Below, piece after piece: positions 1-37,518 of a stretch of 37,518 nucleotides of DNA. The stretch's first letter is position 1. Every line of letters starts with the position of its first letter. The stretch covers positions 976-38,493 of the forward strand of contig CAYREZ010000001.1 of NCBI GenBank assembly GCA_964423565.1, read 5' to 3'. The notes below the pieces were generated by a model, which searched no databases, had not been told where the DNA came from, and saw only the letters and a list, made by a program, of their open reading frames with translations. The translations under genes were made by a program, and so were the position numbers. The DNA is from an uncultured Gammaproteobacteria bacterium (GTDB lineage Bacteria; Patescibacteriota; Microgenomatia; UBA8517).

Positions 1-711
1 GAGCTTGTTGCCCAATTCTCCAAGCTCGCTCGAAAATACGGAGTCGGAAATATTTCCACGATATTCAAAACCGCATCTTACTAATAACTCGTAAACTTGG
101 GCAAAGTCTTTCTCACCTCGATATAGTCCCTTGAAACTCGTCTCAATAATAACTATCGATACTTCTTTTAAAACTATTTTGCCCGAATTTAATATAAAAT
201 ATTCCGATCCCTGAGTATCTAGCTTTAATACAACATTTTTTCTAAGTATTATCTTTTTAAAATAGTTGTCCAAGGTGTTGGTTTCAACTTGAACTTTTTT
301 GATTTTTTTTATGAACTCATATTTTCCCAGATTTTTTTTAAACTGTAGTAAAGATGAAGCGGGTATAAAACTGCTTTTATAAAAAGTTGATTTGCCTGTA
401 TGAGCACCTAGGGCCAATTTCTCTACAGTAGCGTCAGATGAAAATTTTTGTGCCTTTATACTGTTATAATTTTCAACCAAAGGTTCAAAAGCATATATTC
501 GTACTTTTGGAAACAAGTAATTAATGACTTTTGTAACTCTTCCTTTATAAGCACCAACATCGATAAACGTGTCAACTTTATAACTTCTCAACCATTCGTA
601 CTGGATATATACCGGAATATAAACTTCCTGAACAATTAAGTAAAATAGTTTGGGGTTTAAAATCAAATAAATTCCGAAAAATATATAATTTTTTAACTTT
701 TGAGATAACAT
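1..711 (-). CDS. FkbM-family SAM-dependent methyltransferase (start present, C-terminus runs off the window edge)
   Basis: Own minus-strand translation. ATG at 711..709 is followed by 237 open codons down to position 1. It is absent from the ORF track because no stop lies in the window. Sequence: MLSQKLKNYIFFGIYLILNPKLFYLIVQEVYIPVYIQYEWLRSYKVDTFIDVGAYKGRVTKVINYLFPKVRIYAFEPLVENYNSIKAQ... The 'IDVGA-x-x-G ... FEP' arrangement is the FkbM/Methyltransf_21 signature. The start abuts the TAA (712-714) of the upstream gene. Confidence 0.7.
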   Translation of the reverse strand, partial: MLSQKLKNYIFFGIYLILNPKLFYLIVQEVYIPVYIQYEWLRSYKVDTFIDVGAYKGRVTKVINYLFPKVRIYAFEPLVENYNSIKAQKFSSDATVEKLALGAHTGKSTFYKSSFIPASSLLQFKKNLGKYEFIKKIKKVQVETNTLDNYFKKIILRKNVVLKLDTQGSEYFILNSGKIVLKEVSIVIIETSFKGLYRGEKDFAQVYELLVRCGFEYRGNISDSVFSSELGELGNKL

Positions 712-1725
712 TTAATTAATTGCTGATAAGAACTGGCTTAGAAAACTTTTCTCAAACCATTTTCTTTGAGTCTTTTCGCTATTTAAGAATTTTCTTCCCG
801 CATCTATATATTTGTTATAATTTTTTTCCTCTAACGAATGTAAAAATAATAGCAATTTTTTGTAACTGCTGAAGTTTCTGAAATCTATAAAGGTTTCTTC
901 AGGTATATATTTATTAATATTCGAGGCGCCATAATAAATTGGGATACAACCCGCTTTAAAACAATCGAAAACTTTTTCTGTTATATAGCCGTCTGCCGAA
1001 GCGTTTTCAAAGCTTATGTAAAATTTAAAACCAGAAATAACTCTTATTTTGTTATTACCTTTTATCTCTCCCTTAAAGGTTTTATATTTTTTAAAACCGA
1101 ATATTTTTTCTTTCAGGCTAAATGGGTCAGGTTTGTCCCAACCATAACCATATAAACTGAAATCGAAAGGAATTTCTCGATCAAAGAAACTTAATCCCTT
1201 CAACCTTTCTTCATATAAGTCCTTTTTAAAAGGACTAATCAGTTTGAACAAAAAAGGAGCAGATTTCTTTTTATTTACCGTCACCAAAAATTGCTTTTGA
1301 GAATAACTTTTTTTTGGGACCTTAATATTCAAGGAGGGCTGAGGTATATAAATCTTGAAACGCTTTTTATTATCTACAATCCTATCATTCCATGTATAAA
1401 CACGCCTAAAGAAATTGTGTAAAAACTTAAAATGATTAAAGGGATTAACAAGAGGAGACTCAAAACAAAAAAGTATATTTTTGTCTATGTGAGTAAATAA
1501 ATTAAACCAGTCTTTTACGTTCCACGGATACGGAACGTCGCAGTAAACATAAAAGTCAGCTCTAGGCTGTTTTTTAATATCGTGTGTATAAACCACAACG
1601 CCGTATTTTTTGAGTTTCTTGGGAAGGTCAAAAAAAATATTATGACCATTATTAATTTTGAATAGCTTATTTTTTAAAAATAATTTACCATAAAACGGCT
1701 TAATGCTCACATACTTCATTTTCAT
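712..1725 (-). CDS. GT10-family alpha-1,3/1,4-fucosyltransferase-like glycosyltransferase
   Basis: 337-aa ORF. The C-terminal block FYISFENASADGYITEKVFDCFKAGCIPIYYGASNINKYIPEETFIDFRNF matches the GT10 fucosyltransferase motif (FENS..x..Y-[VI]-TEK ... [IV]P[IV]Y.G), as in Helicobacter FutA/B. ATGA overlap with the upstream gene at 1722-1725. Confidence 0.8.
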   Translation of the reverse strand: MKMKYVSIKPFYGKLFLKNKLFKINNGHNIFFDLPKKLKKYGVVVYTHDIKKQPRADFYVYCDVPYPWNVKDWFNLFTHIDKNILFCFESPLVNPFNHFKFLHNFFRRVYTWNDRIVDNKKRFKIYIPQPSLNIKVPKKSYSQKQFLVTVNKKKSAPFLFKLISPFKKDLYEERLKGLSFFDREIPFDFSLYGYGWDKPDPFSLKEKIFGFKKYKTFKGEIKGNNKIRVISGFKFYISFENASADGYITEKVFDCFKAGCIPIYYGASNINKYIPEETFIDFRNFSSYKKLLLFLHSLEEKNYNKYIDAGRKFLNSEKTQRKWFEKSFLSQFLSAIN

Positions 1726-2549
1726 ATTAACTTGCGGCTTCTCAAGAAGTTGAATAAACTAATTCTCATTTTTGAGGGCATAAACCAAATGGTTGTATAC
1801 TCAGCCAAATTATAAATAACAGCATAGATGGAAGGCTTATACCCTAATTTACGAATAGCGTTTAATTTGACCTTAAGTCCTCGAATTTCAATAGATTTAA
1901 GGTTCTTATGACTGCTAGAAGTCGTATATAGAGTATATTTAAGAAGATATTTTGGAATCGTAGCAAACTCATATTTCGTCCCGATTTTAAACCAGAGGTC
2001 TAAATCTTCAACTGGAAAAATGTTTTCCACATAGCCACCAAACTCTTGATATGCTTTTTTCCTAAACATGACAACTGGGTGAGCAAATGGGTTATATCTA
2101 AATATGACTTTTTTTAAATCGTTTGACGCAGTAGGATATTCCCGTTTTGAAATTTCCTTGCCCCTTTCATTTATTACCGTCATATAGGCACCCACTACTG
2201 CCACTTTGGGGTTTCTTTCCAGAACTTTATATTGCAATTCCAATCGCGCTACATCTGAAACGTCGTCGGCATCCATTCGAGCAATAATATCTGCCTTGGC
2301 GTAACTAATTGCTTTATTCAATGTCTTGGCAATTTTTAAATTTTTTTTATTACTGAAGATTCTTATTCGTTTATCATCACGCACATATCTTTTTGCAATC
2401 GATAAGGTCTTATCAGAAGAACAGTCATCAACAATAATGAGTTCGAAATCTTTTTTTGTTTGGTTTAAAATACTTTCTATTGCCCTGGCTATATATATTT
2501 CAGCATTATAAGTAGGCATAACAACTGAAATACTTGGTTTATTTTTCAT
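1722..2549 (-). CDS. GT2-family glycosyltransferase
   Basis: 275-aa ORF. N-terminal SVVMPTYNAEIYIARAIESILNQTKKDFELIIVDDCSSDKT and a downstream DADD motif are typical of the GT-A fold Glycos_transf_2 family. Confidence 0.85.
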   Translation of the reverse strand: MKNKPSISVVMPTYNAEIYIARAIESILNQTKKDFELIIVDDCSSDKTLSIAKRYVRDDKRIRIFSNKKNLKIAKTLNKAISYAKADIIARMDADDVSDVARLELQYKVLERNPKVAVVGAYMTVINERGKEISKREYPTASNDLKKVIFRYNPFAHPVVMFRKKAYQEFGGYVENIFPVEDLDLWFKIGTKYEFATIPKYLLKYTLYTTSSSHKNLKSIEIRGLKVKLNAIRKLGYKPSIYAVIYNLAEYTTIWFMPSKMRISLFNFLRSRKLI

Positions 2550-2563
2550 TTTTAACTGTATAA

Positions 2564-3439
2564 TCAGTTTTTAATCCCAGGTTTCTTTTTAGCAAGAATA
2601 AAAATTCCAACACCCCAGGATTTTGGGGTCCATAAGTCATTTAATTTATCCACAAAATTTACAAACTTAAAAGCATAATTAAATATTCCCGATTTTTTGG
2701 AGGTTATTTCAAACTTGCTTACTGCTTTTATTGTTTCTCGAGACAAATTTCCGCCATATAACTTTTTCGCAGCAAAGTGCATCAAATTGTGGTTAAAAGG
2801 TAATGACCAAAAAGTTAGGGGTTCGGCTAAGCTTACATTAAATCCGGCGGCTTCTACGACATTCTTAATTTGCTCAGGTTTATAAAGTCTTATATGCTGA
2901 TTCCAAATTCCTGCCCAGAAACCCGATTTTATATGGGTACCGAATACATTTTGCAAAACCCAATTTATCGGATCCCAAAGAAATGGAAAATTATAATTTG
3001 GAACCGTCAAAACCATGGTTCCCTCTTTTTTCAAAACCCTTTTCACTTCTTTTAATCCTTTCAAATCGTTTGGCAAATGCTCGGCTACTTCACTCATAAC
3101 AATCTTGTCAAATATCCTATCTTTGAAGGGTAGTTTTTTCATTAAATCAGCCTGAACAAACGGGATATTTTTTCCTTTTAAGTTTCTTTTTGCTGAAGCG
3201 AGAGCGAGAGGATCAAAATCAGTTCCGGTCAACTTTAGTTTCATACCTAAATTCGAAAGTAGATGTAAATAGTATCCGTCTCCGCAGCCGACATCTAAAA
3301 TATTATCACCATCCCGCGGATTAAGTTCTTCTACTATTCTTCTTGCCCTTCTTTTTAATGCCATGTCACCGGTGTTCTTAAGTAAAACCATAAGTCTATT
3401 TGATAAGAATGTTTGATGATTTTTGTTGGACGATGGCAT
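2564..3439 (-). CDS. class I SAM-dependent methyltransferase
   Basis: 291-aa ORF. Motif I ILDVGCGDGYY and a post-I acidic residue (TGTDFD) are typical of Methyltransf_11/25. Confidence 0.8.
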   Translation of the reverse strand: MPSSNKNHQTFLSNRLMVLLKNTGDMALKRRARRIVEELNPRDGDNILDVGCGDGYYLHLLSNLGMKLKLTGTDFDPLALASAKRNLKGKNIPFVQADLMKKLPFKDRIFDKIVMSEVAEHLPNDLKGLKEVKRVLKKEGTMVLTVPNYNFPFLWDPINWVLQNVFGTHIKSGFWAGIWNQHIRLYKPEQIKNVVEAAGFNVSLAEPLTFWSLPFNHNLMHFAAKKLYGGNLSRETIKAVSKFEITSKKSGIFNYAFKFVNFVDKLNDLWTPKSWGVGIFILAKKKPGIKN

Positions 3440-3440
3440 A

Positions 3441-4613
3441 CTACTTTATATAAGTTGAAATAATAACATCCGCATTAACTTCAGAGTATTTCTTTTCTGC
3501 AAATTTTCTCGCATTATCTGACAATTTTTTTAGTTTATCAGGATTTTTATAAAAATACTCAGCCGACTCTTTAATCTTTTCTGGAGTCACGTCGATTAAC
3601 TTTCCCACGCTTTGGTCAATCGCCTCCGGAATTGCGCCTCTATTAGATCCGATTACCGGAGTACCACACGCCAAAGATTCCAAAATCACTCTTCCGAAAC
3701 CTTCCTCATGTACCGAAGGAACTATTAAAACATCCGCCGCATTATAGTACTTAGGCAACTCATCATTATCTATTTTTCCTAAGTATTGAACATTGGAAAT
3801 TGGAAATCCATCGACTTCGCTCGGGACGGTGAGTTTGTCGAACCGTTGGAAATTGGAAATTGTATTTTCCATCGGTCCTGTTCCAATTATCGTCAAAGTT
3901 ATGTTTTTATCCCAAATTTTAGCCACTTCCAAAAGTTCATTAATACCCTTTTCTAGCACTAACCTCCCCACAAATAAAACAATAAATTTATCTTCCCAGC
4001 CAATCTGTTTTTTAACTTGTCTCTTGTTACTTGTTGCCTTAAACTTATCTAGATCCACCCAATAAGTAAACTCTTGAATTTTAATGTTATCTATCCCCAG
4101 ACTTTTAATTTCTTCAGCTGATTGTTTGGATAATACCAAAATCTTATCAGACTTATTAAAAATCCATTTGGCAAAGATGTGATATAAACCTGCTTTTGGA
4201 AAATTATATATCGAGTGCGTCGTAGTTATAACTTTTTTAGAGAAAACTTTGCTCCAAAAAACCGCTGCAAATCCGGCAATAAGTCCATGACTGTGTATAA
4301 CAGAAATATTTTTTTCTTTAATCAATAAAACTGGTATAAACAGAAAAAGTCCCGGTATTAAGTACATAAATTCCAAAATAGGATTGTTAACAAGATTATA
4401 AAAAACGCCACCGAACCACGGAATTCTATAAATAGTCAAATTACCATTCTTTTCAATAAACGGTGCTGAAGCTTTTGTCGTGATAGGTTTATAAGTTAAT
4501 ACATCAACCTTCCAACCTTTTTTCAAAAGGACTTTTGTCAGATCATCAAAATGCGTTTCGATTCCGCCAATATTGGGCGAATAAGCAATAGTAGTAAGAA
4601 GTACTTCTTTCAT
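3441..4613 (-). CDS. GT4-family (GT-B fold) glycosyltransferase carrying a translated repeat element
   Basis: 390-aa ORF. C-terminal EEGFGRVILESLACGTPVIGS is the E-x7-E region of Glycos_transf_1. The linker ...ISNFQRFDKLTVPSEVDGFPISNVQYLG is encoded by the repeat at 3793-3860. Confidence 0.85.
   Translation of the reverse strand: MKEVLLTTIAYSPNIGGIETHFDDLTKVLLKKGWKVDVLTYKPITTKASAPFIEKNGNLTIYRIPWFGGVFYNLVNNPILEFMYLIPGLFLFIPVLLIKEKNISVIHSHGLIAGFAAVFWSKVFSKKVITTTHSIYNFPKAGLYHIFAKWIFNKSDKILVLSKQSAEEIKSLGIDNIKIQEFTYWVDLDKFKATSNKRQVKKQIGWEDKFIVLFVGRLVLEKGINELLEVAKIWDKNITLTIIGTGPMENTISNFQRFDKLTVPSEVDGFPISNVQYLGKIDNDELPKYYNAADVLIVPSVHEEGFGRVILESLACGTPVIGSNRGAIPEAIDQSVGKLIDVTPEKIKESAEYFYKNPDKLKKLSDNARKFAEKKYSEVNADVIISTYIK
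3793..3860 (+). repeat. Mini-element copy 1: 15-bp direct repeat, 38-nt core, 15-bp direct repeat
   Basis: TTGGAAATTGGAAAT (3793-3807), then CCATCGACTTCGCTCGGGACGGTGAGTTTGTCGAACCG, then TTGGAAATTGGAAAT (3846-3860). Its first 38 nt match the reverse complement of 20239-20276 at 36/38 positions. The overall architecture is shared with 20212-20276. Confidence 0.75.
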
Positions 4614-5638
4614 TTCTTAAATAACTTAATTATTGCGAACTTACAGCTCACATAACCATATATCAAGGTGGTTCCAAGGCACATTAAAGGGTGAACAAAC
4701 CAGGCTAAATCCCTGATTTTTATATATCCCTTCAACGATTCTCCCACAGGACCTATTATCGTCAAGCTGTATAAAACAAAAAGAACTACCTTAATACCGT
4801 CGCCTTTCATAACAACACTCCACCGCCTTTTCCCATGTTCCTGAAAATGATATCTTTCAACAAATATTTTCCTTCTATTCAAGAACTCTAAAAGACCTCG
4901 GGAATGAGTTAAATGGATTATCGAATTTTTAACAAATGCAAATTTCCTATGACCTTTTACGACAACGTCATATAACACGTCAATCGGGTAATGATTATCG
5001 GGATCCGCTTTAGCATTATCTAGAATAAGTTTGCGTCGCATCAAACAACCATTGCTTCCTATAGAAGGAAATTTCCTGGGGTCTTTTTCAAATTCAACTA
5101 AAAAATACTTACCCATGTCCTTTGCTTTTCCGACTAAACTCCACGATCTTGAAATTTGATTCATTCTATCCGCTTTTCTTAAAAAATAAGGTAACGGCTC
5201 ACTCGTACCAAAAAGTGCAAAATAGCGATCCAATAAATCATAGTTTTTATCGTAATGGTAGTAACAAGTTGATGATGCTACAACATCTTTATGCACCAAA
5301 AGAGGGTTAACCATATTTTTTAGCCAATTTTTATCGGGCAAAAAATTATCATGATCAATTATCAGTACGAACTCACTTTTTGCTTTATTAAATGCAACCC
5401 CTCGGTTATATTCTGCGTGTTGTTTTTTTTTGGGAATTCTTAGCACTTTTGCATTATATTTTTTCGCTATAGCCAAGGTTTTGTCTGTCGAACCACCATC
5501 TCCCAATATTATTTCTATCTTCTGCTGGGGATAATTTTGAAGTCTTACCTTACTAAGACATCTGTCTAAAGTTTTATCAGAATTGTAGGTTGCAACACAT
5601 ACGGAAATTGAGGGAAGGACTCTAGTTATTTTTCCCAT
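4610..5638 (-). CDS. GT2-family glycosyltransferase with C-terminal membrane segment
   Basis: The track ORF is 4610..5662, but its first codon is TTG. The first ATG is at 5638 (MGKITRVLPSISVCVATYNSDKTLDRCL...IEIILGDGGSTDKT). The hydrophobic C-terminus is VVLFVLYSLTIIGPV...LMCLGTTLIYGYV. ATGA overlap with the downstream gene at 4610-4613. Confidence 0.8.
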   Translation of the reverse strand: MGKITRVLPSISVCVATYNSDKTLDRCLSKVRLQNYPQQKIEIILGDGGSTDKTLAIAKKYNAKVLRIPKKKQHAEYNRGVAFNKAKSEFVLIIDHDNFLPDKNWLKNMVNPLLVHKDVVASSTCYYHYDKNYDLLDRYFALFGTSEPLPYFLRKADRMNQISRSWSLVGKAKDMGKYFLVEFEKDPRKFPSIGSNGCLMRRKLILDNAKADPDNHYPIDVLYDVVVKGHRKFAFVKNSIIHLTHSRGLLEFLNRRKIFVERYHFQEHGKRRWSVVMKGDGIKVVLFVLYSLTIIGPVGESLKGYIKIRDLAWFVHPLMCLGTTLIYGYVSCKFAIIKLFKK

Positions 5639-6399
5639 ATAAATCGCATAAGTCTTACCCAAAGAAATTGTGGTAAAACATTCTTAAGCAAAATCATTAT
5701 TTTCGCATCTGTTCCAATTATCAATATTGGAAGAGGGTTGCTTTTATTGATTAAAGTAATAATTTTCGCGGCGACATAATCCGGGGTCAGCATGGGAAAT
5801 AATAACTTTAAAATTAAAAACTTTTCCCGCGCAGGCTTGTGATGTAAAACCGTCGTATTCTCGCCTGTTTTTTTAATTGCACCCGGGATAATATTGATGA
5901 CGAAAATTTTGTCTTTATATAACTCGTAGTACAGCGCGTCGCCCAAGGCTTCTAAGGCGTGTTTGGATGCTGAGTATAAACCGAAGTTCGGAAGCGAAAT
6001 TAACCCGTTTAATGAAGTTATGTTGACGATTTTTCCTCCACCATTCATCTTCATCAATGGATAAATATTTTTAATTAATCTAAATACTCCGAATAAATTA
6101 ACGTTAACAATATCCCTAAAATCCGATTCAGAAAAACCCAAACTCGGCCCGCTAATGGTATATCCTGCAATATTTACAAGTACATCTACTTTTTTTTCTT
6201 TTTGGCTAATCTTACTTACTAGTTTCTCGCAGGCGTCTGAATTAGTAATATCTAAAGTGAGGGCAATAATGTTTTGATATCCATATTCAACTTTTTGTTT
6301 AGATAGGGCATATACAATGTAATCTGCCTTCGATAAACGCAAAATAACCTCTCTACCAATTTCACTGTTTGCTCCAGTAACAACTGCAATTTTTTTCAT
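5626..6399 (-). CDS. SDR-family NAD(P)-dependent oxidoreductase
   Basis: 257-aa ORF. Contains KIAVVTGANSEIGREV (TGxxxxxG) and the catalytic YSASKHALEAL (YxxxK). Confidence 0.85.
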   Translation of the reverse strand: MKKIAVVTGANSEIGREVILRLSKADYIVYALSKQKVEYGYQNIIALTLDITNSDACEKLVSKISQKEKKVDVLVNIAGYTISGPSLGFSESDFRDIVNVNLFGVFRLIKNIYPLMKMNGGGKIVNITSLNGLISLPNFGLYSASKHALEALGDALYYELYKDKIFVINIIPGAIKKTGENTTVLHHKPAREKFLILKLLFPMLTPDYVAAKIITLINKSNPLPILIIGTDAKIMILLKNVLPQFLWVRLMRFIWEK

Positions 6400-7514
6400 A
6401 GACTTTCTATTAATTCAAGACTTTCTTTGGTAGCCTTTTTCCAATTAAATTTGCTCGCCCATTTTCGACAATTTTTTTGCATAGATTGGTATTCAATCTT
6501 ATTGCCAACTAGTTTTAAAGCATTTTCAGCTAAAGCTTTATATTCTCCCTTCCCTACTAAAATCCCTGTCTTGTTATTAACTACCGAATCTTTTAAACCA
6601 TGCACATTATACCCTACAACTGGTGTACCTACCGAGTTCGCTTCGATATTTACCAATCCCCATCCTTCATGATAAGAAGGATTAATTAAAAGTTGTGCAC
6701 TTGCCAGCAAATCAAACTTTTTAGAATCGGTTACATAACCCCAGATCTTTAATTTTTCAATAATTCCTACATCGCGAGCTAATTGTTTTAATTTTCTTAT
6801 ATAAGCACCGGTTCCGGTTCCGACTATCCAATATTGCCAATTATCATCCTTCCTTTCTATTTCGCCGAAAACTCTTACTGCATCAAAAGTACCTTTATCT
6901 TCGCTTATCGCTCCTAAATAAATAGCTGTTTTTTTTGCTTCTTTATCGGGAAGGATTTTAGGAAGATGTAACTTAACACCGTTTTGGATAATTGTTATAT
7001 TGTTCTTTGGAATTCCCCAATCAACAAGATCGAATTTTGTTGAGTTTGAAACAGTTAGAAATGGTATTTTCCTGTAAAATAAACGAAAAATATAACGCTC
7101 AAAAAAAATACCAAAAATAGAAGGTAGAATATTTAAGGGCTTAGGCCAAGGATTAAGTTTCCAAACTTCCCTTGCCACTTCATGAATGAATCCAAGTTTG
7201 CGTGACCTTACATATAGAGGAGTGAAAAAAGGGATTCCATGAAACTCATCAACAACAAGGTCAAATTTTGGATGTTTTTTAAGGAAGTACCATAGGAATG
7301 CCCGTATTTTTACTCCGAATACTGCTTCCCCAGACCTTATAATCCTTACTCCGCTTACTTTTTCGTCTCTCTTCGCCCCTATATAAAATGAAGAAAATAA
7401 GCAAACGTCGTGTCCCCCCATTACCCAGGCTTTTGCGTGTTCAAACGTGACTTGTTCAGCTCCTCCAGCGTTCGGATGACCTTGGCTTCTCCAAGAAAGT
7501 ATAAGTATGTTCAT
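6396..7514 (-). CDS. GT4-family glycosyltransferase
   Basis: 372-aa ORF. HEGWGLVNIEANSVGTPVVGYN is the E-x7-E motif. ATGA overlap at 6396-6399. Confidence 0.85.
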   Translation of the reverse strand: MNILILSWRSQGHPNAGGAEQVTFEHAKAWVMGGHDVCLFSSFYIGAKRDEKVSGVRIIRSGEAVFGVKIRAFLWYFLKKHPKFDLVVDEFHGIPFFTPLYVRSRKLGFIHEVAREVWKLNPWPKPLNILPSIFGIFFERYIFRLFYRKIPFLTVSNSTKFDLVDWGIPKNNITIIQNGVKLHLPKILPDKEAKKTAIYLGAISEDKGTFDAVRVFGEIERKDDNWQYWIVGTGTGAYIRKLKQLARDVGIIEKLKIWGYVTDSKKFDLLASAQLLINPSYHEGWGLVNIEANSVGTPVVGYNVHGLKDSVVNNKTGILVGKGEYKALAENALKLVGNKIEYQSMQKNCRKWASKFNWKKATKESLELIESL

Positions 7515-7946
7515 TTAGTTGATATTAACAAACCCCTTCAGTCCCCTATATATAATAGAGTAAAATACAAAACTTCCTACTACAAGTGAATCATAAATAA
7601 GATGAGGAATTAGAGCAAATAGCAGAATGGTAAAAACGGATCTCCAACCTTTCCGATACGAAAGTGGAAAAAGGAGTAGCGTCCATTCCCAAGCATGAAA
7701 TGGTACTATCGCTCTTTTTGTATTCAGAAAATAAGATGCCGAGATGAAATCAAAAACATTAAATTTGAAACCAAAATATAAAAAATAATCCAGTAAGTGA
7801 TCCAGATCCAATAAATAAGTGAGTAAAATTACAAAAAGGGCACTTTTAAGAGATCTTGTTTTTATAAAAATTATATAAGCAAAAGGAATTGCGAATATTC
7901 CGTGAATCATCTCCTGCAAAATAAAATTGGGCGAGATATTGCTCAT
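7515..7946 (-). CDS. small polytopic membrane protein, possibly a YdjM/DUF457-like metal-dependent membrane hydrolase
   Basis: The track ORF extends to 7982. The ATG at 7946 makes an ATGA overlap with the stop of the upstream gene (7943-7945). Four or five hydrophobic helices. His/Asp-rich motifs (LDLDHLLDY, PFHAWEW, IPHLIYD) resemble DUF457. The functional call is weak. Confidence 0.45.
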   Translation of the reverse strand: MSNISPNFILQEMIHGIFAIPFAYIIFIKTRSLKSALFVILLTYLLDLDHLLDYFLYFGFKFNVFDFISASYFLNTKRAIVPFHAWEWTLLLFPLSYRKGWRSVFTILLFALIPHLIYDSLVVGSFVFYSIIYRGLKGFVNIN

Positions 7947-8773
7947 CTGGAGTTTAAAGTTAGGTAGGACGGAGTCACCCAATTGGACTTATTTTTATCT
8001 TCATAAAATCTAAGAATCCTTAGACGATAAAATACTGCTGCAGTATCCCAAATCATGCTCATGATTGTTTTGATAAAACCTTTTGAGGTAATTGTTGAAA
8101 CACCACCCTCAAATTTCATTTTCAACTCAACCGGAGCTTCATAAATTTTTCTGAAACCTAAATAATTTGCGACTGCTAATATCTCGATATCAAAAGCAAA
8201 TGCTTTAACGAGCATCCGCGGAAGAACGCTCTCTAACACTTCCCTCCTGAAAAATTTCATTCCAACCTGGGTATCACGTATTTTCAAACCAAAAAGTATT
8301 CTTACCAATATCTGGTACCCCACGGAAAGTATTTTCCTCTGCCAAGGATAAATTACTTTACTTGCAGGGTGTCGCTTTGAACCGACTATAATATCCGCGT
8401 CATACCAAATAAAGTGCTCTAATAACATATTTATGCCGTTTGGGTTGATTTCAAGCCCGGCATCAATAAATCCGATAATATCACCTTTAGCTTTTGCCAT
8501 TCCGTAACGAACAGCATGCCCTTTACCTAAATTATTTGAATAGCCTACGACTTTAACTTCAGGATACTTCACTGCTACTTTCTTTGCAGCTAAATAAGTT
8601 TTATCGCGACTTCCATCATTAACACATATTATTTCATAGCTGTATCTCAGCTGATTTAGCACTTTTACGATTTTAAGAAGACCAGTCTCTATAAACTTCT
8701 CTGCGTTATAGGCTGGAACTACAATACTAACTGTTTTATCCCTGTGTGGTTGATATACTTTTTCTATTTTCAT
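7943..8773 (-). CDS. GT2-family glycosyltransferase, DPM1/ALG5-like (candidate polyprenyl-phosphate sugar synthase)
   Basis: 276-aa ORF. Contains VSIVVPAYNAEKFIETGL...YEIICVNDGSRDKT...NLGKGHAVRYGMAKAKGDIIGFIDAG. This pattern is typical of dolichyl/polyprenyl-phosphate hexosyltransferase-type GT2 enzymes. Confidence 0.7.
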   Translation of the reverse strand: MKIEKVYQPHRDKTVSIVVPAYNAEKFIETGLLKIVKVLNQLRYSYEIICVNDGSRDKTYLAAKKVAVKYPEVKVVGYSNNLGKGHAVRYGMAKAKGDIIGFIDAGLEINPNGINMLLEHFIWYDADIIVGSKRHPASKVIYPWQRKILSVGYQILVRILFGLKIRDTQVGMKFFRREVLESVLPRMLVKAFAFDIEILAVANYLGFRKIYEAPVELKMKFEGGVSTITSKGFIKTIMSMIWDTAAVFYRLRILRFYEDKNKSNWVTPSYLTLNSR

Positions 8774-10034
8774 ATACGAAGTAGATAATTAAGGATAAGA
8801 GTAGAAAGCTGGCTGAAAAAATCGACACATTAATTATTTGCAAAATATCTTTATGATACTTCACTATGCCGATTATTTGTACTATCGCAAATATAAGCGG
8901 GATTATCCATATTTTTACCCGCTCAACCGATAAGTAAAACGAGGTGATTATTGTGGTTAGTGTGAATATTAGAATAAAAATTCCGAAATTAATAAGGTAT
9001 TTTGACGCCTCTACATATTCACTTCCAAAAAGCACTGAAACCATCAGTTCGGGCAAAAGATAATAAAGAGTAAGTATTGCTATTCCCAATATACTAATCA
9101 TCAGGAAGCTTAAAATTAAAATTGACAAGTAAGGCTTTTTCTGGCCATATTTCTTTGCTATAATTGGAAAAGCAACTGCTGCAACTGGTCCTCCTGCATA
9201 AAAAATAATTTTACCAAGAGTTGATAGCGATGCATAAAAACCGGCATCATGGGCATTCAGGTAATGCTTAGCTAGCATGACATCGGTTGACATAAAAGAA
9301 TTATTTGCAATCGATATTAAAAAAACATAGAATGCGTAACTCATTATTTTTTTTGAATCATTATATTTAACAGTTTTATTCCTGGGACGGATATCGCGTA
9401 AATAATAATAACCCCAAATTACACCGAGAATTGACGAGACAAATAAACCCAATACAGCACCGAAGCTTTTAAAACCAAGGTAGATAAACATTAAGCCCAG
9501 AAACAATCTACCCAACAGGTCAACGTTTGCCAAAATTGCTACCTGCGTAAAACGCAGTAATCCTTGCAAAAATGAACGGATAGAAAATATTAGCAAGAAC
9601 AAAAATAGGGTTGGACCAATTAGTAAAACGGTTGCCAGCTCAATGTGTAAAAAATTGGCTAGCAGTGGCGTAGATAATGTGATTAAAAAGCCTATAGAAA
9701 ATCCGACAATTAGGATTCGTCTCAAAAACCATGCATATAACGATCCGAGATTCTTATTATCAGACACAGCGACGAATTTAGTTATAACTAAACCAAAAAA
9801 TGAAAAGGCAGTCGAAAACAAGGTTAATGCTGAAAGTGTTGCCGCCAGCTCTCCATATTCTGCAGGGCCAAGCAATCTTCCAATAATCAGATGGTAAATA
9901 TATGCGACAAAATTGGCAAAATTTGTACCGACTATCATTACCGCACTACCCGAAAACAATGGGTTGGACACAATACTTTGAGCTGATATTTTAGTACCGA
10001 AAATTGTAAAGTGAAAATTGTAAATTTTTTTCAT
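8736..10034 (-). CDS. MOP-superfamily oligosaccharide flippase (Wzx-like polysaccharide biosynthesis protein)
   Basis: About 430-aa protein with 12 or more hydrophobic helices. It sits in the usual polysaccharide-locus position. The track start at 10043 is TTG. The ATG at 10034 gives an ATGA overlap with the upstream stop at 10031-10033. Confidence 0.7.
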   Translation of the reverse strand: MKKIYNFHFTIFGTKISAQSIVSNPLFSGSAVMIVGTNFANFVAYIYHLIIGRLLGPAEYGELAATLSALTLFSTAFSFFGLVITKFVAVSDNKNLGSLYAWFLRRILIVGFSIGFLITLSTPLLANFLHIELATVLLIGPTLFLFLLIFSIRSFLQGLLRFTQVAILANVDLLGRLFLGLMFIYLGFKSFGAVLGLFVSSILGVIWGYYYLRDIRPRNKTVKYNDSKKIMSYAFYVFLISIANNSFMSTDVMLAKHYLNAHDAGFYASLSTLGKIIFYAGGPVAAVAFPIIAKKYGQKKPYLSILILSFLMISILGIAILTLYYLLPELMVSVLFGSEYVEASKYLINFGIFILIFTLTTIITSFYLSVERVKIWIIPLIFAIVQIIGIVKYHKDILQIINVSIFSASFLLLSLIIYFVYENRKSISTTQG

Positions 10035-11212
10035 GATATCCAATATCCCCTAACAAAAAGGGAAGTTGCTATACCTAAGCATATAAAAAGTAAAAGATAA
10101 ACACTACCTCTTACGATAACCGACTGCTTACTTAGGTATAGAGATAAAATAATAAACGCAGGAAAAAGAATAACTACATATCTGGGAAGGGATGAAAAAC
10201 TGCCTGAAAGTGTAGGAATGAGAAATGCCACAAGTAAATAAACTGCATAACTAAGTCTAATTCTGACTTTATTTAGTTTTCCAACAGCTGCCAATAACCC
10301 AAACACAACTAACAAACTAAAAATTACGGCTGTAAGAAATTCTAACCATGTAGTAAATACTACTGGAAAATATGAGTAATTGATATTCGGTAATATTTTA
10401 AAAATATATCTGTAAAATACTTGGGGTAGCAATATTAAATTTGAACTTCTTTGCTGGCCGTAAATAGCTACATTATGTAAAAAATCCAAAGCATCACCTG
10501 TATTTGTTTTGATATAAAACATGTACATTAATAACGTCATGGGAATTAACAAAATGGCACATAAACTTTTCACCAAATAGAGATTCCCAGACTTAATTTT
10601 TTTATTTTTTTGTAGTACATATAACTCCGCTAAAAGTGCTGGAAAAAGAGCGATTCCTACTAATCTGGTTATTGCTGCGAGTCCGCCCAGAGTTCCAACA
10701 AATAACCATTGTTCTCTTCGTGCGAAATAAAAAGTCCAAACTGACAATGCGAAAAACAAACTTTCACTATATAAACTTCCAAAATAAAAAGATGTCGGAA
10801 ATAATAAGATCAGTAAAAGTGTAGTTCTGACAATATTATCGGAATAATCTAATCTTACAAGTCTTATTAGTCCTATTAGTCCTATAAAAAAAGAGAGATT
10901 AGATATAATTAGACCTGAAAACGCATACCCCACGAACGCACTACCGAATAAGTTAGCAAGACTTCTGATTAATACCGGATATAAGGGAAAGAAGAAATAA
11001 GTCAGCGGTTTATACCCGTCTCTTGCAATTGCTAAGAAATGCTCTCCGTCAAAGTTTGCCCATGACCAGAGATATGGATATAACAAATAATTTACCCTTC
11101 CTCCTCCCAAAAAATTCACCTGAAGGGGTACTACCGATATCGCAATTAGAAGAATAATAAAAAGAAGTAATCTCCATGTTAAATAATAAACTATAAGTTC
11201 TTTAAATCGCAT
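10031..11212 (-). CDS. GT-C fold membrane mannosyltransferase-like protein (PIG-V / Mannosyl_trans2-like)
   Basis: Polytopic membrane protein. The N-terminal loop motif WANFDGEHFLAIARDGYKPLTYFFFPLYP matches the W-D-x-x-x-[FY]-x-x-IA-x-x-GY...FFPL signature of the PIG-V/GPI-mannosyltransferase-2 family. The first ATG is at 11212 (the track start at 11227 is TTG). Confidence 0.6.
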   Translation of the reverse strand: MRFKELIVYYLTWRLLLFIILLIAISVVPLQVNFLGGGRVNYLLYPYLWSWANFDGEHFLAIARDGYKPLTYFFFPLYPVLIRSLANLFGSAFVGYAFSGLIISNLSFFIGLIGLIRLVRLDYSDNIVRTTLLLILLFPTSFYFGSLYSESLFFALSVWTFYFARREQWLFVGTLGGLAAITRLVGIALFPALLAELYVLQKNKKIKSGNLYLVKSLCAILLIPMTLLMYMFYIKTNTGDALDFLHNVAIYGQQRSSNLILLPQVFYRYIFKILPNINYSYFPVVFTTWLEFLTAVIFSLLVVFGLLAAVGKLNKVRIRLSYAVYLLVAFLIPTLSGSFSSLPRYVVILFPAFIILSLYLSKQSVIVRGSVYLLLFICLGIATSLFVRGYWIS

Positions 11213-11231
11213 AGTCCCTATATACAAAATG

Positions 11232-12272
11232 CTAACTCCTGTTTACCGATTTATACACTTTTAAGGTTTCTTTAGCTGTTTTTTCCCAAGAAAAATCTTT
11301 TACTCGATTAAACCCTTTCTTAATTAAGTGAGCTTTAGTACTTTTATTCTCAAGTATTTCAGCTATTTTATTAGCCAAATTTTTCGGATTCCTCGGGTCG
11401 ACTATAAGGGCTGCACCGTCAGCGATTTCCACTAGTGCTTGGGTTTTCGATATCACAACAGGTACACCGCAAGCGAACGCATTAACGACTCCAATCCCGA
11501 AACCTTCGTAGAAGGATGGCTGGCAATATACTGAAGCCAAACTATAAATTTCAAACAATTCTTCATTTGATACATAACCAACTCTTAATACATTGGGATT
11601 ATTTCGATATTTATTCAAAAATGTTGAAAATGACTGATTTTCGGGATGATTTAAATCCACTTTTTCATCAACCGCCTGTTTCCCCACTATAATCAGGGGA
11701 ATTTTCACTAGACTACAAGCATCTGTTAAGGTTACAATATTTTTGTTGTAATTAACGTCTCCGACATAAAGTACAAATTTTTTAGGTAAATTATACTTTT
11801 CAACAACCGACGTAGAATTATTTTTTTTCTTAAATTCCAGGTTTGGAGCCAAATAAATTACGTCGATTTTAGTACTCGGTACGTCTAAAAGTCTTACAAT
11901 ATCTTTTTTCGATGTCTCGGAATTAGTCACGACTCTATCGACACTTTTAAGAAGAAACTTTTGTTGAAAAAGCTTGATCTTACCTCTTATTCCCGGTGGA
12001 TAATGATCAGGATAGATCAAAGGTATACAGTCATGAATCATAACTATGGTTTTGGTATTTTTGAACAATTTAGGGCGAGAGAAATATACGCGAAAGTCGG
12101 TATGATGAAGAATGTCATAAGTAGCAAGTTTGGGATCATTTATTGTGGTAAGACCCAAACTAAGATTGTCAGTTTTTAACTGCTTAATAGAATCGTACAA
12201 TTTCTTAGTATAAACACCGATTCCACGCACCGAATCGGCCTTACCGCTTTCCGTAACCAATGCTACTCTCAT
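11232..12272 (-). CDS. GT4-family glycosyltransferase
   Basis: Contains YEGFGIGVVNAFACGVPVVIS (E-x7-E). The likely start is the ATG at 12272 (MRVALVTESG...), which gives a typical GT4 N-terminus. The track ORF extends to 12308. Confidence 0.85.
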   Translation of the reverse strand: MRVALVTESGKADSVRGIGVYTKKLYDSIKQLKTDNLSLGLTTINDPKLATYDILHHTDFRVYFSRPKLFKNTKTIVMIHDCIPLIYPDHYPPGIRGKIKLFQQKFLLKSVDRVVTNSETSKKDIVRLLDVPSTKIDVIYLAPNLEFKKKNNSTSVVEKYNLPKKFVLYVGDVNYNKNIVTLTDACSLVKIPLIIVGKQAVDEKVDLNHPENQSFSTFLNKYRNNPNVLRVGYVSNEELFEIYSLASVYCQPSFYEGFGIGVVNAFACGVPVVISKTQALVEIADGAALIVDPRNPKNLANKIAEILENKSTKAHLIKKGFNRVKDFSWEKTAKETLKVYKSVNRS

Positions 12273-12391
12273 GAAGATATTATATCCTGAAGTTTGGCTT
12301 CCCTCCAATCACTGATCACTTCATATAAATAGCCGTCAATCCTCCGAGCACATATTTTTATATTTAATATCCACATTTTTTAGCATAAATA

Positions 12392-12400
12392 TGATATAAT
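12392..12400 (+). promoter_or_regulatory. possible extended -10 promoter element (TGATATAAT) for the epimerase gene
   Basis: TG-n-TATAAT lies at 12392-12400, 11 nt upstream of the ATG at 12412. That would give a very short or absent leader. I saw no convincing -35 element. TATAAT-like strings are common in AT-rich DNA. Confidence 0.3.
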
Positions 12401-12411
12401 TGTCCTATATT

Positions 12412-13233
12412 ATGAGAAAAGAAACACCTAGTATCGGAGAAGCACAAGAACGAATTGGCATCCCAAAAGAAATACTATTAATAAACGGTGATACTAAGGT
12501 TCTTGTGTTAACAGAGGGTGCGATGATCACCAAATTTACGGTAAGCAGTACAGATATTCTTTATCCCGATCAAGTAATTGAGACCGTAAAAGGTCCCAAA
12601 CGAAGGGGTGGTATACCCCTGCTTTACCCTCAAGCCGGTCCGATTACTGAAGACGGTGAAGAATTTAGACTATCCCAACACGGCTTTGCTAGAGATCAAG
12701 AATGGGAAGTTACTGAACTTGGAGAAAATAATGACACCGTAACACTTAGGTTAATTTCAAATGAAGAAACAAGAAAAATGTTTCCTTACGACTTTGAATT
12801 GAATTATAAAATTACAGCACTGGAAACTGGCTTAAGAGCTGAGTTAGTAGTTTTGAATAAATCCGACAAGAAAATGCCAGTAGCACCGGGTTTCCATCCT
12901 TACTTTAATATTCCCGTTGAAGATAAACCTGAAATAACAACTAACATTGTGGGGTTCGAACCCGACAAGTATGACTGGAACAGTTCACAAATGTATGGAA
13001 TGCCTCATCCAACTATTTTTAAATACCCCGGCAATGAAATAGAAATACAGTCTTCTCCTGAGCTAAAGACAATGATGATTTGGTCGGAACAAAAAGGTGA
13101 TTACGTGTGTTTTGAACCTTGGACCGGTAGAGTTAATGTACTACAGGATCCCGACAAAAGGTTAGAGGTTAAACCTAACGAATCCCAAACTGTATTTATT
13201 GAAATAAACCATAAAGACGTTGAAAGTATTTAA
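12412..13233 (+). CDS. aldose 1-epimerase family protein (hexose-6-phosphate mutarotase-like)
   Basis: Contains RRGGIPLLYPQAGP and LSQHGFARDQEWEV, as in YeaD/galactose-mutarotase-like proteins. First ATG at 12412 (the track uses TTG at 12400). Confidence 0.75.
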   Translation: MRKETPSIGEAQERIGIPKEILLINGDTKVLVLTEGAMITKFTVSSTDILYPDQVIETVKGPKRRGGIPLLYPQAGPITEDGEEFRLSQHGFARDQEWEVTELGENNDTVTLRLISNEETRKMFPYDFELNYKITALETGLRAELVVLNKSDKKMPVAPGFHPYFNIPVEDKPEITTNIVGFEPDKYDWNSSQMYGMPHPTIFKYPGNEIEIQSSPELKTMMIWSEQKGDYVCFEPWTGRVNVLQDPDKRLEVKPNESQTVFIEINHKDVESI

Positions 13234-13391
13234 AAATACCCTTTTCCTTCATTTTCTTTTAACAACGCTAAAAAAAATAATGGAAATTTCTTAAATTGTG
13301 ATCTTTTTCCAAATCAAAATACCCTCATCCTTACTTGTGCCGTAATTACAATAGAAGTTCCCATAAACCATCTATTTTAAACTTAAATTGT

Positions 13392-14138
13392 TTACGTTTT
13401 TCCTTTTTTACTTTCTTCAAAATAATGTCTCGGGTATATCGGCGTCTCCGGCTCGAATGAATCGCGTTTTATTTTAGTTACTATATGTTCAGCTAACCAA
13501 ACCGGATCTAGGTATTTCTTACCCTTTTTTTGTTTTAGGATTTTATCTTCCAATGTCAAAGGACCAAAAGACGTCAATACACTTCCTAAGATTAAATGGA
13601 CAAAGTGAATATTAGTTTTAGAGTATTCTTTAGCAATTGATAGCATTAAACCCCTAAGTGCGAACTTCGAAGCACAATATGCGGACCTGCCCGGTAAAGC
13701 AACCTTTCCCATGCCCGAACCCATACTGATGACGTATGCGTTTTCGGATTTAGCCAAAAGATGTAGAAGTCTATGGGTAGTCAAAAACGCCGCATCAACA
13801 TTCACCATAAATGATTTTTTCCACTCATCATATTCTAGCTCAGAAAACTTTTTATAGACTCCGATTCCTGCAGCATTAAATAAGATATCTACTTTTATTG
13901 CTTCCTTTTCGAGAAACTTCGCCAAACCTGCAGTCGATGTTTCACTGGTCAAATCGGCTATATAAATATTTGCTCTTCCGCCGTGCTCTTCAATACTTTC
14001 TTTCAAACCTTTCAAAACAATTTCATTTCTTGCGACCAAAAAAACGCGAGCACCTTCCCGGGCTAAAACTTTTGATATCTCGCGCCCGATCCCTCCGCTT
14101 GCCCCGGCTACTACCACAATTTTATCTTTAAGCTGCAT
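13392..14138 (-). CDS. SDR-family oxidoreductase
   Basis: Contains KIVVVAGASGGIGREI (Rossmann motif) and YCASKFALRGL (YxxxK). The ATG at 14138 (MQLKDKIVVV...) is preferred over the GTG at 14156. Confidence 0.85.
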   Translation of the reverse strand: MQLKDKIVVVAGASGGIGREISKVLAREGARVFLVARNEIVLKGLKESIEEHGGRANIYIADLTSETSTAGLAKFLEKEAIKVDILFNAAGIGVYKKFSELEYDEWKKSFMVNVDAAFLTTHRLLHLLAKSENAYVISMGSGMGKVALPGRSAYCASKFALRGLMLSIAKEYSKTNIHFVHLILGSVLTSFGPLTLEDKILKQKKGKKYLDPVWLAEHIVTKIKRDSFEPETPIYPRHYFEESKKGKT

Positions 14139-14180
14139 CAATCGTAATAATATCACTCAGATAAGAATATTTGAACCTTG

Positions 14181-14201
14181 CAAGGAGAATCCTTTAAAGG
14201 T
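14181..14201 (+). repeat. REP-like 21-mer, copy 1 (upstream of transposase gene)
   Basis: CAAGGAGAATCCTTTAAAGGT. It can fold as AAGGA-GAA-TCCTT, or through the perfect palindrome CCTTTAAAGG. It is preceded by a second palindrome, CCTTGCAAGG (14176-14185). Confidence 0.8.
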
Positions 14202-14211
14202 AACATAAGTC

Positions 14212-14895
14212 GTGCCTAGTAGAAATGTAATTAAAATTTACATAGAAAACGGTTACTACCATATTTATAATCGCGGAGTTGAGAAACGAATAATCTTTAA
14301 GGATACACAGGATTATAAAGTTTTTTTAACATACCTTAAGGAATACCTCTCACCACCACCTAAACCGGAACATATAAAAACTATATTCATCTTACAAGGA
14401 GAATCCTTTAAAGGTATTAAAAGACAGCCAAAGAACTACTATAAAGAAATCGAACTTATTTCCTATTGCCTGATGCCAAACCACTTCCATCTGTTAATAA
14501 AACAGGTTTCAAAATATTCTATAGAAAAATTTATAAGATCTTTAGCTACGCGCTATTCAGTATTTTTCAATAAGAAATACAACAGAGTTGGTAGTTTATT
14601 CCAAGGTCCATATAAAGCTGTATTAATTTCAAGTGAAAATTATTTGCTACACTTGAGCAGGTATATACATCTTAACCCTTCGGAATATACTGACGATCTA
14701 ATTAACTCATATTCGTCATATGCAGCTTATTTAGGATTACGTAGAACAAATTGGGTTAATTCCGATATTGTTCTAAATTACTTTAATAAACCTGTTGTAA
14801 AAGATTTTATAAAAGTAAATACTTATAAGCGTTTTGTAGAAAAATATAAAAAGGATTCTAGAAAACTTCTAGGGAAATTAACTCTCGAAAATTAA
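14212..14895 (+). CDS. IS200-like Y1 (HUH) transposase / REP-associated tyrosine transposase (RAYT)-like protein
   Basis: 227-aa ORF with a GTG start. Contains YHIYNRGVEKRIIF, the HUH motif YCLMPNHFHLLIK, GSLFQGPYKAVLI, and the catalytic-Tyr region LHLSRYIHLNP. Confidence 0.8.
   Translation: MPSRNVIKIYIENGYYHIYNRGVEKRIIFKDTQDYKVFLTYLKEYLSPPPKPEHIKTIFILQGESFKGIKRQPKNYYKEIELISYCLMPNHFHLLIKQVSKYSIEKFIRSLATRYSVFFNKKYNRVGSLFQGPYKAVLISSENYLLHLSRYIHLNPSEYTDDLINSYSSYAAYLGLRRTNWVNSDIVLNYFNKPVVKDFIKVNTYKRFVEKYKKDSRKLLGKLTLEN
14389..14425 (+). repeat. REP-like repeat, copy 2 (37-nt extended form, inside the transposase CDS)
   Basis: AACTATATTCATCTTACAAGGAGAATCCTTTAAAGGT matches 14894-14930 at 34/37 positions. 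It is translated as ...TIFILQGESFKG... Confidence 0.8.
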
Positions 14896-14930
14896 CTATA
14901 TTCACCTCTCAAGGAGAATCCTTTAAAGGT
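14894..14930 (+). repeat. REP-like repeat, copy 3 (37-nt extended form, downstream of transposase gene)
   Basis: AACTATATTCACCTCTCAAGGAGAATCCTTTAAAGGT. Its start overlaps the transposase stop codon (14893-14895). Its last base overlaps the stop codon of the convergent GT2 gene (14930-14932). Confidence 0.8.
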
Positions 14931-15850
14931 CAAGATTTAACACTTTGCCAATACTTAAAATAAGCAATCGGGTAACGTAATGCAGAAAAAACTGACCAGA
15001 TAAAGCCGCGCATACCGTCTAAGTATCCTTTATGCCTCAGGTAGAGTAATAGAAAGAGATAGAAAGGTTTAATAAATGAGAAATATAAAAGATGTATGAT
15101 GCTACGCTTGGACTTAAACTTAATCTTAAACTCTTTTGCCTGTAGGTCGGTATACCGATTCAGTCTCTCCAAGTACCGGCTAAATGTTGGGGATTCATGG
15201 TGTTCTAAGTCGTTAAAGAGCCATGCAACTTCCCCATCAACTTCCATTAGTTCATGAACCGACTTTGCCGGAAATTTTGCCTTACCGAACTTTACTAGTC
15301 TTATAACTCCGTCTGGATAAACTCCTGCGTGAACCAGTTGTTTACCTAAAAAAAAGTTTCTGCGTGGGATGAAAAATGCAACAATCTCGCCGCTTTCCGT
15401 TCCAATATGACCTTCCCGCTTTTCAATTAACTTTTGGTGCCTCAAAAAAAGTTCATATAACTCATTTTTTTCATTACACTTTCGTTCAAACTGATCACGG
15501 ACAATTTGATTGTTTTCAAATTTAACAACTTCTTTAATCTCTTCCCCCAACTTAGGTGTTACCCTCTCATCAGCATCTAATTGGAGTATCCAATTCCCGC
15601 TTGCCGCACTCAATGCCTTTTGTTTGGTAATATGGAATATTGGTTCGTGTTTTACAGTAAAAACTTTTGCTCCATACTTTTTGGCAATTTCAGGTGTTTT
15701 ATCGCTTGACTCCTCGTCAAAAATGATAATTTCATCTGCAATATATTTTATCGATTCAAGACATTCACCAATATTTTGCTCTTCGTTTCTTGTTGCTAAA
15801 ACAACCGAAAGTGTTTTATGAGATAAGGGTCGAAGATTATGTTTTTTCAT
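14930..15850 (-). CDS. GT2-family glycosyltransferase
   Basis: 306-aa ORF. Contains LSVVLATRNEEQNIGECLESIKYIADEIIIFDEESSDKTPEIAKKYGAKV and LQLDADE (DxD). Confidence 0.8.
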   Translation of the reverse strand: MKKHNLRPLSHKTLSVVLATRNEEQNIGECLESIKYIADEIIIFDEESSDKTPEIAKKYGAKVFTVKHEPIFHITKQKALSAASGNWILQLDADERVTPKLGEEIKEVVKFENNQIVRDQFERKCNEKNELYELFLRHQKLIEKREGHIGTESGEIVAFFIPRRNFFLGKQLVHAGVYPDGVIRLVKFGKAKFPAKSVHELMEVDGEVAWLFNDLEHHESPTFSRYLERLNRYTDLQAKEFKIKFKSKRSIIHLLYFSFIKPFYLFLLLYLRHKGYLDGMRGFIWSVFSALRYPIAYFKYWQSVKS

Positions 15851-15867
15851 TTTTTATATTCTCGCGA

Positions 15868-17157
15868 CTAAAAACCTAAATCGCTTAATATCAGCTTTGC
15901 AACGGTTTCGCCGTTCTCAATTGCATAATTAGTACCGCGGTCCCAGGGATAAACCTGTTGAATATTGCAAAGGTAAAGTCCTTTAATCGGAGTAACGAAT
16001 GCCGGAACATTTTTGGAGTAATTGAGCGGAATTATCGGTTGGGCAAATGGGGCTTTAAATACAAACCCCTTTGTTATCCAAGATCTATCGAACTTCGGAT
16101 TAATCGTTTTTAAGAATGGATAAAATTCTCTAAGTAAATCACCGATATCTTTCTGATAGTAGGGATGTTCGTGCGGCAAATAATTTCCGATATATATTAG
16201 GTGTTCTCCACCGTAATGTTTACTCTTCATAAAATTTGTATGTTCAACAATTGCAAGGAAAGGGAAATGACTGGCATTTATATTTAACCAATAAGTTCCA
16301 TCTTCCAAGAATGGCTGCTTTAATGATAAAAGAAGATTAACAGCTCCAATTCCCTTAAGATCGAGCAGTTTCTTAACATAATTTTCTGGCAACCTCTTTG
16401 TAATTTTCACAAATAAAGATGATGGCAGGGTACAGATAACCTTGTCGTATTCATAACTTTCCTTATTCGTTTCGATAATTATTTTTTTTGTTTTTTCATC
16501 TAAGTAAATACCTCTTACTGGTGTTTTATAAAAGATATTTCCTCTATACTTTTTTATTAATTCATCTAAATGCTCGGCGAATGCTAAAAAACCTCCTTCG
16601 GGATAGCCTAAAGAGGCGGTTCTTTTTTTAATTCTTGCCCAAAACCACGAGGCAGCAATTTCGCGGGAAAAGGATGAGAATTTTTTATCAAAAAGCGGTT
16701 TCCATAATATATCCCAGGATTTCGTACCCATAAAACGCTTCAAAAAGTTCTCAGAAGAAGTCCCTTCCAGCCAAGTCCCTAACGGAATAAGTTTTAAAAT
16801 AGCCAGTATTAAGCCGGTCCTCAATCTATCGATAAAATTCAATTTATTAAATAAAAGCAAACTTAATGGTGAATCTAATTGGTATATTTTTCCTTCAATA
16901 AAGGTAGAGGTTTTAGGCCTTGTCACTTCTACCTTGTGTCCAATTTCTTTGGCTAAATCAAATGCCAAACTATCATTTGTAAACCAGTGGTGATAATGTG
17001 CTTCCATTGTCCATTTCCAATTCGGTTGTTTAAATCCAACAGCTAATCCACCCGGTTTACTATCCGATTCAAAAATTGTCACATCAACTCCATTTTTTGC
17101 TAGACGGTGACCAGCTGCCAATCCCCCAAAACCTGCCCCAATAATTGCTACTTTCAT
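15868..17157 (-). CDS. FAD/NAD(P)-binding oxidoreductase (amine-oxidase / phytoene-desaturase-like superfamily)
   Basis: 429-aa ORF. The N-terminal dinucleotide fold is MKVAIIGAGFGGLAAGHRLAKNGVDVTIFESDSKPGGLA. A mid-protein LGYPEGGF motif is present. The C-terminal GLYLCN...DRGTNYAIENGETVA matches the FAD-binding tail of this superfamily. Confidence 0.8.
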   Translation of the reverse strand: MKVAIIGAGFGGLAAGHRLAKNGVDVTIFESDSKPGGLAVGFKQPNWKWTMEAHYHHWFTNDSLAFDLAKEIGHKVEVTRPKTSTFIEGKIYQLDSPLSLLLFNKLNFIDRLRTGLILAILKLIPLGTWLEGTSSENFLKRFMGTKSWDILWKPLFDKKFSSFSREIAASWFWARIKKRTASLGYPEGGFLAFAEHLDELIKKYRGNIFYKTPVRGIYLDEKTKKIIIETNKESYEYDKVICTLPSSLFVKITKRLPENYVKKLLDLKGIGAVNLLLSLKQPFLEDGTYWLNINASHFPFLAIVEHTNFMKSKHYGGEHLIYIGNYLPHEHPYYQKDIGDLLREFYPFLKTINPKFDRSWITKGFVFKAPFAQPIIPLNYSKNVPAFVTPIKGLYLCNIQQVYPWDRGTNYAIENGETVAKLILSDLGF

Positions 17158-17193
17158 ATAATTGCTTCGGCTTCACCAATGATTGCTATGACA

Positions 17194-18870
17194 TCAATTT
17201 GCTACGATCTGAAAATACTTATATCCATTTGTTCCATAAATTTCCTCGACAATATTTGACTCCTCCAATATTTCCTTATCAGTTCCTGCAAATAGCGCTC
17301 CCGGATATTTTACCCTATCTTCATCCCAATTAATCTTATTAAATTCAAACTTATCGAAATTTCTTACCGTTGAAAAATTATATGTATCCCGTTGTGTCAG
17401 CTCATGATTACCCTGAAACCTAGCCGGTGGATACTTAAGATAAAACAAAAATAATATATAAGGTTGATCATATCTATTACTAACGACTATTTTATTAAAT
17501 TTATCACCATTTTTCTCAACATAATCAACCAGCTCCTTTATCCCATATTGCGATGAGAAAGGATATTCTTTTGCCATATGAACCCAATACATATGCTCGT
17601 AGCGAGTGAAGTTCCAAATAACAAATAATCCAATAAACAAATAAACAAATGATTTGATGAATTTTGAAAATTGTTTGAACGCGTGTGAAGGAATTGATTA
17701 TATAGCAGATAAACCGGTGGCACTGATTATCGTAAGGGGGACTACCATATTTTGTGCACGGAGTGCATGCGGTGATTGAAAAGTAAGCGCCGCGCCTACG
17801 GGTGCGACAATCAACCACCATAAGATTAGAGTATAGGATTTAAAATACTGGGATAACGATTTAATTACAAAAATGATCCCACAGACAATAAATAGTATAT
17901 CAAATAAGTACATTTGCCCCGTTTCCGGCACTCGATTACGCTCTATGACATCTCCTGATAAAAAAAGAAATTCCCCGTTGTAATGCTTAACCCAGTTATT
18001 GGTAAAAGCCAAGCCATAATTTACCAATTTATTATGTATTGTTTTAGAAAATAAACCCTGAAAATTATTATGCTCACCCCTTTGTTCATTAGTCCTGGCG
18101 AGTGGCCCAGTATCTGCAAATAAGCCAACGCCTGCCATCCTCGATGTAATGTTTCCCTTTGTTAAATCTTTCGCCAACGGCATTAACGTAACCAATCCGA
18201 CTAGTGCCGCTAAAGCAAAATTTAGCAAATGTTTGCGAACATATTTAAAGTAAATAAGAAATAATCCGACTCCAATAAGGGGAGTAATTACGCGTGCAGA
18301 ATGATATGCGTATAAAGACAACGTAAAAACCAAAGAGCTTAAAAAAAGATATACTATATTGTTCAATCCTTTTAGGAAAAACCATAGACCTAATACGATA
18401 AAAAATGTCGCAACATTTACTTCCCATCCTCCACGCGAAAAATGTATATGCCAGGGGCTAATTGCAAGCAGAAAGCTTGCAATATGACCAGTGCCTAATT
18501 TCAAATCTCCAATTGCTAATTTCTTATTATCAAATAATTCGCCTACTAATAAATAAACCAGATAAATGGTTAAGAGCCCGAATAATGTCCCAGGAATTCT
18601 AACCGACCATGCATTTAACCCAATGAATTTTACAAAAGGTAAAACCATATAGAAATACAAACCAGGTTTATAATCGTTGAAAGATTGAAAGTGAATCGGC
18701 CAGGGATTACCATGCTCGTCTTTACCTGTTTCTAATAGTGAATAAGCGTTATAACCAATTGCAGCCTCGTCAGCATTTAAAGCAGGATAACTACCGAGTT
18801 TCCAGAACCTTAAAAATGCCGCCAATAAAATGATCAGTAGTAAAATATATTTATGATATTTATTTCCCAT
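17194..18870 (-). pseudogene. ArnT/PMT_2-like GT-C glycosyltransferase, paralogue A, interrupted by one in-frame TAA
   Basis: Track ORFs 17698..18870 (390 aa) and 17194..17640 (148 aa, TTG pseudo-start) are in the same frame. They are separated only by TAA (17700..17698) and 19 sense codons. The joined 558-codon frame aligns end to end with the intact paralogues (N-terminal DEAAIGYNAY, SPWHIHFSRG, C-terminal QPYILFLFYLKYPP). Confidence 0.65.
18461..18483. other. perfect 9-bp stem / 5-nt loop palindrome inside the paralogue A coding sequence
   Basis: Gene strand: ATTGCAAGC-TTTCT-GCTTGCAAT, encoding I-A-S-F-L-L-A-I. It is positionally homologous to the palindrome at 20189-20211. Confidence 0.8.
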
Positions 18871-20188
18871 GTTACATATAATGATATATCATACAGATGA
18901 CTATTTAATTTCTATAATACGAAAAGCAGTTTCACCATTCAAATATTTAATCTCATTTATTAAAGTGAATAATTTCGTATCGCTCGAATCTTGCGGCGGT
19001 ATTCGTACCGAATCGCCAATTATTAAAGATCCGCTATCACCGCGATTTAAAGACCAGTCTATGGGAACAAATTCAATATTATCAAGTTTATTGACATATC
19101 CAACATCGCCAATTAGACCGCTATCTACTAGCTTTGACTTTTTTTGATAAACGGCTGGCGGATATTTTTGGTAGAAAAGGAAATATATATAAGGTTGAGC
19201 AAATGATTGCTGGACTTTCACTGTAGTATAATTTTTTTGAATAGGAGTGACAATTTCGACCATCTGTTTATACCCATACTCCCAAAGTTTTGAGTTATGT
19301 TTCGAAAGATGAATAAAATAAGAATCGAGGTAATAGACAAGCGAACCAACAAACAAAATAGATATAAAACTAATAAACGAAAATTTCTTTAAGTTATTAC
19401 TTAAATTTTTATTAAACCCAAAAATATCAATAAGCCCAAAAGACGATAAAAATGTAAGGGGAATTACCATATTTAAAGACCTGATTGCATGTACTTGATC
19501 GCGGGATAATACTGCCGGAAGTGGTGCTAAAAGAAGCCATAACAAGATAAAATAAGTAAATTTATTCGACTTGCGGATGATAGAATTAAATCCGATAACA
19601 AGTAAAATTATATCTGATAGAAGTAGCATGCCATGATTAGGAGCAGAATGTCTTGGATTCTGCCAATCTCCTTCAAAGAACAAAAACCTACCCGAGAAGT
19701 GATTAAACCACCGACTCATTATTCCCCTTTTATAATTTAGGGGCTCGCTATGGAAAAGATAGTAATTTAAGCTACCAACTTTCTCATTCCCCTGATCTAA
19801 AAATGTCTGTAGGTATTCTTTAGTCCTAGGGTAGGAAAAAACATTGAAGACATTTAATCTTCCCGTTTGTCCAAAGTGAAAACTTATCAAAACTGGCAAA
19901 ACAATAATTAAACCTACTATCGTGGACTGTATCACAGTAACAAGGTTATTAGTAATAATTACTTTTGTTTCTCGCCAATAACCAACAATAAGGACAAAAA
20001 TAACAATTAATGTTGATAATTTAGCACCTTGGTAAGTAAGCACCGTCAGCGAAAAAAATACTGATGCAAGTATAAGGAATTTACTTTTATCCAACGCTTT
20101 GAGAAAAAAGTAAATTCCGAATAAAGTCAGAGTTAAAGCTAAATTAGCTTCCCAAGCTCCCCGGGAAAAATGGATATGCCCGGGATTA

Positions 20189-20211
20189 ATCGCGAGTAAT
20201 GAACTCGCGAT
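20189..20211. other. perfect 9-bp stem / 5-nt loop palindrome inside the paralogue B coding sequence
   Basis: Gene strand: ATCGCGAGT-TCATT-ACTCGCGAT, encoding I-A-S-S-L-L-A-I. It is unusually GC-rich for this sequence and directly abuts the repeat element at 20212-20276. Confidence 0.8.
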
Positions 20212-20276
20212 AATTTCCAATTTCAAACAGTCAGGCAAACCGACCCGAGCGAAGTCGAGGGATTTCCAATTTCCAA
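20212..20276 (-). repeat. Mini-element copy 2 (inverted relative to copy 1): direct repeat, 35-nt core, direct repeat
   Basis: Minus strand: TTGGAAATTGGAAAT, then CCCTCGACTTCGCTCGGGTCGGTTTGCCTGACTGT, then TTGAAATTGGAAATT. The core spans 20227-20261. It is 35 nt long, not a multiple of 3. Confidence 0.75.
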
Positions 20277-20632
20277 TATATTTTTTAATCTTATTTTTTT
20301 AACTATCAGATACATTAACCAGACAGCAATTACTCCCGCTATCGCACTAGGAAGTCTTACCGCAAATTCGGTTAATCCGAAGATTGCGATAAAAGGCACG
20401 GTGGTGTAAATATAAAAACCGGGTTTGTAATCCCCGAATGACTTAAAAATAACAGGTAGTAATTTACCGTACTCATCTCTTCCGGTTTTCAAAATAGAAT
20501 AGGCATTATATCCCAATGCCGCCTCATCCGGTGTTAAACTGGGCGGTAAACTCCCCAACTGCCATATTCTCAAAATTGCAGCTAATATAAGAATAGGAAA
20601 TATAGAATTATGAAATAAGAATTTTTTTATGT

Positions 20633-21277
20633 TCATACTTTAAACATAAACTTTTTTACAAATTTATTTACAGTCCCATGTTCGTCTCCAGTAACCACTG
20701 CGATTCCGCTTATTATCCCCTTGGCTATTGAAATTCCTTTTTGGTTATATTCCTTCTGAATTTTTTCTGCAGTTTTTTCATCCTTGAATCTAAGGAAGGT
20801 AAGATGTGGATGGTATTCAGTCATCACCTGAGGATAACCAAATGCTTTAATATATTCTCGTTGTCTGCCTGGGAATCTATTGGAATCTTTTAGTTCTATC
20901 CTATGTTTTTCACTGATATGACCTTCTCTTAAAGGATTAATAATTTTTAATACCTTTTTATGAATTGAATATAGCTGACTACCCTTCTTAAAATCTAATC
21001 CTACCCATCCCCGTTCTGAATAAAGTTTATTAAATTGTAATTCGAAAGGCGTTGTATTTTTTACAATACTTCTTAATAAACTGAAAAATTTCCTTTTATT
21101 TTTAGTAGGAAATTCGACTTTATAAATCGTGATATGAGCGAAATTTATTTTATTATCTATCTTAAAATAAATATCGCCTTTTGTAGAAACTTCATTTGCG
21201 AGCTGTTTAGCTAATTCAGATACCGATTTATTTGGTAATAAAATTATTCTGTAGGTAACAAACTTATCTTTTTTCAT
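20633..21277 (-). CDS. 2H-phosphoesterase superfamily protein (LigT / 2'-5' RNA ligase-like, cyclic phosphodiesterase-like)
   Basis: Two H-x-[TS]-x motifs are present: FAHITIYK and HPHLTFLRF. The ATG at 21277 (MKKDKFVTYRIILL...) is preferred over 21322. Overlaps with both flanking GT-C genes suggest translational coupling. Confidence 0.55.
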   Translation of the reverse strand: MKKDKFVTYRIILLPNKSVSELAKQLANEVSTKGDIYFKIDNKINFAHITIYKVEFPTKNKRKFFSLLRSIVKNTTPFELQFNKLYSERGWVGLDFKKGSQLYSIHKKVLKIINPLREGHISEKHRIELKDSNRFPGRQREYIKAFGYPQVMTEYHPHLTFLRFKDEKTAEKIQKEYNQKGISIAKGIISGIAVVTGDEHGTVNKFVKKFMFKV

Positions 21278-23003
21278 ATATTTCAAAGGCTGGTTTACCG
21301 TCCAGAAATTCAACATCTTCAAGTTTAGACCAACCGTTGGGCATATTTCCTGGGCTTGTTATTAATAAACACCTATTTTCACCAGCCAAACATTTAAACC
21401 TACTACCGTTCTCTAAAACAAAATCCTGCCATTCTTCTTCTGGGATATTCCAATCGTTAATAAAGTAAAATTTATCAAATCTATCTACCCAATACCAGTT
21501 TGATTGATTAAACCGAATTAGCGATGCATCTTTTTGGTATCTTGAAGGATTCCAAGGATAATTGACTAAAACGAAGATATGCGGTTCGCCGTACTTTTTT
21601 GTAAATATAATTCTGTCATAATCTTCATAATGCAGTTTCGCATAATCAACCGCCTGCTTATAGCCATACTGCCAACTCCATGAATAGTTTTTTCTATAGC
21701 TATTAAAATATTTTTTCCAATAATTTACCAAAGAAAAAGTTAAAACAGTTACATATATCAGTAAAAGAGCTAAAATCATAAACTTTCTTCTTCCGAGTTG
21801 TAACACTCGACTCAAACCCATTGCACTAATAACCATAGGCATGGGCAAAATAATTGATGCGCGAAGTACGTGTGGTGCTTCCCTAGTAAGAGAAGAGGGA
21901 ATAGTTGATAAAAAAAACCAAGATAAAATGAATACAGTTAGCCTATCTCTTCTTTTCAAGAGTGTGATAAAACCTAAAACCAAAAATGTCGCGTTAATTG
22001 TATATAGAACTCCAGCCCCCGGAACACTGAATTGATAATTTGATCCTCCTTCAAAAAATAAAAATTTAAAATTATAATGATCTAACCAATTACTGCCTAA
22101 GTGTCTTATAAAATAAGTGGGTCTGCTATAAACTAGCCTAGTTATTATATTAGGTAGCTGTGAATTTTGTCTGGATTCAATAATTTGTCCTACCGCCCCA
22201 CTATCAATTAGAGCAATCTTGGAGTATCTTGCTTGTCCAATAGGCTTAATTAGTTGATAAAACATCGGTATAAAAAATAGAAGAATAACGAACAAAGAAT
22301 AATAAAGTATGTGTTTTTGACTCCTATAAATTACTAGTATTTCTTTTCTATATAAAATTATTAGTACTACCATAAACAAAGGTATGAATATTCTCGCAGA
22401 ATTATAAGTCCAGACTGACAAACCTAATAATGTGGTGGATAGTAGCAAGTAACCAGCAACTTTTGGCTGCAAATGATTCGGAAAGTTAATAGATTGATTA
22501 ACAACTTTTAGAAAAAAATAAATTCCAGAAATAATGAATAATACGGCAAGATTTGCCTCGAATGCCGCACGGGATAAAAATAAACTCCAGGGCTCAACTG
22601 CGACAAGAAGTGCAGCCATTGTTGCAAGTAATTTTGGATCAGTTATTATTGGTTTGTTTTTACTACTGGGAAATAACTCAAGAACTAAAAGGTATGTAAA
22701 ATATCCTGATCCCACCCCTGCGAGTACGGAAGGTAGACGGACAGAAAATGTGTTTAATCCAAAAATTGCAATAGATACGACAGTAGTATAAATATAGACT
22801 GGCAATTTATAGTCACCAAAGGCTCTGAAAATACTCGGAAAAAGCCGATTCCATTCATCTCTGCCAGTTTTTAAAATTGAATACGCATTATAGCCGATAC
22901 TTGATTCGTCCCAGTTCAAAGACGGAGGATTACTGTCTACATAAATAATTCTTAAATATAATGCGATAGCTAGTATTAAAAATAGTACAATTTTATTTTT
23001 CAT
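21264..23003 (-). CDS. ArnT/PMT_2-like GT-C glycosyltransferase, paralogue C (intact)
   Basis: 579-aa polytopic protein. Contains N-terminal WDESSIGYNAYSILKTGRDEW, then EPWSLFLSRAAFEAN, and a C-terminal soluble domain (YGEPHIFVLVNYPWNP). Confidence 0.85.
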   Translation of the reverse strand: MKNKIVLFLILAIALYLRIIYVDSNPPSLNWDESSIGYNAYSILKTGRDEWNRLFPSIFRAFGDYKLPVYIYTTVVSIAIFGLNTFSVRLPSVLAGVGSGYFTYLLVLELFPSSKNKPIITDPKLLATMAALLVAVEPWSLFLSRAAFEANLAVLFIISGIYFFLKVVNQSINFPNHLQPKVAGYLLLSTTLLGLSVWTYNSARIFIPLFMVVLIILYRKEILVIYRSQKHILYYSLFVILLFFIPMFYQLIKPIGQARYSKIALIDSGAVGQIIESRQNSQLPNIITRLVYSRPTYFIRHLGSNWLDHYNFKFLFFEGGSNYQFSVPGAGVLYTINATFLVLGFITLLKRRDRLTVFILSWFFLSTIPSSLTREAPHVLRASIILPMPMVISAMGLSRVLQLGRRKFMILALLLIYVTVLTFSLVNYWKKYFNSYRKNYSWSWQYGYKQAVDYAKLHYEDYDRIIFTKKYGEPHIFVLVNYPWNPSRYQKDASLIRFNQSNWYWVDRFDKFYFINDWNIPEEEWQDFVLENGSRFKCLAGENRCLLITSPGNMPNGWSKLEDVEFLDGKPAFEIYEKR

Positions 23004-24687
23004 TATTATTTCCTGACCTTTTCGAAAAAGTAATTAAGTATATTATTACTAAAATTCCACAAAGGCTTATTAAATCAACCACCTTTCTGAAATTTGTTTC
23101 TGACCATAACGCCATAACCTCTTTTTCTCCTTTTAAAATTCGAAAACTAATATTTCCATATGGTTTATCGATACCGATATCTTTTTCTTGGCCATCAACG
23201 AATATTTTCCAACCTGGATAATAATAATTATTAAAAGAAATAGATCCTTCTTCTTCGCCGCTTATTTTCATTAGGTATTTTACCGAATTCAATTCCTTAA
23301 TTTCATTAATCGTTACGGTATTTGATGTGAATTTCTCATCCGGTAAGAAATTGGCTCGCCTATCGACCCACATCGGCAGAAGCAAATAGTCCTCAGAATA
23401 ATTCAGATATTCACTCGACAGAATCTCCGATTTACCAGAAACAGAAATATTTGGAAAGAATCTTTTTAGGTAATAATCGTCAGTGGGGTTAAAATATTCA
23501 CTTGGTTTAAAATAAAAAAATGATTGGCTAATAGAAAACATACCCAAAATAACTAAAAAGGTTTTAACTATCTTTGTTTTCGCATTAATAAACATCAGAA
23601 GTGATGAGCTTAGGAAAGTGGTAAAAAGCAGTAGTCTCCATGGAAACTGAATATAATCTACAAGTGGTAGAATATTCCAAACAAATGAAGATCTAATGTT
23701 CATTAGAAACATAAATCCCGCGAGTGAAAATAAAATAAATATTTTAAGAAATCTATTTTTCTTAGACATCAGTAGCGTTAGCGTTGTTACCGAAATAAGT
23801 ATCAAATTTACAATCCCAATCTGAAACGACAAATCATCATATATACCCGGATGGGAAGCCCCGTATCCCCAAGAAGGGAAAATCAGCTGTTTAATAAACG
23901 GGAAATGGTCTCTGTAGTTAAAGGGGGTTTGAGAAACTAAATTACTTTTTTCAATAAAAGCCGGTAACCAAAAATACGAACTTGCAGAAAGTGCTAATAA
24001 GACCGAGACAAAAAGTTTATAAATATTTGTAAAACTGAGGCTAAATCTGCATAATAATAGTGCAAAAAGGATTATCCAAGGAATAAAAAATATCGGTGCC
24101 AGGTTGTGACTCAATATCAATAAAGAAATTGCCAAAGACAAATAGCCTACATATTTAACTTTTCCTGTCTTAAGTAGTAGATAAGTAAAATAAGCAATTG
24201 CGGGAAAATATATAAAAGCAAAGAGTTCACCTAGCGCACCTCTAACATATAAATCTACTGCCCTGTAAGGTGTGTATATAAAAATCAAAGCTCCGACTAA
24301 ACTTTCAAATCTGCCGGTAAATAACCTCAACCATTTAAACATAAATAATGCTGAAAGTAAGACCGATAGCAAAAATAAAAGCTTTATTGAAAGGATAAGC
24401 GAACCAAACAATTTGAAAAATAAATATCCAATATAGTAAGGAAGCGGATAATAAAAATTAAAAAGTGGATATCCGAAACCAAAGCTCATATCCGGTGCCC
24501 ATCTTGGAGGAAATTGACCTGAATCAATTGCACGAATCATCTCAAAGAGATTTGCTATGTGAGGTTCGTCAGAAAAATGATAAAAATCACCCCTGATAAG
24601 CGGGTAAATTGCAGGTAATGAAATTACGATAAATACAATAACCCAAAATATTTTATAAGCTGATATCTTTTTTATTAAGTTTTTCAT
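22993..24687 (-). CDS. large polytopic membrane protein, GT-C-like (PTPS-related / YfhO-like class), tandem paralogue 1
   Basis: 564 aa. The N-terminal loop is HFSDEPHIANLFEMIRAIDSGQFPPRWAPDMSFGFGYPLFNFYYPLPYYIGY, followed by 10 or more helices and a C-terminal beta-rich domain with a final TM segment. It resembles the membrane '6-pyruvoyl-tetrahydropterin-synthase-related' family. Family assignment is from memory only. Confidence 0.55.
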   Translation of the reverse strand: MKNLIKKISAYKIFWVIVFIVISLPAIYPLIRGDFYHFSDEPHIANLFEMIRAIDSGQFPPRWAPDMSFGFGYPLFNFYYPLPYYIGYLFFKLFGSLILSIKLLFLLSVLLSALFMFKWLRLFTGRFESLVGALIFIYTPYRAVDLYVRGALGELFAFIYFPAIAYFTYLLLKTGKVKYVGYLSLAISLLILSHNLAPIFFIPWIILFALLLCRFSLSFTNIYKLFVSVLLALSASSYFWLPAFIEKSNLVSQTPFNYRDHFPFIKQLIFPSWGYGASHPGIYDDLSFQIGIVNLILISVTTLTLLMSKKNRFLKIFILFSLAGFMFLMNIRSSFVWNILPLVDYIQFPWRLLLFTTFLSSSLLMFINAKTKIVKTFLVILGMFSISQSFFYFKPSEYFNPTDDYYLKRFFPNISVSGKSEILSSEYLNYSEDYLLLPMWVDRRANFLPDEKFTSNTVTINEIKELNSVKYLMKISGEEEGSISFNNYYYPGWKIFVDGQEKDIGIDKPYGNISFRILKGEKEVMALWSETNFRKVVDLISLCGILVIIYLITFSKRSGNNNEK

Positions 24688-26347
24688 ATACGGCAGTAAT
24701 AATCACTATCCCCAAACTTACTAAGCTGAAAAAGTCGCCAACCCTTCTCACAAAGCTATTTAATAAATTTGCGGCAATAAAGTGCTTACCACTCGGGATA
24801 TTAAAGCTAACCAAACCGTAATCGCCATAACCTGTCGTATCTACCTTATGATTATCAACCATTACGATCCAATTAGGATAGGTATAGGTCGGAATTGCAA
24901 CATATGCATTCTCAGAATTTACACCAACCTCATAAGTAAACCAATTACTCCCTCTCTTTATTTTCGATACATTAACGTCTCCGTAAATCACCTCTAAATT
25001 TTCTGTAGATACATTATCAGGCGCCCTCTTGGTAGTATTGGGTAGGTAATCGTAAATGCTTGCCGTAAGCTGTTTTTTCAAATTTACTCCGCTTAACTTC
25101 TGTCTGTCATTTATATAAAACCAGTCCTTAGGTTTAAAAAAAGGTAAATAAAGAGTTAGTGTAGTTATTATAATCAGAAGTCCGATATAAACTTGTTTAG
25201 GTTTTTGCAAACCTTTGAGTATAAAACCTGCTAGAAAAGATGCAGAAAAAACCGAAATCATAGCAAATCTCCAAGGAAATTGAAAGATGTCAAGTTTAAA
25301 TGCCTTCCAAACAAAGGTTGATTTTTCGTGAGTCAAAAACGATGCGGCAAGAAATGATGTAAATAAAAAAGTTCCTAATATTAGATTAACTTTTTGCTTT
25401 TTATGCATAATATAAATCGACATAAATCCTAATATCGCAACTATGCTGTGTATCACGCCTATCCCCAATAGGGCGTCGTCGGAAGGTCCCAGAATCGAGG
25501 GTCCGTATCCCCAGTTCAATGAAATAAAGATTTGCTTCAGATTTAAAAAATGTTGCAGATATCCAAAATAGCCTGAAGTTAAAGTCTCTATATGCACCAA
25601 ATTCCTCTCAAATATAAGCGGCAATATAAAAAAGGATGATAACCCCAACCCAAGCAAGAAAAAGAGTATTGCGTTTCTGATCATTTTAATTTGACTTCTG
25701 CCAAATATAAGTCTTAGAGATATCCAAACAGTAAAAATCGGCAAAAACATAACTATTGTAATATTATGAGAAATAAAAAAACTAAAAACGGCTAAGCTGA
25801 ATATTATACCGGACTTTATACTCCTGTGTTTGTAGAAATTTTCGAAACTTGAAAAAAGGAAGGCAACAATTGCCATTCCCCACGCTTCACCCATAGAACC
25901 ACGCACATAAATCGATGATGCCCTATACGGTACAAATATATAGAGAGAAGTGGTAACAATAGAAATCCATTTATTAAAAAAGTTTTTACTAAAACAATAA
26001 AAAAATATTGCAGACAAAAGCACGCTCAAAATAAAACCGGTTTTAACACTTGCTATAAATGAAAACCCGATTAAGTGAATAACTTCCATAATATAATAAG
26101 GAAGTGGGGCATAATAAATATAGAGAGGGTAACCATAACCTAAGCCTAAATCCGGAACCCATCTGCACGGTATTTGAAAATCCCTGAAGCACTTATCCAT
26201 CTGCCACACCCTAGCAACTTGCATATCATCGTACATAGTGAAGAAACCGTTTCTTACAAGTGCAAAAGTCGCGAAAGCTGTAATAATGAATATTGCAAAT
26301 ATCACCACTATCCGGTTACTTTCTATCCTTCTAAGGATTTCTTTCAT
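24653..26347 (-). CDS. large polytopic membrane protein, GT-C-like (PTPS-related / YfhO-like class), tandem paralogue 2
   Basis: 564 aa, the same length and architecture as the neighbour. Contains MYDDMQVARVWQMDKCFRDFQIPCRWVPDLGLGYGYPLYIYYAPLPYYIME. 35-nt overlap with the downstream paralogue. Confidence 0.55.
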   Translation of the reverse strand: MKEILRRIESNRIVVIFAIFIITAFATFALVRNGFFTMYDDMQVARVWQMDKCFRDFQIPCRWVPDLGLGYGYPLYIYYAPLPYYIMEVIHLIGFSFIASVKTGFILSVLLSAIFFYCFSKNFFNKWISIVTTSLYIFVPYRASSIYVRGSMGEAWGMAIVAFLFSSFENFYKHRSIKSGIIFSLAVFSFFISHNITIVMFLPIFTVWISLRLIFGRSQIKMIRNAILFFLLGLGLSSFFILPLIFERNLVHIETLTSGYFGYLQHFLNLKQIFISLNWGYGPSILGPSDDALLGIGVIHSIVAILGFMSIYIMHKKQKVNLILGTFLFTSFLAASFLTHEKSTFVWKAFKLDIFQFPWRFAMISVFSASFLAGFILKGLQKPKQVYIGLLIIITTLTLYLPFFKPKDWFYINDRQKLSGVNLKKQLTASIYDYLPNTTKRAPDNVSTENLEVIYGDVNVSKIKRGSNWFTYEVGVNSENAYVAIPTYTYPNWIVMVDNHKVDTTGYGDYGLVSFNIPSGKHFIAANLLNSFVRRVGDFFSLVSLGIVIITAVYEKLNKKDISL

Positions 26348-26353
26348 AAATAA

Positions 26354-28051
26354 CTATTTAAGGGGGGTTTGTACAATATATATCGCAGGGTCACCATTTG
26401 GATAATAAATTACATGATCAGGTATTATATTCTTAAATTCTTCTGGTTTTCCTGCCATCACGATTCCTTCTTCTTTACCATATTTTAAAAGATCTATATC
26501 CCCGAAAACATAATTTTCGAGTTCCCATTTCGGCATTTGGTCGACCCATCCCAAACCAAGCTTTCGATAATTCCACTCCTTTGCATACTTTTGATAACTT
26601 GAGGGTTCCATACGGTTTGCAAAAGCTATAAAAATATTCGGTTCAGAAAGAGTTCTGCTCACAATAATTTGCTTACTTTGCGCATTCGTATTTAGCCACT
26701 GAGCGGCCTTTAAGCTCCCATAAAGCATATCTTTAGAAGATTTTTGAGGGGAAACCAAAAAATAATCTAATAGAAAATATATAAAAATTAAAGTAGATGC
26801 AAATATGTAGGAAACATATACTAACTTCTTATATTTAAAGTCTGCAATATAGTTAACAACTTGAAGCAAACCGAATGCAAGCAAAATTTGGATTGATGGC
26901 AGTTGAATTACTGCCCTATTAGCCGCATAACCCGGACCGAGTGATAAAGCGGCAGGAATTGGCGCAATAAAAAACCAAAATAATATTAACTTAAAAAGTT
27001 TATTAACTCGAGCTTTTGTAATAAATAGAAAAAACCCTAGCAACAGTGGCAGTTCGAACCAATACAAAACTCCCCTACCCGGAATCATGCCGTAGGTAGC
27101 TTCAGCAGGACCCTGAAAAAAATAGTACTGGGGTGAAAAGTAGGATACATAGTTGGCAGTAAAATGCCTTAAACCCATGACAAACTTATTAAAAAATAAC
27201 CTTCCGGTGAAAGGATCCATACCCATATTAATGGCTTTTATTCGCTCAGAGGATGCCTCCATAAGTGAAAGCTTGAATATGCTTACATCCAAAATGCGGG
27301 TTGATGATCCGGACATAAGAGTCCAAAAAAATGCAGCTGCAAAAATTAATGCAATAAATATACTGATCTTATGATATTTCCCGAAATTTCTAAAAACCTC
27401 TTTCCTGAAAATTACCAGCGCAAAAATAAAAACAAGCGGAGTAATTAATTTAGCGGAATGGTAGCTGAAAATGTTTAATCCCGCTAAAATTACCGAGTAC
27501 GTAAAATATTTTGGGTTATTTAACCCCTTAAGAAACAGATAAATTGCTAGTGGAAGAAAAAACGTTGTTAGGTTTGCCTCAAACGCTCCCCTGCTCATCA
27601 TTATGTGCCAGGGTGAAATCGCAAGTAGAAATGCTGCGACATATTCTATATTTCCAATTCCAATATTCTTTAATGCTTTTGAAGGTGTCTCACTTAACCC
27701 GAGATATTTCCCGTAGGATTTAGAAACTAATCGGGTTAACAGAAAAGTCACGTAAATCGCAAGAGTTCCCGACAGTGCGTTTGGTAGCCTGGTCGCGACT
27801 TTATTAAGTCCCAATAATCCAATAGATGGAATAGTAAGATACGCATATAACGGAGATTTGAAATCTCCTGCAGACTCTAGCGTCAAAGGAAAACTTTTTC
27901 CCCATTGATCTTTGCCTGTTTTTAAAAGTGAATAGGCATCATATCCGAACGAAGACTCGTCCGGTGTAAATCCGACAGGATACTTATCAAGAGATGTTAC
28001 ACGTAGAAGCAGTCCCAGTAATAAAATAACCGCAAGTAAATAGCGTTTCAT
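26354..28051 (-). CDS. ArnT/PMT_2-like GT-C glycosyltransferase, paralogue D (intact)
   Basis: 565 aa. Contains TPDESSFGYDAYSLLKTGKDQWG and SPWHIMMSRGAFEAN. The variable loop is ...KYLGLSETPSKALKNIGIGNIEY... Confidence 0.85.
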   Translation of the reverse strand: MKRYLLAVILLLGLLLRVTSLDKYPVGFTPDESSFGYDAYSLLKTGKDQWGKSFPLTLESAGDFKSPLYAYLTIPSIGLLGLNKVATRLPNALSGTLAIYVTFLLTRLVSKSYGKYLGLSETPSKALKNIGIGNIEYVAAFLLAISPWHIMMSRGAFEANLTTFFLPLAIYLFLKGLNNPKYFTYSVILAGLNIFSYHSAKLITPLVFIFALVIFRKEVFRNFGKYHKISIFIALIFAAAFFWTLMSGSSTRILDVSIFKLSLMEASSERIKAINMGMDPFTGRLFFNKFVMGLRHFTANYVSYFSPQYYFFQGPAEATYGMIPGRGVLYWFELPLLLGFFLFITKARVNKLFKLILFWFFIAPIPAALSLGPGYAANRAVIQLPSIQILLAFGLLQVVNYIADFKYKKLVYVSYIFASTLIFIYFLLDYFLVSPQKSSKDMLYGSLKAAQWLNTNAQSKQIIVSRTLSEPNIFIAFANRMEPSSYQKYAKEWNYRKLGLGWVDQMPKWELENYVFGDIDLLKYGKEEGIVMAGKPEEFKNIIPDHVIYYPNGDPAIYIVQTPLK

Positions 28052-28059
28052 AAGTTAAA

Positions 28060-29376
28060 TTATAACTTTGCCCTTATCATTTGTCGAAGATATAGTCGAT
28101 AAAAATAAATAAAGATAATAAAATTCACAAAACCTAATAGTCTCGGAGTAAGTCTGTCCTGATAGGCTAAAAAGGAAACTAAAATTGCTAATTTTGGCAC
28201 CCACCAGAAATTATAGAGGTTTAGAAGCGATATCAGTGAAACTGAAATATAAACCCAAATTAATTTTACGTGCTTTATGGTTAAAATTGTCAGTACCGGA
28301 AATAGCGGATAAAGATATCTCTCGTGCATGTTGGGAAGTAGCATAAAAGAAGAAAAAGCAGCGATTGTTAAAGTCCATATTAGTGAATTGTGACTGCTTT
28401 TTTTATACAATAAATACAGCGCGGGAAAATACGCTAGTGAAAATAAAATAAATCCCCAAGTTTTATACATTAAAGGCCCTAGATATTGTGTGTATGACCT
28501 TAAATGAATCGTTGCTATAGTTGCCCATATATTAAACGCGTTTGCTGTAATAAGGTGCTGTTGTTGCACATATACTTTATCGATATATAGTTTATACAAC
28601 CACGAATATGGTTCACCATGGGAAAAGGGTAGCGTAAAGATTCCGATCAGCATAAAAGAAATCAATATTGATCTTAATAGATTGAAAAAAGAGTATTTTT
28701 GTTTTAGTAAGTAAACCAAATATATAGGTAAGAATATTACCAAAGACAGTTTTATAAATAAGCACAAAGCTAGTGCGATGAGAGAAAATGTCAACCTCTT
28801 TTTTATTAGTAGATAAAACGAAAGCAGCGCGAAGAAATTAATTATAGAATCATATTGCCCCCAAACAGACGACGTATACCAAATAACCGGATTGTATAAA
28901 AAAACTACAAGTCCCAGTCTACTTACTATTTTAGCCCTATTCCCCTTTAATAAGATTCTTAAGTATTTATAAAGCAAATAAGCTATTCCAAAGTCAGCAA
29001 TAATACCCGGTAATTTAACCACTGCAGGATAAAGATTATGTTCAAAATATGTAATTATTCCGGAAGGAAATGCGGGTATTTTAATATTAATGAACCAAAA
29101 AAAATTGAAAATTGACTCAAATAATTTCCTACTAAAAGCAAAAATATAAATAGTTCCCGGAGGCTGGTTTGGCCATGTATAGCTCCAGATATTGGATTCA
29201 GGAGCATAAAATTTTTCCGGGCCATATTCAAAATAACGAATACCCCAATCTAAATGATTATTAACATCGGGATGCCAGACTATAAAAGAAAAGGCCAGTC
29301 TGAAAACAAAAGCCGCGATGATTAAAAAGACAATATTTCTTTGTTTACCTAAAAGTTTAATTATTAACTCCTGCAT
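28060..29376 (-). CDS. GT-C fold membrane glycosyltransferase-like protein (DUF2029/GT87- or Gpi18-like)
   Basis: 438-aa polytopic protein. The first extracytoplasmic loop is HPDVNNHLDWGIRYFEYGPEKFY...YTWPNQPPGTIYIFAF, the Y-x-Y-P-P-type loop of mannosyltransferase-like GT-C families. The specific family is uncertain. Confidence 0.5.
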   Translation of the reverse strand: MQELIIKLLGKQRNIVFLIIAAFVFRLAFSFIVWHPDVNNHLDWGIRYFEYGPEKFYAPESNIWSYTWPNQPPGTIYIFAFSRKLFESIFNFFWFINIKIPAFPSGIITYFEHNLYPAVVKLPGIIADFGIAYLLYKYLRILLKGNRAKIVSRLGLVVFLYNPVIWYTSSVWGQYDSIINFFALLSFYLLIKKRLTFSLIALALCLFIKLSLVIFLPIYLVYLLKQKYSFFNLLRSILISFMLIGIFTLPFSHGEPYSWLYKLYIDKVYVQQQHLITANAFNIWATIATIHLRSYTQYLGPLMYKTWGFILFSLAYFPALYLLYKKSSHNSLIWTLTIAAFSSFMLLPNMHERYLYPLFPVLTILTIKHVKLIWVYISVSLISLLNLYNFWWVPKLAILVSFLAYQDRLTPRLLGFVNFIIFIYFYRLYLRQMIRAKL

Positions 29377-31060
29377 TATTTGCTGTAAAAATATAAAATA
29401 TCGGAATATTGGTCGGTGAACTGATAACTTTTAAAAGCTTTAGATTGGAATTATTAAATATACCCGGGTTTGTAACATCTTTCTCGCCATTTGCTATGAC
29501 CAAGGTTCCCGGAGTTGCCAGATTTTCGATAGGCTTTGCTAACTCACCAAAATAATATTTGTCAGCCAAACTGAAACCATTCACGCCGTTAATAATGTTA
29601 TCTTCATACCTATCACCGCTAAATTGTTTTTGGAAAAGCCTCATATCGTATTGGGAGTAAAATAAAAAGCGAGGAAGCATTGGCTCATAGGTGCTGTCAA
29701 AAATCACCTTTTGATAATCATTTTCATTTTCATTAACATATGAAACCGCCTCCTCAAAGCCGTATTGAAAGAAACGCCAACTTTCATTTTTCCAAATGAC
29801 AAAATACCTGTGTATAAATCGGGTAATATCCAATACAGCAACAGTGATAAAAATCGCAACCAAAACCTTTTTCTTGTAGCCTTTTGTGCTTTCTAGCAGT
29901 ACTTTAAAGCCAATGCCGGAAAGTATTACCAAAGGTATTACCATCAATATTAACCGGGAAGCGTGGGTACCACCGTCTTTTGTTAATGCAGATGCAAGTG
30001 GTGATATCGCAAGAAATGAAAAAACCAGCAGATATTTTTCATTAGCTTTTTCTTTCGCATTTTTGTAAAAAAGAAACCACAAGCCAAGAAAGATAAGCAC
30101 TATATCAAAATGATACATCTGCCCGAACCCCTCAATACTCTGACGCATGTTTGGGTCGCCTTCTGTAAAAAGAAAGCTTACCGAGAATGACTTGACGTAG
30201 TTTTTCAATACGACTTCAGTAGCAATAGTTTTTCTGTTATAAAATACACGCGTAAGAAAAGATTCTGACCACCTTCGCCTCGCAACGACTTCGCCCATTA
30301 AAAAATCTTCCTGAATTGCACTTATATTGGAAAATCTTTGTGACGAAATCCCTTTATACGTAAAGATAATATAGGGTAGAAGCAGTAATAATCCCAATAT
30401 TACTAAAAGTATTAACTTAATAGGCTGATACCTAAATACTCGTTTACGATAAATTACAATTAAAGAAAGGGCAAAAAGTGGAGTAAATACCGTCGCGATT
30501 GCATACGAATAAAAACTCATGGCAAATAGAAAAGTGGAAATAAGTAAATATTTATACTCTTTAATCCCCTTCAAAAAAAACAGCGTTCCGCCAATTATAA
30601 AAGGAAGAATTATCCCGGCATCATTTGCCTGTCTGCTAAAGTTAATATGCCACGGCGAAAAAGCCAAAAAGATTGTTGTAATGAGTGCAAGTTTTTTGTC
30701 AAAAAGTTCTTTAACCAAAAAATAAAACAGGAGCAAACTTAATAAGCCCATTATAAGTGATGGGGGGCGGACTCCGTATGCGTTTAAACCGACAAGTTTC
30801 ACAAACGGGGCATCCAAATAAAGCTGCATGGGTAAACGATATTCAGAAAATGAGTGAAACATTATCGGATACCTATTACCAAAATAGTCTTTCCCGGTTG
30901 TTGCGATAGAGTACGCCTGAAGCCCGACGTCAATTTCATCTCCAAACAGTGAAATCGGTGTACTATCTATTTTCCAAACCCTGATAAAAATTCCTACTAA
31001 AAGTAAAAAAACGAATATAAACAGTCCTAATCTTGCTTTTAAAATTTTTGATAGTTCCAC
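29357..31060 (-). CDS. ArnT/PMT_2-like GT-C glycosyltransferase, paralogue E (intact)
   Basis: 567 aa. Contains FGDEIDVGLQAYSIATTGKDYFG and SPWHINFSRQAND. The variable loop is short (KELFDKKLALITT). Confidence 0.85.
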   Translation of the reverse strand: MELSKILKARLGLFIFVFLLLVGIFIRVWKIDSTPISLFGDEIDVGLQAYSIATTGKDYFGNRYPIMFHSFSEYRLPMQLYLDAPFVKLVGLNAYGVRPPSLIMGLLSLLLFYFLVKELFDKKLALITTIFLAFSPWHINFSRQANDAGIILPFIIGGTLFFLKGIKEYKYLLISTFLFAMSFYSYAIATVFTPLFALSLIVIYRKRVFRYQPIKLILLVILGLLLLLPYIIFTYKGISSQRFSNISAIQEDFLMGEVVARRRWSESFLTRVFYNRKTIATEVVLKNYVKSFSVSFLFTEGDPNMRQSIEGFGQMYHFDIVLIFLGLWFLFYKNAKEKANEKYLLVFSFLAISPLASALTKDGGTHASRLILMVIPLVILSGIGFKVLLESTKGYKKKVLVAIFITVAVLDITRFIHRYFVIWKNESWRFFQYGFEEAVSYVNENENDYQKVIFDSTYEPMLPRFLFYSQYDMRLFQKQFSGDRYEDNIINGVNGFSLADKYYFGELAKPIENLATPGTLVIANGEKDVTNPGIFNNSNLKLLKVISSPTNIPIFYIFTANNAGVNN

Positions 31061-31120
31061 AGTTCAATTTTATCTTAATCGAGGATAAACAGCCATATGA
31101 AGTTTAGCGATTGACTGAAA

Positions 31121-32959
31121 TCAACTCCAATTATCCAGCCAAGCTGAAAAAATAACAAGTTGCCATATGGTTCCCGAATGGTTGGTCTCGGATTTTTGAT
31201 GTTCACCCCAAATTTTCAGCACTTTATTTTTTGAAACATAATCGTTAAGACGCCTACTTTTAAGTTTAGAATAGGCAAAATCTTTTAAATCACTCCTTAG
31301 CCATTTTTCTAGAGGAATTCCGAAGCCTTTTTTAGGCCTTCTTGCAACATCCGGAAGTCTATCTTGTAGAAGTTTTCTGAGTTGAATTTTGGTTTGCAAT
31401 AAATTCACATGTGGCTTTCTCGTAGAAAAGGCATAATTGAGAACATCATTATCAAGAAATGGAACCCTAACCTCGAGAGAGTTATACATTGCAGCCCTGT
31501 CAACCTTAAAGAAAAAATCATCAGGCAGATAAGTATTAAAATCAATTGACTGCCCTGTTATTGACGGACTAAGCTTTTTCCAATTGTCACTCTTAGAATT
31601 ATGTTTTCTATCATAAGTATTACCTAAAAATTCATTTCCCAAAAAAAACGTTCTCATCCAATAAAGATGTCTGTCTTGTGGATTTCCCTTTTTCATTCCA
31701 GACAATATAATTTTTGCTAATCTTTTTTTCGGATATTCTTTAAATGACGTGGGAATTAAGTCAAAAAATATATCAGGAATTGAATCGATTATGTTTCTCA
31801 AAACGTCGTATGTAAAGTTAGGTAAAAAATTTAAATATCTTGCCAAAATATGAGCTTGATATATTGGATATCCTCCAAATAGTTCATCTCCTCCGTCACC
31901 GGACAAAACTACTTTGACGTACTTTCGCGCAAGTTTGCTTACTTTGTATGTCGGAAATAGTGAAGCGTCAGCGAAAGGTTCGTCAAGTTTTGAAGAAATT
32001 TCGTCAAAAATACTTAAAACATCTTTTGGGGAAAATTCATCGCTGTGGTGTTCCGTCCCAAGCTTTTTAGCAACGTAGTACGCATGCTTTGATTCATCAA
32101 ACCCTTTCTCAGAAAATCCTATTGAAAAAGATTTCAATTTCTCATATTTTGAAATGTAACTTGCGATTATACTTGAATCGAGTCCTCCGCTTAAAAAGAC
32201 GCCAACAGGAACATCCGCAATTAATTGTTTCTCAACTGCTTTGTTTAATAGCATGTCCAATGAGGATTGTGGATAATCCTTTTTTGTTTTTATATCAAAG
32301 TATTTTTTTATCTTAATCCCGGATTTATCAAAAATAAGAATATTCCCAGGCTTCAACCTGAAAATATTTGAATAAATCGAAGAACTACCAAGAATGTAAC
32401 CCAAATAAAAAAACGAGCTCAAACCTGTACTATCTACTCCTTTCTTATAACCTGGGCATTCCAATATGGTTTTTGGTTCCGAACCGAAAAATAACTTTTT
32501 TCCAATAACACTGTAGTAAAGTGGTTTGATTCCTGAACGGTCTCGGGCAATAAACATTCGACGTTTTTTCTCATCCCAAATCGCGAATGCAAACATGCCA
32601 TTCAACTTTGCAACCATACCCTCTCCATATTCCTCATACAAATGAACCAAGACTTCGGTATCGCTTTTGGTTTTTAATTTATGACCTTTCCTCAATAAAT
32701 CGTCGCGAAGATTTTTATATCCGTAGATTTCTCCGTTAAATACAACTACCACGCTGCCGTCTTCATTTTTTATCGGCTGATCACCTGTTGATAAATCGAT
32801 AATACTTAGTCTGCGGATTCCGAGACCTGCTGATTTATCATCATTAACGTACTCACCTGAAGAATCCGGTCCGCGGTAAACGATTGCTTTAGTCATTTTT
32901 CCCAAAATATTGGGATCTACTTTACATTCATAATCAACATACCCCGTTATTCCACACAT
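31121..32959 (-). CDS. asnB: asparagine synthase (glutamine-hydrolysing)-type amidotransferase
   Basis: 612 aa. The N-terminal nucleophile is MCGITGY (Ntn glutaminase domain). The PP-loop is VGVFLSGGLDSS. The start overlaps the upstream stop by 1 nt (TAATG at 32957-32961). In a glycan locus it may amidate a sugar rather than make Asn. Confidence 0.85.
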   Translation of the reverse strand: MCGITGYVDYECKVDPNILGKMTKAIVYRGPDSSGEYVNDDKSAGLGIRRLSIIDLSTGDQPIKNEDGSVVVVFNGEIYGYKNLRDDLLRKGHKLKTKSDTEVLVHLYEEYGEGMVAKLNGMFAFAIWDEKKRRMFIARDRSGIKPLYYSVIGKKLFFGSEPKTILECPGYKKGVDSTGLSSFFYLGYILGSSSIYSNIFRLKPGNILIFDKSGIKIKKYFDIKTKKDYPQSSLDMLLNKAVEKQLIADVPVGVFLSGGLDSSIIASYISKYEKLKSFSIGFSEKGFDESKHAYYVAKKLGTEHHSDEFSPKDVLSIFDEISSKLDEPFADASLFPTYKVSKLARKYVKVVLSGDGGDELFGGYPIYQAHILARYLNFLPNFTYDVLRNIIDSIPDIFFDLIPTSFKEYPKKRLAKIILSGMKKGNPQDRHLYWMRTFFLGNEFLGNTYDRKHNSKSDNWKKLSPSITGQSIDFNTYLPDDFFFKVDRAAMYNSLEVRVPFLDNDVLNYAFSTRKPHVNLLQTKIQLRKLLQDRLPDVARRPKKGFGIPLEKWLRSDLKDFAYSKLKSRRLNDYVSKNKVLKIWGEHQKSETNHSGTIWQLVIFSAWLDNWS

Positions 32960-33918
32960 TATAAATTAGTAAAATGCTTAATCTCATATATCGATTTCTT
33001 TTGTGATTCAAAATAAGTACGTACCTGAAGTTCCGCAAGTAGCCCCATCATCATAAATTGTAGCCCGACCAGTCCGAAAAATATTGCAATTAGGAAAAGG
33101 GGATCTTTGTGCACGAACACGCCTAAAAATAGCTTTTTATAGGCAGATCCCAATAAAGCCAAAGTACTGATAAGAATACTACCCAATCCAAATGTTCCGA
33201 ATACATAAGCCGGACGAGTACCGTAGGAATTTAGAAATTTAACAGTAATGATGTCGATCACGGTTTTTATTATCCTATCAAAACCGTATTTCGATTTTCC
33301 TTGCTTCCTTTCGTGGTGTCTGACCACAATTTCAGAAACCCTAGCGCCTTTGAGATAGATCAATACCGGCATAATCCTATGAAGTTCGCCGTACAACTGC
33401 AAATCTTTTAAGAACTCTTTTTTTACAATCCTGGCAGAACATCCTACGTCGTGATAGGGATATGAAAAAACGAGATTTATTGATAGATTTGCAAGTTTGG
33501 AGAGAAATGACCTGAATGTTGCATCCAGTCTATCTTTCCTCCAGCCAAATACCGCATCATAATCCTTATTAATCTCATCCAAAAACTTATTTATGTCCTC
33601 CGGATCATTCTGTAGATCGGCATCCAAAAACGATATATATTTCCCATTTGCATGGTCAATTCCGGCAACAACCGCCGCGGTCTGACCGAAGTTTTTAGTA
33701 AACTCAACCAACACTACCCCAACCCCACCAGAGTTAATTTTCCTTATTTCAGCTTTTAATGTTTCGATTGATAAGTCGGTGCTTCCATCATTAATATATA
33801 TAATTTCTGAAGATACTTTAAGGGATTTTAAGACTTTTAAAAGGTTTTTGTGAAGAACCGGCAAGTTTTTTTCCTCGTTGTAAAAAGGCACAATTACTGA
33901 AAGCTCAACTTTTTGCAT
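32959..33918 (-). CDS. polyprenyl-phosphate glycosyltransferase, GT2 (GtrB/ArnC/DPM1-like) with two C-terminal TM helices
   Basis: 319 aa. Contains LSVIVPFYNEEKNLPVL...IIYINDGSTDLS...NFGQTAAVVAGIDHANGKYISFLDADLQNDP...RKQGKSKYG, followed by two C-terminal hydrophobic helices (AYVFGTFGLGSILISTLALL and LFLIAIFFGLVGLQFMMMGLL). This is the hallmark architecture of the bactoprenol-phosphate sugar transferase family. Confidence 0.85.
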   Translation of the reverse strand: MQKVELSVIVPFYNEEKNLPVLHKNLLKVLKSLKVSSEIIYINDGSTDLSIETLKAEIRKINSGGVGVVLVEFTKNFGQTAAVVAGIDHANGKYISFLDADLQNDPEDINKFLDEINKDYDAVFGWRKDRLDATFRSFLSKLANLSINLVFSYPYHDVGCSARIVKKEFLKDLQLYGELHRIMPVLIYLKGARVSEIVVRHHERKQGKSKYGFDRIIKTVIDIITVKFLNSYGTRPAYVFGTFGLGSILISTLALLGSAYKKLFLGVFVHKDPLFLIAIFFGLVGLQFMMMGLLAELQVRTYFESQKKSIYEIKHFTNL

Positions 33919-33976
33919 ATTTTAAAAATTATATCTTAAAACTTGACTAAAAGCATATGTATCTGGCAACTTTCTC

Positions 33977-35710
33977 TTAGATCGAAAAGAGATAGAAAGC
34001 CGGTTCTCCCGAGGGATAGGAAATTGCCTTTACTAATACTAGCCCTTCGGGTGTTTTCTGTGGATCCATTATCAAATTGCCATCGATTTCTCTTGCCGCG
34101 GCAATATACAAGCCGTCGTCTGATAATACTTGTGACAAATTTTCAATTCCTATATCCACCTCAGGCTGACCAAAGTAATATTTCTCGATATGCTCTAATT
34201 CTCCAAAACCTTTAACAAATTCCCTTGATGTTCCTTTTTGCCAAATAGTTGGATCGTACGGGTAATAAGAAGCTAAAAAAATTCGAGGGTCATCGTTTGC
34301 ATTCGATAGAATTATCTTATTGTAGCGATTCTGATTTTCCTTAACTGCTGTTACAAGTTCTTTGTAACCTGCATGCCACGACCGTTCCGAATACCACGGG
34401 TTATGAATCCAATAAGTATGGCTATAAATCCCGAATTGAAAAATCCAAATTCCGAAAAATAGAGAAATAAAAACATATTTATATTTAGCCGTGAATCTAA
34501 AAATTGTCTCTGTTAACCCGTATGCAATAACTAGAACTATTGGCGGAAGAATTAGAATTAAGCGGGTTGCATGTTTACCTCCATCCCGTGTAACGGCGGA
34601 TGGAAATATTCCTGCAATAATCCAAAATAGTAAAAGATATTTTATTTTCCTGTCTAGACTGGATGACGCAAGTAAAATAACTCCCAGTAATAAAGCGATC
34701 ATTTCGACTTTGTAAAACTGACCTAGTCCACTTATAGAATGCCGTAAATTCGGATCCCCTTCAATAAATAGAAAGCCTGTCGAGAATGATTGTAAATAAT
34801 TATCTAAAATTTTCTCTTGCCAAATAATATACTTGTTGTGCATTAGGCGGCTGCTAATTTTTTGCCCAATACCACCTCCATATCTTCTCCTCATTTGAGC
34901 ATCGTCGAGCCTTAATGTTTGTATTGCGCCTATTGTAGTCGGATCAGTGAATATACTGATATATTTAAATCGAAAGGCGGCCCCTTGAAAAAAATTTACA
35001 TATATCAACGGTAACCATAATAAACAAAGTATTGAAAAAGTTAATAGTTTTTGTTTTACACTCATATTTATCTTTTTTCTAAACAGGTAAAATAAATAAA
35101 CCATCAATAAAGGAGTAAAAAGTTTTGCAGTACTATAAGACCATGGAGTTAGTAAAAAAAATAATCCTGATATCCATATATACTTTCCATCCTTTACTCC
35201 CTTGAAGAAAAAATAAAACCCGCATAAATATAAAAGTAATAGTTGAGTTACTTCAAAAGCTGCCCGTGAATACTGTAAATGCCAGGGCGAAAAAGCTAAT
35301 ATAAATGCCGAAAAAAGTGCAAATACCTCAATCTTCTCTCTGCTTTGATTTTTCCAATACCCACCAATCTCTACTACCAATAAATACAATAAATATACTC
35401 CCAGAATTCCGAATATCGCGGCTGGAAGACGTAATCCCCACGGCGTAATTCCAAAGATAAATACGCTCGGAATGGATGAGTATATATACAATGGTGCTCG
35501 GAAATCAGCATAAGATTGGAAATGTAAGGGTAAGAAATTTCCGAAATAATCGCGGCCCGTATTAATAAAAGAGTAAGCCTGATACCCTACATCTAATTCA
35601 TCGGAAAAAAGTGATACCGGAACTTTATCTAATTTCCACAAACGGAGTACTGCTGCTGAAATTAGAATTAATACTAATAAAATATTTTTTGTAATTTTTG
35701 GCCTGACCAT
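33977..35710 (-). CDS. ArnT/PMT_2-like GT-C glycosyltransferase, paralogue F (intact)
   Basis: 577 aa. Contains FSDELDVGYQAYSFINTGRDYFG and SPWHLQYSRAAFEV, with a C-terminal soluble domain. Confidence 0.85.
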   Translation of the reverse strand: MVRPKITKNILLVLILISAAVLRLWKLDKVPVSLFSDELDVGYQAYSFINTGRDYFGNFLPLHFQSYADFRAPLYIYSSIPSVFIFGITPWGLRLPAAIFGILGVYLLYLLVVEIGGYWKNQSREKIEVFALFSAFILAFSPWHLQYSRAAFEVTQLLLLYLCGFYFFFKGVKDGKYIWISGLFFLLTPWSYSTAKLFTPLLMVYLFYLFRKKINMSVKQKLLTFSILCLLWLPLIYVNFFQGAAFRFKYISIFTDPTTIGAIQTLRLDDAQMRRRYGGGIGQKISSRLMHNKYIIWQEKILDNYLQSFSTGFLFIEGDPNLRHSISGLGQFYKVEMIALLLGVILLASSSLDRKIKYLLLFWIIAGIFPSAVTRDGGKHATRLILILPPIVLVIAYGLTETIFRFTAKYKYVFISLFFGIWIFQFGIYSHTYWIHNPWYSERSWHAGYKELVTAVKENQNRYNKIILSNANDDPRIFLASYYPYDPTIWQKGTSREFVKGFGELEHIEKYYFGQPEVDIGIENLSQVLSDDGLYIAAAREIDGNLIMDPQKTPEGLVLVKAISYPSGEPAFYLFSI

Positions 35711-36489
35711 ATTATAAAGTTTATTAAATAATGTTTTAACTTACCGTGATATAAAATGCTCGAGGGAATCAACTGTTTCCATTCCGAGCCATATAAACTA
35801 TTATAGTCACCACTTGCCCCATGGACGTGTACTACTTCGCAGGCCGGCAAATAATAAATATCCAATCCAACTTTCTTTAACTTTCTACAGTAATCAATAT
35901 CCTCAAAGTACATGAAATAGCGCTCATCCAGGTATCCCACCTTATTTATGGCAAGCTGGGTAATAATCGCACATGCCATTACAACAGCTTCAACTTTTAT
36001 TGGGTCACGGGCATCTGGAGCATATTTATCCAAGATTCCTTTATTGAATAACCAGTATTGTGATATAGCCCGAAATACTGTAGGAAATCTAAAAACAGAC
36101 CCTTGTGTAGAACCGTCAATATTGCGTAATTTAGGTGCGACCATCCCTAAATTTTCCCGATCGTTTGCAAAGTTAATTAACGTGTCCAAAGTACCAGTTA
36201 TAAGTCTGGCATCTGAATTAAGTAATAGTTTATATTTACCTTTTGCAATTGCGAGACCCTGATTATTTGCTTTTGCAAATCCTAAATTCTGATTATTTAC
36301 AATTAAACTATAGTTTTGGATCTTTCCTTTCAAGTTCTCTAATGTTGGTAAACTTCCATCACTTGAGGCGTTGTCAATAATAATTATTTCCCGAGAAGCT
36401 TTGCTCTTATCTTCAACAACCGATCTAATGCTCTCCATGATGAGTTTATTGGTATTGTAATTGACAATTATTATTGATACATCTAGCAT
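35674..36489 (-). CDS. GT2-family glycosyltransferase (rhamnosyltransferase-like subgroup)
   Basis: 271 aa. Contains VSIIIVNYNTNKLIMESIRSV...IIIIDNASSDGS, LLLNSDA, and FEDIDYCRK. Confidence 0.8.
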   Translation of the reverse strand: MLDVSIIIVNYNTNKLIMESIRSVVEDKSKASREIIIIDNASSDGSLPTLENLKGKIQNYSLIVNNQNLGFAKANNQGLAIAKGKYKLLLNSDARLITGTLDTLINFANDRENLGMVAPKLRNIDGSTQGSVFRFPTVFRAISQYWLFNKGILDKYAPDARDPIKVEAVVMACAIITQLAINKVGYLDERYFMYFEDIDYCRKLKKVGLDIYYLPACEVVHVHGASGDYNSLYGSEWKQLIPSSILYHGKLKHYLINFIIWSGQKLQKIFY

Positions 36490-36500
36490 TGGAATTGTTT

Positions 36501-37415
36501 CTAATTGCCGGAAAATTTTACGAAAATCGCTTCATCCGATACAGAGGTTTCTTTTTTCTCCCTCTTTCTTGCCCGAATAATTTTTCTGGTCTTAGTTAAT
36601 GCACCCAGAAATATTATTAAATATCCCGGGTGTCGCGAAATTCTGGAAAAAAGACCAACCAGATGTTTTCTGAAAAGATTTGCGGACGTCAGATTTTTCC
36701 AGATAAATACAAGTTGGTTTATTTCCTGCATTCTTGTAAGCTTCGTTTTTGAAAAAGTTTTCGAAGTCGTTGACTCATGTTCATGTATCACTTTTGCTTT
36801 AGGTTCCCACACAAGTTTATATCCTCGTTTAAGAGCCCGATATGACAAATCAATATCTTCCCAATAAAATTTGAACAACTTGTCGTCAAACCCGCCTAAT
36901 TTTAACCAGTAACTTTTTCTAAATACCCCGCTACCGCCGCTAATCCAAAATGTATTTTCTACATCATCAGATGCTTTCATTCCTTTATGATTAATGAATC
37001 CGCTTTCGAATTTAGCTTTTGCCCATCCATACCCTTTTTCGTGAAGTGAAACTCCAAATATTTGATTATTCCGAAAATGATGTAATGCTGCTTCGAGGAA
37101 ATTATCCTGCACAATAACATCATTATTTAATAAGCAAATTAATTTTGATTTAGCACTTCTAACCCCCGTATTAGAAGTGCATGCAAAACCCCTATTTATT
37201 TTGTGCTTAATAAGCTTAATTTCAGGAAAGTTTCTTTTTGCAAATTCAACACTGCTGTCTTGTGATGCGTCGTCAACAAGTATAATTTCTTCTATACAGT
37301 TTTCTTTTCTTTTATAGGCTTTTATCAAATAGCCTAAATTTTTCCGAAGTAAACCTTCTCCATTATAGTTTGGGATTACAACCGAAACTGTTAATTTCTC
37401 ATTTATTTCCGTCAT
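36501..37415 (-). CDS. GT2-family glycosyltransferase
   Basis: 304 aa. Contains VSVVIPNYNGEGLLRKNL...IILVDDASQDSS, LLNNDV, and WEDIDLSYR. Confidence 0.8.
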   Translation of the reverse strand: MTEINEKLTVSVVIPNYNGEGLLRKNLGYLIKAYKRKENCIEEIILVDDASQDSSVEFAKRNFPEIKLIKHKINRGFACTSNTGVRSAKSKLICLLNNDVIVQDNFLEAALHHFRNNQIFGVSLHEKGYGWAKAKFESGFINHKGMKASDDVENTFWISGGSGVFRKSYWLKLGGFDDKLFKFYWEDIDLSYRALKRGYKLVWEPKAKVIHEHESTTSKTFSKTKLTRMQEINQLVFIWKNLTSANLFRKHLVGLFSRISRHPGYLIIFLGALTKTRKIIRARKREKKETSVSDEAIFVKFSGN

Positions 37416-37518
37416 TTTTTCCTTACTTTAATTAAATGAAGTGTTCCAAAAATAATTTTCTTATCCACTTCCTTTTGAAAACCCATTACCTTAACAAGTT
37501 TTAATAAAAAATTTTCTC
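37412..37518 (-). CDS. 3' end of an upstream gene (C-terminal 34 codons only); function unknown, possibly a methyltransferase C-terminus
   Basis: Own translation of the minus strand from the window edge: ENFLLKLVKVMGFQKEVDKKIIFGTLHLIKVRKK. It ends in a TGA that overlaps the next ATG (ATGA at 37412-37415). The tight coupling supports a real gene. The functional guess is weak. Confidence 0.4.
   Translation of the reverse strand, partial: ENFLLKLVKVMGFQKEVDKKIIFGTLHLIKVRKK

What the first reader, a model, noticed from the sequence alone, without database searches (positions are those of the whole stretch)
3793..3860. 68-bp repeat-core-repeat mini-element read through in frame inside a GT4 glycosyltransferase gene
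**Structure.** The plus strand at 3793-3860 reads TTGGAAATTGGAAAT, then a relatively GC-rich 38-nt core (CCATCGACTTCGCTCGGGACGGTGAGTTTGTCGAACCG), then a second perfect TTGGAAATTGGAAAT.

**Second copy.** The same architecture recurs in the opposite orientation at 20212-20276, inside an unrelated GT-C gene. The first 38 nt match at 36/38, and identity is roughly 85% over about 65 nt allowing a 3-4 nt indel.

**Effect on this gene.** The minus-strand GT4 gene stays open. It translates the element as ...ISNFQRFDKLTVPSEVDGFPISNVQ..., in the linker just before the conserved C-terminal Rossmann strand. That linker is about 8 residues longer than the corresponding linker of the GT4 gene at 6396-7514.

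**Interpretation.** Two non-homologous ORFs sharing a segment in opposite orientations cannot be explained by protein homology. This is the behaviour described for Rickettsia palindromic elements, which are small repeats that insert into ORFs and are translated. I am not aware of an equivalent element described for this kind of AT-rich, CPR-like genome.
Basis: partly seen in the sequence, partly recalled or inferred. Interest (0 to 1): 0.75.

Follow-up and report, generated by a model that had tools for sequence, protein, structure and literature searches.

The report
Translated mini hairpin repeat in Woesebacteria
A 68-bp piece of repeated DNA (a GC-rich hairpin flanked on each side by two TTGGAAA heptamers) sits in frame inside a sugar-transferase gene of an AT-rich groundwater Woesebacterium; it belongs to a repeat family found in many unrelated genes of these bacteria, so tiny selfish DNA is being translated into protein loops in a lineage where this had not been described.

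Summary
Window 3793-3860 is TTGGAAATTGGAAAT + a 38-nt GC-rich core + TTGGAAATTGGAAAT. An inverted copy lies at 20212-20277 (84% over 70 columns, E=1.6e-17).

It is a dispersed repeat family. Full copies occur in at least five Woesebacteria genomes, in both orientations and four reading frames. Hosts are two GT4 sites, GT-C paralogs, RecF, ArgRS and DUF3105, plus one intergenic copy. The consensus lacks stops in 5 of 6 frames.

The unit adds 60 nt relative to a one-heptamer empty ortholog, and 39 nt relative to an uninterrupted four-heptamer array. Un-inserted GT4 orthologs carry such an array exactly where S1 sits. In the AlphaFold model the 13 extra residues form a low-confidence loop.

The core is not lineage-specific. 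The same hairpin (36/38 identical) occurs in more than 120 metagenome contigs and in genomes of over ten phyla.

The second copy has a 4-nt deletion that splits its GT-C gene in this strain. Seven of nine near-identical sequences are intact.

The element behaves like Rickettsia palindromic elements and, in architecture, like cyanobacterial small dispersed repeats. It is a member of neither. How it spreads is unknown, and no strain-level presence/absence polymorphism was found.

Verdict: real, a new variant of a known kind.

The parts
3441..4613 (-). GT4 glycosyltransferase gene hosting copy S1. It equals KKQ38101.1 of Candidatus Woesebacteria bacterium GW2011_GWA1_37_7.
   Evidence: Pfam Glycos_transf_1 and Glyco_transf_4. 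The exact protein is found on 10 contigs from independent assemblies. Source name.
3792..3807 (+). Left heptamer half-array of S1, ATTGGAAATTGGAAAT (2.3 units of TTGGAAA).
   Evidence: TRF: period 7, 2.3 copies, 100% matches.
3808..3845 (+). 38-nt GC-rich core of S1. It has two arms, TCGACTTCGCTC and GAGTTTGTCGA, forming an imperfect hairpin. It is translated on the minus strand within RFDKLTVPSEVDG.
   Evidence: fold. It is 36/38 identical to hairpins in unrelated contigs L091 and L066. Residues 258-270 have pLDDT below 50.
3846..3862 (+). Right heptamer half-array of S1, TTGGAAATTGGAAATTG (2.4 units).
20262..20277 (-). Copy S2, 5' heptamer half-array ATTGGAAATTGGAAAT.
20228..20261 (-). Copy S2 core, 34 nt. 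Its first arm is identical to the family consensus and its second arm is decayed. It carries a 4-nt deletion (GGAA) relative to strain L153, where the core is 38 nt and in frame.
20212..20227 (-). Copy S2, 3' heptamer half-array TTTGAAATTGGAAATT. It contains the TGA that ends the upstream ORF.
20223..20636 (-). N-terminal fragment (137 aa) of the GT-C (PMT_2/ArnT-like) gene, cut off inside S2.
18901..20238 (-). C-terminal fragment of the same GT-C gene, in another frame. It equals KKQ38118.1 (439 aa from a later start).
   Evidence: Seven of nine cluster members are intact 579-aa proteins carrying the element in frame.
18498..18512 (-). Solo pair of degenerate heptamers (TTGGAGATTTGAAAT, read as AIGDLKLG) with no core. 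It sits in the same loop of the neighbouring GT-C paralog 17698-18870.
27650..27664 (-). Solo heptamer pair (ATTGGAATTGGAAAT, read as NIGIGN) with no core. It sits in the same loop of GT-C paralog 26354-28051.
   Evidence: (repeat I19).

Best explanation
**What it is (shown).** S1 is one copy of a family of very small repeat units that carry no gene and are dispersed in Woesebacteria genomes. The consensus is ATTGGAAATTGGAAAT - CCCTCGACTTCGCTCGGGATGGTGAGCNTGTCGAACCA - TTGGAAATTGGAAATT.
- The unit is a 38-nt GC-rich imperfect hairpin sitting in the middle of four TTGGAAA heptamers.
- The hairpin is made of two copies, in opposite orientation, of a short module that occurs in many bacterial phyla.
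- The unit adds a whole number of codons: 60 nt relative to a site with one heptamer, and 39 nt relative to an uninterrupted four-heptamer array.
- The consensus has no stop codon in five of six frames.

**Consequence (shown for this gene).** Wherever the unit lands in a tolerant loop, the gene stays open and the DNA is translated into 13-20 extra residues. Their sequence depends only on orientation and frame.
- In this GT4 enzyme the extra residues (FDKLTVPSEVDGF) form a flexible loop between the second strand and the third strand of the C-terminal Rossmann domain.
- Nothing suggests that this peptide serves the enzyme (inferred).

**How it spreads (inferred, weakest step).** The unit is copied as a whole into sites that already hold a TTGGAAAT-like heptamer. 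Two routes are possible.
- Template switching or recombination on the heptamer microhomology.
- An unidentified enzyme acting in trans that recognises the conserved hairpin loop.

**The second copy (shown).** S2 is an older, partly decayed copy. In this strain it lost 4 nt, which splits its GT-C gene. That gene is one of at least seven paralogs in the locus.
For: **It is a family.**
- Full-length nhmmer matches (E from 1e-14 to 1e-24) occur in L139, L140, L151, L147, L132, L145 and L153 as well as at both window sites.
- Record titles name four Woesebacteria MAGs. The window itself is GW2011_GWA1_37_7.

**Unrelated hosts, both orientations, four frames.**
- GT4 S1 reads ISNFQRFDKLTVPSEVDGFPISN.
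- GT-C P0121 and P0133, GT4 L147 and ArgRS L145 read LEIGNPSTSLG...WKLEI.
- RecF L140 reads NFQFPMVRHAHHPERSRGISNFQ.
- DUF3105 L132 reads ISNGSTGSPSRAKSKDFQFP.
- These come, with Pfam assignments.
- One copy is intergenic, 6 nt upstream of a GH57 start codon.

**Frames.** Five of six frames are open.

**Filled versus empty sites.**
- P0133 ...SLEIGNPSTSLGMVSRSNHWKLEILAPALL against P0172 ...RNLEILAPALL. The DNA of the empty site holds a single CTGGAAAT. The difference is 60 nt.
- The L151 paralog SLEIRNLKLEIL holds four heptamers and no core. The difference is 39 nt.
- About 29 GT4 orthologs have a linker 13 residues shorter.
- Orthologs L156 and L157 carry (AAATCAA)x4.6 and (AAAGTKA)x4.7 exactly there.

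**Structure.** Mean pLDDT is 87, and residues 258-270 are below 50.

**The core is foreign-like.**
- It is 60.5% GC against 34.4% for the window, and 36/38 identical to hairpins in contigs of 54-62% GC.
- A related pattern hit genomes of more than ten phyla.

**The hairpin stem covaries.** The pairs are C...G in S1 and in the generic copies, and T...A in the Woesebacteria consensus. The first pair outside CCC/GGG is TA in 61 copies, CG in 54 and GC in 9.

**It is not an artefact.** The identical GT4 protein is on 10 contigs from ENA, JGI and NCBI assemblies.

**The S2 frameshift.** A 4-nt gap in an otherwise 98% identical gene. Seven of nine cluster members are intact.
Against: - No presence/absence polymorphism was seen among sequences at 90% identity or more: S1 8 of 8, and all full-length members of the L147 GT4 cluster. 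Recent mobility is therefore not shown.
- No transposase, terminal inverted repeats or clean target-site duplication were identified.
- The only transposase-like gene in the window (14212-14895) is flanked by different repeats.
- The predicted hairpin of the core is not more stable than shuffled sequence (z = -0.65 to +0.72).
- Copies in the same loop of several GT-C paralogs could be inherited rather than independent.
- For S1 the net gain against orthologs is 13 residues, not 20. Either native sequence was lost, or only the core was inserted into an existing array.
- Copy number per complete genome could not be measured. At most three copies were seen in one MAG, using an exact pattern.
Confidence: 0.75

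Rival explanations
1. **Core-only insertion.** The mobile entity is only the 38-39-nt hairpin (13 codons). It integrates without target duplication at the centre of pre-existing arrays of about 4.7 heptamer units. Those arrays are an independent and common feature of these genomes. The TTGGAAA flanks are then target, not element. This is the same architecture as the cyanobacterial small dispersed repeats.
For: - Un-inserted GT4 orthologs have uninterrupted arrays of 4.6-4.7 units at the same position.
- S1 is +13 residues against orthologs. P0133 is +39 nt against the four-heptamer paralog.
- The two flanks (16 + 17 nt) sum to the typical solo array length of 31-34 nt.
- In 260 kb of low-GC loci there are 12 period-7 arrays, 2 of period 8 and none of any other period. 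All lie in ORFs.
- Other cores sit between other tandem heptamers: L005 TCAACCA, L006 AGAATTA and L027. The shuffled control gave none.
- The same 38-nt core occurs in other phyla without TTGGAAA.
- There it is still enriched for flanking tandem heptamers: 8 of 125 sites against 32 of 2285 controls, p=8e-4.
Against: - Seven or more unrelated loci in at least five genomes have the same TTGGAAA heptamer around the same core. This needs pre-existing (TTGGAAA)4 arrays in RecF, ArgRS, DUF3105 and GT4, which is unlikely unless the unit moves as a whole.
- The empty site P0172 holds one heptamer, not four.
- In ArgRS and in GT4 L147 the whole unit, about 20-35 residues, appears extra relative to the Pfam profiles.
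Confidence: 0.3
2. **Contingency (phase-variation) device.** Heptamer repeats in the coding sequence of surface-glycosylation genes switch the genes on and off by slippage. The hairpin modulates slippage.
For: - Most hosts are glycosyltransferases: GT4 at three sites and at least five GT-C paralogs.
- Heptamer arrays are conserved as arrays across GT4 orthologs while the unit sequence differs.
- One strain has the GT-C gene switched off by an indel in the element.
Against: - The element is also in RecF, ArgRS and DUF3105.
- The strain difference is a 4-nt loss in the core, not a change in heptamer number.
- No variation in unit number was seen in 8, 9 and 6 near-identical sequences.
- The arrays are short, at 2+2 units.
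Confidence: 0.08
3. **Translational bypassing at S2.** The ribosome takes off at TTG GAA ATT in the first half-array and lands on the same codons 56 nt downstream. This would restore the GT-C protein, as at T4 gene 60 or the GC-rich byp elements of Magnusiomyces mitochondria (both recalled from memory).
For: - Removing 56 nt restores the frame exactly, giving ...KNILEI|IASSLLAINPGH.
- There are matching codons on both sides, a GC-rich insert in an AT-rich genome, and a stop inside the gap.
Against: - The sister strain and seven of nine sequences have a plain in-frame version.
- All other copies are read through in frame.
- There is no stop directly after the putative take-off codon.
Confidence: 0.03
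4. **Recombination sites.** The two inverted copies, 16.4 kb apart, are sites for inversion of the glycosylation locus.
For: Inverted orientation, with 37/39 identity over the first arm.
Against: - Independent contigs spanning each copy show the same arrangement: L002 and L001 for S1, L153 for S2.
- Inversion would break both genes.
- The same unit occurs singly in other genomes.
Confidence: 0.03
5. **Chance, native sequence, a selected peptide motif, or an assembly artefact.**
For: None beyond the low complexity of the heptamers.
Against: - E=1.6e-17.
- Four different reading frames give four unrelated peptides.
- The segment is absent from orthologs.
- It is identical in 10 independent contigs.
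Confidence: 0.01

Closest known systems
Rickettsia palindromic elements (RPE; Ogata et al. 2000 and 2002, as summarised in PMC10969869)
   Same: - Short repeats with no gene of their own, inserted in frame into unrelated and partly essential genes.
- They are translated, and are expected to sit in surface loops.
- Several genomes of one lineage carry them, and no transposase is known.
   Different: - RPEs are about 100-150 bp; this unit is 68-70 bp.
- RPEs are clearly palindromic; this core is only weakly so.
- RPEs have no heptamer arrays.
- The lineage differs: Alphaproteobacteria against CPR/Patescibacteria.
- This core is shared with many phyla.
- Sequence similarity to RPE consensus sequences could not be tested, because none were on hand.
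Small dispersed repeats (SDR) of Nostocaceae, with the cyanobacterial STRR heptamer repeats (Elhai et al. 2008, Genome Res 18:1484). The paper is not held. Its content is recalled from memory; it is cited in PMC4390886, PMC5861425 and PMC3116915.
   Same: - Very small hairpin repeats, well under 100 nt.
- As I recall, they are often embedded within tandemly repeated heptamers.
- They are sometimes nested within each other, as in the nested variant of L145 and L151.
- Mobility is inferred from presence/absence at orthologous sites, and no enzyme is known.
   Different: - SDRs are 21-27 nt and restricted to Nostocaceae (PMC5861425).
- This core is 38-39 nt, occurs in many phyla and, in Woesebacteria, lies mostly inside ORFs.
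- No sequence comparison was possible.
Bacterial MITEs that form in-frame fusions (Coxiella QMITE1 in PMC5896051; ERIC, BOX and Anabaena MITEs in PMC10969869)
   Same: Small, non-autonomous and multi-copy. They can be intragenic and translated.
   Different: - MITEs are defined by terminal inverted repeats and a target-site duplication, and derive from an IS.
- No terminal inverted repeats were found here, the flanks are direct tandem heptamers, and no parent IS was found.
REP / REPIN sequences with RAYT transposases (PMC3116915)
   Same: - Short GC-rich imperfect palindromes with a conserved sequence part, present in many copies.
- A weakly RAYT-like Y1 gene lies in the window.
   Different: - REPs are extragenic and cluster around their RAYT gene.
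- Here most copies are intragenic.
- The repeats flanking the Y1 gene (CAAGGAGAATCCTTTAAAGGT) are unrelated to the element.
Mobile GC clusters and byp elements of yeast mitochondria (from memory)
   Same: GC-rich hairpin-forming inserts of 27-55 nt in very AT-rich genomes, inside protein genes and flanked by matching short sequences.
   Different: - Byps are skipped by the ribosome.
- Here the insert is in frame and stop-free, so ordinary translation suffices.
- The systems are bacterial against organellar.

Membership tests
Rickettsia palindromic elements | In-frame insertion into unrelated protein-coding genes, in multiple copies | tested here: met
   Six host protein families, four reading frames and at least five genomes.
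Rickettsia palindromic elements | Length of about 100-150 bp with clear palindromic symmetry | tested here: not met
   The unit is 68-70 bp. The core fold is -4 to -6 kcal/mol, with z from -0.65 to +0.72 against shuffles.
Rickettsia palindromic elements | Sequence similarity to one of the RPE consensus families; Rickettsia lineage | not testable with these tools
   No RPE sequences were on hand. The host here is Candidatus Woesebacteria.
MITE | Terminal inverted repeats | tested here: not met
   The ends are direct repeats (ATTGGAAATTGGAAAT on both sides). The only inverted symmetry is inside the core.
MITE | Target-site duplication of fixed length | tested here: inconclusive
   Filled P0133 against empty P0172 fits duplication of TTGGAAAT(T), but the element ends carry the same heptamer. 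The four-heptamer paralog and the GT4 orthologs fit insertion without duplication.
MITE | Derived from, and mobilised by, an identifiable IS | tested here: not met
   No IS with matching ends was found in the window or in the fetched loci. The only transposase-like gene has other flanks.
REP/REPIN-RAYT | Extragenic palindromes that flank a RAYT gene and share its cognate sequence | tested here: not met
   Copies are mostly intragenic. The Y1 gene 14212-14895 scores 36.7 bits against a cut-off of 80 for the REP-associated tyrosine transposase model, and it is flanked by unrelated repeats.
Cyanobacterial small dispersed repeats (SDR) | Very small hairpin repeat embedded in tandem heptamer repeats | tested here: met
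   There are 2.3 + 2.4 heptamer units around the core. Uninterrupted arrays of 4.6-4.7 units lie at the same site in orthologs. The defining feature itself is recalled from memory.
Cyanobacterial small dispersed repeats (SDR) | 21-27 nt; Nostocaceae; sequence families SDR1-8 | tested here: not met
   The core is 38-39 nt, in CPR and many other phyla. Sequence comparison with SDR1-8 is not testable here.
Known structured RNA families (Rfam 15) | Match to a covariance model | tested here: not met
   No match at any copy of the element or of the generic hairpin.
Programmed translational bypass elements | The coding gap must be skipped for the protein to be made (stop or frameshift inside, with matched take-off and landing codons) | tested here: not met
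   S1 and all other copies are open and in frame. Only the window's S2 is out of frame, and its sister strain is in frame.

The most novel reading that the evidence does not exclude
**The reading.** The 38-39-nt hairpin is a pan-bacterial, ultra-small mobile element of exactly 13 codons. It carries a strongly conserved 12-nt loop sequence (TCGACTTCGCTC / GAGCNNNGTCGA). A still unknown, widely distributed enzyme or repair pathway moves it and acts at tandem heptamers.

**What would follow.**
- The numerous heptamer arrays of about 4.7 units found in frame inside CPR genes would be its landing pads or its footprints.
- A previously unrecognised insertion mechanism would then be continuously adding 7, 13 or 20-residue loops to proteins, including essential ones, across Patescibacteria. 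It would also link CPR, Bacteroidota, Acidobacteriota, Myxococcota and cyanobacterial SDR/STRR biology.
Probability: 0.25. Interest if true: 0.85.

Novelty: new variant of a known kind. Interest (0 to 1): 0.68.

Why it matters
**For CPR biology and annotation.**
- CPR/Patescibacteria have small genomes that are usually described as poor in mobile DNA.
- Here a tiny repeat is translated inside housekeeping genes (ArgRS, RecF) and cell-envelope genes (GT4, GT-C).
- This gives a concrete source of the lineage-specific insertions often noted in CPR proteins.
- It can confound gene calling: it produces split genes such as KKQ38118.1 and spurious ORFs such as P0241.
- It provides a marker for strain and lineage history.

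**For mobile DNA.**
- The combination of a heptamer array with a central hairpin, and the near-identity of the hairpin across more than ten phyla, point to a shared mechanism with no known enzyme.
- That mechanism becomes testable with the sequences assembled here.

Tried and rejected
**Searches that found nothing or were irrelevant.**
- Structured RNA or tRNA origin: no Rfam or ARAGORN hit, and the folds are no better than shuffles. The Acido-Lenti-1 hit in L097 lies elsewhere and is unrelated in sequence.
- Plasmid or phage origin: no meaningful blastn hits. Viral contigs hold the generic core twice and the TTGGAAA version never.
- Literature: searches with peptide and DNA strings, and with concept terms, found no description. 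One call failed on syntax. Elhai 2008 is not held.

**Protein-level census of the translated element.**
- A concatenated five-frame query gave only 3 candidates.
- The 30-aa window translation gave 3 hits, two of them eukaryotic satellite junk.
- Queries this short lack the power for the task.

**A pattern that was too general.** The metagenome scan with the core alone saturated at 120 loci and did not return the window's own population.

**Hypotheses tested and set aside.**
- A link to the Y1 transposase in the window: its flanking repeats are unrelated.
- A terminator or promoter role: no terminator-like site, and promoter-like matches at background level.
- Inversion between the two copies: the contigs show only the one arrangement.
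- Strain-level presence/absence polymorphism: none within clusters at 90% identity.
Full report
**1. The observation**

The + strand at 3793-3860 is TTGGAAATTGGAAAT, a 38-nt core CCATCGACTTCGCTCGGGACGGTGAGTTTGTCGAACCG, and TTGGAAATTGGAAAT again. The core is 60.5% GC in a window of 34.4% GC.

An inverted copy lies at 20212-20277.
- The repeat finder gives 37/39 for the first arm and 79% for the rest, offset by the indel.
- Gapped blastn gives 84.3% over 70 columns, E=1.6e-17 against the rest of the window.
- The 15-mer with up to 2 mismatches occurs 6 times against 0.56 expected.

The window holds only these two full copies.

The window is a glycosylation locus of Candidatus Woesebacteria bacterium GW2011_GWA1_37_7 from the Rifle aquifer. 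The identical GT4 protein is on 10 contigs of independent ENA, JGI and NCBI assemblies, so this is not an assembly artefact.

**2. The two host genes**

*S1.* It lies in the GT4 gene 3441-4613 (-), which is open and reads GTGPMENTISNFQRFDKLTVPSEVDGFPISNVQYLG.
- In an alignment with 29 orthologs (55-65% identical, apart from the 99%-identical strain variant P0001, which also carries the insert; Woese-, Davies- and Amesbacteria), the linker between GTGP and YLG is 13 residues shorter in almost all of them.
- The AlphaFold2 model has mean pLDDT 87. It puts exactly those 13 residues (258-270) in a loop with pLDDT below 50, between a short helix and the next strand.

*S2.* It lies in a GT-C (PMT_2-like) gene that is split here.
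- ORF 20223-20636 stops at a TGA inside the element, and ORF 18901-20238 continues in another frame.
- A sister strain (L153, 98% identical) has four more bases, CTCGGGAAGGTCGG against CTCGGGTCGG. It encodes an intact 579-aa protein reading ...ILEIGNPSTSLGKVGLPDCLKLEIIGSS....
- Seven of the nine sequences in that 90% cluster are intact. The two split ones are this genome and one scaffold.
- The split ORF is on record on a single contig.

**3. It is a repeat family**

*Scan.* A scan of one genome per species with GGAAATCCNTCGACTTCGCTC returned 23 loci. Five of them, from three Woesebacteria MAGs, hold the complete unit ATTGGAAATTGGAAAT-CCCTCGACTTCGCTCGGGATGGTGAGCNTGTCGAACCA-TTGGAAATTGGAAATT. 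A sixth genome came in through the GT-C ortholog P0133.

*Profile search.* An nhmmer profile finds all of them at E from 1e-14 to 1e-24.

*Hosts*.
- DUF3105 (L132).
- RecF (L140).
- Arginyl-tRNA synthetase (L145, with an extra module nested in the core).
- Another GT4, at a different position (L147).
- GT-C (L151, twice).
- An intergenic copy 6 nt upstream of a GH57 start codon (L139, L158-160).

*Frames.* Four different reading frames are in use, giving four unrelated peptides. The consensus is stop-free in five of six frames. A protein-level explanation is therefore excluded.

**4. Anatomy: a hairpin in the middle of a heptamer array**

*Flanks.* Each flank is 2.3-2.4 units of the heptamer TTGGAAA.

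*Orthologs at the S1 site.* The DNA of un-inserted GT4 orthologs shows an uninterrupted heptamer array exactly at the S1 position. It is (AAATCAA)x4.6, perfect, in L156, and (AAAGTKA)x4.7 in L157. Two other orthologs (L005, L006) carry different GC-rich cores between different tandem heptamers at the same spot.

*The GT-C loop.* All intermediate states are seen.
- One heptamer (P0172).
- Two (window 18498-18512 and 27650-27664).
- Four without a core (an L151 paralog).
- Two + core + two (P0133, P0121).
- Two + truncated core + two (an L152 paralog).

*Arithmetic.* Filled minus one-heptamer is 60 nt. Filled minus four-heptamer is 39 nt. Four minus one is 21 nt. All are whole codons.

They are 31-37 nt long and lie in frame in long ORFs. 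Part of this sample was selected through the element, so the count is biased. Six of the arrays are unrelated to it.

**5. The core is pan-bacterial**

- The pattern CCNTCGACTTCGCTCGGGNCGG has 20 specified bases. By my estimate about one chance match is expected per 10^12 bases.
- The complete two-arm core occurs in contigs of 43-65% GC. S1 is 36/38 identical to L091 and L066.
- Genome hits name Flavobacterium, Chryseobacterium, Chitinophagaceae, Acidobacteriaceae, Archangium, Verrucomicrobia, Lentisphaerae, Omnitrophota, Vulcanimicrobiota, Clostridiales, Parcubacteria, Levyibacteriota and Terrybacteria.
- The module is a short stem (CCC/GGG plus one or two covarying pairs) around a conserved 12-nt sequence. 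The second arm shows a compensatory C-G to T-A change between S1 and the Woesebacteria consensus.
- In other low-GC genomes single modules also sit in frame, in GyrA-like and YchF proteins.
- In non-CPR contigs the hairpin is still enriched for flanking exact tandem heptamers: 8 of 125 sites against 32 of 2285 controls, p=8e-4.
- No Rfam family, plasmid or phage record, or held paper describes it.

**6. Mechanism**

*Shown.* This is a dispersed, stop-free unit of codon-multiple length that is translated as a loop.

*Inferred.* How it spreads.
- Whole-unit copying into TTGGAAAT sites fits two facts. The same heptamer surrounds the same core at seven or more unrelated loci. The P0172/P0133 pair differs by 60 nt. 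The route would be template switching on the heptamers or an unknown enzyme.
- Core-only insertion at the centre of existing arrays fits the S1 site (+13 residues, with arrays in the orthologs) and the four-heptamer paralog.
- I favour the first for this family, and I keep the second as the main rival.

*Against recent activity.* No presence/absence polymorphism exists within clusters at 90% identity.

*Alternatives.* Phase variation, bypassing, inversion and artefact are each addressed in the rival explanations and have little support.

**7. Comparison with known elements, and novelty**

- In behaviour the element matches Rickettsia palindromic elements (PMC10969869).
- In architecture it matches the small dispersed repeats of Nostocaceae. 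As I recall from Elhai et al. 2008 (not held; cited in PMC4390886, PMC5861425 and PMC3116915), these are hairpins of 21-27 nt, often embedded in tandem heptamers.
- It fails defining features of RPEs (size, palindromy), of MITEs (terminal inverted repeats, parent IS) and of REP/RAYT (extragenic, cognate flanks).
- I file it as a new variant of a known kind: translated, ultra-small hairpin repeats, here in CPR bacteria.

Noticed in passing
window 14163-14938: A 227-aa Y1 (IS200/RAYT-like) transposase gene lies at 14212-14895. It scores 36.7 bits against a cut-off of 80 for the REP-associated tyrosine transposase model. A repeat of about 47 nt (core CAAGGAGAATCCTTTAAAGGT) sits just upstream (14163-14209), just downstream (14892-14938) and once inside the ORF (14377-14423), all in the same orientation. 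The repeat is unrelated in sequence to the heptamer-hairpin element.
   Followed up: partly
L156 1258-1289; L157 1260-1292; L132 4796-4828; L133 5160-5190; L139 6391-6415; L145 1612-1645; L005 1492-1528 and 2117-2140; L151 566-596 and 1812-1842; L027 6185-6217: Tandem heptamer arrays of about 4.4-5.3 units (31-37 nt) lie in frame inside long ORFs of CPR genomes. Hosts include GT4, RecJ-like, ArgRS, a methyltransferase and membrane proteins. Period 7 is almost the only tandem-repeat period seen in 260 kb. The same position in orthologous GT4 genes carries arrays of different heptamers.
   Followed up: partly
L007-L126 (metagenome) and L128-L150 (genomes): The module CC(C/T)TCGACTTCGCTC(G/A)GG and its partner GAGCNNGTCGA form a GC-rich hairpin repeat that is nearly identical in more than ten bacterial phyla. 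It occurs singly, as inverted pairs, in tandem arrays (L068, L083, L036), as the loop of terminator-like stems in low-GC contigs (L053, L098, L122), and in frame in GyrA-like (L100) and YchF (L137) genes. I found no name for it.
   Followed up: partly
L145 1348-1445 and L151 7115-7171: A longer variant of the element has an extra module (CCTTCGGCTCTGAGGCTCAGGCTCGAAG) nested in the loop of the core. It occurs in ArgRS of one Woesebacterium and in a third GT-C paralog of another.
   Followed up: no
window 20189-20211 (minus strand, directly 3' of S2): A perfect 9-bp inverted repeat, ATCGCGAGT-TCAT-ACTCGCGAT, lies in the coding sequence. In the sister strain L153 two adjacent bases differ (CG to GC, Ala to Gly) and the palindrome is broken.
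   Followed up: no
window 17698-35710: There are at least seven tandem paralogs of GT-C (PMT_2/ArnT-like) membrane glycosyltransferases. Several carry TTGGAAA-like heptamers in the same loop before the conserved LLAISPWH helix.
   Followed up: partly
L154 1978-2011; L155 4866-4899 (IMG/VR contigs): Two viral contigs carry the two-arm core (CCTTCGACTTCGCTCAGGATGGTGAGCATGTCGAACCAT). It is flanked by inverted runs of GGAAGC-type 7-8-mers.
   Followed up: no
L158 4001-4264: The called 87-aa ORF (P0241, on 24 or more contigs) ends in the translated element and has no Pfam hit. It is probably a spurious gene call over an intergenic copy upstream of a GH57 gene.
   Followed up: yes
L131 387-608: A Flavobacterium locus that holds two generic hairpin modules also holds a 31.7-unit heptamer array (ATAATGG/ATAATTG).
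   Followed up: no

What the first reader, a model, noticed from the sequence alone, without database searches (positions are those of the whole stretch)
14166..14930. Y1/RAYT-type transposase bracketed by, and internally carrying, a 21-37 nt hairpin repeat
CAAGGAGAATCCTTTAAAGGT occurs three times on the same strand, at 14181-14201, 14405-14425 and 14910-14930.

**Extended similarity.**
- Copies 2 and 3 match at 34/37 (AACTATATTCAYCTYWCAAGGAGAATCCTTTAAAGGT; 14389-14425 and 14894-14930).
- Copy 1 has a looser version of the same left arm (ATATT..CCT..CAAGG).

**Folding.** The repeat can fold as AAGGA-GAA-TCCTT, or via the palindrome CCTTTAAAGG. Copy 1 adds a further palindrome, CCTTGCAAGG.

**Interpretation of the flanking copies.** Same-strand subterminal hairpins at both ends of a roughly 0.75-kb unit with a single HUH/Y1 gene match the IS200/IS605 layout. 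Hairpin repeats next to a Y1 gene are also the REP/RAYT layout.

**The unusual part.** The middle copy lies inside the transposase ORF, between the N-terminal YHIYNRG block and the HUH motif. It is translated as ...TIFILQGESFKGIK... Either a repeat copy has inserted in frame into the gene of the enzyme that presumably mobilises it, or the right end was generated from internal sequence.

**Context.** The unit sits exactly at the only strand-switch in the island.
Basis: partly seen in the sequence, partly recalled or inferred. Interest (0 to 1): 0.6.

Follow-up and report, generated by a model that had tools for sequence, protein, structure and literature searches.

The report
Transposase-like gene carrying its own hairpin
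A small DNA-cutting (RAYT-type transposase-like) gene of an ultra-small groundwater bacterium has the same short DNA hairpin in its promoter, in frame inside its coding sequence and at its stop codon; many related genes share this layout, each with its own matching hairpin, so it is an old, maintained feature and not a fresh insertion.

Summary
CAAGGAGAATCCTTTAAAGGT occurs three times on the + strand (0 expected), but the middle copy is at 14395-14415, not 14405-14425.

ORF 14212-14895 is a Y1/HUH enzyme. Its confident model is closest to the E. coli REP-associated transposase (4ER8).

The internal copy is not a recent insertion:
- T-L-Q-G-x-[STAP]-F-K-G is conserved in homologues.
- The linker is as long in hairpin-free relatives.
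- The DNA hairpin encodes a beta-hairpin.

The layout recurs in at least 31 of 79 homologous loci and 9 of 10 close relatives. A hairpin sits about 12 nt before the start, again at codons ~50-64, and again at the stop. Each locus has its own sequence, with compensatory stem changes and matching loops (52/60 within loci, 13% between).

- **Promoter:** the upstream hairpin carries a -35-like box followed by a -10-like box in 28 of 37 loci.
- **Insertion:** a relative has the two neighbour genes adjacent, so the unit was inserted antisense into an operon.
- **Deletion:** a decayed paralogue lost its catalytic core hairpin-to-hairpin.
- **Copy number:** hairpins are few (7-10 per genome), unlike classical REPs.

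In-gene REPs are published for another RAYT subclass. This is a new variant of a known kind.

The parts
14175..14201 (+). Upstream hairpin U (ACCTTGCAAGGAGAATCCTTTAAAGGT). It ends 10 nt before the start codon. Its 5' arm holds a -35-like TTGCAA (14178-14183).
   Evidence: Searches show the sequence. DNA fold is -6.0 kcal/mol, z -2.85. In 28 of 37 family loci, TTGnnn lies at -34/-35 from the start, inside this hairpin.
14201..14206 (+). -10-like hexamer TAACAT, directly 3' of hairpin U. It lies 17 nt after TTGCAA and 5 nt before the GTG start, which implies a leaderless or near-leaderless mRNA.
   Evidence: Read from the sequence. TAnnnT sits at -11/-12 from the start in 28 of 37 loci. In this window the pair scores only 8/12 and was not listed by the consensus scan.
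14212..14895 (+). Gene for a 227-aa Y1/HUH single-strand DNA endonuclease (RAYT-like). HUH is H91/H93 (14482-14490). The catalytic-type Tyr151 in RYIHLNP is at 14662-14664.
   Evidence: Pfam Y1_Tnp 45.6 bits. More than 8000 homologues. Invariant residues. AF2 pLDDT 90.2. Foldseek best hit 4ER8, E 6.7e-7.
14379..14415 (+). Internal copy I1. The 27-nt hairpin is 14389-14415 (ATCTTACAAGGAGAATCCTTTAAAGGT), with a 10-nt 5' flank shared with copy D. It is in frame as K-T-I-F-I-L-Q-G-E-S-F-K-G (residues 56-68) and encodes a beta-hairpin whose turn, Q62-G63, lies just 5' of the DNA loop (the E64 codon).
   Evidence: Structural covariation in 22 homologous internal sites: 84.8% paired, 7 of 12 pairs with double changes, 0/500 shuffles. 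Strands 56-61 and 64-69 in the model, pLDDT about 91.
14894..14930 (+). Downstream copy D. The 27-nt hairpin is 14904-14930 (ACCTCTCAAGGAGAATCCTTTAAAGGT), with the 5' flank AACTATATTC that begins inside the TAA stop codon. Its last base overlaps the stop codon of the convergent glycosyltransferase gene.
   Evidence: 34/37 match to I1. In relatives the position relative to the stop is -6 to +36.
14850..14859 (+). AAAGGATTCT, a perfect reverse complement of the hairpin core AGAATCCTTT, inside codons 213-216. It may be a relic of an inverted downstream copy; in some relatives the downstream copy lies in the last codons.
   Evidence: Inverted repeats I15, I16 and I22. In L032, L037, L038 and L053 the downstream copy lies at codons 213-238. 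Not tested further.
13392..14138 (-). Flanking short-chain dehydrogenase gene. Together with the glycosyltransferase gene it forms the interrupted operon.
   Evidence: Orthologue is directly upstream of the Y1 gene in L008, L009, L018 and L020. In relative G007 it starts 3 nt after the glycosyltransferase stop, with no Y1 unit between.
14930..15850 (-). Flanking glycosyltransferase gene, whose stop codon abuts hairpin D.

Best explanation
The 0.76-kb unit 14175-14930 is a REPtron-like cassette of Microgenomates (Patescibacteria).

**What it consists of.** A RAYT-type Y1/HUH single-strand DNA endonuclease gene carries its cognate hairpin at three fixed places:
- in its own promoter, with the -35 box in the 5' arm and the -10 box directly after the 3' arm, giving a leaderless mRNA;
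- in frame at codons 60-68, where the DNA hairpin is read as a protein beta-hairpin;
- abutting the stop codon.

**What is shown.**
- The layout is family-wide.
- The copies within a locus co-evolve in stem and loop.
- The internal copy is written into a pre-existing linker without adding residues.
- The unit was once inserted antisense between a glycosyltransferase gene and a dehydrogenase gene. It has since been inherited vertically in a subset of Woesebacteria.

**What is inferred.**
- The enzyme binds, and cuts and rejoins, this hairpin on single-stranded sense-strand DNA, as TnpA-REP and IS608 TnpA do.
- That activity, or gene conversion that it triggers, keeps the local copies identical.
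- It seeds a few copies elsewhere, at gene ends and in frame within genes.
- It occasionally joins two hairpins and deletes what lies between, as in the paralogue remnant on contig C44.
- Binding at the promoter copy probably represses the gene's own transcription.
For: **The repeat and the enzyme.**
- Three exact copies, 0 expected by chance.
- Y1 fold and motifs. 4ER8 is the best structural match, followed by about 25 IS608/ISDra2/IS200 TnpA chains.

**The layout recurs.**
- At least 31 of 79 loci from genome contigs have two or more sites.
- At a conservative threshold, 24 of 78 loci show an upstream-internal match and 14 of 78 a downstream-internal match, at near-constant offsets.
- 9 of the 10 best loci from relatives of this genome show it.

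**The hairpin is under selection as a structure.**
- Compensatory changes in the internal hairpin include GGA:TCC, GGT:ACC, GGC:GCC and GGG:CCC. 0 of 500 shuffles reach the observed scores.
- Unpaired loop bases agree within loci in 52 of 60 comparisons, against 13% between loci.
- G-T wobbles lie on the sense strand. In 5 of 8 loci the flanking copy has a C where the internal copy is forced to T by the Phe codon.

**Promoter.** Promoter geometry is present in 28 of 37 loci.

**Insertion and inheritance.**
- Empty site in G007.
- Shared synteny in L008, L009, L018 and L020.

**Hairpin-to-hairpin deletion.**
- The C44 remnant keeps its N-terminus, one hairpin and its C-terminus, and lacks the HUH-to-Tyr core.
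- The deletion ends where the four-site relatives L040, L046, L057, L069 and L070 carry their two internal hairpins.
Against: - No biochemical evidence links the protein to the hairpin.
- The window's own internal and downstream copies fold weakly (-3 to -4.7 kcal/mol).
- The window's -35/-10 pair scores only 8/12.
- Copy number is far below that of classical REPs: the complete genome G018 has 3 copies at the locus plus 1 elsewhere.
- NCBIfam REP_Tyr_transpos scores 36.7 bits, below its cut-off of 80.
- Orientation of the flanking copies varies between loci.
- About half of the sampled family shows no detectable multi-site hairpin.
- The deletion in C44 could equally come from ordinary recombination or slippage between direct repeats.
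- Only contigs, not raw reads, were available, so no excision joints could be looked for.
Confidence: 0.7

Rival explanations
1. It is an active minimal IS200/IS605-type insertion sequence. The upstream and downstream hairpins are the left and right ends, and the internal copy is an accident.
For: - Same-strand subterminal hairpins bracket a single Y1 gene of IS200 size.
- Pfam Y1_Tnp is above its cut-off.
- The TnpA fold is matched.
- A relative has the empty site, so the unit did insert once.
- Presence is patchy: 30 of 41 relatives carry 1-9 copies.
Against: - There is no second identical or near-identical copy in the genome; the paralogues are 32-40% identical.
- The same flanking genes occur in several relatives whose neighbour proteins are only 46-67% identical.
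- NCBIfam transpos_IS200 scores 18 bits against a cut-off of 55.
- The Tyr motif is YIHLNP (RAYT type), not the IS200 type (PMC6006769 Table 1).
- The best structural match is the RAYT 4ER8.
- The internal copy is conserved family-wide, so it is not an accident.
Confidence: 0.12
2. The hairpins are selfish or neutral passengers. They are REP-like repeats that settle in any permissive spot, including a tolerant loop of the enzyme's gene. They are kept alike by gene conversion and have no role for the gene.
For: - Quentin et al. 2018 (PMC6006769) describe in-frame REP copies inside tnpA-REP genes of subclass 2.4 and regard them as peripheral and probably harmless.
- The same or sister hairpins lie in frame in unrelated genes of this genome (C95, C17, C32, C51, C59, C62, C86).
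- Other translated mini-repeats exist in this window.
Against: - The internal site is at the same place in hairpin families with unrelated sequences. It is at least as well kept as the flanking copies: L010, L028, L037 and L042 keep only the internal one.
- It adds no residues.
- It encodes a confidently modelled beta-hairpin.
- Invariant G63, F66 and K67 show protein-level constraint as well.
- The upstream copy has a fixed register with the promoter.
Confidence: 0.25
3. The elements act as RNA. Hairpins in the mRNA body and 3' end control translation or stability, and the DNA-level similarity is secondary.
For: - G-U wobbles are tolerated on the sense strand (pair 9-19: AU 12, GU 10).
- The downstream copy sits where a 3' stabiliser would.
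- Known REPs affect mRNA decay (abstracts listed).
Against: - The promoter geometry puts the upstream copy outside the transcript, yet it co-evolves with the others.
- No Rfam match.
- No T-run for termination.
- In many loci the downstream or flanking copies are inverted, which would change the RNA loop.
- HUH/Y1 enzymes are DNA enzymes by established knowledge.
Confidence: 0.12
4. A repeat copy recently inserted in frame into this particular gene, or the right end was copied from internal sequence in this genome only.
For: - Copies I1 and D share a 10-nt 5' extension, giving 34/37 identity.
- This shows recent exchange between copies in this lineage; L008, L009 and L017 share it at I1.
Against: - The internal residues and the hairpin are present in homologues at 46-72% identity from many genomes.
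- The linker length is unchanged.
Confidence: 0.03

Closest known systems
REPtrons: REP-associated tyrosine transposases (RAYT / TnpA-REP, e.g. E. coli YafM, PDB 4ER8) flanked by cognate REP hairpins (Nunvar 2010, PMC2817692; Bertels 2017, PMC5581495)
   Same: - Y1/HUH fold; 4ER8 is the best structural match.
- YI-x-x-NP Tyr motif.
- The gene is bracketed by its own hairpin.
- Hairpin and gene co-evolve.
- Mostly vertical inheritance without identical gene copies.
   Different: - Only about 7-10 hairpin copies per genome, against more than 100.
- In this window the flanking copies are on the same strand, not inverted.
- There is no GTAG-type head.
- An extra copy lies inside the coding sequence at a conserved place.
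- The upstream copy is built into the promoter.
- The NCBIfam RAYT model scores below its cut-off.
TnpA-REP subclass 2.4 of Quentin et al. 2018 (PMC6006769) = RAYT group 4: REP sequences inserted in frame within the tnpA-REP gene
   Same: A published case of the enzyme's cognate hairpin lying inside its own reading frame without breaking it, in addition to the flanking copies.
   Different: [quoted passage not shown]
- Here the copy lies before the HUH motif (a second one in relatives lies after the Tyr helix), adds no length, is positionally conserved and encodes an ordered beta-hairpin.
- The motif set also differs: NHFH / FQ / YIHLNP here, against NH[IFV]H / WQ / YIxNNP.
- The hosts are Patescibacteria, not Cyanobacteria or Bacteroidetes.
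TnpA-Y1 subclass 2.1 of Quentin et al. 2018 (= RAYT group 1 of Bertels 2017; TIRYT of Di Nocera 2013)
   Same: The motif signature listed in their Table 1 fits by eye: NH[YF]H, FQ, Y[IV]HLNP, a conserved SS after the core, about 238 aa with a helical C-terminal extension. This protein has NHFH, LFQG, YIHLNP, S168-S169 and 227 aa.
   Different: For subclass 2.1 the authors found no REP-like sequences near the genes, and terminal inverted repeats were reported instead. Here there is a clear cognate hairpin at three or four sites. Membership was judged from motifs only; their profiles were not available.
IS200/IS605 family (IS200, IS608, ISDra2)
   Same: - Y1 TnpA fold.
- Subterminal hairpins on one strand at both ends of a roughly 0.7-kb single-gene unit.
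- By established knowledge, a hairpin of IS200 also controls its expression.
   Different: - No multiple identical copies.
- RAYT-type Tyr motif.
- The protein is about 75 residues longer.
- The NCBIfam IS200 model scores far below its cut-off.
- There is an internal hairpin.
HUH Rep proteins whose nick site lies inside their own gene (phiX174 gene A, pT181 repC). Recalled from general knowledge, not tested here.
   Same: An HUH enzyme with its DNA recognition site embedded in its own coding sequence.
   Different: Those are replication initiators of phages and plasmids with a single origin. They have no flanking copies and no chromosomal, vertically inherited cassette.

Membership tests
RAYT / TnpA-REP (REPtron) | Y1/HUH fold with an HUH motif and a catalytic Tyr | tested here: met
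   H91-F-H93 and Y151 are invariant. AF2 pLDDT 90.2. 4ER8 is the top Foldseek hit: E 6.7e-7, TM 0.68 normalised to the target.
RAYT / TnpA-REP (REPtron) | RAYT-type Tyr motif YI-x-x-NP and a (W/F)Q motif | tested here: met
   R-Y-I-H-L-N-P and L-F-Q-G are conserved. Compared with Table 1 of PMC6006769.
RAYT / TnpA-REP (REPtron) | Curated NCBIfam model REP_Tyr_transpos (NF047646) above its cut-off | tested here: not met
   36.7 bits against a cut-off of 80.
RAYT / TnpA-REP (REPtron) | Gene flanked on both sides by its cognate palindromic repeat | tested here: met
   Copies at 14175-14201 and 14904-14930. The same holds in relatives.
RAYT / TnpA-REP (REPtron) | Flanking REPs in inverted orientation (Nunvar 2010) | tested here: not met
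   In the window all three copies have the GAA loop on the + strand. In relatives the downstream copy is inverted in several loci (L012, L013, L023, L034, L053) but not in all.
RAYT / TnpA-REP (REPtron) | [quoted passage not shown] | tested here: not met
   7-8 copies in this genome. 3+1 in the complete genome G018, 3+7 in G041 and 6+2 in G042.
RAYT / TnpA-REP (REPtron) | Single, vertically inherited gene without identical duplicates | tested here: inconclusive
   No identical duplicates, and synteny is shared with L008, L009, L018 and L020. But genomes hold 1-9 divergent paralogues, 11 of 41 relatives have none, and an empty site exists.
RAYT / TnpA-REP (REPtron) | The enzyme binds and cleaves its hairpin on single-stranded DNA | not testable with these tools
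   Needs purified protein and oligonucleotides.
IS200/IS605 insertion sequences | Pfam Y1_Tnp domain | tested here: met
   45.6 bits against a cut-off of 23, but only residues 78-153 align.
IS200/IS605 insertion sequences | Curated NCBIfam model transpos_IS200 (NF033573) above its cut-off | tested here: not met
   18.1 bits against a cut-off of 55.
IS200/IS605 insertion sequences | Subterminal hairpins on the same strand at both ends | tested here: met
IS200/IS605 insertion sequences | Several (near-)identical copies, or other signs of recent transposition | tested here: not met
   The only other matches in the genome are 32-40% identical paralogues and one remnant.
TnpA-REP subclass 2.4 (in-gene REPs; PMC6006769) | [quoted passage not shown] | tested here: not met
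   The internal copy lies 27 residues before H91. The HUH-to-Y distance is a constant 60 residues. The second internal site of relatives lies near or after the Tyr motif, at codons 143-168.
TnpA-Y1 subclass 2.1 (PMC6006769) | Motifs NH[YF]H, FQ, Y[IV]HLNP and SS; about 238 aa with a C-terminal extension | tested here: inconclusive
   All motifs are present by inspection, and helices 170-223 appear in the model. The authors' HMM profiles and tree were not available.
TnpA-Y1 subclass 2.1 (PMC6006769) | No REP-like structures next to the gene (terminal inverted repeats instead) | tested here: not met
   A clear cognate hairpin occurs at three sites. See for the published description.

The most novel reading that the evidence does not exclude
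The in-gene hairpin is an obligatory working site of a self-referential system. The Y1 enzyme acts on its own coding sequence and on look-alike sequences elsewhere.

- It would use a master copy to rewrite short patches of DNA without changing their length. That would explain how a 15-nt palindrome replaces native K-[LI]-P-x-L codons in the PolX gene.
- It would also explain how stem and loop stay identical at three or four sites.
- Hairpin-to-hairpin joining that removes the HUH-Tyr core would act as a built-in off switch.

This would be a templated, hairpin-guided short-patch DNA editing activity of an HUH enzyme.
Probability: 0.15. Interest if true: 0.85.

Novelty: new variant of a known kind. 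Interest (0 to 1): 0.55.

Why it matters
What RAYT enzymes do, and how REP-type hairpins are copied, remain open questions more than a decade after their discovery.

**Why this family is useful for that question.**
- The system is very compact: 0.76 kb, one gene and three or four substrate sites.
- The substrate is written into the enzyme's own reading frame and promoter.
- All copies change together.

That gives a small, self-contained cassette for testing hairpin binding, cleavage, copy correction, autoregulation and hairpin-to-hairpin deletion in E. coli.

**Consequences for annotation and evolution.**
- In tiny-genome Patescibacteria, short palindromes can be overprinted on coding sequence without indels. 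This affects gene annotation, codon-level evolutionary analyses and repeat finding in these lineages.
- It extends the published observation of in-gene REPs (subclass 2.4) to a different RAYT subclass, to different positions and to another phylum.

Tried and rejected
- **Public sequencing runs.** Only assembler contigs were available. The two 'joints' reported (14279>14462 and 14289>14467) have 24-26-nt sides at under 95% likeness and come from other organisms' homologues. They are not evidence of excision.
- **Rfam scan of 14000-15100.** No match at E up to 1.
- **Consensus promoter and terminator scan of the window.** It does not list the TTGCAA-17-TAACAT pair (8/12) and finds no terminator. 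The promoter reading rests on the family comparison, not on this window alone.
- **Sequence search of the PDB with the family profile.** Only marginal hits to ISDra2 TnpA, E 0.06. The fold comparison was needed.
- **First AF2 model, built on 20 close sequences.** Poor, pLDDT 58. It was replaced by a model built on 74 diverse sequences.
- **Other translated mini-repeats of this window (3793-3860 and 20212-20276).** They have TTGGAAA heptamers and a GC-rich core unrelated to this hairpin, and were set aside.
- **Classical high-copy REP.** Considered and rejected on copy number.
- **CRISPR-like or tandem array.** Rejected: three copies spaced 214 and 515 nt apart, one of them coding.
- **Intrinsic terminators.** Rejected: no T-run.
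- **Literature searches for this layout in candidate-phyla-radiation bacteria.** Nothing specific was found.
Full report
**1. The observation**

The 21-mer CAAGGAGAATCCTTTAAAGGT occurs three times on the + strand, at 14181-14201, 14395-14415 and 14910-14930. No match is expected in shuffled sequence.

- Copies 2 and 3 extend to a 37-mer with 3 mismatches, at 14379-14415 and 14894-14930.
- Copy 1 is 79% identical to copy 2 over 47 nt.
- The unit is best read as a 27-nt hairpin, ACCTT-GC-AAGGA-GAA-TCCTT-TA-AAGGT. It is perfect in the upstream copy, 14175-14201.
- As single-stranded DNA it is only moderately stable: -6.0 kcal/mol (z -2.85) upstream. The internal and downstream copies have weakened outer stems and fold at -3.0 and -3.9 to -4.7 kcal/mol.
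- ORF 14212-14895 (227 aa) contains the middle copy in frame as Q62-G-E-S-F-K-G68.
- 30 of 32 large ORFs in the window are on the - strand. The two exceptions are this gene and 12400-13233, so 'the only strand switch' is not exact.

**2. The protein**

- It matches Pfam Y1_Tnp (45.6 bits, cut-off 23), but only over residues 78-153.
- The NCBIfam models for RAYT (36.7 bits, cut-off 80) and IS200 (18.1 bits, cut-off 55) are both below their cut-offs.
- More than 8000 clusters of homologues exist, many full-length at 62-72% identity. Those with names are from Woesebacteria and other Patescibacteria.
- H91, H93 (HUH) and Y151 (in R-Y-I-H-L-N-P) are invariant.
- An AlphaFold2 model built on 74 diverse family members is confident: pLDDT 90.2, pTM 0.86.
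- Its best match in the PDB is the E. coli REP-associated tyrosine transposase bound to a REP hairpin (4ER8; E 6.7e-7, TM 0.68 normalised to the target). About 25 chains of IS608, ISDra2 and IS200 TnpA follow.
- The motif set is NHFH, LFQG, YIHLNP and S168-S169, in 227 aa with a helical C-terminal extension. By eye this fits subclass 2.1 of Quentin et al. 2018 (PMC6006769 Table 1). I could not run their profiles.

**3. The middle copy is not a recent insertion**

- In 20 homologues the stretch F-[TI]-L-[QK]-G-x-x-F-K-G is conserved. G63, F66 and K67 are invariant.
- The distance from the N-terminal YNRG block to the HUH motif is the same in loci with the hairpin layout (median 68) and without it (median 66). 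The hairpin therefore sits in a pre-existing linker and adds no residues.
- In the model, residues 56-61 and 64-69 form a beta-hairpin with its turn at Q62-G63, pLDDT about 91. The DNA hairpin is read as a protein hairpin, with the beta-turn just 5' of the DNA loop (the E64 codon).

**4. The nucleotide repeat is nevertheless real and family-wide**

I fetched 80 homologous loci from species-representative genomes and 30 more from relatives of this genome.

- At least 31 of 79 loci carry the same locus-specific hairpin at two or more of these places:
  - ending 9-32 nt (mostly 10-18) before the start codon;
  - inside the gene at codons 49-64;
  - at -6 to +36 from the stop, or in the last codons.
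- Five loci (L040, L046, L057, L069, L070) have a second internal copy at codons 143-168.
- With a conservative threshold taken from between-locus comparisons, 24 of 78 loci show an upstream-internal match and 14 of 78 a downstream-internal match, at almost constant offsets.
- Nine of the ten best loci from relatives show the layout.
- The hairpins differ completely between subfamilies. Examples: ATTGCAAGGTCAGACCTTGCAAT in L034, TGACAGGGCCAGGCCCTGTCA in L057, ACTTAGAGGAGAAACCTCTAAGT in L064, AGGGTCGGACCCT in L069.
- Some loci (L010, L028, L037, L042) keep only the internal hairpin, so it is at least as persistent as the flanking copies.

**5. Selection on structure, and concerted change**

- On 22 aligned internal 27-mers, 84.8% of cells pair. 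7 of 12 pairs show changes on both sides. No shuffle out of 500 reaches the observed covariation, and slid structures score far lower.
- The clearest pair joins the third base of the Gly63 codon to the first base of codon 65: UA 11, AU 5, CG 1, GC 1. This explains why residue 65 is almost always S, T, A or P.
- The unpaired loop bases, which pairing cannot constrain, agree (or are the exact reverse complement) within a locus in 52 of 60 comparisons, against 13% between loci.
- So the copies are either homogenised by an active process or jointly selected by one reader of the sequence.
- G-T wobbles lie on the sense strand. In 5 of 8 loci with a wobble at pair 9-19, the non-coding flanking copy has C (a Watson-Crick pair) where the internal copy is held at T by the Phe66 codon (read). 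The internal copy is thus a compromise between the peptide and the stem.

**6. The upstream copy is part of the promoter**

- In 28 of 37 loci a TTGnnn lies at -34/-35 from the start codon, inside the 5' arm of the hairpin.
- A TAnnnT lies at -11/-12, directly after the 3' arm, with a 16-18-nt (mostly 17-nt) spacer. An example is TTGCAG-17-TATAAT-6-ATG in L022.
- That geometry predicts a leaderless mRNA and puts the hairpin across the -35 box and the spacer.
- In the window the pair is TTGCAA (14178-14183) and TAACAT (14201-14206). It scores only 8/12, and the generic scan did not list it.
- Inference: binding of the enzyme, or extrusion of the hairpin, would shut off its own promoter.

**7. 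History of the locus**

- The dehydrogenase gene lies directly upstream of the Y1 gene in L008, L009, L018 and L020. The glycosyltransferase gene lies downstream in L008, L009, L013 and L018. The neighbour proteins are 46-67% identical.
- In relative G007 the glycosyltransferase orthologue (58%) ends 3 nt before the dehydrogenase orthologue (48%), on the same strand, with no Y1 unit between.
- The unit was therefore inserted antisense into a co-directional gene pair. In the window it fills the space from the glycosyltransferase stop codon, which overlaps the last base of the downstream hairpin, to 37 nt before the dehydrogenase ATG. This explains the strand switch.
- Among 41 relatives, 30 carry 1-9 divergent paralogues and 11 carry none.
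- No identical copies exist in this genome.

**8. Copy number and other copies**

| Genome | Copies at the locus | Copies elsewhere |
|---|---|---|
| This genome (window hairpin) | 3 | 4 |
| G018 (complete) | 3 | 1 |
| G041 (1.3 Mb) | 3 | 7 |
| G042 | 6 | 2 |

- In this genome the four other copies are three just after stop codons or in short spacers (C11, C66, C22) and one inside a 370-codon frame (C95).
- This is far from the hundreds of copies of classical REPs.

**9. A decayed paralogue shows hairpin-to-hairpin loss**

- Contig C44 holds a remnant with its own hairpin, AAGGTTC[C/G]GAACCTT.
- That hairpin sits 28 nt before the start, at +180 (the usual internal position) and after the stop.
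- The remnant keeps residues about 1-60 and about 165-226, the latter in another frame. It lacks the whole HUH-to-Tyr core.
- The missing part is exactly what lies between the two internal sites of the four-site relatives.
- The cause cannot be told: either the enzyme, or ordinary recombination between direct repeats.

**10. That second palindrome also lies inside other genes**

- It has seven more copies at six places, all inside long reading frames.
- In the PolX gene (C59) it is read as K-V-P-N-L, where homologues have K-[LI]-P-x-L. The segment has the same length (31 residues) in 51 of 53 homologues.
- At least there, the palindrome overwrote native codons and was not inserted.

**11. What is known**

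- Nunvar 2010 (PMC2817692) and Bertels 2017 (PMC5581495) describe RAYT genes flanked by REPs. They do not mention internal copies.
- Quentin et al. [quoted passage not shown]
- For subclass 2.1, whose motifs fit this protein, they found no REP-like sequences.
- The present family therefore differs in five ways: position (before the HUH, and after the Tyr helix in relatives), absence of added length, positional conservation with co-evolution, the promoter-embedded copy, and host phylum.
- I found nothing specific on this layout in candidate-phyla-radiation bacteria.
- Earlier notes of this scan describe the same layout in at least seven other Patescibacteria genomes. They agree with my reading but are not independent evidence.

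**12. Verdict**

- The gene is a RAYT-like Y1/HUH enzyme with a low-copy cognate hairpin.
- The internal copy is an ancient, maintained and translated part of a three- to four-site cassette.
- The enzyme-hairpin interaction, the autoregulation and the copy-correction mechanism are inferred, not shown.
- This is a new variant of a known kind.

Noticed in passing
genome contig C44, about 3881-4310 (- strand); outside the window: A deletion derivative of a paralogous Y1 gene. It keeps the N-terminal ~60 codons, one hairpin (AAGGTTCCGAACCTT) and the C-terminal ~60 codons in another frame. The same hairpin lies before the start and after the stop. The HUH-to-Tyr core is missing.
   Followed up: partly
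genome contigs C17:11685, C32:748, C51:6298/6314, C59:1988, C62:375, C86:3087: The 15-nt palindrome AAGGTTC[C/G]GAACCTT of the decayed paralogue lies in frame inside six long ORFs, including PolX-like, Pol I 5'-nuclease-like and RarA-like genes. It is read as KVPNL, KGSEP or RFGTL. In PolX it occupies native K-[LI]-P-x-L codons with no length change in 51 of 53 homologues.
   Followed up: partly
window 14850-14859: AAAGGATTCT, in codons 213-216 (K-K-D-S), is the exact reverse complement of the hairpin core AGAATCCTTT. It may be a relic of an inverted downstream copy, or a long-range pairing partner of the downstream hairpin 55 nt away.
   Followed up: no
window 14894-14903; C66:88-97; C22:3431-3440; L091 and L024 upstream copies: A conserved AT-rich 5' flank, ACTATAT(T/A)C, precedes extragenic copies of the hairpin in several genomes. 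In the window's clade (also L008, L009, L017) it precedes the internal copy too, where it codes K-T-I-F. It could be a cleavage or guide sequence, or an UP-like element.
   Followed up: no
L058:3151-3196 and 4938-4983: One relative carries a 46-nt near-perfect palindrome at the internal position, and a second copy 1.2 kb downstream of the gene.
   Followed up: no
relatives G022:C5, G002:C75, G007:C3, G016:C21, G015:C16, G005:C80: Several homologues lie in open frames of 398-470 codons, about twice the usual length. This suggests fusions with another domain, or read-through into a neighbouring gene.
   Followed up: no
L123 (relative G014), between the glycosyltransferase and dehydrogenase orthologues: At the site where the window has the Y1 unit, this relative has a different co-directional ORF of about 150 codons (MKLKDKRQLLKYLKSQNLMTLATS...). 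The spacer is a recurrent landing place for extra genes.
   Followed up: no
window 3793-3860 and 20212-20276: Two other translated mini-repeats (TTGGAAA heptamers around a GC-rich core), already noted by earlier readers, are unrelated in sequence to the Y1 hairpin.
   Followed up: partly
genome contigs C12:9800-10363 and C72:640-1242: Two intact but distant Y1 paralogues (32-40% identity) have a linker of the same length (66 residues) but no obvious internal hairpin. They would be useful hairpin-free comparators.
   Followed up: partly

Follow-up and report, generated by a model that had tools for sequence, protein, structure and literature searches.

How can two paralogous genes, whose proteins share 38% identity, carry a perfect hairpin at the same codons and yet spell its stem differently? 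The question is raised by a window of 37,518 nucleotides (the whole stretch of DNA analysed here) from a genome of the candidate phyla radiation, and in these genomes the GT39-type glycosyltransferase family is expanded. To our knowledge, conserved nucleic-acid structures within bacterial coding sequences have seldom been demonstrated. Hairpin A (18461..18483, minus strand) lies in the GT39/PMT_2-like paralogue A (17194..18870, minus strand) and reads ATTGCAAGC-TTTCT-GCTTGCAAT over the codons IASFLLAI, and hairpin B (20189..20211, minus strand) lies in the GT39-like paralogue B (18901..20636, minus strand) and reads ATCGCGAGT-TCATT-ACTCGCGAT over IASSLLAI. Both are perfect 9-bp stems with 5-nt loops, and a sequence-only reading of the window had their positions and letters exactly right. 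Paralogue A is split in the window by an in-frame stop near 17700 and is intact in a sister strain as a 557-aa protein (P0002); paralogue B is frameshifted in the window by a net 4-nt deficit within its loop insert. As that reading had also reported, paralogue D keeps a partial hairpin (GTCGCAGCA-TTTCT-ACTTGCGAT; 27618..27640, minus strand) of 5 Watson-Crick and 2 G:U pairs, followed by two mismatches, the hairpin of paralogue C (22619..22597) is interrupted, and paralogue E has none. The site consists of eight codons, I-A-S-x-(L/M)-L-A-I, directly 3′ of a variable loop and 5′ of a conserved SPWH motif. It should be kept in mind that pairs 3, 6 and 9 of the stem join third codon position to third codon position and the remaining six pairs (AT/AT, GC/GC, AG/CT) are set by the peptide I/A/S(AGY)...L(CTN)/A/I. 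All three third-position pairs of hairpin B differ from those of hairpin A, and codons of B that had been called atypical are indeed rare in the codon usage of the window (GCG 17%, ATC 14%, CTC 5%). Hairpin A is unchanged in the sister strains L001, L002 and L113. Hairpin B is unchanged in L001, and in L113 its 5′ arm reads ATCGGCAGT, with two neighbouring changes that break the stem. At the 38% identity of A and B, third positions are presumably saturated, and in hairpin-bearing homologues with 72% protein identity, 69% of the four-fold sites are already different.

Can such a coincidence arise by chance and be picked out afterwards? The whole window had been scanned, many kinds of coincidence could have been noticed in it, and six of the nine pairs come free with the peptide. 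Both sequences do fold into the predicted hairpin, and with unusual stability. As RNA of 43 nt they fold with -16.0 (A) and -16.6 (B) kcal/mol (z = -3.2 and -4.1), and as DNA of 33 nt with -9.3 and -9.9 kcal/mol (z = -5.1 and -5.4); as DNA, the opposite strand forms an equally stable hairpin in both cases, and the fold of the partial hairpin in D is not significant (z = -0.9). With the codon usage of the window itself, the probability of a perfect 9-bp stem given the peptide is 0.0062 for each of A and B, and the proposal thus came through the codon-resampled controls by which the sequence-only reading had wished it to be judged (P = 0.006 per peptide). No Rfam match at the gathering threshold was found anywhere in the window. 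Two familiar uses of a stem were considered and rejected: an intrinsic terminator, as no U run follows the stem in the 3′ flanks read directly (TAGCCCCTGG for A, TAATCCCGGG for B), and a -1 programmed frameshift signal, as the upstream sequences GGCACTGGTCAT (A) and TTGGAAATT (B), inspected 5-9 nt upstream of the structure, are not slippery heptamers of the type X XXY YYZ. The sequence upstream of the hairpin varies among homologues and shows no conservation.

The case now rests on independent homologues. In a set of genomes whose loci were found by patterns away from the hairpin, 208 GT39 sites include 13 with at least 7/9 pairs against 2.6 expected, and 6 with at least 8/9 pairs against 0.48 expected; further perfect stems, with pair combinations not seen before, occur in L003 and L041. 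A search of metagenomes that ignored third positions (ATHGCNAGY-N6-CTNGCNATH-N3-CCNTGGCAY) gave 36 non-redundant homologous sites, and their third-position pairs are Watson-Crick in 67 of 108 cells, where 33.6 are expected. The excess is shared by the three free pairs (21/36, 23/36 and 23/36), for which independent columns predict 12.3, 10.8 and 14.0 (permutation P = 6e-4, 5e-5 and 2.5e-4) and locus-specific codon usage predicts 10.3, 10.1 and 13.2. Of the 36 stems, 10 are perfect where 1.04 would be expected (Poisson P = 1.6e-7), and nine of these differ from one another; cells in which both sides have changed number 34 against 10.2 in shuffles, none of 500 of which reached as high. These statistics are not phylogeny-aware, and most of the sequence pairs are saturated at four-fold sites. 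When the partner is slid along the sequence, the covariation signal collapses. Non-cognate combinations of third positions reach only 6-15 where the cognate ones reach 21, 23 and 23, so that heterogeneity of GC content is not the cause. AGY is the serine codon at 29 of 53 sites, where 15.8 would be expected, and all four ATG (Met) codons are accompanied by AGC. Since homologues chosen without regard to third positions show such an excess, chance with a choice after the fact is hardly credible at all. A broad homologue alignment was the other place where the sequence-only reading had said that its idea could fail; complementary third-position pairs are in two-fold excess there, and its core inference, that compensatory synonymous change reflects a constraint on nucleic-acid structure, holds in these independent sequences. 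As the silent changes are matched across many unrelated metagenomic relatives, the structure appears to be under selection.

What kind of strand does the pairing favour? At the free positions, G-C and C-G pairs number 32 against 8.6 expected and A-T pairs 35 against 25, so the excess consists mainly of G-C pairs made from rare codons. G:U stands at its neutral level (15 against 16.0 expected), A:C at roughly half of its expectation (5 against 11.4; P = 0.10), and the remaining mismatches are halved (21 against 46.9). Among near-hairpins the ratio of G:U to A:C is 21:6 against 182:132 in the background (P = 0.026); AGC never stands opposite A, and AGT stands opposite G six times. The G-C-rich excess together with the sparing of G:U speaks for selection on stability. 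The mismatch spectrum leans to the sense strand, for which an mRNA stem-loop would be the simplest form, with P of about 0.03 to 0.1, and the acting strand would then be RNA rather than DNA. We therefore consider it an even call that a subset of the GT39/PMT_2-like membrane glycosyltransferase genes of Microgenomates (Woesebacteria-like) carries a selected stem-loop of the sense strand, probably in the mRNA. The peptide would supply six pairs, and selection for a stably folded strand would keep the three synonymous pairs complementary, often through rare G- or C-ending codons in both arms. If we may guess at its use, the stem-loop might be a cis-acting roadblock, perhaps imposing a brief pause on the ribosome at the passage from the hypervariable, repeat-bearing loop into the hydrophobic segment that follows, or perhaps acting as a barrier to nucleases.

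The structure is bound to one place. A scan along the gene alignment gives a hairpin peak in consistent register solely at the I-A-S..L-A-I site, and in 128 loci (1.36 Mb) the pattern ATHGCNAGY-N5-RCTNGCDAT matches nowhere else. Within the family, however, the hairpin is not a general feature: it is confined to the subset with the peptide xAS..LAx, about 6% of family sites (13/208) have at least 7/9 pairs, and the mean z of the minimum free energy is -0.97 at 29 xAS..LAx sites against -0.09 at 174 other sites. Sites with other peptides give no structure signal, and the 3′ arm is not otherwise paired there. Hairpins turn up sporadically in no fewer than three paralogue classes that diverged long ago. 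It would be odd for a function to be required at about one site in ten, and this counts against a selected role. So does the free synonymous pair next to the stem, pair 10, which the stem does not take in (9/36 paired).

Could the stems then maintain themselves without any function? Perfect inverted repeats are over-represented in the coding DNA of these loci in general, and the more so the longer their arms: for minimum stem lengths of 7, 8, 9, 10 and 11 bp, the ratios to synonymous shuffles are 1.24, 1.33, 1.69, 2.2 and 4.0. This generic excess is specific to perfect stems (9/9 stems at 1.82 times expectation, 8/9 stems at only 1.14 times). The same pattern in Proteobacteria has been ascribed to template switching (Lavi et al. 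2018, PMC5941160). The hairpin might accordingly be a functionless quasi-palindrome in which intra-strand template switching copies arm onto arm, so that a point mutation is either turned back or passed on to the other arm, which mimics compensatory evolution. The conserved L-A-I arm may even have served as the template from which the I-A-S arm was copied as its complement, for N-CTN-GCN-AT, once reverse-complemented, can only encode Ile/Met-Ala-Ser/Arg. Such an origin fits with the sporadic, polyphyletic occurrence of hairpins and their absence wherever the peptide cannot seed a stem, and with a site lying in a region rich in products of slippage, namely arrays of heptanucleotides. Close strains also speak for it, and against a selected stem. 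No slowing of change is seen in the 23-mer among close strain pairs (4 of 138 positions changed against 33 of 2700 in the flanks), and the hairpin changes, which are at least as frequent as those in the flanks, are single transitions and the one dinucleotide change of L113 B.

The same process should, however, act on other quasi-palindromes, and in the same genomes, partly in the same genes, no sign of this is seen. Conserved control sites at which the peptide likewise imposes six of nine pairs show no pairing excess and no drift to pairing: QPSFYEGF has 18 of 54 cells paired, EASFGYDAY 9 of 45, FKSFGDFK 9 of 36 and DYKPG[LF]YF 2 of 27. These controls are thus 7-33% paired, with about one perfect stem in about 58 sites, whereas the hairpin site is 62% paired and 28% perfect (Fisher P = 2e-4 for perfect stems, 2e-9 for cells), and 802 background 6/9 sites are 32.0% paired against 29.3% expected. 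The excess of G-C pairs from rare codons described above is not what unbiased arm conversion would produce in an AT-rich genome, and neutral G:U beside halved A:C would call for an extra assumption, a strand-specific correction. Many stems also have one or two mismatches, and correction therefore cannot be much faster than mutation. For these reasons we hold template switching, the main rival, to be less likely than selection on the stem.

Another way to look at the site is from the loop beside it. Among the tandem repeats of these glycosylation loci, heptanucleotide units predominate by a wide margin, with 154 clean period-7 arrays against none in the shuffled control. The arrays are short (3-6 units) and numerous, and the unit sequence varies between genomes. 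Every frame of an array is open and encodes a 7-residue peptide repeat; (TTGGAAA)n, for example, gives LEIGNWK. This dominance may matter more than the hairpin, since it might mean that uncultured epibionts alter their surface chemistry by phase variation. Arrays are about 7-fold enriched in the 70 nt 5′ of the hairpin site (46 of 382 arrays in 1.7% of the sequence), and the period-7 autocorrelation upstream of the site is 0.342 against a baseline of about 0.27. It might be supposed that the hairpin acts as DNA, stalling replication on single-stranded DNA at the 3′ edge of an exposed and hypervariable loop. The stall would favour slippage by 7 nt, small insertions and copy-choice among the paralogues, the diversification of the loop being what is selected. 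Besides the enrichment of arrays, an array is found more often in the loop where the hairpin has at least 7/9 pairs (4/15 against 8/188; OR 8.2, P = 0.007), and 8-mers are shared by paralogue loops of the same locus more often than by those of different loci (5.1% against 1.7%, P = 0.0016), a difference that a downstream control region does not show. GC-rich loop insertions separate close relatives (L104 from L124, and B in the window from L001 and L113), and the gene strand together with the GC skew suggests that the sense strand is exposed on the lagging-strand template. Against this, a hairpin is lacking at 11 of 15 loops with an array, most hairpins are without an array, and arrays abound throughout the loci away from any hairpin. 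Array copy number is identical in the few near-identical pairs that were compared, all of them consensus assemblies (L089/L127, L003/L084, L040/L042 and L061/L097). Second-order selection for evolvability is weak, and the neutrality of G:T suits RNA better than DNA. A DNA hotspot of this sort is, in our judgement, unlikely.

A bolder picture would take the hairpin and the heptanucleotide arrays together as a module that diversifies a variable loop, one possibly exposed at the surface: a hairpin in single-stranded DNA would stall replication, slippage by 7 nt would switch the frame on and off, and GC-rich insertions and copy-choice among tandem paralogues would follow, giving small epibiotic bacteria switchable and variable enzymes of surface glycosylation. 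We give this speculation a small probability. Still bolder is a variant in which the hairpin of the mRNA would stimulate the ribosome to re-phase across out-of-frame arrays or inserts, as in B of the window.

The variable loop of B (20212..20276, minus strand), which the sequence-only reading had described as an element with direct repeats, lies directly 5′ of the hairpin. It is composed of (TTGGAAA)2T at 20276..20262, a GC-rich core CCCTCGACTTCGCTCGGGTCGGTTTGCCTGACTG at 20261..20228, and TTTGAAATTGGAAATT at 20227..20212, and the stem of B does start directly after this second direct repeat, as had been noticed. The insert is 4 nt longer in L001, where it is translated in frame, and L113 has the same 4 extra nt. 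A second and better preserved copy, (TTGGAAA)2, TCCATCGACTTCGCTCGGGACGGTGAGTTTGTCGAACCG, (TTGGAAA)2TTG, lies at 3793..3862 on the plus strand, in frame and antisense inside a GT4 glycosyltransferase gene (3441..4613, minus strand). The element is a genuine repeat, seen in four copies (B, 3793-3862, L005 and L102), and three of the four are in frame, which makes a translational bypass unnecessary. What, then, is its tie to the hairpin? The two adjoin in B and L102, so the adjacency proposed earlier stands for B; a general link is not supported, as most hairpin-bearing homologues are devoid of the element and copies occur without a visible hairpin. A look beside copies elsewhere had been suggested, and by eye no hairpin of the GT39 type is visible in the flanks of those at 3793-3862 and in L005.

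An element that is found inserted in glycosyltransferase genes and adjoins the hairpin twice brings us to the proposal that the hairpin is recognised by an HUH/Y1 transposase of the REP/RAYT or IS200/IS605 type, or by the GC-rich element of loop B. A Y1_Tnp (IS200-like) gene indeed lies 3.6 kb from the hairpins (14212..14895, plus strand, in a region 14181..14930). This gene has its own unrelated flanking hairpin motif, with three direct copies of CAAGGAGAATCCTTTAAAGGT at 14181, 14395 and 14910, whereas the hairpin motif, as the scan of the 1.36 Mb showed, is dispersed to no other position. Hairpins A and B are unlike in their loops and at three positions of the stem, and stems differ across genomes; as they vary both within and between genomes, sequence-specific recognition is impossible. 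A transposon target would not, moreover, be preserved by selection at the level of the host, and the element copies at 3793-3862 and in L005 stand without a visible hairpin. The transposase reading is thus largely refuted, and recognition of this kind is very improbable.

The site deserves attention whichever explanation proves right. Six pairs fixed by the peptide and exactly three silent pairs make a clean natural experiment that can be read from metagenomes, for covariation, for G-C preference and for tolerance of G:U. If selection on the stem-loop is confirmed, a layer of cis-regulation or of genome dynamics would be added to the large tandem families of the GT39 type. If template switching is the true cause, it would be a well-quantified mutational drive that creates apparent compensatory evolution, and a warning for the discovery of RNA structures by covariation inside open reading frames.

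How does the site compare with known systems? The palindromic elements of Rickettsia and the GC clusters or "byps" of yeast mitochondria are palindromic elements inserted in frame in genes. The element of B is likewise short, GC-rich and hairpin-forming in an AT-rich genome, and its in-frame insertions, of either orientation, fall in loops of protein-coding genes. Its core is, however, much shorter (about 38 nt), it is flanked by heptanucleotides, and it has four copies only. With the hairpins of REP/RAYT and IS200/IS605 systems, the GT39 hairpin shares a short hairpin possibly acting on single-stranded DNA and a Y1_Tnp gene nearby; unlike them, it is neither dispersed nor extragenic, and its sequence is not conserved within the genome. 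Heptanucleotide phase variation, known from NeuO of E. coli K1 (PMC13001214) and the simple sequence repeats of H. influenzae (PMC2651432), concerns the adjacent loop and not the hairpin. In both cases tandem 7-nt units lie inside the coding sequences of enzymes that modify surface carbohydrates, here glycosyltransferases; unlike in the phase-variable repeats, no variation of copy number from strain to strain was seen among the few pairs compared here. The inverted repeats attributed to template switching (PMC5941160) or quasi-palindrome correction (PMC7202029) resemble the hairpin in having perfect arms that evolve in concert, and in these loci, too, perfect inverted repeats are in excess, the more so the longer the arm. 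The GT39 site differs from such repeats in that its excess of perfect stems is about 8-fold, against a generic 1.6-1.8-fold, that matched controls have no excess, and that its excess pairs are rich in G-C with G:U spared. Finally, the cre elements of picornaviruses are conserved cis-acting stem-loops within coding sequence that were recognised by synonymous covariation. In contrast to these, the GT39 hairpin belongs to a cellular bacterial family, occurs in a minority of orthologues and paralogues only, owes six of its nine pairs to the peptide as a by-product, and has no Rfam family. Like them, it is a short and stable stem-loop within an open reading frame, with synonymous compensatory changes, with G:U tolerated, and with a stem whose sequence is free to vary.

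The window is AT-rich (about 34% GC), has nearly all of its genes on the minus strand, and forms a surface-glycosylation cluster in which several large membrane proteins and a methyltransferase accompany GT2 and GT4 enzymes. A membrane glycosyltransferase of PMT/PMT_2-like (GT39, ArnT-like) type is present there in six paralogues: A (17194..18870), B (18901..20636), C (21264..23003), D (26354..28051), E (29357..31060) and F (33977..35710). A shares 33-38% protein identity with each of the others. The nearest named relatives are Microgenomates/Woesebacteria MAG proteins, with A orthologues 60-67% identical, and a PDB sequence search with the family profile gave no match. Three strain contigs near-identical to the window were recovered (L001, L002 and L113). 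It is to be noted that A carries, at about 17660-17720 on the minus strand, an in-frame TAA and a patch of roughly 40 nt that does not align with the sister strain, which is otherwise 99% identical. The window encodes ...GLSAI*SIPSHAFKQFSKF... there and L001 encodes ...GLSAIIYWIKELRFSKF..., and the intact protein of the sister strain has 557 aa (P0002). The patch may stem from a replacement, from a small rearrangement or from faulty assembly.

Two hairpins had been proposed within the coding sequences of A (18483..18461) and B (20211..20189), at homologous codons I-A-S-x-L-L-A-I. Their positions and sequences are exactly as the sequence-only reading gave them, and folding of each, whether as RNA or as DNA of either strand, gives the predicted stem of 9 bp closed by a 5-nt loop. 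The register is also as described: I-A-S, with the serine as AGY, faces L-A-I, with the leucine as CTN, six pairs are formed via first and second codon positions, and pairs 3, 6 and 9 join third positions, which are free to vary synonymously. Codons of the B stem that had looked atypical are indeed rare in the window (GCG 17%, ATC 14%, CTC 5%), and D bears a weak version of the hairpin, C an interrupted one and E none, as had been said. Given the peptide, a perfect stem arises with P = 0.0062 under the window's codon usage. The next pair, though freely variable, is not recruited, and the helix ends at 9 bp. As for familiar elements, a terminator was rejected as the sequence has no U-tract, a -1 frameshift site as it has no slippery heptamer, and a SECIS-like element as TGA read-through in B remains out of frame; Rfam gave no match.

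Do other genomes keep such complementary third positions? Metagenome contigs were searched with the pattern ATHGCNAGY-N6-CTNGCNATH-N3-CCNTGGCAY, which fixes the peptide and codon families and leaves all third positions free, and 46 matches gave 36 non-redundant sites, with the organism of the window excluded. The complementarity claimed from A and B holds among these homologues: at the three free pairs, Watson-Crick combinations occur in 21, 23 and 23 of the 36 sites, against 12.3, 10.8 and 14.0 expected from independent columns (permutation P = 6e-4, 5e-5 and 2.5e-4) and 10.3, 10.1 and 13.2 expected from locus-specific codon usage. Perfect stems number 10, nine of them distinct, where 1.04 are expected (P = 1.6e-7), and 18 if G:U is allowed. 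Cells altered on both sides amount to 34 versus 10.2 in shuffles, none of 500 shuffles giving so high a structure count, and this count collapses in slid-partner controls. Heterogeneity of GC content is ruled out as the cause, because non-cognate combinations of third positions pair only 6-15 times. Every AGC faces G, and the four ATG (Met) codons are all among these cases; AGT stands opposite A ten times and opposite G six times; C is never found opposite A.

The types of pairs tell more about the nature of the constraint. Among the free pairs, G-C and C-G are found 32 times versus 8.6 expected, with a modest rise of A-T (35 versus 25), and rare GC-ending codons are recruited in both arms, as in B of the window. 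Watson-Crick cells are twice as many as codon usage predicts (67 versus 33.6); on this scale G:U cells are neutral (15 versus 16.0), and both A:C cells (5 versus 11.4) and transversion mismatches (21 versus 46.9) are halved. In near-hairpins chosen symmetrically, the ratio of G:U to A:C is 21:6, versus 182:132 in generic 8/9 stems of the same ORFs (P = 0.026). Such a spectrum is what a helix on the sense strand would be predicted to leave, and the mRNA is the simplest candidate for that strand. The effect is not shared by matched controls. In 802 other peptide-imposed 6/9 quasi-palindromes, third positions are paired in 32.0% of cells versus 29.3% expected, and four control quasi-palindromes conserved in many of the same loci (QPSFYEGF, n=18; EASFGYDAY, n=15; FKSFGDFK, n=12; DYKPG[LF]YF, n=9) show 7-33% pairing and about one perfect stem per 58 sites, in contrast to 62% pairing and 28% perfect stems at the hairpin site (Fisher, P = 2e-9 for cells and 2e-4 for perfect stems). 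The hairpin motif was not found elsewhere in 1.36 Mb of fetched loci. The G-C excess, the pair-type spectrum and the failure of matched controls speak for stability as the selected property, and against coincidence or a generic mutation bias.

An unbiased family-wide sample was obtained with a profile from a 40-orthologue alignment, taking one genome per species; the patterns used for the locus search, GVGLFADxGP and SFND[YF]KPG, both lie far from the hairpin. The resulting 80 loci and the window contain 208 non-redundant GT39 sites, each defined as the eight codons preceding xPW[H..]..SR, and pairs counted in the fixed register were compared with resampling from the codon usage of each locus. 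At least seven of nine pairs are formed at 13 sites (2.6 expected), at least eight at 6 (0.48 expected) and all nine at 3 (0.05 expected); perfect stems with new third-position combinations occur in L003 (ATTGCAAGT/ACTTGCAAT) and L041 (ATAGCTAGC/GCTAGCTAT). Serine at codon 3 is AGY in 29 of 53 cases versus 15.8 expected, and the hairpin-bearing genes are spread over A-, B- and D-type paralogue classes. No alternative upstream partner for the 3' arm was found in hairpin-less homologues, and in a scan along the gene alignment this site alone gave a hairpin peak whose register is consistent, the other peaks reflecting low-complexity A/T runs or repeated counting of one palindrome. Apart from this, the GT39 genes of L027 and L080 carry a second peptide-encoded palindrome at about alignment column 815, TTACTACAATGAT-ATAT-ATCATTGTAGTAA (13 bp, over ITTMIYIIVVT) and GCTACAATGAT-ATAT-ATCATTGTAGC, two examples only.

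A function is made less likely by the spread over paralogue classes, by the lack of another partner for the 3' arm and by further observations, and it might be possible that the quasi-palindrome is maintained purely by template switching between its arms. A signal is seen only where the peptide is able to seed the stem, in the xAS..LAx set, whose mean MFE z is -0.97 (n=29), versus -0.09 for other sites (n=174). In close strain pairs the 23-mer changes at least as much as its flanks, and the same loci show a general excess of perfect inverted repeats that grows with arm length; such an excess has been attributed to homogenisation of arms via template switching (PMC5941160). Read as its reverse complement, the conserved 3' arm (N-CTN-GCN-AT) can only specify Ile/Met-Ala-Ser/Arg, so the I-A-S arm may plausibly have originated by templating. 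Regarding compensatory change at intermediate divergence, almost no sequence pairs lie between 90% protein identity and saturation, and the only informative pair, L088 and L121, differs by two double changes. We regard this mutational explanation as credible and rather unlikely. Selection, whether on RNA or at the DNA level, seems to us fairly probable as a whole, and for selection on RNA structure in particular we hold the chances to be about even. The structural interpretation, that a nucleic-acid constraint and not the protein keeps the stem, is supported by independent data that confirm and substantially extend the original observation. As a tentative guess to which we commit ourselves, the hairpin might act in cis as a roadblock on the mRNA directly after the variable loop, either pausing ribosomes or blocking a nuclease.

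Selection at the DNA level, by which replication stalling at the hairpin would feed variability of the loop, is supported to some extent: the stretch just 5' of the hairpin site shows a 7-fold enrichment of heptamer arrays, hairpins are associated with arrays (OR 8.2, P = 0.007), and 8-mers are shared more among paralogue loops of one locus than between loci (P = 0.0016). Among the tandem repeats of these Microgenomates glycosylation loci (the fetched L001-L128 plus the window), heptanucleotide units dominate by far. When arrays must have at least 3.5 copies and a match of 80% or more, and low complexity is removed, 154 arrays have period 7, 23 period 8, 6 period 6 and 2 period 9, and the triplet-block shuffle control yields 0 arrays of period 7. 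Examples are found at 3792-3807, 3846-3862 and 20212-20276 of the window and in L089, L003, L005, L028, L043 and L053. The arrays are intragenic and open in every frame, and thus encode a 7-residue peptide repeat, such as LEIGNWK from (TTGGAAA)n, SPITNHQ from (TCACCAA)n and FSIFNFQ from (TTTTCAA)n. Their units are common to paralogues of one genome and different between genomes. All of this suggests phase-variable or loop-diversifying glycosyltransferases. Copy number did not vary among the few near-identical locus pairs available, and no paper on heptanucleotide dominance in such loci was found in the literature searched. Three common units of arrays lying 5' of hairpins are one substitution away from a legitimate heptamer of the 5' arm (ATH GCN A), namely ATTGGAA/ATTGCAA, ATCACCA/ATCGCCA and ATCACGA/ATCGCGA, and each substitution destroys the GC of the arm's Ala codon. 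Arrays might have been seeded by duplication of the arm, or the resemblance might be coincidence or over-fitting.

The loop of B carries a composite element, in which a GC-rich hairpin core of roughly 38 nt (CCWTCGACTTCGCTCRGGAYGGTGAGYYYGTCGAACCR) lies between (TTGGAAA)2-3 and (TTGGAAA)2. The core has two helices, TCGAC/GTCGA and GCTCR/YGAGY, one nested within the other. A 34-nt pattern with up to 3 mismatches matched only B (20212-20276, minus strand), and the insert would have passed as unique; this reading was dropped when a search with a shorter core found three more copies. One, better preserved than that of B, lies at 3793-3862 (plus strand), in frame and antisense inside a GT4 gene; another, sense-oriented, is in a GT4-like gene of L005 (about 10160-10250), where it encodes LEIGNPSTSLRMVSPSNHWKLEI; and a shorter one with inverted core is in a GT39 loop of L102. 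L028 has tandem units of roughly 50 nt containing the same core, TCGACTTCGCTC. Also, in L104 and L124, which are 92.5% identical downstream, the GT39 loops on the 5' side of the hairpin differ by a GC-rich insertion of roughly 25-30 nt (AATAAGCAAAGCTTGGCGCTTCGCGCTGAA), placed in an array of degenerate heptamers (TTAACCA TTAACCA TCGATCA); it is the second GC-rich insert within a heptamer array of this loop.

The frameshift in paralogue B is peculiar to the window. The insert (window 20228-20261, CTCGGGTCGGTTTGCC; L001:3605-3650, CTCGGAACGGTGAGTTTGCC; L113, CTCGGGAAGGTCGGTTTGCC) is 4 nt longer in L001 and L113, and L001 reads through in frame as LEIGNPSTSLGTVSLPDCLKLEI, so the shifted frame in B of the window is either a true variant or an error of assembly. 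The insert is spanned by matching L-E-I codons at a distance of 56 nt, and a hop between them would restore the frame; translational hopping was rejected as the default reading, given the 4 additional nt of the sister strains and the straight reading of L001. Hairpin B of L113 has a dinucleotide of its 5' arm changed from GC to CG (ATCGGCAGT), which breaks the stem and replaces Ala with Gly. B may be undergoing decay in this lineage, or assembly errors may explain these differences.

The window also encodes a 227-aa Y1_Tnp (IS200-like) protein (14212..14895), and recognition of the GT39 hairpins by an HUH nuclease of this type had been suggested. Three exact direct copies of CAAGGAGAATCCTTTAAAGGT, which contains a hairpin AAGGA-GAA-TCCTT and a palindrome CCTTTAAAGG, bracket and lie inside this gene (14181-14201, 14395-14415 and 14910-14930, plus strand), with no further copies in the window. 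The suggested role is not supported, because this motif of the Y1 gene is unrelated to the GT39 hairpins and because no GT39-type hairpin is visible beside the element copies at 3793-3862 and in L005, whose flanks were read by eye.

How do these features compare with known systems? The hairpin is a known kind of thing, a stem-loop in coding sequence kept by synonymous covariation, with an unusually patchy distribution. The Y1_Tnp gene and its repeat look like a REP/RAYT-like or IS200-type arrangement. The composite element, an in-frame insert of either orientation in the loops of three different glycosyltransferase genes, resembles in its behaviour the palindromic elements of Rickettsia or mitochondrial GC clusters.

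Follow-up and report, generated by a model that had tools for sequence, protein, structure and literature searches.

A conserved array of GT-C glycosyltransferase genes in a Candidatus Woesebacteria genome and its predicted role in extracytoplasmic glycosylation

The 18.5-kb region between positions 17194 and 35710 of the stretch of DNA analysed here (37,518 nucleotides in full, hereafter the window) carries nine genes for glycosyltransferases of the GT-C fold and is probably the middle portion of a large and ancient glycosylation island that characterises Candidatus Woesebacteria and the class Microgenomatia. We consider it likely that these genes serve a multi-step extracytoplasmic glycosylation line, in which the predicted donors would be polyprenyl-phosphate sugars and the putative acceptor a polymer or a protein. 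Rather than being exceptional or fast-diversifying, the array appears as part of an old island common to the whole class. The host is a member of Candidatus Woesebacteria from groundwater with a small genome of the CPR type (0.99 Mb), a case that the sequence-only reading had considered, and the best homologues are found in Candidatus Woesebacteria.

Gene content of the array

The features of the window are listed below, (-) denoting the minus strand.

1..7514 (-): cytoplasmic glycan-building block; by Pfam, FkbM methyltransferase, GT10, GT2, methyltransferase, GT4, GT2, SDR, GT4
7943..8773 (-): soluble GT2, 276 aa, weak candidate for a second polyprenyl-phosphate sugar synthase (Glycos_transf_2 E 2e-29)
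8736..10043 (-): Wzx/MOP-type flippase, 435 aa (Polysacc_synt E 2e-21; about 12 hydrophobic segments, some overlapping)
10031..11227 (-): V, PIG-V/Gpi18-like GT-C, 398 aa, outside 17194-35710 (weak PMT_2 match, E 3e-4)
17194..18870 (-): A1, ArnT/PMT_2-like GT-C, 558 codons in one frame, internal TAA at 17698-17700
18901..20636 (-): A2, ArnT/PMT_2-like GT-C, broken into two overlapping frames (137 aa and 445 aa)
20213..20276 (-): mini-element at the A2 break, made up of a 34-nt GC-rich core (20228-20261) with a 15-nt TTGGAAATTGGAAAT repeat on either side
20633..21322 (-): LigT/2H-phosphoesterase-like gene inside the array (2_5_RNA_ligase2 E 2e-9)
21264..23003 (-): B, ArnT/PMT_2-like GT-C, 579 aa (PMT_2 E 8.6e-4)
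22993..24687 (-): P1, PTPS_related-type GT-C, 564 aa (PTPS_related E 1.4e-9, 37.5 bits against a cut-off of 26.4)
24653..26347 (-): P2, PTPS_related-type GT-C, 564 aa (PTPS_related E 1.8e-3, below threshold)
26354..28051 (-): C, ArnT/PMT_2-like GT-C, 565 aa, with the longest variable loop (PMT_2 E 2.6e-5)
28060..29376 (-): ALG6-like GT-C of the GT-C_B class, 438 aa (AlphaFold2 and Foldseek; family Pfam matches)
29357..31060 (-): D, ArnT/PMT_2-like GT-C, 567 aa (PMT_2 E 5.6e-15; AlphaFold2 model)
31121..32959 (-): AsnB-type glutamine amidotransferase, 612 aa (Asn_synthase E 3e-85, plus GATase_7)
32959..33918 (-): ArnC/GtrB-type polyprenyl-phosphate glycosyltransferase, GT2, 319 aa (Glycos_transf_2 E 5.6e-28)
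33977..35710 (-): E, ArnT/PMT_2-like GT-C, 577 aa, DE motif in loop 1 (PMT_2 E 2e-4)
35674..37415 (-): two GT2 genes upstream of E (Pfam)

The nine GT-C genes, all on one strand as the sequence-only reading had it, comprise six ArnT/PMT_2-like paralogues (A1, A2, B, C, D and E), two PTPS_related genes and one ALG6-like gene, and they occupy about 15.0 of the 18.5 kb (81%), a density about 16 times the average of the host genome. Across that genome, 26 PMT_2 matches take up about 4.8% of the DNA, in agreement with the large share of coding capacity suspected earlier.

The six ArnT/PMT_2-like genes are mutually homologous (blastp E 1e-92 to 1e-24), match Pfam PMT_2/PMT with E-values between 5.6e-15 (D) and 9e-4 (B), and all contain in loop 1 the DE pair that is invariant across the 57 aligned sequences; in the alignment of D, the invariant columns are D41, E42 and 19 others. 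The gathering score is reached by D and A2n with both the PMT and the PMT_2 models and by A1n with PMT only, its PMT_2 score of 26.0 lying just under the required 26.1; B, C, E, P2 and the ALG6-like gene score below the Pfam gathering scores and are assigned by homology to their neighbours, by motifs and by two structure models only. The paralogues are 25 to 35% identical over their full length (34% for E and D) and reach 40 to 60% only in the N-terminal 100 or so residues by blastp, so that the 30 to 55% estimated by eye does not hold for whole proteins. At the C-terminus, each carries its own divergent soluble domain, about 135 aa long. The variable loop lies at the turn that joins transmembrane helices 2 and 3 and, judging from helix order and its Lys/Arg-rich sequence, is probably cytoplasmic, in which case it would offer no acceptor-binding surface.

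P2, which falls below the Pfam threshold that P1 exceeds, is placed with P1 by 30% identity over 578 columns (full length), and the acidic pair of loop 1 is DE in P1 and DD in P2. The gene at 28060-29376, previously described as DUF2029-like, does encode a GT-C protein, but not specifically one of GT87: its best structural match is ALG6, and the members of its family (490 homologues, the best 120 at 50 to 60% identity) match PIG-U, Alg6_Alg8, GT87 and ALG3 about equally, Alg6_Alg8 being below threshold for the window's own protein. The tenth, PIG-V-like gene proposed outside the array was likewise recovered: V shows about 10 hydrophobic segments in a Kyte-Doolittle scan, PF04188 (PIG-V/Gpi18) occurs on about 23 of its best 120 homologues, and its orthologues keep the same relative position in the related genomes G017, G008 and G018.

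The AlphaFold2 model of D (pLDDT 93.7) has as its best 38 Foldseek matches in the PDB GT-C enzymes without exception, among them STT3/AglB/PglB, ArnT, ALG9/12, Pmt4, DPY19, AftA/B and Emb, with moderate TM-scores of about 0.5 to the solved structures. For the model of 28060-29376 (pLDDT 90.0), the best match is yeast ALG6 (6snh; TM 0.72/0.66, E 4.6e-8), followed by PIG-U, PimE and ALG3. The acidic residues of loop 1 are invariant in both modelled families. Profile HMMs, the two predicted structures and these residues bear out the GT-C identity of the array's glycosyltransferases, which have the GT-C fold with a conserved catalytic acidic motif. C and D also match TIGR03663 (flippase-associated Agl23) weakly (32 bits against a cut-off of 126).

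Of the two candidate polyprenyl-phosphate sugar synthases named beforehand, the protein of 32959-33918 has the full ArnC/GtrB architecture: its residues 5-314 align to 7-309 of the 316 positions in the ArnC model PRK10714, with a score of 170 bits that stays under the equivalog cut-off, it also aligns with PgfS (NCBIfam), and C-terminal transmembrane helices lie at 239-297. The other, at 7943-8773, did not stand: it is a soluble GT2 with partial matches to PgfS and PpgS and no transmembrane helix in a hydrophobicity scan; short GT2 genes of this kind adjoin GT-C genes on contigs C86, C13 and C8. The expected Wzx-like flippase is present, and the "about a dozen" cytoplasmic glycosyltransferases amount to 11 GT2, GT4 and GT10 genes, so that the GT-C genes do lie beside a polyprenyl-phosphate sugar synthase, a flippase and cytoplasmic enzymes. 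No GtrA-type flippase was found in the window; elsewhere, the genome contains one Bac_transf initiating transferase, two Glycos_transf_4 genes, five Wzy_C genes and one GtrA-domain gene.

Conservation, age and disrupted genes

All 40 relatives examined (same family, order or class) have between 9 and 40 PMT_2 matches (median 25.5), compared with a median of 3 in Patescibacteria outside the class, and in the complete genomes among them most copies lie within one island of 120-140 kb; the array is hence not exceptionally dense for its lineage. Its collinearity extends to another genus (G017) and to a metagenome contig of independent origin (L020). The order GT2-GT2-E-...-ALG6-like-C-PTPS-B-A2-A1-GT2-GT4-V-Wzx-GT2 is kept, and the two GT2 genes upstream of E retain their position in G017, G008, G018 and L020. 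In the tree, each paralogue groups with its positional orthologue (support 96-100), and identity to the G017 orthologues is 41 to 59% (48% for E; 43% for C, with support 100; 41% for B, whose L020 orthologue is 50% identical), against 25 to 35% between paralogues. It follows that the duplications predate the split of these genera, and the old expansion proposed from the sequence is corroborated.

Some features do vary. PTPS-like copy number varies between genomes, the gene between E and the ALG6-like gene differs between genera, and some orthologues in relatives carry internal stops. The near-identical contigs L022 and L023 carry the LigT/2H-phosphoesterase-like gene, which was not found in the islands of G017, G008 and G018. 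The trio of ArnC-like gene, AsnB-type gene (the two overlapping by 1 nt) and D is patchy across the lineage: L020 has all three genes in this order (319 aa, 612 aa, then D), with the ArnC-like orthologue at the same position (67%) and AsnB between it and D (70%), and D has orthologues of 50 to 63% identity in Woesebacteria; among the 40 relatives, no D orthologue exceeds 38% identity and AsnB has only distant homologues (at most 43% identity, in 11 of the 40). Comparison of synteny and copy number thus found the array ubiquitous and largely, not fully, invariant.

Two disrupted paralogues had been reported. A2 is truly broken, its frame being broken also in a 99.92% identical contig without the mini-element, and its G017 orthologue is intact (555 aa); since this frame is broken, not every glycosylation step can be essential. 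The stop in A1 may be an assembly artefact: the TAA coincides with a 10-N gap in the ENA scaffold copy, where the flanking 30 nt differ, and the G017 orthologue is intact (566 aa). The mini-element is polymorphic, present or absent between contigs 99.92% identical; the window has 49 nt more than L022 at this point, and L022 keeps one 15-nt repeat. The two near-identical contigs show only 6 substitutions in 7.5 kb and unchanged gene content.

Predicted pathway and alternative readings

The island probably builds a cell-surface glycan. Cytoplasmic GT2-type synthases, namely the ArnC/GtrB-like enzyme of 32959-33918 and probably several short DPM1-like GT2s, would load single sugars onto polyprenyl phosphate, and the lipid-linked sugars would then be flipped outward across the membrane. 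On the outer face, each non-redundant GT-C (ArnT/PMT_2-like, PTPS_related, ALG6-like and PIG-V-like proteins, which we assume to share a single product) would transfer one sugar, presumably in its own linkage, onto the growing envelope glycoconjugate. The primer or core would probably be an Und-PP-linked oligosaccharide, made by GT2, GT4 and GT10 enzymes and methyltransferases encoded nearby and exported by Wzx, and the ArnC-like/AsnB/D genes would form an accessory cassette that probably adds one extra, possibly amidated, sugar.

It is conceivable, albeit unlikely, that the paralogues are instead protein O-glycosyltransferases of the PMT, PglL or TMTC kind, each with its own targets among the secreted or surface proteins (pilins, S-layer, adhesins), and do not carry out successive steps in building one polymer. 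PMT and PMT_2 are indeed the best Pfam families, the DE loop motif is a PMT hallmark, oligosaccharyltransferases and Pmt4 are among the best fold matches, the divergent C-terminal domain of about 135 aa could bind an acceptor, and PgfS, matched by the GT2, belongs to a protein-glycosylation system. However, the genome contains neither a MIR domain nor an STT3 match, the surroundings are classic polysaccharide genes (Wzx, GT4, GT10, methyltransferases), and about 30 acceptor-specific protein glycosyltransferases in a genome of roughly 1000 genes would be without precedent. Catalysis itself could be questioned, if several members were non-catalytic GT-C-fold proteins (PIG-U-like lipid-binding or Agl23-like flippase-associated) acting as scaffolds or lipid-sugar translocators; the family of 28060-29376 matches PIG-U, a non-catalytic subunit, as often as ALG6/8, and the weak Agl23 matches and the lack of a dedicated GtrA flippase in the window would fit. 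Given that the loop-1 acidic residues are invariant in both modelled families, that the ALG6 enzyme is the best fold match by a wide margin (4.6e-8 against 5e-3) and that the Agl23 scores lie far under the cut-off, we regard this as improbable.

The sequence-only reading saw the array as diversifying, in view of the disrupted paralogues, the variable loops and the repeat invasion. That it is a rapidly diversifying, strain-variable kit of surface antigens under host or phage pressure, with these three as its signs, we hold to be improbable. A part of this reading stands, namely the patchy cassette (lacking orthologues in the 40 relatives, yet with 63 to 70% identical ones in another Woesebacterium), the differences between genera in PTPS-like copies and in the gene that separates E from the ALG6-like gene, the 49-nt presence/absence of the mini-element, and the internal stops in relatives. 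Against it, the core order is collinear across genera with 1:1 positional orthologues, the duplications are old, the near-identical contigs differ by so few substitutions with the same genes, the variable loop is probably cytoplasmic, and the A1 stop may be artefactual. The multi-step glycosylation line remains our preferred reading.

Comparison with known systems

We found no published description of this GT-C array in the literature. The eukaryotic set of the ER lumen (ALG3/9/12, ALG6/8/10, PIG-M/V/B/Z, PMT1-6, STT3) is similar in that GT-C_A (ArnT/PMT/STT3-like) and GT-C_B (ALG6-like, PIG-V-like) enzymes coexist and the glycan would be assembled from lipid-phosphate monosaccharides; here, however, the host is bacterial, no STT3 match was found in its genome, and the likeness is at the fold level only (9 to 16% identity). 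ArnT (GT83; PDB 5EZM/5F15) shares the GT-C_A fold (TM about 0.5), the PMT_2 Pfam match and a neighbouring ArnC-like synthase, but the profile-to-sequence match reaches E 0.027 only and no NCBIfam ArnT model matched; the D model has about 11 helices and a 135-aa C-terminal alpha/beta domain. Moreover, a CPR cell, having no outer membrane, would not be expected to contain lipid A, the acceptor of ArnT (PMC6744442).

In the arabinogalactan, lipomannan and LAM pathways of mycobacteria and corynebacteria (EmbA/B/C, AftA-D, PimE and MptA-C, using decaprenyl-phosphate sugars), many non-redundant GT-C enzymes likewise work one after another on a single envelope polymer outside the membrane, and the fold matches of the two models include AftA, AftB, Emb and PimE. 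The mycobacterial embCAB genes are also tandem GT-C paralogues, as in this array. Different from these systems, there is no sequence-level orthology, the number of GT-C genes per megabase is several times higher, and the host is a CPR bacterium without mycolate-type genes.

Three-component extracytoplasmic glycosylation is known from GtrA/GtrB/Gtr* (Shigella, Salmonella), CsbB-GtcA-YfhO (Firmicutes), ArnC-ArnT and pentofuranose systems (Kelly et al. 2024, PMC11127046). The logic is the same here, a GT2 of GtrB/ArnC architecture adjoining GT-C genes inside a Wzx-type polysaccharide locus. Nevertheless, in the known systems a single GT-C attaches one side-chain sugar, whereas this genome of 1 Mb has nine GT-C genes in 18.5 kb, about 26-30 in total and perhaps five or six donor synthases; the window has no GtrA gene, and its GT-C set, rather than being a seroconverting accessory, is ancient and fixed.

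Gene content and genomic setting

The source assembly (986,154 bp in 99 contigs, GC 37%, completeness ~90%) is small, and the closest homologues of the window proteins belong to Candidatus Woesebacteria from Rifle-type groundwater metagenomes, so that the small CPR genome guessed at in the sequence-only reading proved to be right. The ENA copy of the scaffold, L023, is named ANAN16-1_SAMN03202994...scaffold_868. All but two of the 34 genes of the window lie on the minus strand, where the array reads from 35710 to 17194 as follows:

E, minus strand, ArnT/PMT_2-like GT-C
32959-33918, minus strand, ArnC-like GT2
31121-32959, minus strand, AsnB
29357-31060, minus strand, D, ArnT/PMT_2-like GT-C
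28060-29376, minus strand, ALG6-like GT-C
C, minus strand, ArnT/PMT_2-like GT-C
24653-26347, minus strand, P2, PTPS_related-type GT-C
22993-24687, minus strand, P1, PTPS_related-type GT-C
B, minus strand, ArnT/PMT_2-like GT-C
20633-21322, minus strand, LigT/2H-phosphoesterase-like gene
18901-20636, minus strand, A2, ArnT/PMT_2-like GT-C, split
17194-18870, minus strand, A1, ArnT/PMT_2-like GT-C, internal stop

GT-C genes make up ~15.0 of the 18.5 kb of the array. In the rest of the window, Pfam recognized a Wzx flippase, seven GT2, three GT4 and one GT10 enzymes, together with two methyltransferases, two SDR proteins, an aldose epimerase, an FAD oxidoreductase and a Y1 transposase-like gene. 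A 155-amino-acid hydrophobic ORF (7515-7982), located between GT4b and GT2c, has no Pfam match.

Family and fold assignment

The six ArnT-like genes are mutually homologous (blastp E values from 1e-92 to 1e-24). Their full-length identity is 25-35%, with 40-60% reached only in the first ~100 residues, and the 30-55% formerly estimated by eye was therefore too high. Profile-HMM assignment with Pfam supported PMT/PMT_2 for A1n and A2n (of A1 and A2), B, C, D and E. With PMT_2, D scored 56.3 bits, above the gathering score of 26.1, whereas B (20), C (24.9) and E (22) fell under this cut-off; A2n exceeded the gathering scores of both models (29.7 for PMT and 27.6 for PMT_2), and A1n was above the PMT threshold (23.7 versus 22.7) and just under that of PMT_2 (26.0 versus 26.1). 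PTPS_related (PF10131) matched P1 with 37.5 bits, above its gathering score of 26.4, and weakly P2 (17.3 bits, under threshold), which is a full-length homologue of P1. The MIR domain, a luminal feature of eukaryotic PMT, had no Pfam match among the array genes, the soluble domain of D being instead C-terminal. As for NCBIfam, its ArnT equivalog models did not match the array genes, and it gave no usable name for any GT-C gene of the array. Each GT-C member presents 6-10 hydropathy segments.

Against PDB sequences, the family profile of D gave only marginal ArnT and AglB matches (E ~0.03; E 0.027 for the solved ArnT, 5EZM), and that of the ALG6-like protein gave nothing meaningful, so that a fold search was required. 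Structures were predicted for D and the ALG6-like protein, and the remaining seven GT-C genes of the array were assigned by homology. The AlphaFold2 model of D, for which the input alignment combined D with 53 homologues from databases and three paralogues from the window (57 sequences), has a pLDDT of 93.7 and a pTM of 0.92, and presents ~11 long membrane helices followed by a C-terminal alpha/beta domain of ~135 residues. Its best 38 Foldseek matches in the PDB are GT-C enzymes without exception (E values down to 2.8e-8, TM-scores of ~0.5) and include STT3/AglB/PglB, ArnT, ALG9/12, Pmt4, DPY19, AftA/B and Emb. In the first loop, which follows helix 1, residues D41 and E42 do not vary in any of the 57 sequences, and the same is true of P136-W137, S142-R143, R242, G301 and R369. 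Furthermore, the DE pair, the SPWH..SR block and the FLF.EGD block are kept in all six window paralogues, and the first-loop acidic pair is DE in P1 and DD in P2. The fold matches of the two models and these motifs bear out a GT-C identity with conserved acidic residues in the first loop.

The gene at 28060-29376 had been called DUF2029-like; the GT-C part of this assignment stood, but its specific placement in GT87/DUF2029 did not, as Pfam gave no GT87/DUF2029 match to this protein and only a weak one to Alg6_Alg8 (17.5 bits versus a gathering score of 25). The AlphaFold2 model (pLDDT 90.0, ~12 or more helices) had yeast ALG6 as its top Foldseek match (6snh, TM 0.72/0.66, E 4.6e-8), followed by PIG-U, PimE, ALG3 and PIG-M. 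These top matches put the predicted structure in the GT-C_B class rather than specifically in GT87/DUF2029, and the resemblance to ALG6 is one of modeled fold. The family comprises 490 homologues, of which the best 120 are 50-60% identical, and D37 and D43 are invariant across it. Its members match PIG-U, Alg6_Alg8, GT87 and ALG3 about equally: Alg6_Alg8 is matched by 11/41 (best E 3.8e-7) and GT87 by 9/41, no more often than PIG-U or Alg6_Alg8. Outside the array, gene V (10031-11227) has only a weak PMT_2 match in Pfam; a precomputed PF04188 (PIG-V/Gpi18, Mannosyl_trans2) match occurs on ~23 of its 120 best homologues, and their sources name these proteins Gpi18-like mannosyltransferases.

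Conservation, variation and disruption of the island

The source genome contains 26 PMT_2 matches, and an iterative search found 33 GT-C open frames totaling 47.6 kb (4.8% of the assembly), with further clusters on contigs C8, C13, C7 and C35. The array had been taken as exceptionally dense; for its lineage it is not, since PMT_2 matches number 9-40 (median 25.5) in every one of the 40 relatives from the same family, order and class, whose genomes measure 0.6-1.3 Mb. The 115 Patescibacteria sampled from outside the class have a median of 3, and only five of them reach 13-21. Dense GT-C arrays are the norm in Microgenomates and not outliers. In three relatives with complete genomes, the matches listed concentrate in one region, with 19 of 25 within 120 kb in G017, 25 of 31 within 140 kb in G018 and 19 of 32 within 120 kb in G008; these GT-C-rich regions represent 12-18% of each chromosome.

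The window and contigs C8, C86, C13 and C46 of the same assembly map by orthology into the single island of G017, which is collinear with the window over ~24 kb at identities of 34-59%, in the order GT2f, GT2e, E, another GT-C, ALG6-like, C, PTPS-like, B, A2, A1, GT2d, GT4c, V, Wzx, GT2c ... GT4b. An independent metagenome contig (L020) reads GT2f, GT2e, ..., ArnC (67% identity), AsnB (70%), D (63%), C (42%), an ALG6-like remnant, B (50%), A2 (52%) and A1 (60%). In a FastTree phylogeny of 92 GT-C proteins from four genomes, whose long branches elsewhere are unreliable, A1, A2, B, C and E each pair with their positional G017 orthologue (support 96-100), and the ArnT-like genes of the window fall in one 28-member clade representing all four genomes. 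Collinearity and orthologue pairing indicate that the duplications are older than the split of these genera and that the core order has been retained. A recent tandem duplication is rejected, as the paralogues share only 25-35% identity and pair with orthologues in other genera; likewise, an origin of the array by misassembly or contamination is rejected because the same order recurs in independent assemblies. The comparison of synteny and copy number across relatives, then, points to an ancient, widespread arrangement and not to an exceptional one.

Around this core, other parts vary. Homologues of D with 50-63% identity are many in metagenomes, but its best match in 40 species-representative relatives is only 38% identical, no better than paralogue E; AsnB-like genes occur in 11/40 relatives, at ≤43% identity, and a different GT-C stands between E and the ALG6-like gene of G017, its orthologue in the source genome being on contig C46. 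With so patchy a distribution, the ArnC-AsnB-D trio acts like an accessory cassette. Genomes differ, too, in how many PTPS-like genes they carry and in whether they have the LigT-like gene. Close to the GT-C cluster on contig C13 is a second AsnB-like amidotransferase (4775-5902), and another AsnB-like gene lies within the GT-C region of at least one relative (G033:C3:398177-400027); AsnB-like genes appear to be recurrent accessory parts of GT-C islands. AsnB overlaps the ArnC-like GT2 by one base, and from gene order it might amidate a lipid-linked or nucleotide sugar.

Several smaller genes were also followed in the G017, G008 and G018 islands. Neither the 155-amino-acid ORF nor the LigT-like gene between B and A2 was found in them; the latter is present in L023 and in another near-identical contig, L022, and looks like a lineage-specific insertion. 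For the Y1 transposase-like gene and the adjoining SDR (13392-14895), G018 has side-by-side counterparts, 63% and 50% identical (80769-82279 of the fetched stretch 350001-490000), and the searched G017 and G008 islands have none. The G017 island contains an orthologue (76456-77748; 55% identity) of the FAD amine-oxidase-like oxidoreductase beside A1 (15868-17157), at ~15 kb from the A1 orthologue; this suggests an island member whose position is not fixed.

Two paralogues had been described as disrupted, and we judged both breaks by comparing independent public assemblies. A2 is split at a mini-element (20213-20276) whose 34-nt GC-rich core is flanked on either side by a 15-nt TTGGAAATTGGAAAT repeat; further copies of the element occur in a GT4 gene (3792-3861) and on contig C15. 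L022 (ERZ27254728, from another sample) is 99.92% identical over 7.5 kb, but at 6345-6375 it is without 49 nt of the element (the core and one TTGGAAATTGGAAAT repeat) and keeps one repeat; filled and empty alleles in such similar contigs imply that the element moved or was excised very recently. Even so, A2 in L022 is out of frame (133 amino acids, then at least 413), the two TTGGAAA heptamers causing a 7-nt shift from the frame in which the sequence agrees with the intact G017 orthologue. In the population, then, A2 is a genuinely broken gene and the element is polymorphic. The case of A1 is less secure: its single 558-codon frame is interrupted by a TAA at 17698-17700, exactly where L023 has a 10-N gap (7930-7960; window 17672-17704) and the flanking ~30 nt differ, so that the stop belongs to a gap-filled stretch and may have arisen in assembly. 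There are 69 other 10-N gaps in the source assembly. Among ~90 ArnT-like matches listed from relatives, four have one internal stop, TGA or TAA (G001:C2:119692-121368, G005:C11:135289-136992, G011:C18:11938-13449 and G036:C4:38160-39734); occasional breakage of single paralogues, or assembly error, recurs across the family.

Variation among the paralogues had been placed in one loop and the C-terminal soluble domain. The latter is indeed the least conserved part, but the loop (residues ~120-135 of D, longest in C) is a Lys/Arg-rich turn between transmembrane helices 2 and 3, which we infer from helix order in the model and the positive-inside rule to be cytoplasmic; its variability would therefore reflect tolerance of insertions and not acceptor diversification.

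Proposed glycosylation line and known systems

Two polyprenyl-phosphate sugar synthases had been proposed, and only one was upheld. In the ArnC-like GT2 (32959-33918), residues 5-314 align with positions 7-309 of the 316-position ArnC model, the protein also aligns end to end with PgfS, and its transmembrane helices are C-terminal (239-297), an arrangement that points to the GtrB/ArnC/DPMS architecture. The gene at 7943-8773 lacks transmembrane helices and matches the models only in part, so that it was not accepted as a confident second synthase and is retained as a weak candidate. On contigs C86, C13 and C8, similar short GT2 genes adjoin GT-C genes. In the array, the adjacency of the ArnC/GtrB-like synthase to GT-C genes provides the genomic context for a putative use of polyprenyl-phosphate sugar donors. 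The only flippase in the window is of the Wzx/MOP type (8736-10043), with no small GtrA/SMR/MATE protein beside the synthase and GT-C genes; GtrA had no match in the window, and the single GtrA_DPMS_TM match of the genome is on contig C47. Outside the window, the genome encodes one Bac_transf initiating transferase, two Glycos_transf_4, five Wzy_C and one GtrA-domain gene; STT3 had no match in it.

The best-supported interpretation, from sequence and models, is a scaled-up version of the three-component type, an extracytoplasmic glycosylation line with multiple steps. Kelly et al. 2024 (PMC11127046) review and extend the general scheme. Here, GT2 synthases would make polyprenyl-phosphate monosaccharides, these donors would be flipped across the membrane, and many non-redundant GT-C enzymes would each transfer one sugar onto an envelope glycoconjugate with a polymer or protein acceptor; the primer would probably be an Und-PP-oligosaccharide that neighboring enzymes build in the cytoplasm and Wzx exports.

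Although CPR bacteria have lost most of their biosynthetic capacity, ~5% of the DNA in this class is still given over to membrane glycosyltransferases. Such an investment, with GT-C order and identity conserved across genera, implies a costly, selected surface structure, which likely mediates host or particle attachment, or protection. The enzymes represent a large untapped set of GT-C specificities, and the ArnC-AsnB-GT-C cassette offers a compact three-gene unit testable in a laboratory host. In the library searched, full-text search found no description of a GT-C expansion in CPR, Microgenomates or Woesebacteria; one paper remarks in passing on "29 genes of glycosyl transferases" in one Microgenomates genome (PMC7143001), and no mention of glycosyltransferases was found in PMC6744442.

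It is possible to hypothesize, although we hold this as somewhat short of probable, that in Microgenomatia (Woesebacteria and relatives) the conserved island, with ~20-35 non-redundant GT-C enzymes on 12-18% of a ~0.8-1 Mb chromosome, is a single extracytoplasmic assembly line, whose product would be a lineage-defining, structurally very complex envelope glycoconjugate, undescribed and chemically unseen, and thus a bacterial counterpart of ER-lumen and mycobacterial pathways. The kinds of enzyme are already known; for the scale, the fixed order and the class-wide conservation of the set, the literature search found no description. With three-component systems the island shares the GtrB/ArnC-type GT2, but their dedicated small flippase was not found in the window. 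In logic, the nearest known systems are the mycobacterial arabinogalactan/LAM enzymes and the eukaryotic ALG, PIG and PMT enzymes of the ER lumen.

Follow-up and report, generated by a model that had tools for sequence, protein, structure and literature searches.

Results

The window, that is the whole stretch of 37,518 nt analysed here, has a GC content of about 34% and contains almost exclusively minus-strand genes of glycosylation, encoding GT2, GT4 and GT10 glycosyltransferases, a flippase, and many GT-C/PMT_2 and PTPS-related membrane proteins. The stretch derives from Rifle groundwater and is recorded as contig LBTI01000001.1 of GCA_000991215.1 and as ENA scaffold_868. The closest named homologues belong to Candidatus Woesebacteria. 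One of the GT-C genes, paralogue B, is broken into two minus-strand ORFs which overlap at a short GC-rich core: an N-terminal fragment of 137 aa (20223..20636) and a C-terminal fragment (18901..20238; 445 aa as an ORF, 441-445 aa as a feature). The former ends in ...LEIGNPSTSLGSVCLTV*, with a TGA right after the core, and the latter continues in the -1 frame relative to it; both overlapping ORFs had been described in the original prediction and were found again. A gene for a 2',5' RNA ligase / LigT-like phosphoesterase (20633..21322, minus strand) is located between GT-C paralogues, a placement that is kept at the orthologous loci L127 and L145.

The N-terminal fragment of B matched the Pfam families PF02366 with 29.7 bits (cut-off 22.7) and PF13231 with 27.6 bits (cut-off 26.1), and both domains are present in its homologues. 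Closest to the repaired B protein is P0001, which has 579 aa and shares 96% identity with it. An AlphaFold model of P0001 reached a pTM of 0.85, and its best Foldseek matches were STT3, AglB, ArnT (5f15, 5ezm; TM about 0.5), ALG9, PglB and Pmt4. Residues D37 and E38, invariant in 21 aligned sequences, represent the acidic D-E motif of the first extracytoplasmic loop. By domain content and modelled fold, the host gene is a predicted GT-C glycosyltransferase of the GT39/PMT_2 (ArnT-like) type. The earlier label "ArnT-like" applies at the level of fold and family. Residues 120-139 of P0001, which are encoded by the element described below, form the sole segment of the model with a pLDDT below 50 and sit between helices 90-122 and 139-150, so that the element in B is modelled as a disordered loop between two helices. 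The alignment of paralogues and orthologues bore out the earlier remark that variability is highest in this loop.

A repeated mini-element in paralogue B and in a GT4 gene

On the minus strand, positions 20277 to 20212 read ATTGGAAATTGGAAAT-CCCTCGACTTCGCTCGGGTCGGTTTGCCTGACTGT-TTGAAATTGGAAATT, and re-reading of the window thereby reproduced the filled-site sequence reported previously for paralogue B. The GC-rich core of 35 nt (20227-20261) lies between heptamer repeats of the TTGGAAA type. Its left half-module (20262..20277; ATTGGAAATTGGAAAT) comprises 2.3 units, is read as LEIGN, and flanks the core at at least seven unrelated loci; the right half-module (20212..20226; TTGAAATTGGAAATT) is read as LKLEI in the downstream frame. 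The core itself is a remnant, namely a 39-nt core minus 4 nt, with an intact left half (CCCTCGACTTCGCTCGGG), a decayed right half, and the hairpin gone. Removing the 35 nt in silico resulted in a single ORF of 566 aa. In the window, the 22-nt core pattern was found twice with up to 3 mismatches, against 0.00 matches expected, and the heptamer doublet six times against 0.56 expected; chance is therefore no explanation for these repeats.

An inverted second copy had been part of the original prediction, and a matching unit is indeed present on the plus strand at 3792-3862. Between the two copies, the inverted-repeat arms reach a complementarity of 95% over 39 nt and of 79% over 34 nt. This copy 1 consists of a left heptamer half-module (3792..3807; ATTGGAAATTGGAAAT), a core which has kept its hairpin (3808..3845; CCATCGACTTCGCTCGGGACGGTGAGTTTGTCGAACCG), and a right heptamer half-module (3846..3862), all given for the plus strand. 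It is located in frame in an intact GT4 glycosyltransferase gene (3441..4613, minus strand), which reads the core in antisense as RFDKLTVPSEVDG and which, at one linker, is longer by exactly these 13 aa than at least 40 orthologues. The segment in paralogue B is thus supported as a discrete, repeated mini-element.

The GT4 linker is a hotspot among orthologues (L150:501-1673, L151:501-1649, L152:501-1685). Their base linker is constant at 16 aa, to which is added a perfect (AAAAATC)4 run in one orthologue, a (TCAACCA) run plus a related core of 30 nt in another, and a different GC hairpin of 39 nt in yet another. Furthermore, an antisense ORF of 90 aa (3793..4065, plus strand) starts in copy 1 (MEIGNPSTSLGTVSLSNRWKLEI...). 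It most likely is a by-product of the element's open frames and not a gene.

Anatomy and further copies of the element

The full unit measures about 70 nt (ATTGGAAATTGGAAAT + CCCTCGACTTCGCTCGGGATGGTGAGCTTGTCGAACC + ATTGGAAATTGGAAATT). Tandem heptamers, about four in number and (TTGGAAA)n in the window lineage, make up its outer part, and its inner part is a GC-rich imperfect palindrome of 37-38 nt with the left half CCCTCGACTTCGCTCGGGAYGG and the right half TGAGCTTGTCGAACC. The core occupies the exact centre of the module, where it separates heptamer unit 2 from unit 3, and together with a junction repeat of 1-2 nt adds 39 nt. The GGAAATT-type repeats previously noted on both sides of the core are present, but they are the two halves of this four-heptamer module and not target duplications. 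The hairpin with the stems TCGAC/GTCGA and GCTC/GAGC has a DNA minimum free energy of -5.7 kcal/mol (z-score -0.6), and neither DNA nor RNA folding of the two copies gave a significant structure. Stop codons are absent from five of the six frames of the full unit; among 20000 shuffles, 0.18% reached five or more.

A scan of metagenomes detected flanks plus core at at least seven unrelated loci. Intact ORFs for LeuRS, ArgRS, a DUF3105 protein, RecF and MnmA host the full unit, in both orientations and several frames, on contigs of low to moderate GC from other groundwater metagenomes. A partial copy, composed of the left half without right half and right flank, is found in an intact NDP-sugar dehydratase ORF on a contig of 54% GC. 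At least eight copies are located inside ORFs, the in-frame hosts being GT-C, GT4, LeuRS, ArgRS, RecF, MnmA, DUF3105 and the dehydratase.

Coreless runs of four units, namely (TTTGGAA)4, (CCAATCA)4 and (AAAAATC)4, were observed among the orthologues at the B loop and the GT4 linker, and in other orthologues the heptamer runs at these sites enclose different GC-rich cores, 30 or 39 nt long; linker length minus cores is constant. In other Woesebacteria the B loop contains (CCAATCA)4 and (TTTGGAA)4 (L145:2501-4213, L149:1501-3297), and the identity of the heptamer at one and the same B-loop site varies by lineage. Searches with Rfam 15 gave no match at the gathering threshold in the window and only tRNAs at E<=0.1 in nine loci.

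Filled and empty sites

In two orthologues of B, both from other organisms, the length between two TGGAAAT units differs by exactly 39 nt. P0013 (L147) reads GGA AAT CCCTCGACTTCGCTCGGGATGGTGAGCAGGTCGAACCAT TGG AAA TTG GAA ATT, and at the same place P0015 (L148) reads GGA AAT TGG AAA TTG GAA ATT with an uninterrupted heptamer run. A junction repeat of only 1-2 nt (AT or T) is readable at this pair. A comparison of B orthologues, as proposed along with the original prediction, thus yielded a filled and an empty allele with the 39 nt in frame.

The proposal of filled and empty sites holds for this pair but not for paralogue A, which had been taken for the empty site. At the homologous loop (18484..18530, minus strand), paralogue A (17698..18870) has the run ATTGGAGATTTGAAATTAGG and is read as ATTGGAGAT|TTGAAATTAGG with ATT GGA GAT TTG AAA TTA GGC, which agrees with the coreless sequence described earlier. 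Judged by this sequence, it is a degenerate paralogous heptamer run without core and not a true empty allele. In addition, paralogue A is broken into the ORFs 17698..18870 and 17194..17640. The break coincides with an N-gap of ENA scaffold_868, and at this place (17640-17700) the window differs from the related locus L143 by +11/-17 nt; it probably represents a gap-closure artefact and not a real frameshift. The ORF 26354..28051, paralogue D of the original prediction, bears a coreless heptamer-like run in the same loop (27643..27667, minus strand; ATTGGAATTGGAAAT), and the repeat-bearing loop claimed for it was thus found.

Over the 23 codons of the element, B (L127) and P0013 share 83% identity, and 87% at third positions, compared to 62% and 40%, respectively, in the rest of the gene. 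These values suggest that the element is either young or constrained. P0001 and P0013 both carry the core, and the closest relatives of each are without it. Since the identities of P0001 and P0013 are star-like, they are compatible with one shared old insertion as well as with independent gains.

The sister strain and a probable loss of 4 nt

DNA encoding P0001 derives from two samples, L127 (ENA ERZ27254767) and L143 (JGI Ga0154975), which are identical to the window by 98.8% over 7.9 kb and by 98.5% over 14.5 kb, respectively. In both, the core has 39 nt (13 codons), the ORF of 579 aa is intact, and the protein reads ...LEIGN PSTSLGKVGLPDC LKLEI.... The sole indel in the B gene between the window and these two sequences comprises 4 nt, CTCGG[GAAG]GTCGG, at a GG microhomology; the deletion point (20243..20246, minus strand) is ambiguous within the C/G run.

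The element is in frame in the orthologue P0013 as well. The loss of 4 nt within an in-frame unit of 39 nt makes the frameshift in B secondary to the insertion. The idea that an out-of-frame insertion of 35 nt had split the gene has consequently to be given up, because the unit is 39 nt long and in frame in P0001 and P0013. Alleles of related strains, which had been recommended for comparison, did reveal an intact gene, with 39 nt and not 0 nt at this place. The scenario named beforehand as speaking against an insertion, an in-frame segment that merely lost bases, was correct as to the loss, which amounts to 4 nt, but the segment is an insertion and not an ancestral loop. From these comparisons, the split of B would be a secondary 4-nt deletion or an assembly error.

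Between the strains, dN/dS of B was 0.28 (12 substitutions), similar to that of the neighbouring genes (0.04-0.56), and hence there is no sign of long-term decay, with substitutions between window and sister strain too few for relaxed selection to be detected. Support for the 35-nt allele comes from a single read set, since the window shares its assembly lineage with ENA scaffold_868. This scaffold has its N-gap at about 17700, 2.5 kb from the B core, which indicates that the local assembly is imperfect.

Distribution of the left half

More than 120 species genomes, as a lower bound, contain the left 22 nt of the core (CCNTCGACTTCGCTCGGGNCGG); they come from many phyla and groups, including Acidobacteriota, Sphingomonadaceae, Planctomycetota, Omnitrophota, Patescibacteria, Chloroflexota, Verrucomicrobiota and others. 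Among the 118 usable matches listed, 19 also have the right half, and 13 have an inverted partner upstream in the manner of a REPIN doublet; such inverted doublets of the left half are present in Sphingomonadaceae. Flanks with a period of 7 were seen at 7 of the 118 listed matches, compared to 1 of 600 control positions, and their units are lineage-specific (GGTTCCC, CGAACTA, CCGAACT). The left half was found in one viral contig and in no plasmid, which provides no evidence for carriage by phages or plasmids.

Head-to-tail arrays of the 22-nt left half, with a period of 24 nt, are seen in some Acidobacteria and in one Sphingomicrobium (L055:182-251, L079:1532-1649, L016:5285-5354). At five other loci (L042, L060, L073, L074, L078) the left half is the loop of perfect GC stems that are followed by T-runs. 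These loci belong to Doudnabacteria, Peribacteria and Saccharibacteria and look like intrinsic terminators.

A RAYT-like gene in the window

The plus-strand ORF 14212..14895 (region 14163-14938) encodes a Y1/HUH transposase (PF01797, E 9e-12). Its best NCBIfam match was the REP-associated tyrosine transposase, below the cut-off. Amid minus-strand genes it is the largest of two plus-strand ORFs with a Pfam match. The flanks of this RAYT-like ORF feature a different repeat than the core of the mini-element, namely the exact 21-nt motif CAAGGAGAATCCTTTAAAGGT, which is present around and in the ORF in three direct copies (14181, 14395, 14910). This motif contains two overlapping palindromes, and one of its copies is an in-frame part of the ORF. 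When all fetched loci were searched by tblastn for the RAYT-like protein, such a gene was detected within 8 kb at one of about 150 loci, and thus no linkage to a transposase is apparent.

Discussion

We favour the reading, with a probability of roughly 0.78, that the element in paralogue B is an old and decayed copy of a very small nested repeat and that the frame of the gene was split by a later loss of 4 nt. The core in B is an insertion and not an ancestral loop, a rival which is largely refuted by these comparisons. That the segment simply is an old loop of this protein family, its likeness to copy 1 being secondary, draws on the heptamer-like sequences in several paralogues and orthologues, and the heptamer run may indeed be old at this site. 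Such an origin is very improbable in view of the exact 39-nt pair of filled and empty sites, the occurrence of the 70-nt unit in unrelated genes, the identity at third positions (87% in the element against 40% in the rest of the gene), and the lack of the core in the closest relatives of both carriers. Of more weight, if still unlikely, is that the 4-nt gap is an error of assembly or consensus. In this case B would be intact in the window strain too, with the element in frame and nothing split. The exact 137-aa fragment is recorded on one contig only, and this contig and the window come from a single sample. A core of 39 nt is seen in two further samples, an N-gap interrupts this scaffold at about 17700, a place at which the window departs from L143, and the core, as a multi-copy repeat, invites consensus errors. 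On the other hand, these other samples represent a different strain, 1.2-1.5% divergent, and say nothing direct about the allele of the window; a deletion of four bases is atypical for an Illumina consensus error, and its position at a GG microhomology is as in genuine slippage deletions.

The core might instead be a functional nucleic-acid signal, such as a terminator, a protein-binding site or a small RNA, and not selfish DNA. The identity of the 22-nt left half across phyla and the terminator-like stems with T-runs in several Patescibacteria fit such a role, which we nevertheless regard as quite improbable because Rfam gave no match, the folding energy is not significant, the B copy lost the right half and yet stayed in frame, and copies occur in both orientations and several frames inside ORFs. 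A programmed recoding similar to T4 gene 60 or the yeast mitochondrial byp elements, with ribosomes hopping or shifting over the core and B still being made in the window strain, would be suggested by the codons TTG GAA ATT of frame 0 (20276-20268), which recur in the downstream frame (20220-20212), by the GC-rich insert within an AT-rich gene, and by the otherwise undamaged ORF halves. Elsewhere, however, the element is in frame and stop-free, as predicted by translation and not by bypass. Moreover, no stop directly follows a take-off codon, the B copy has no stable hairpin, and the core does not end in a slippery heptamer that would allow a -1 shift, which leaves this explanation a highly improbable one. 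Still less credit is given to the two inverted copies as recombination sites which invert the 16.4-kb segment and swap gene ends like a shufflon. The inverted orientation of the copies and their identity of about 95% over 39 nt speak for it, as does the 90-aa antisense ORF that starts in copy 1, but neither an invertase nor an integrase was detected in the window, and the unit is single in many other genomes. This inversion switch was rejected because independent assemblies are collinear over copy 1 (L123) and over copy 2 (L127 and L143). Reading of TGA as glycine (code 25) was also rejected, given the long table-11 ORFs in the window and a TAG that, by eye, soon follows the TGA.

Returning to the inserted and later damaged repeat, the following course of events is conceivable. 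A four-heptamer module would have been there first, and the core would have been placed in its centre, between units 2 and 3. Together with the junction repeat of 1-2 nt the core would amount to 13 codons, thereby keeping the frame of the host, and the unit, being stop-free in five of six frames, would be translated as extra loop residues. Whole codons and few stops may explain why genes tolerate the element inside ORFs. In the B gene of the window, 4 nt would then have been lost within the core at the GG microhomology, shifting the frame, and one of several GT-C paralogues would recently have become a pseudogene or a split gene. As essential genes stay open across it, the insert is presumably translated as a disordered loop.

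Filled and empty sites and the young sequence suggest that the element is, or was, mobile. Our best guess for its mover is a trans-acting enzyme of the HUH/Y1 type (RAYT-like), which would act on single-stranded hairpin DNA and place a copy of the core centrally in pre-existing four-heptamer modules. Almost as likely is copying by short homology, in which gene conversion or template switching would make use of the identical heptamer arms. More tentatively, and with less than even odds in our estimation, core and four-heptamer module may constitute an undescribed two-tier mobile system that crosses phyla. In such a system the 37-38-nt hairpin would home to the module centre, add 13 codons and write new surface loops into proteins, in CPR bacteria also into RecF and aminoacyl-tRNA synthetases. 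Its mechanism would differ both from classical transposition and from REP/RAYT in the present understanding.

Small dispersed repeats (SDR) with cores of 21-27 nt were reportedly described in cyanobacteria, in a 2008 study of Nostocaceae by Elhai and co-workers. They are said to be often nested in tandem heptameric repeats, to be present or absent at homologous sites, and to have no recognised transposition mechanism. Our element resembles them as a short dispersed core nested in tandem heptamers which is present or absent at orthologous sites (P0013 vs P0015, 39 nt). It differs in having a core of 37-39 nt, in its in-frame location in ORFs of CPR/Patescibacteria, and in a left half that is found across phyla, and the comparison with SDR is one of description and not of sequence. 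We file the element as a variant of this kind of repeat.

Bypass elements, known from T4 gene 60 and as byps from mitochondria of Magnusiomyces, are short GC-rich stretches of 27-55 nt which interrupt AT-rich coding sequence between matching codons. They are skipped in translation, and the frame need not be kept. A short GC-rich insert in an AT-rich gene between matching codons is found here too; in contrast, all copies other than that in B of the window keep the frame, and do so in stop-free frames. Unlike in MITEs, there are no terminal inverted repeats, the ends being direct heptamer repeats and the inverted symmetry lying inside the core.

Full-text searches of the literature gave no relevant paper on the element peptides (FDKLRANG etc.) or the DNA motif, and searches on CPR, heptanucleotide and palindrome repeats gave only one paper on Geobacter besides reviews. 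The Gmet_H4## elements of Geobacter metallireducens described there are present in 49 dispersed copies of exactly four tandem heptamers within and between genes, have the unit GGGACCG, and are read as regulatory elements (PMC2700814). The four heptamers correspond to the outer module of our element (2+2 units) and to the coreless runs in orthologues, but there is no central core in the 39 of the 49 aligned copies that were compared.

Rickettsia palindromic elements (RPE) are palindromic selfish repeats located in frame in unrelated genes (Ogata et al. 2000, via PMC10969869). They share with the present element the in-frame insertion into unrelated protein-coding genes, where it is carried as an extra peptide. 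RPE are about 100-150 bp long, lack heptamer arms and are restricted to Rickettsia (PMC10969869), whereas the unit described here is about 70 nt long with a core of 39 nt, and its hosts are not Rickettsia. REP elements and REPINs are moved by RAYT (Y1 HUH) transposases, and REPs are extragenic and adjoin the RAYT gene (PMC3116915). A short GC-rich imperfect palindrome (TCGAC/GTCGA and GCTC/GAGC stems), the inverted doublets of the left half and a RAYT-like gene in the window are reminiscent of these systems. The copies found here differ in being intragenic, and there is no cognate RAYT gene flanked by the core.

For the B locus, these results mean that inactivation, or misassembly, would be due to a loss of 4 nt inside a tolerated in-frame repeat and not to an insertion. 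Elements of this kind can give rise to false frameshift and pseudogene calls as well as to assembly breaks. The exact pairs of filled and empty sites make the chemistry of insertion open to a direct test. Across phyla, the 22-nt left half shows an unusual degree of conservation, which may point to frequent transfer or to recognition by a conserved factor. Finally, streamlined CPR genomes would harbour a tiny selfish element inside essential genes, tolerated by way of whole codons and stop avoidance, and this element may serve as a source of loop insertions in proteins.
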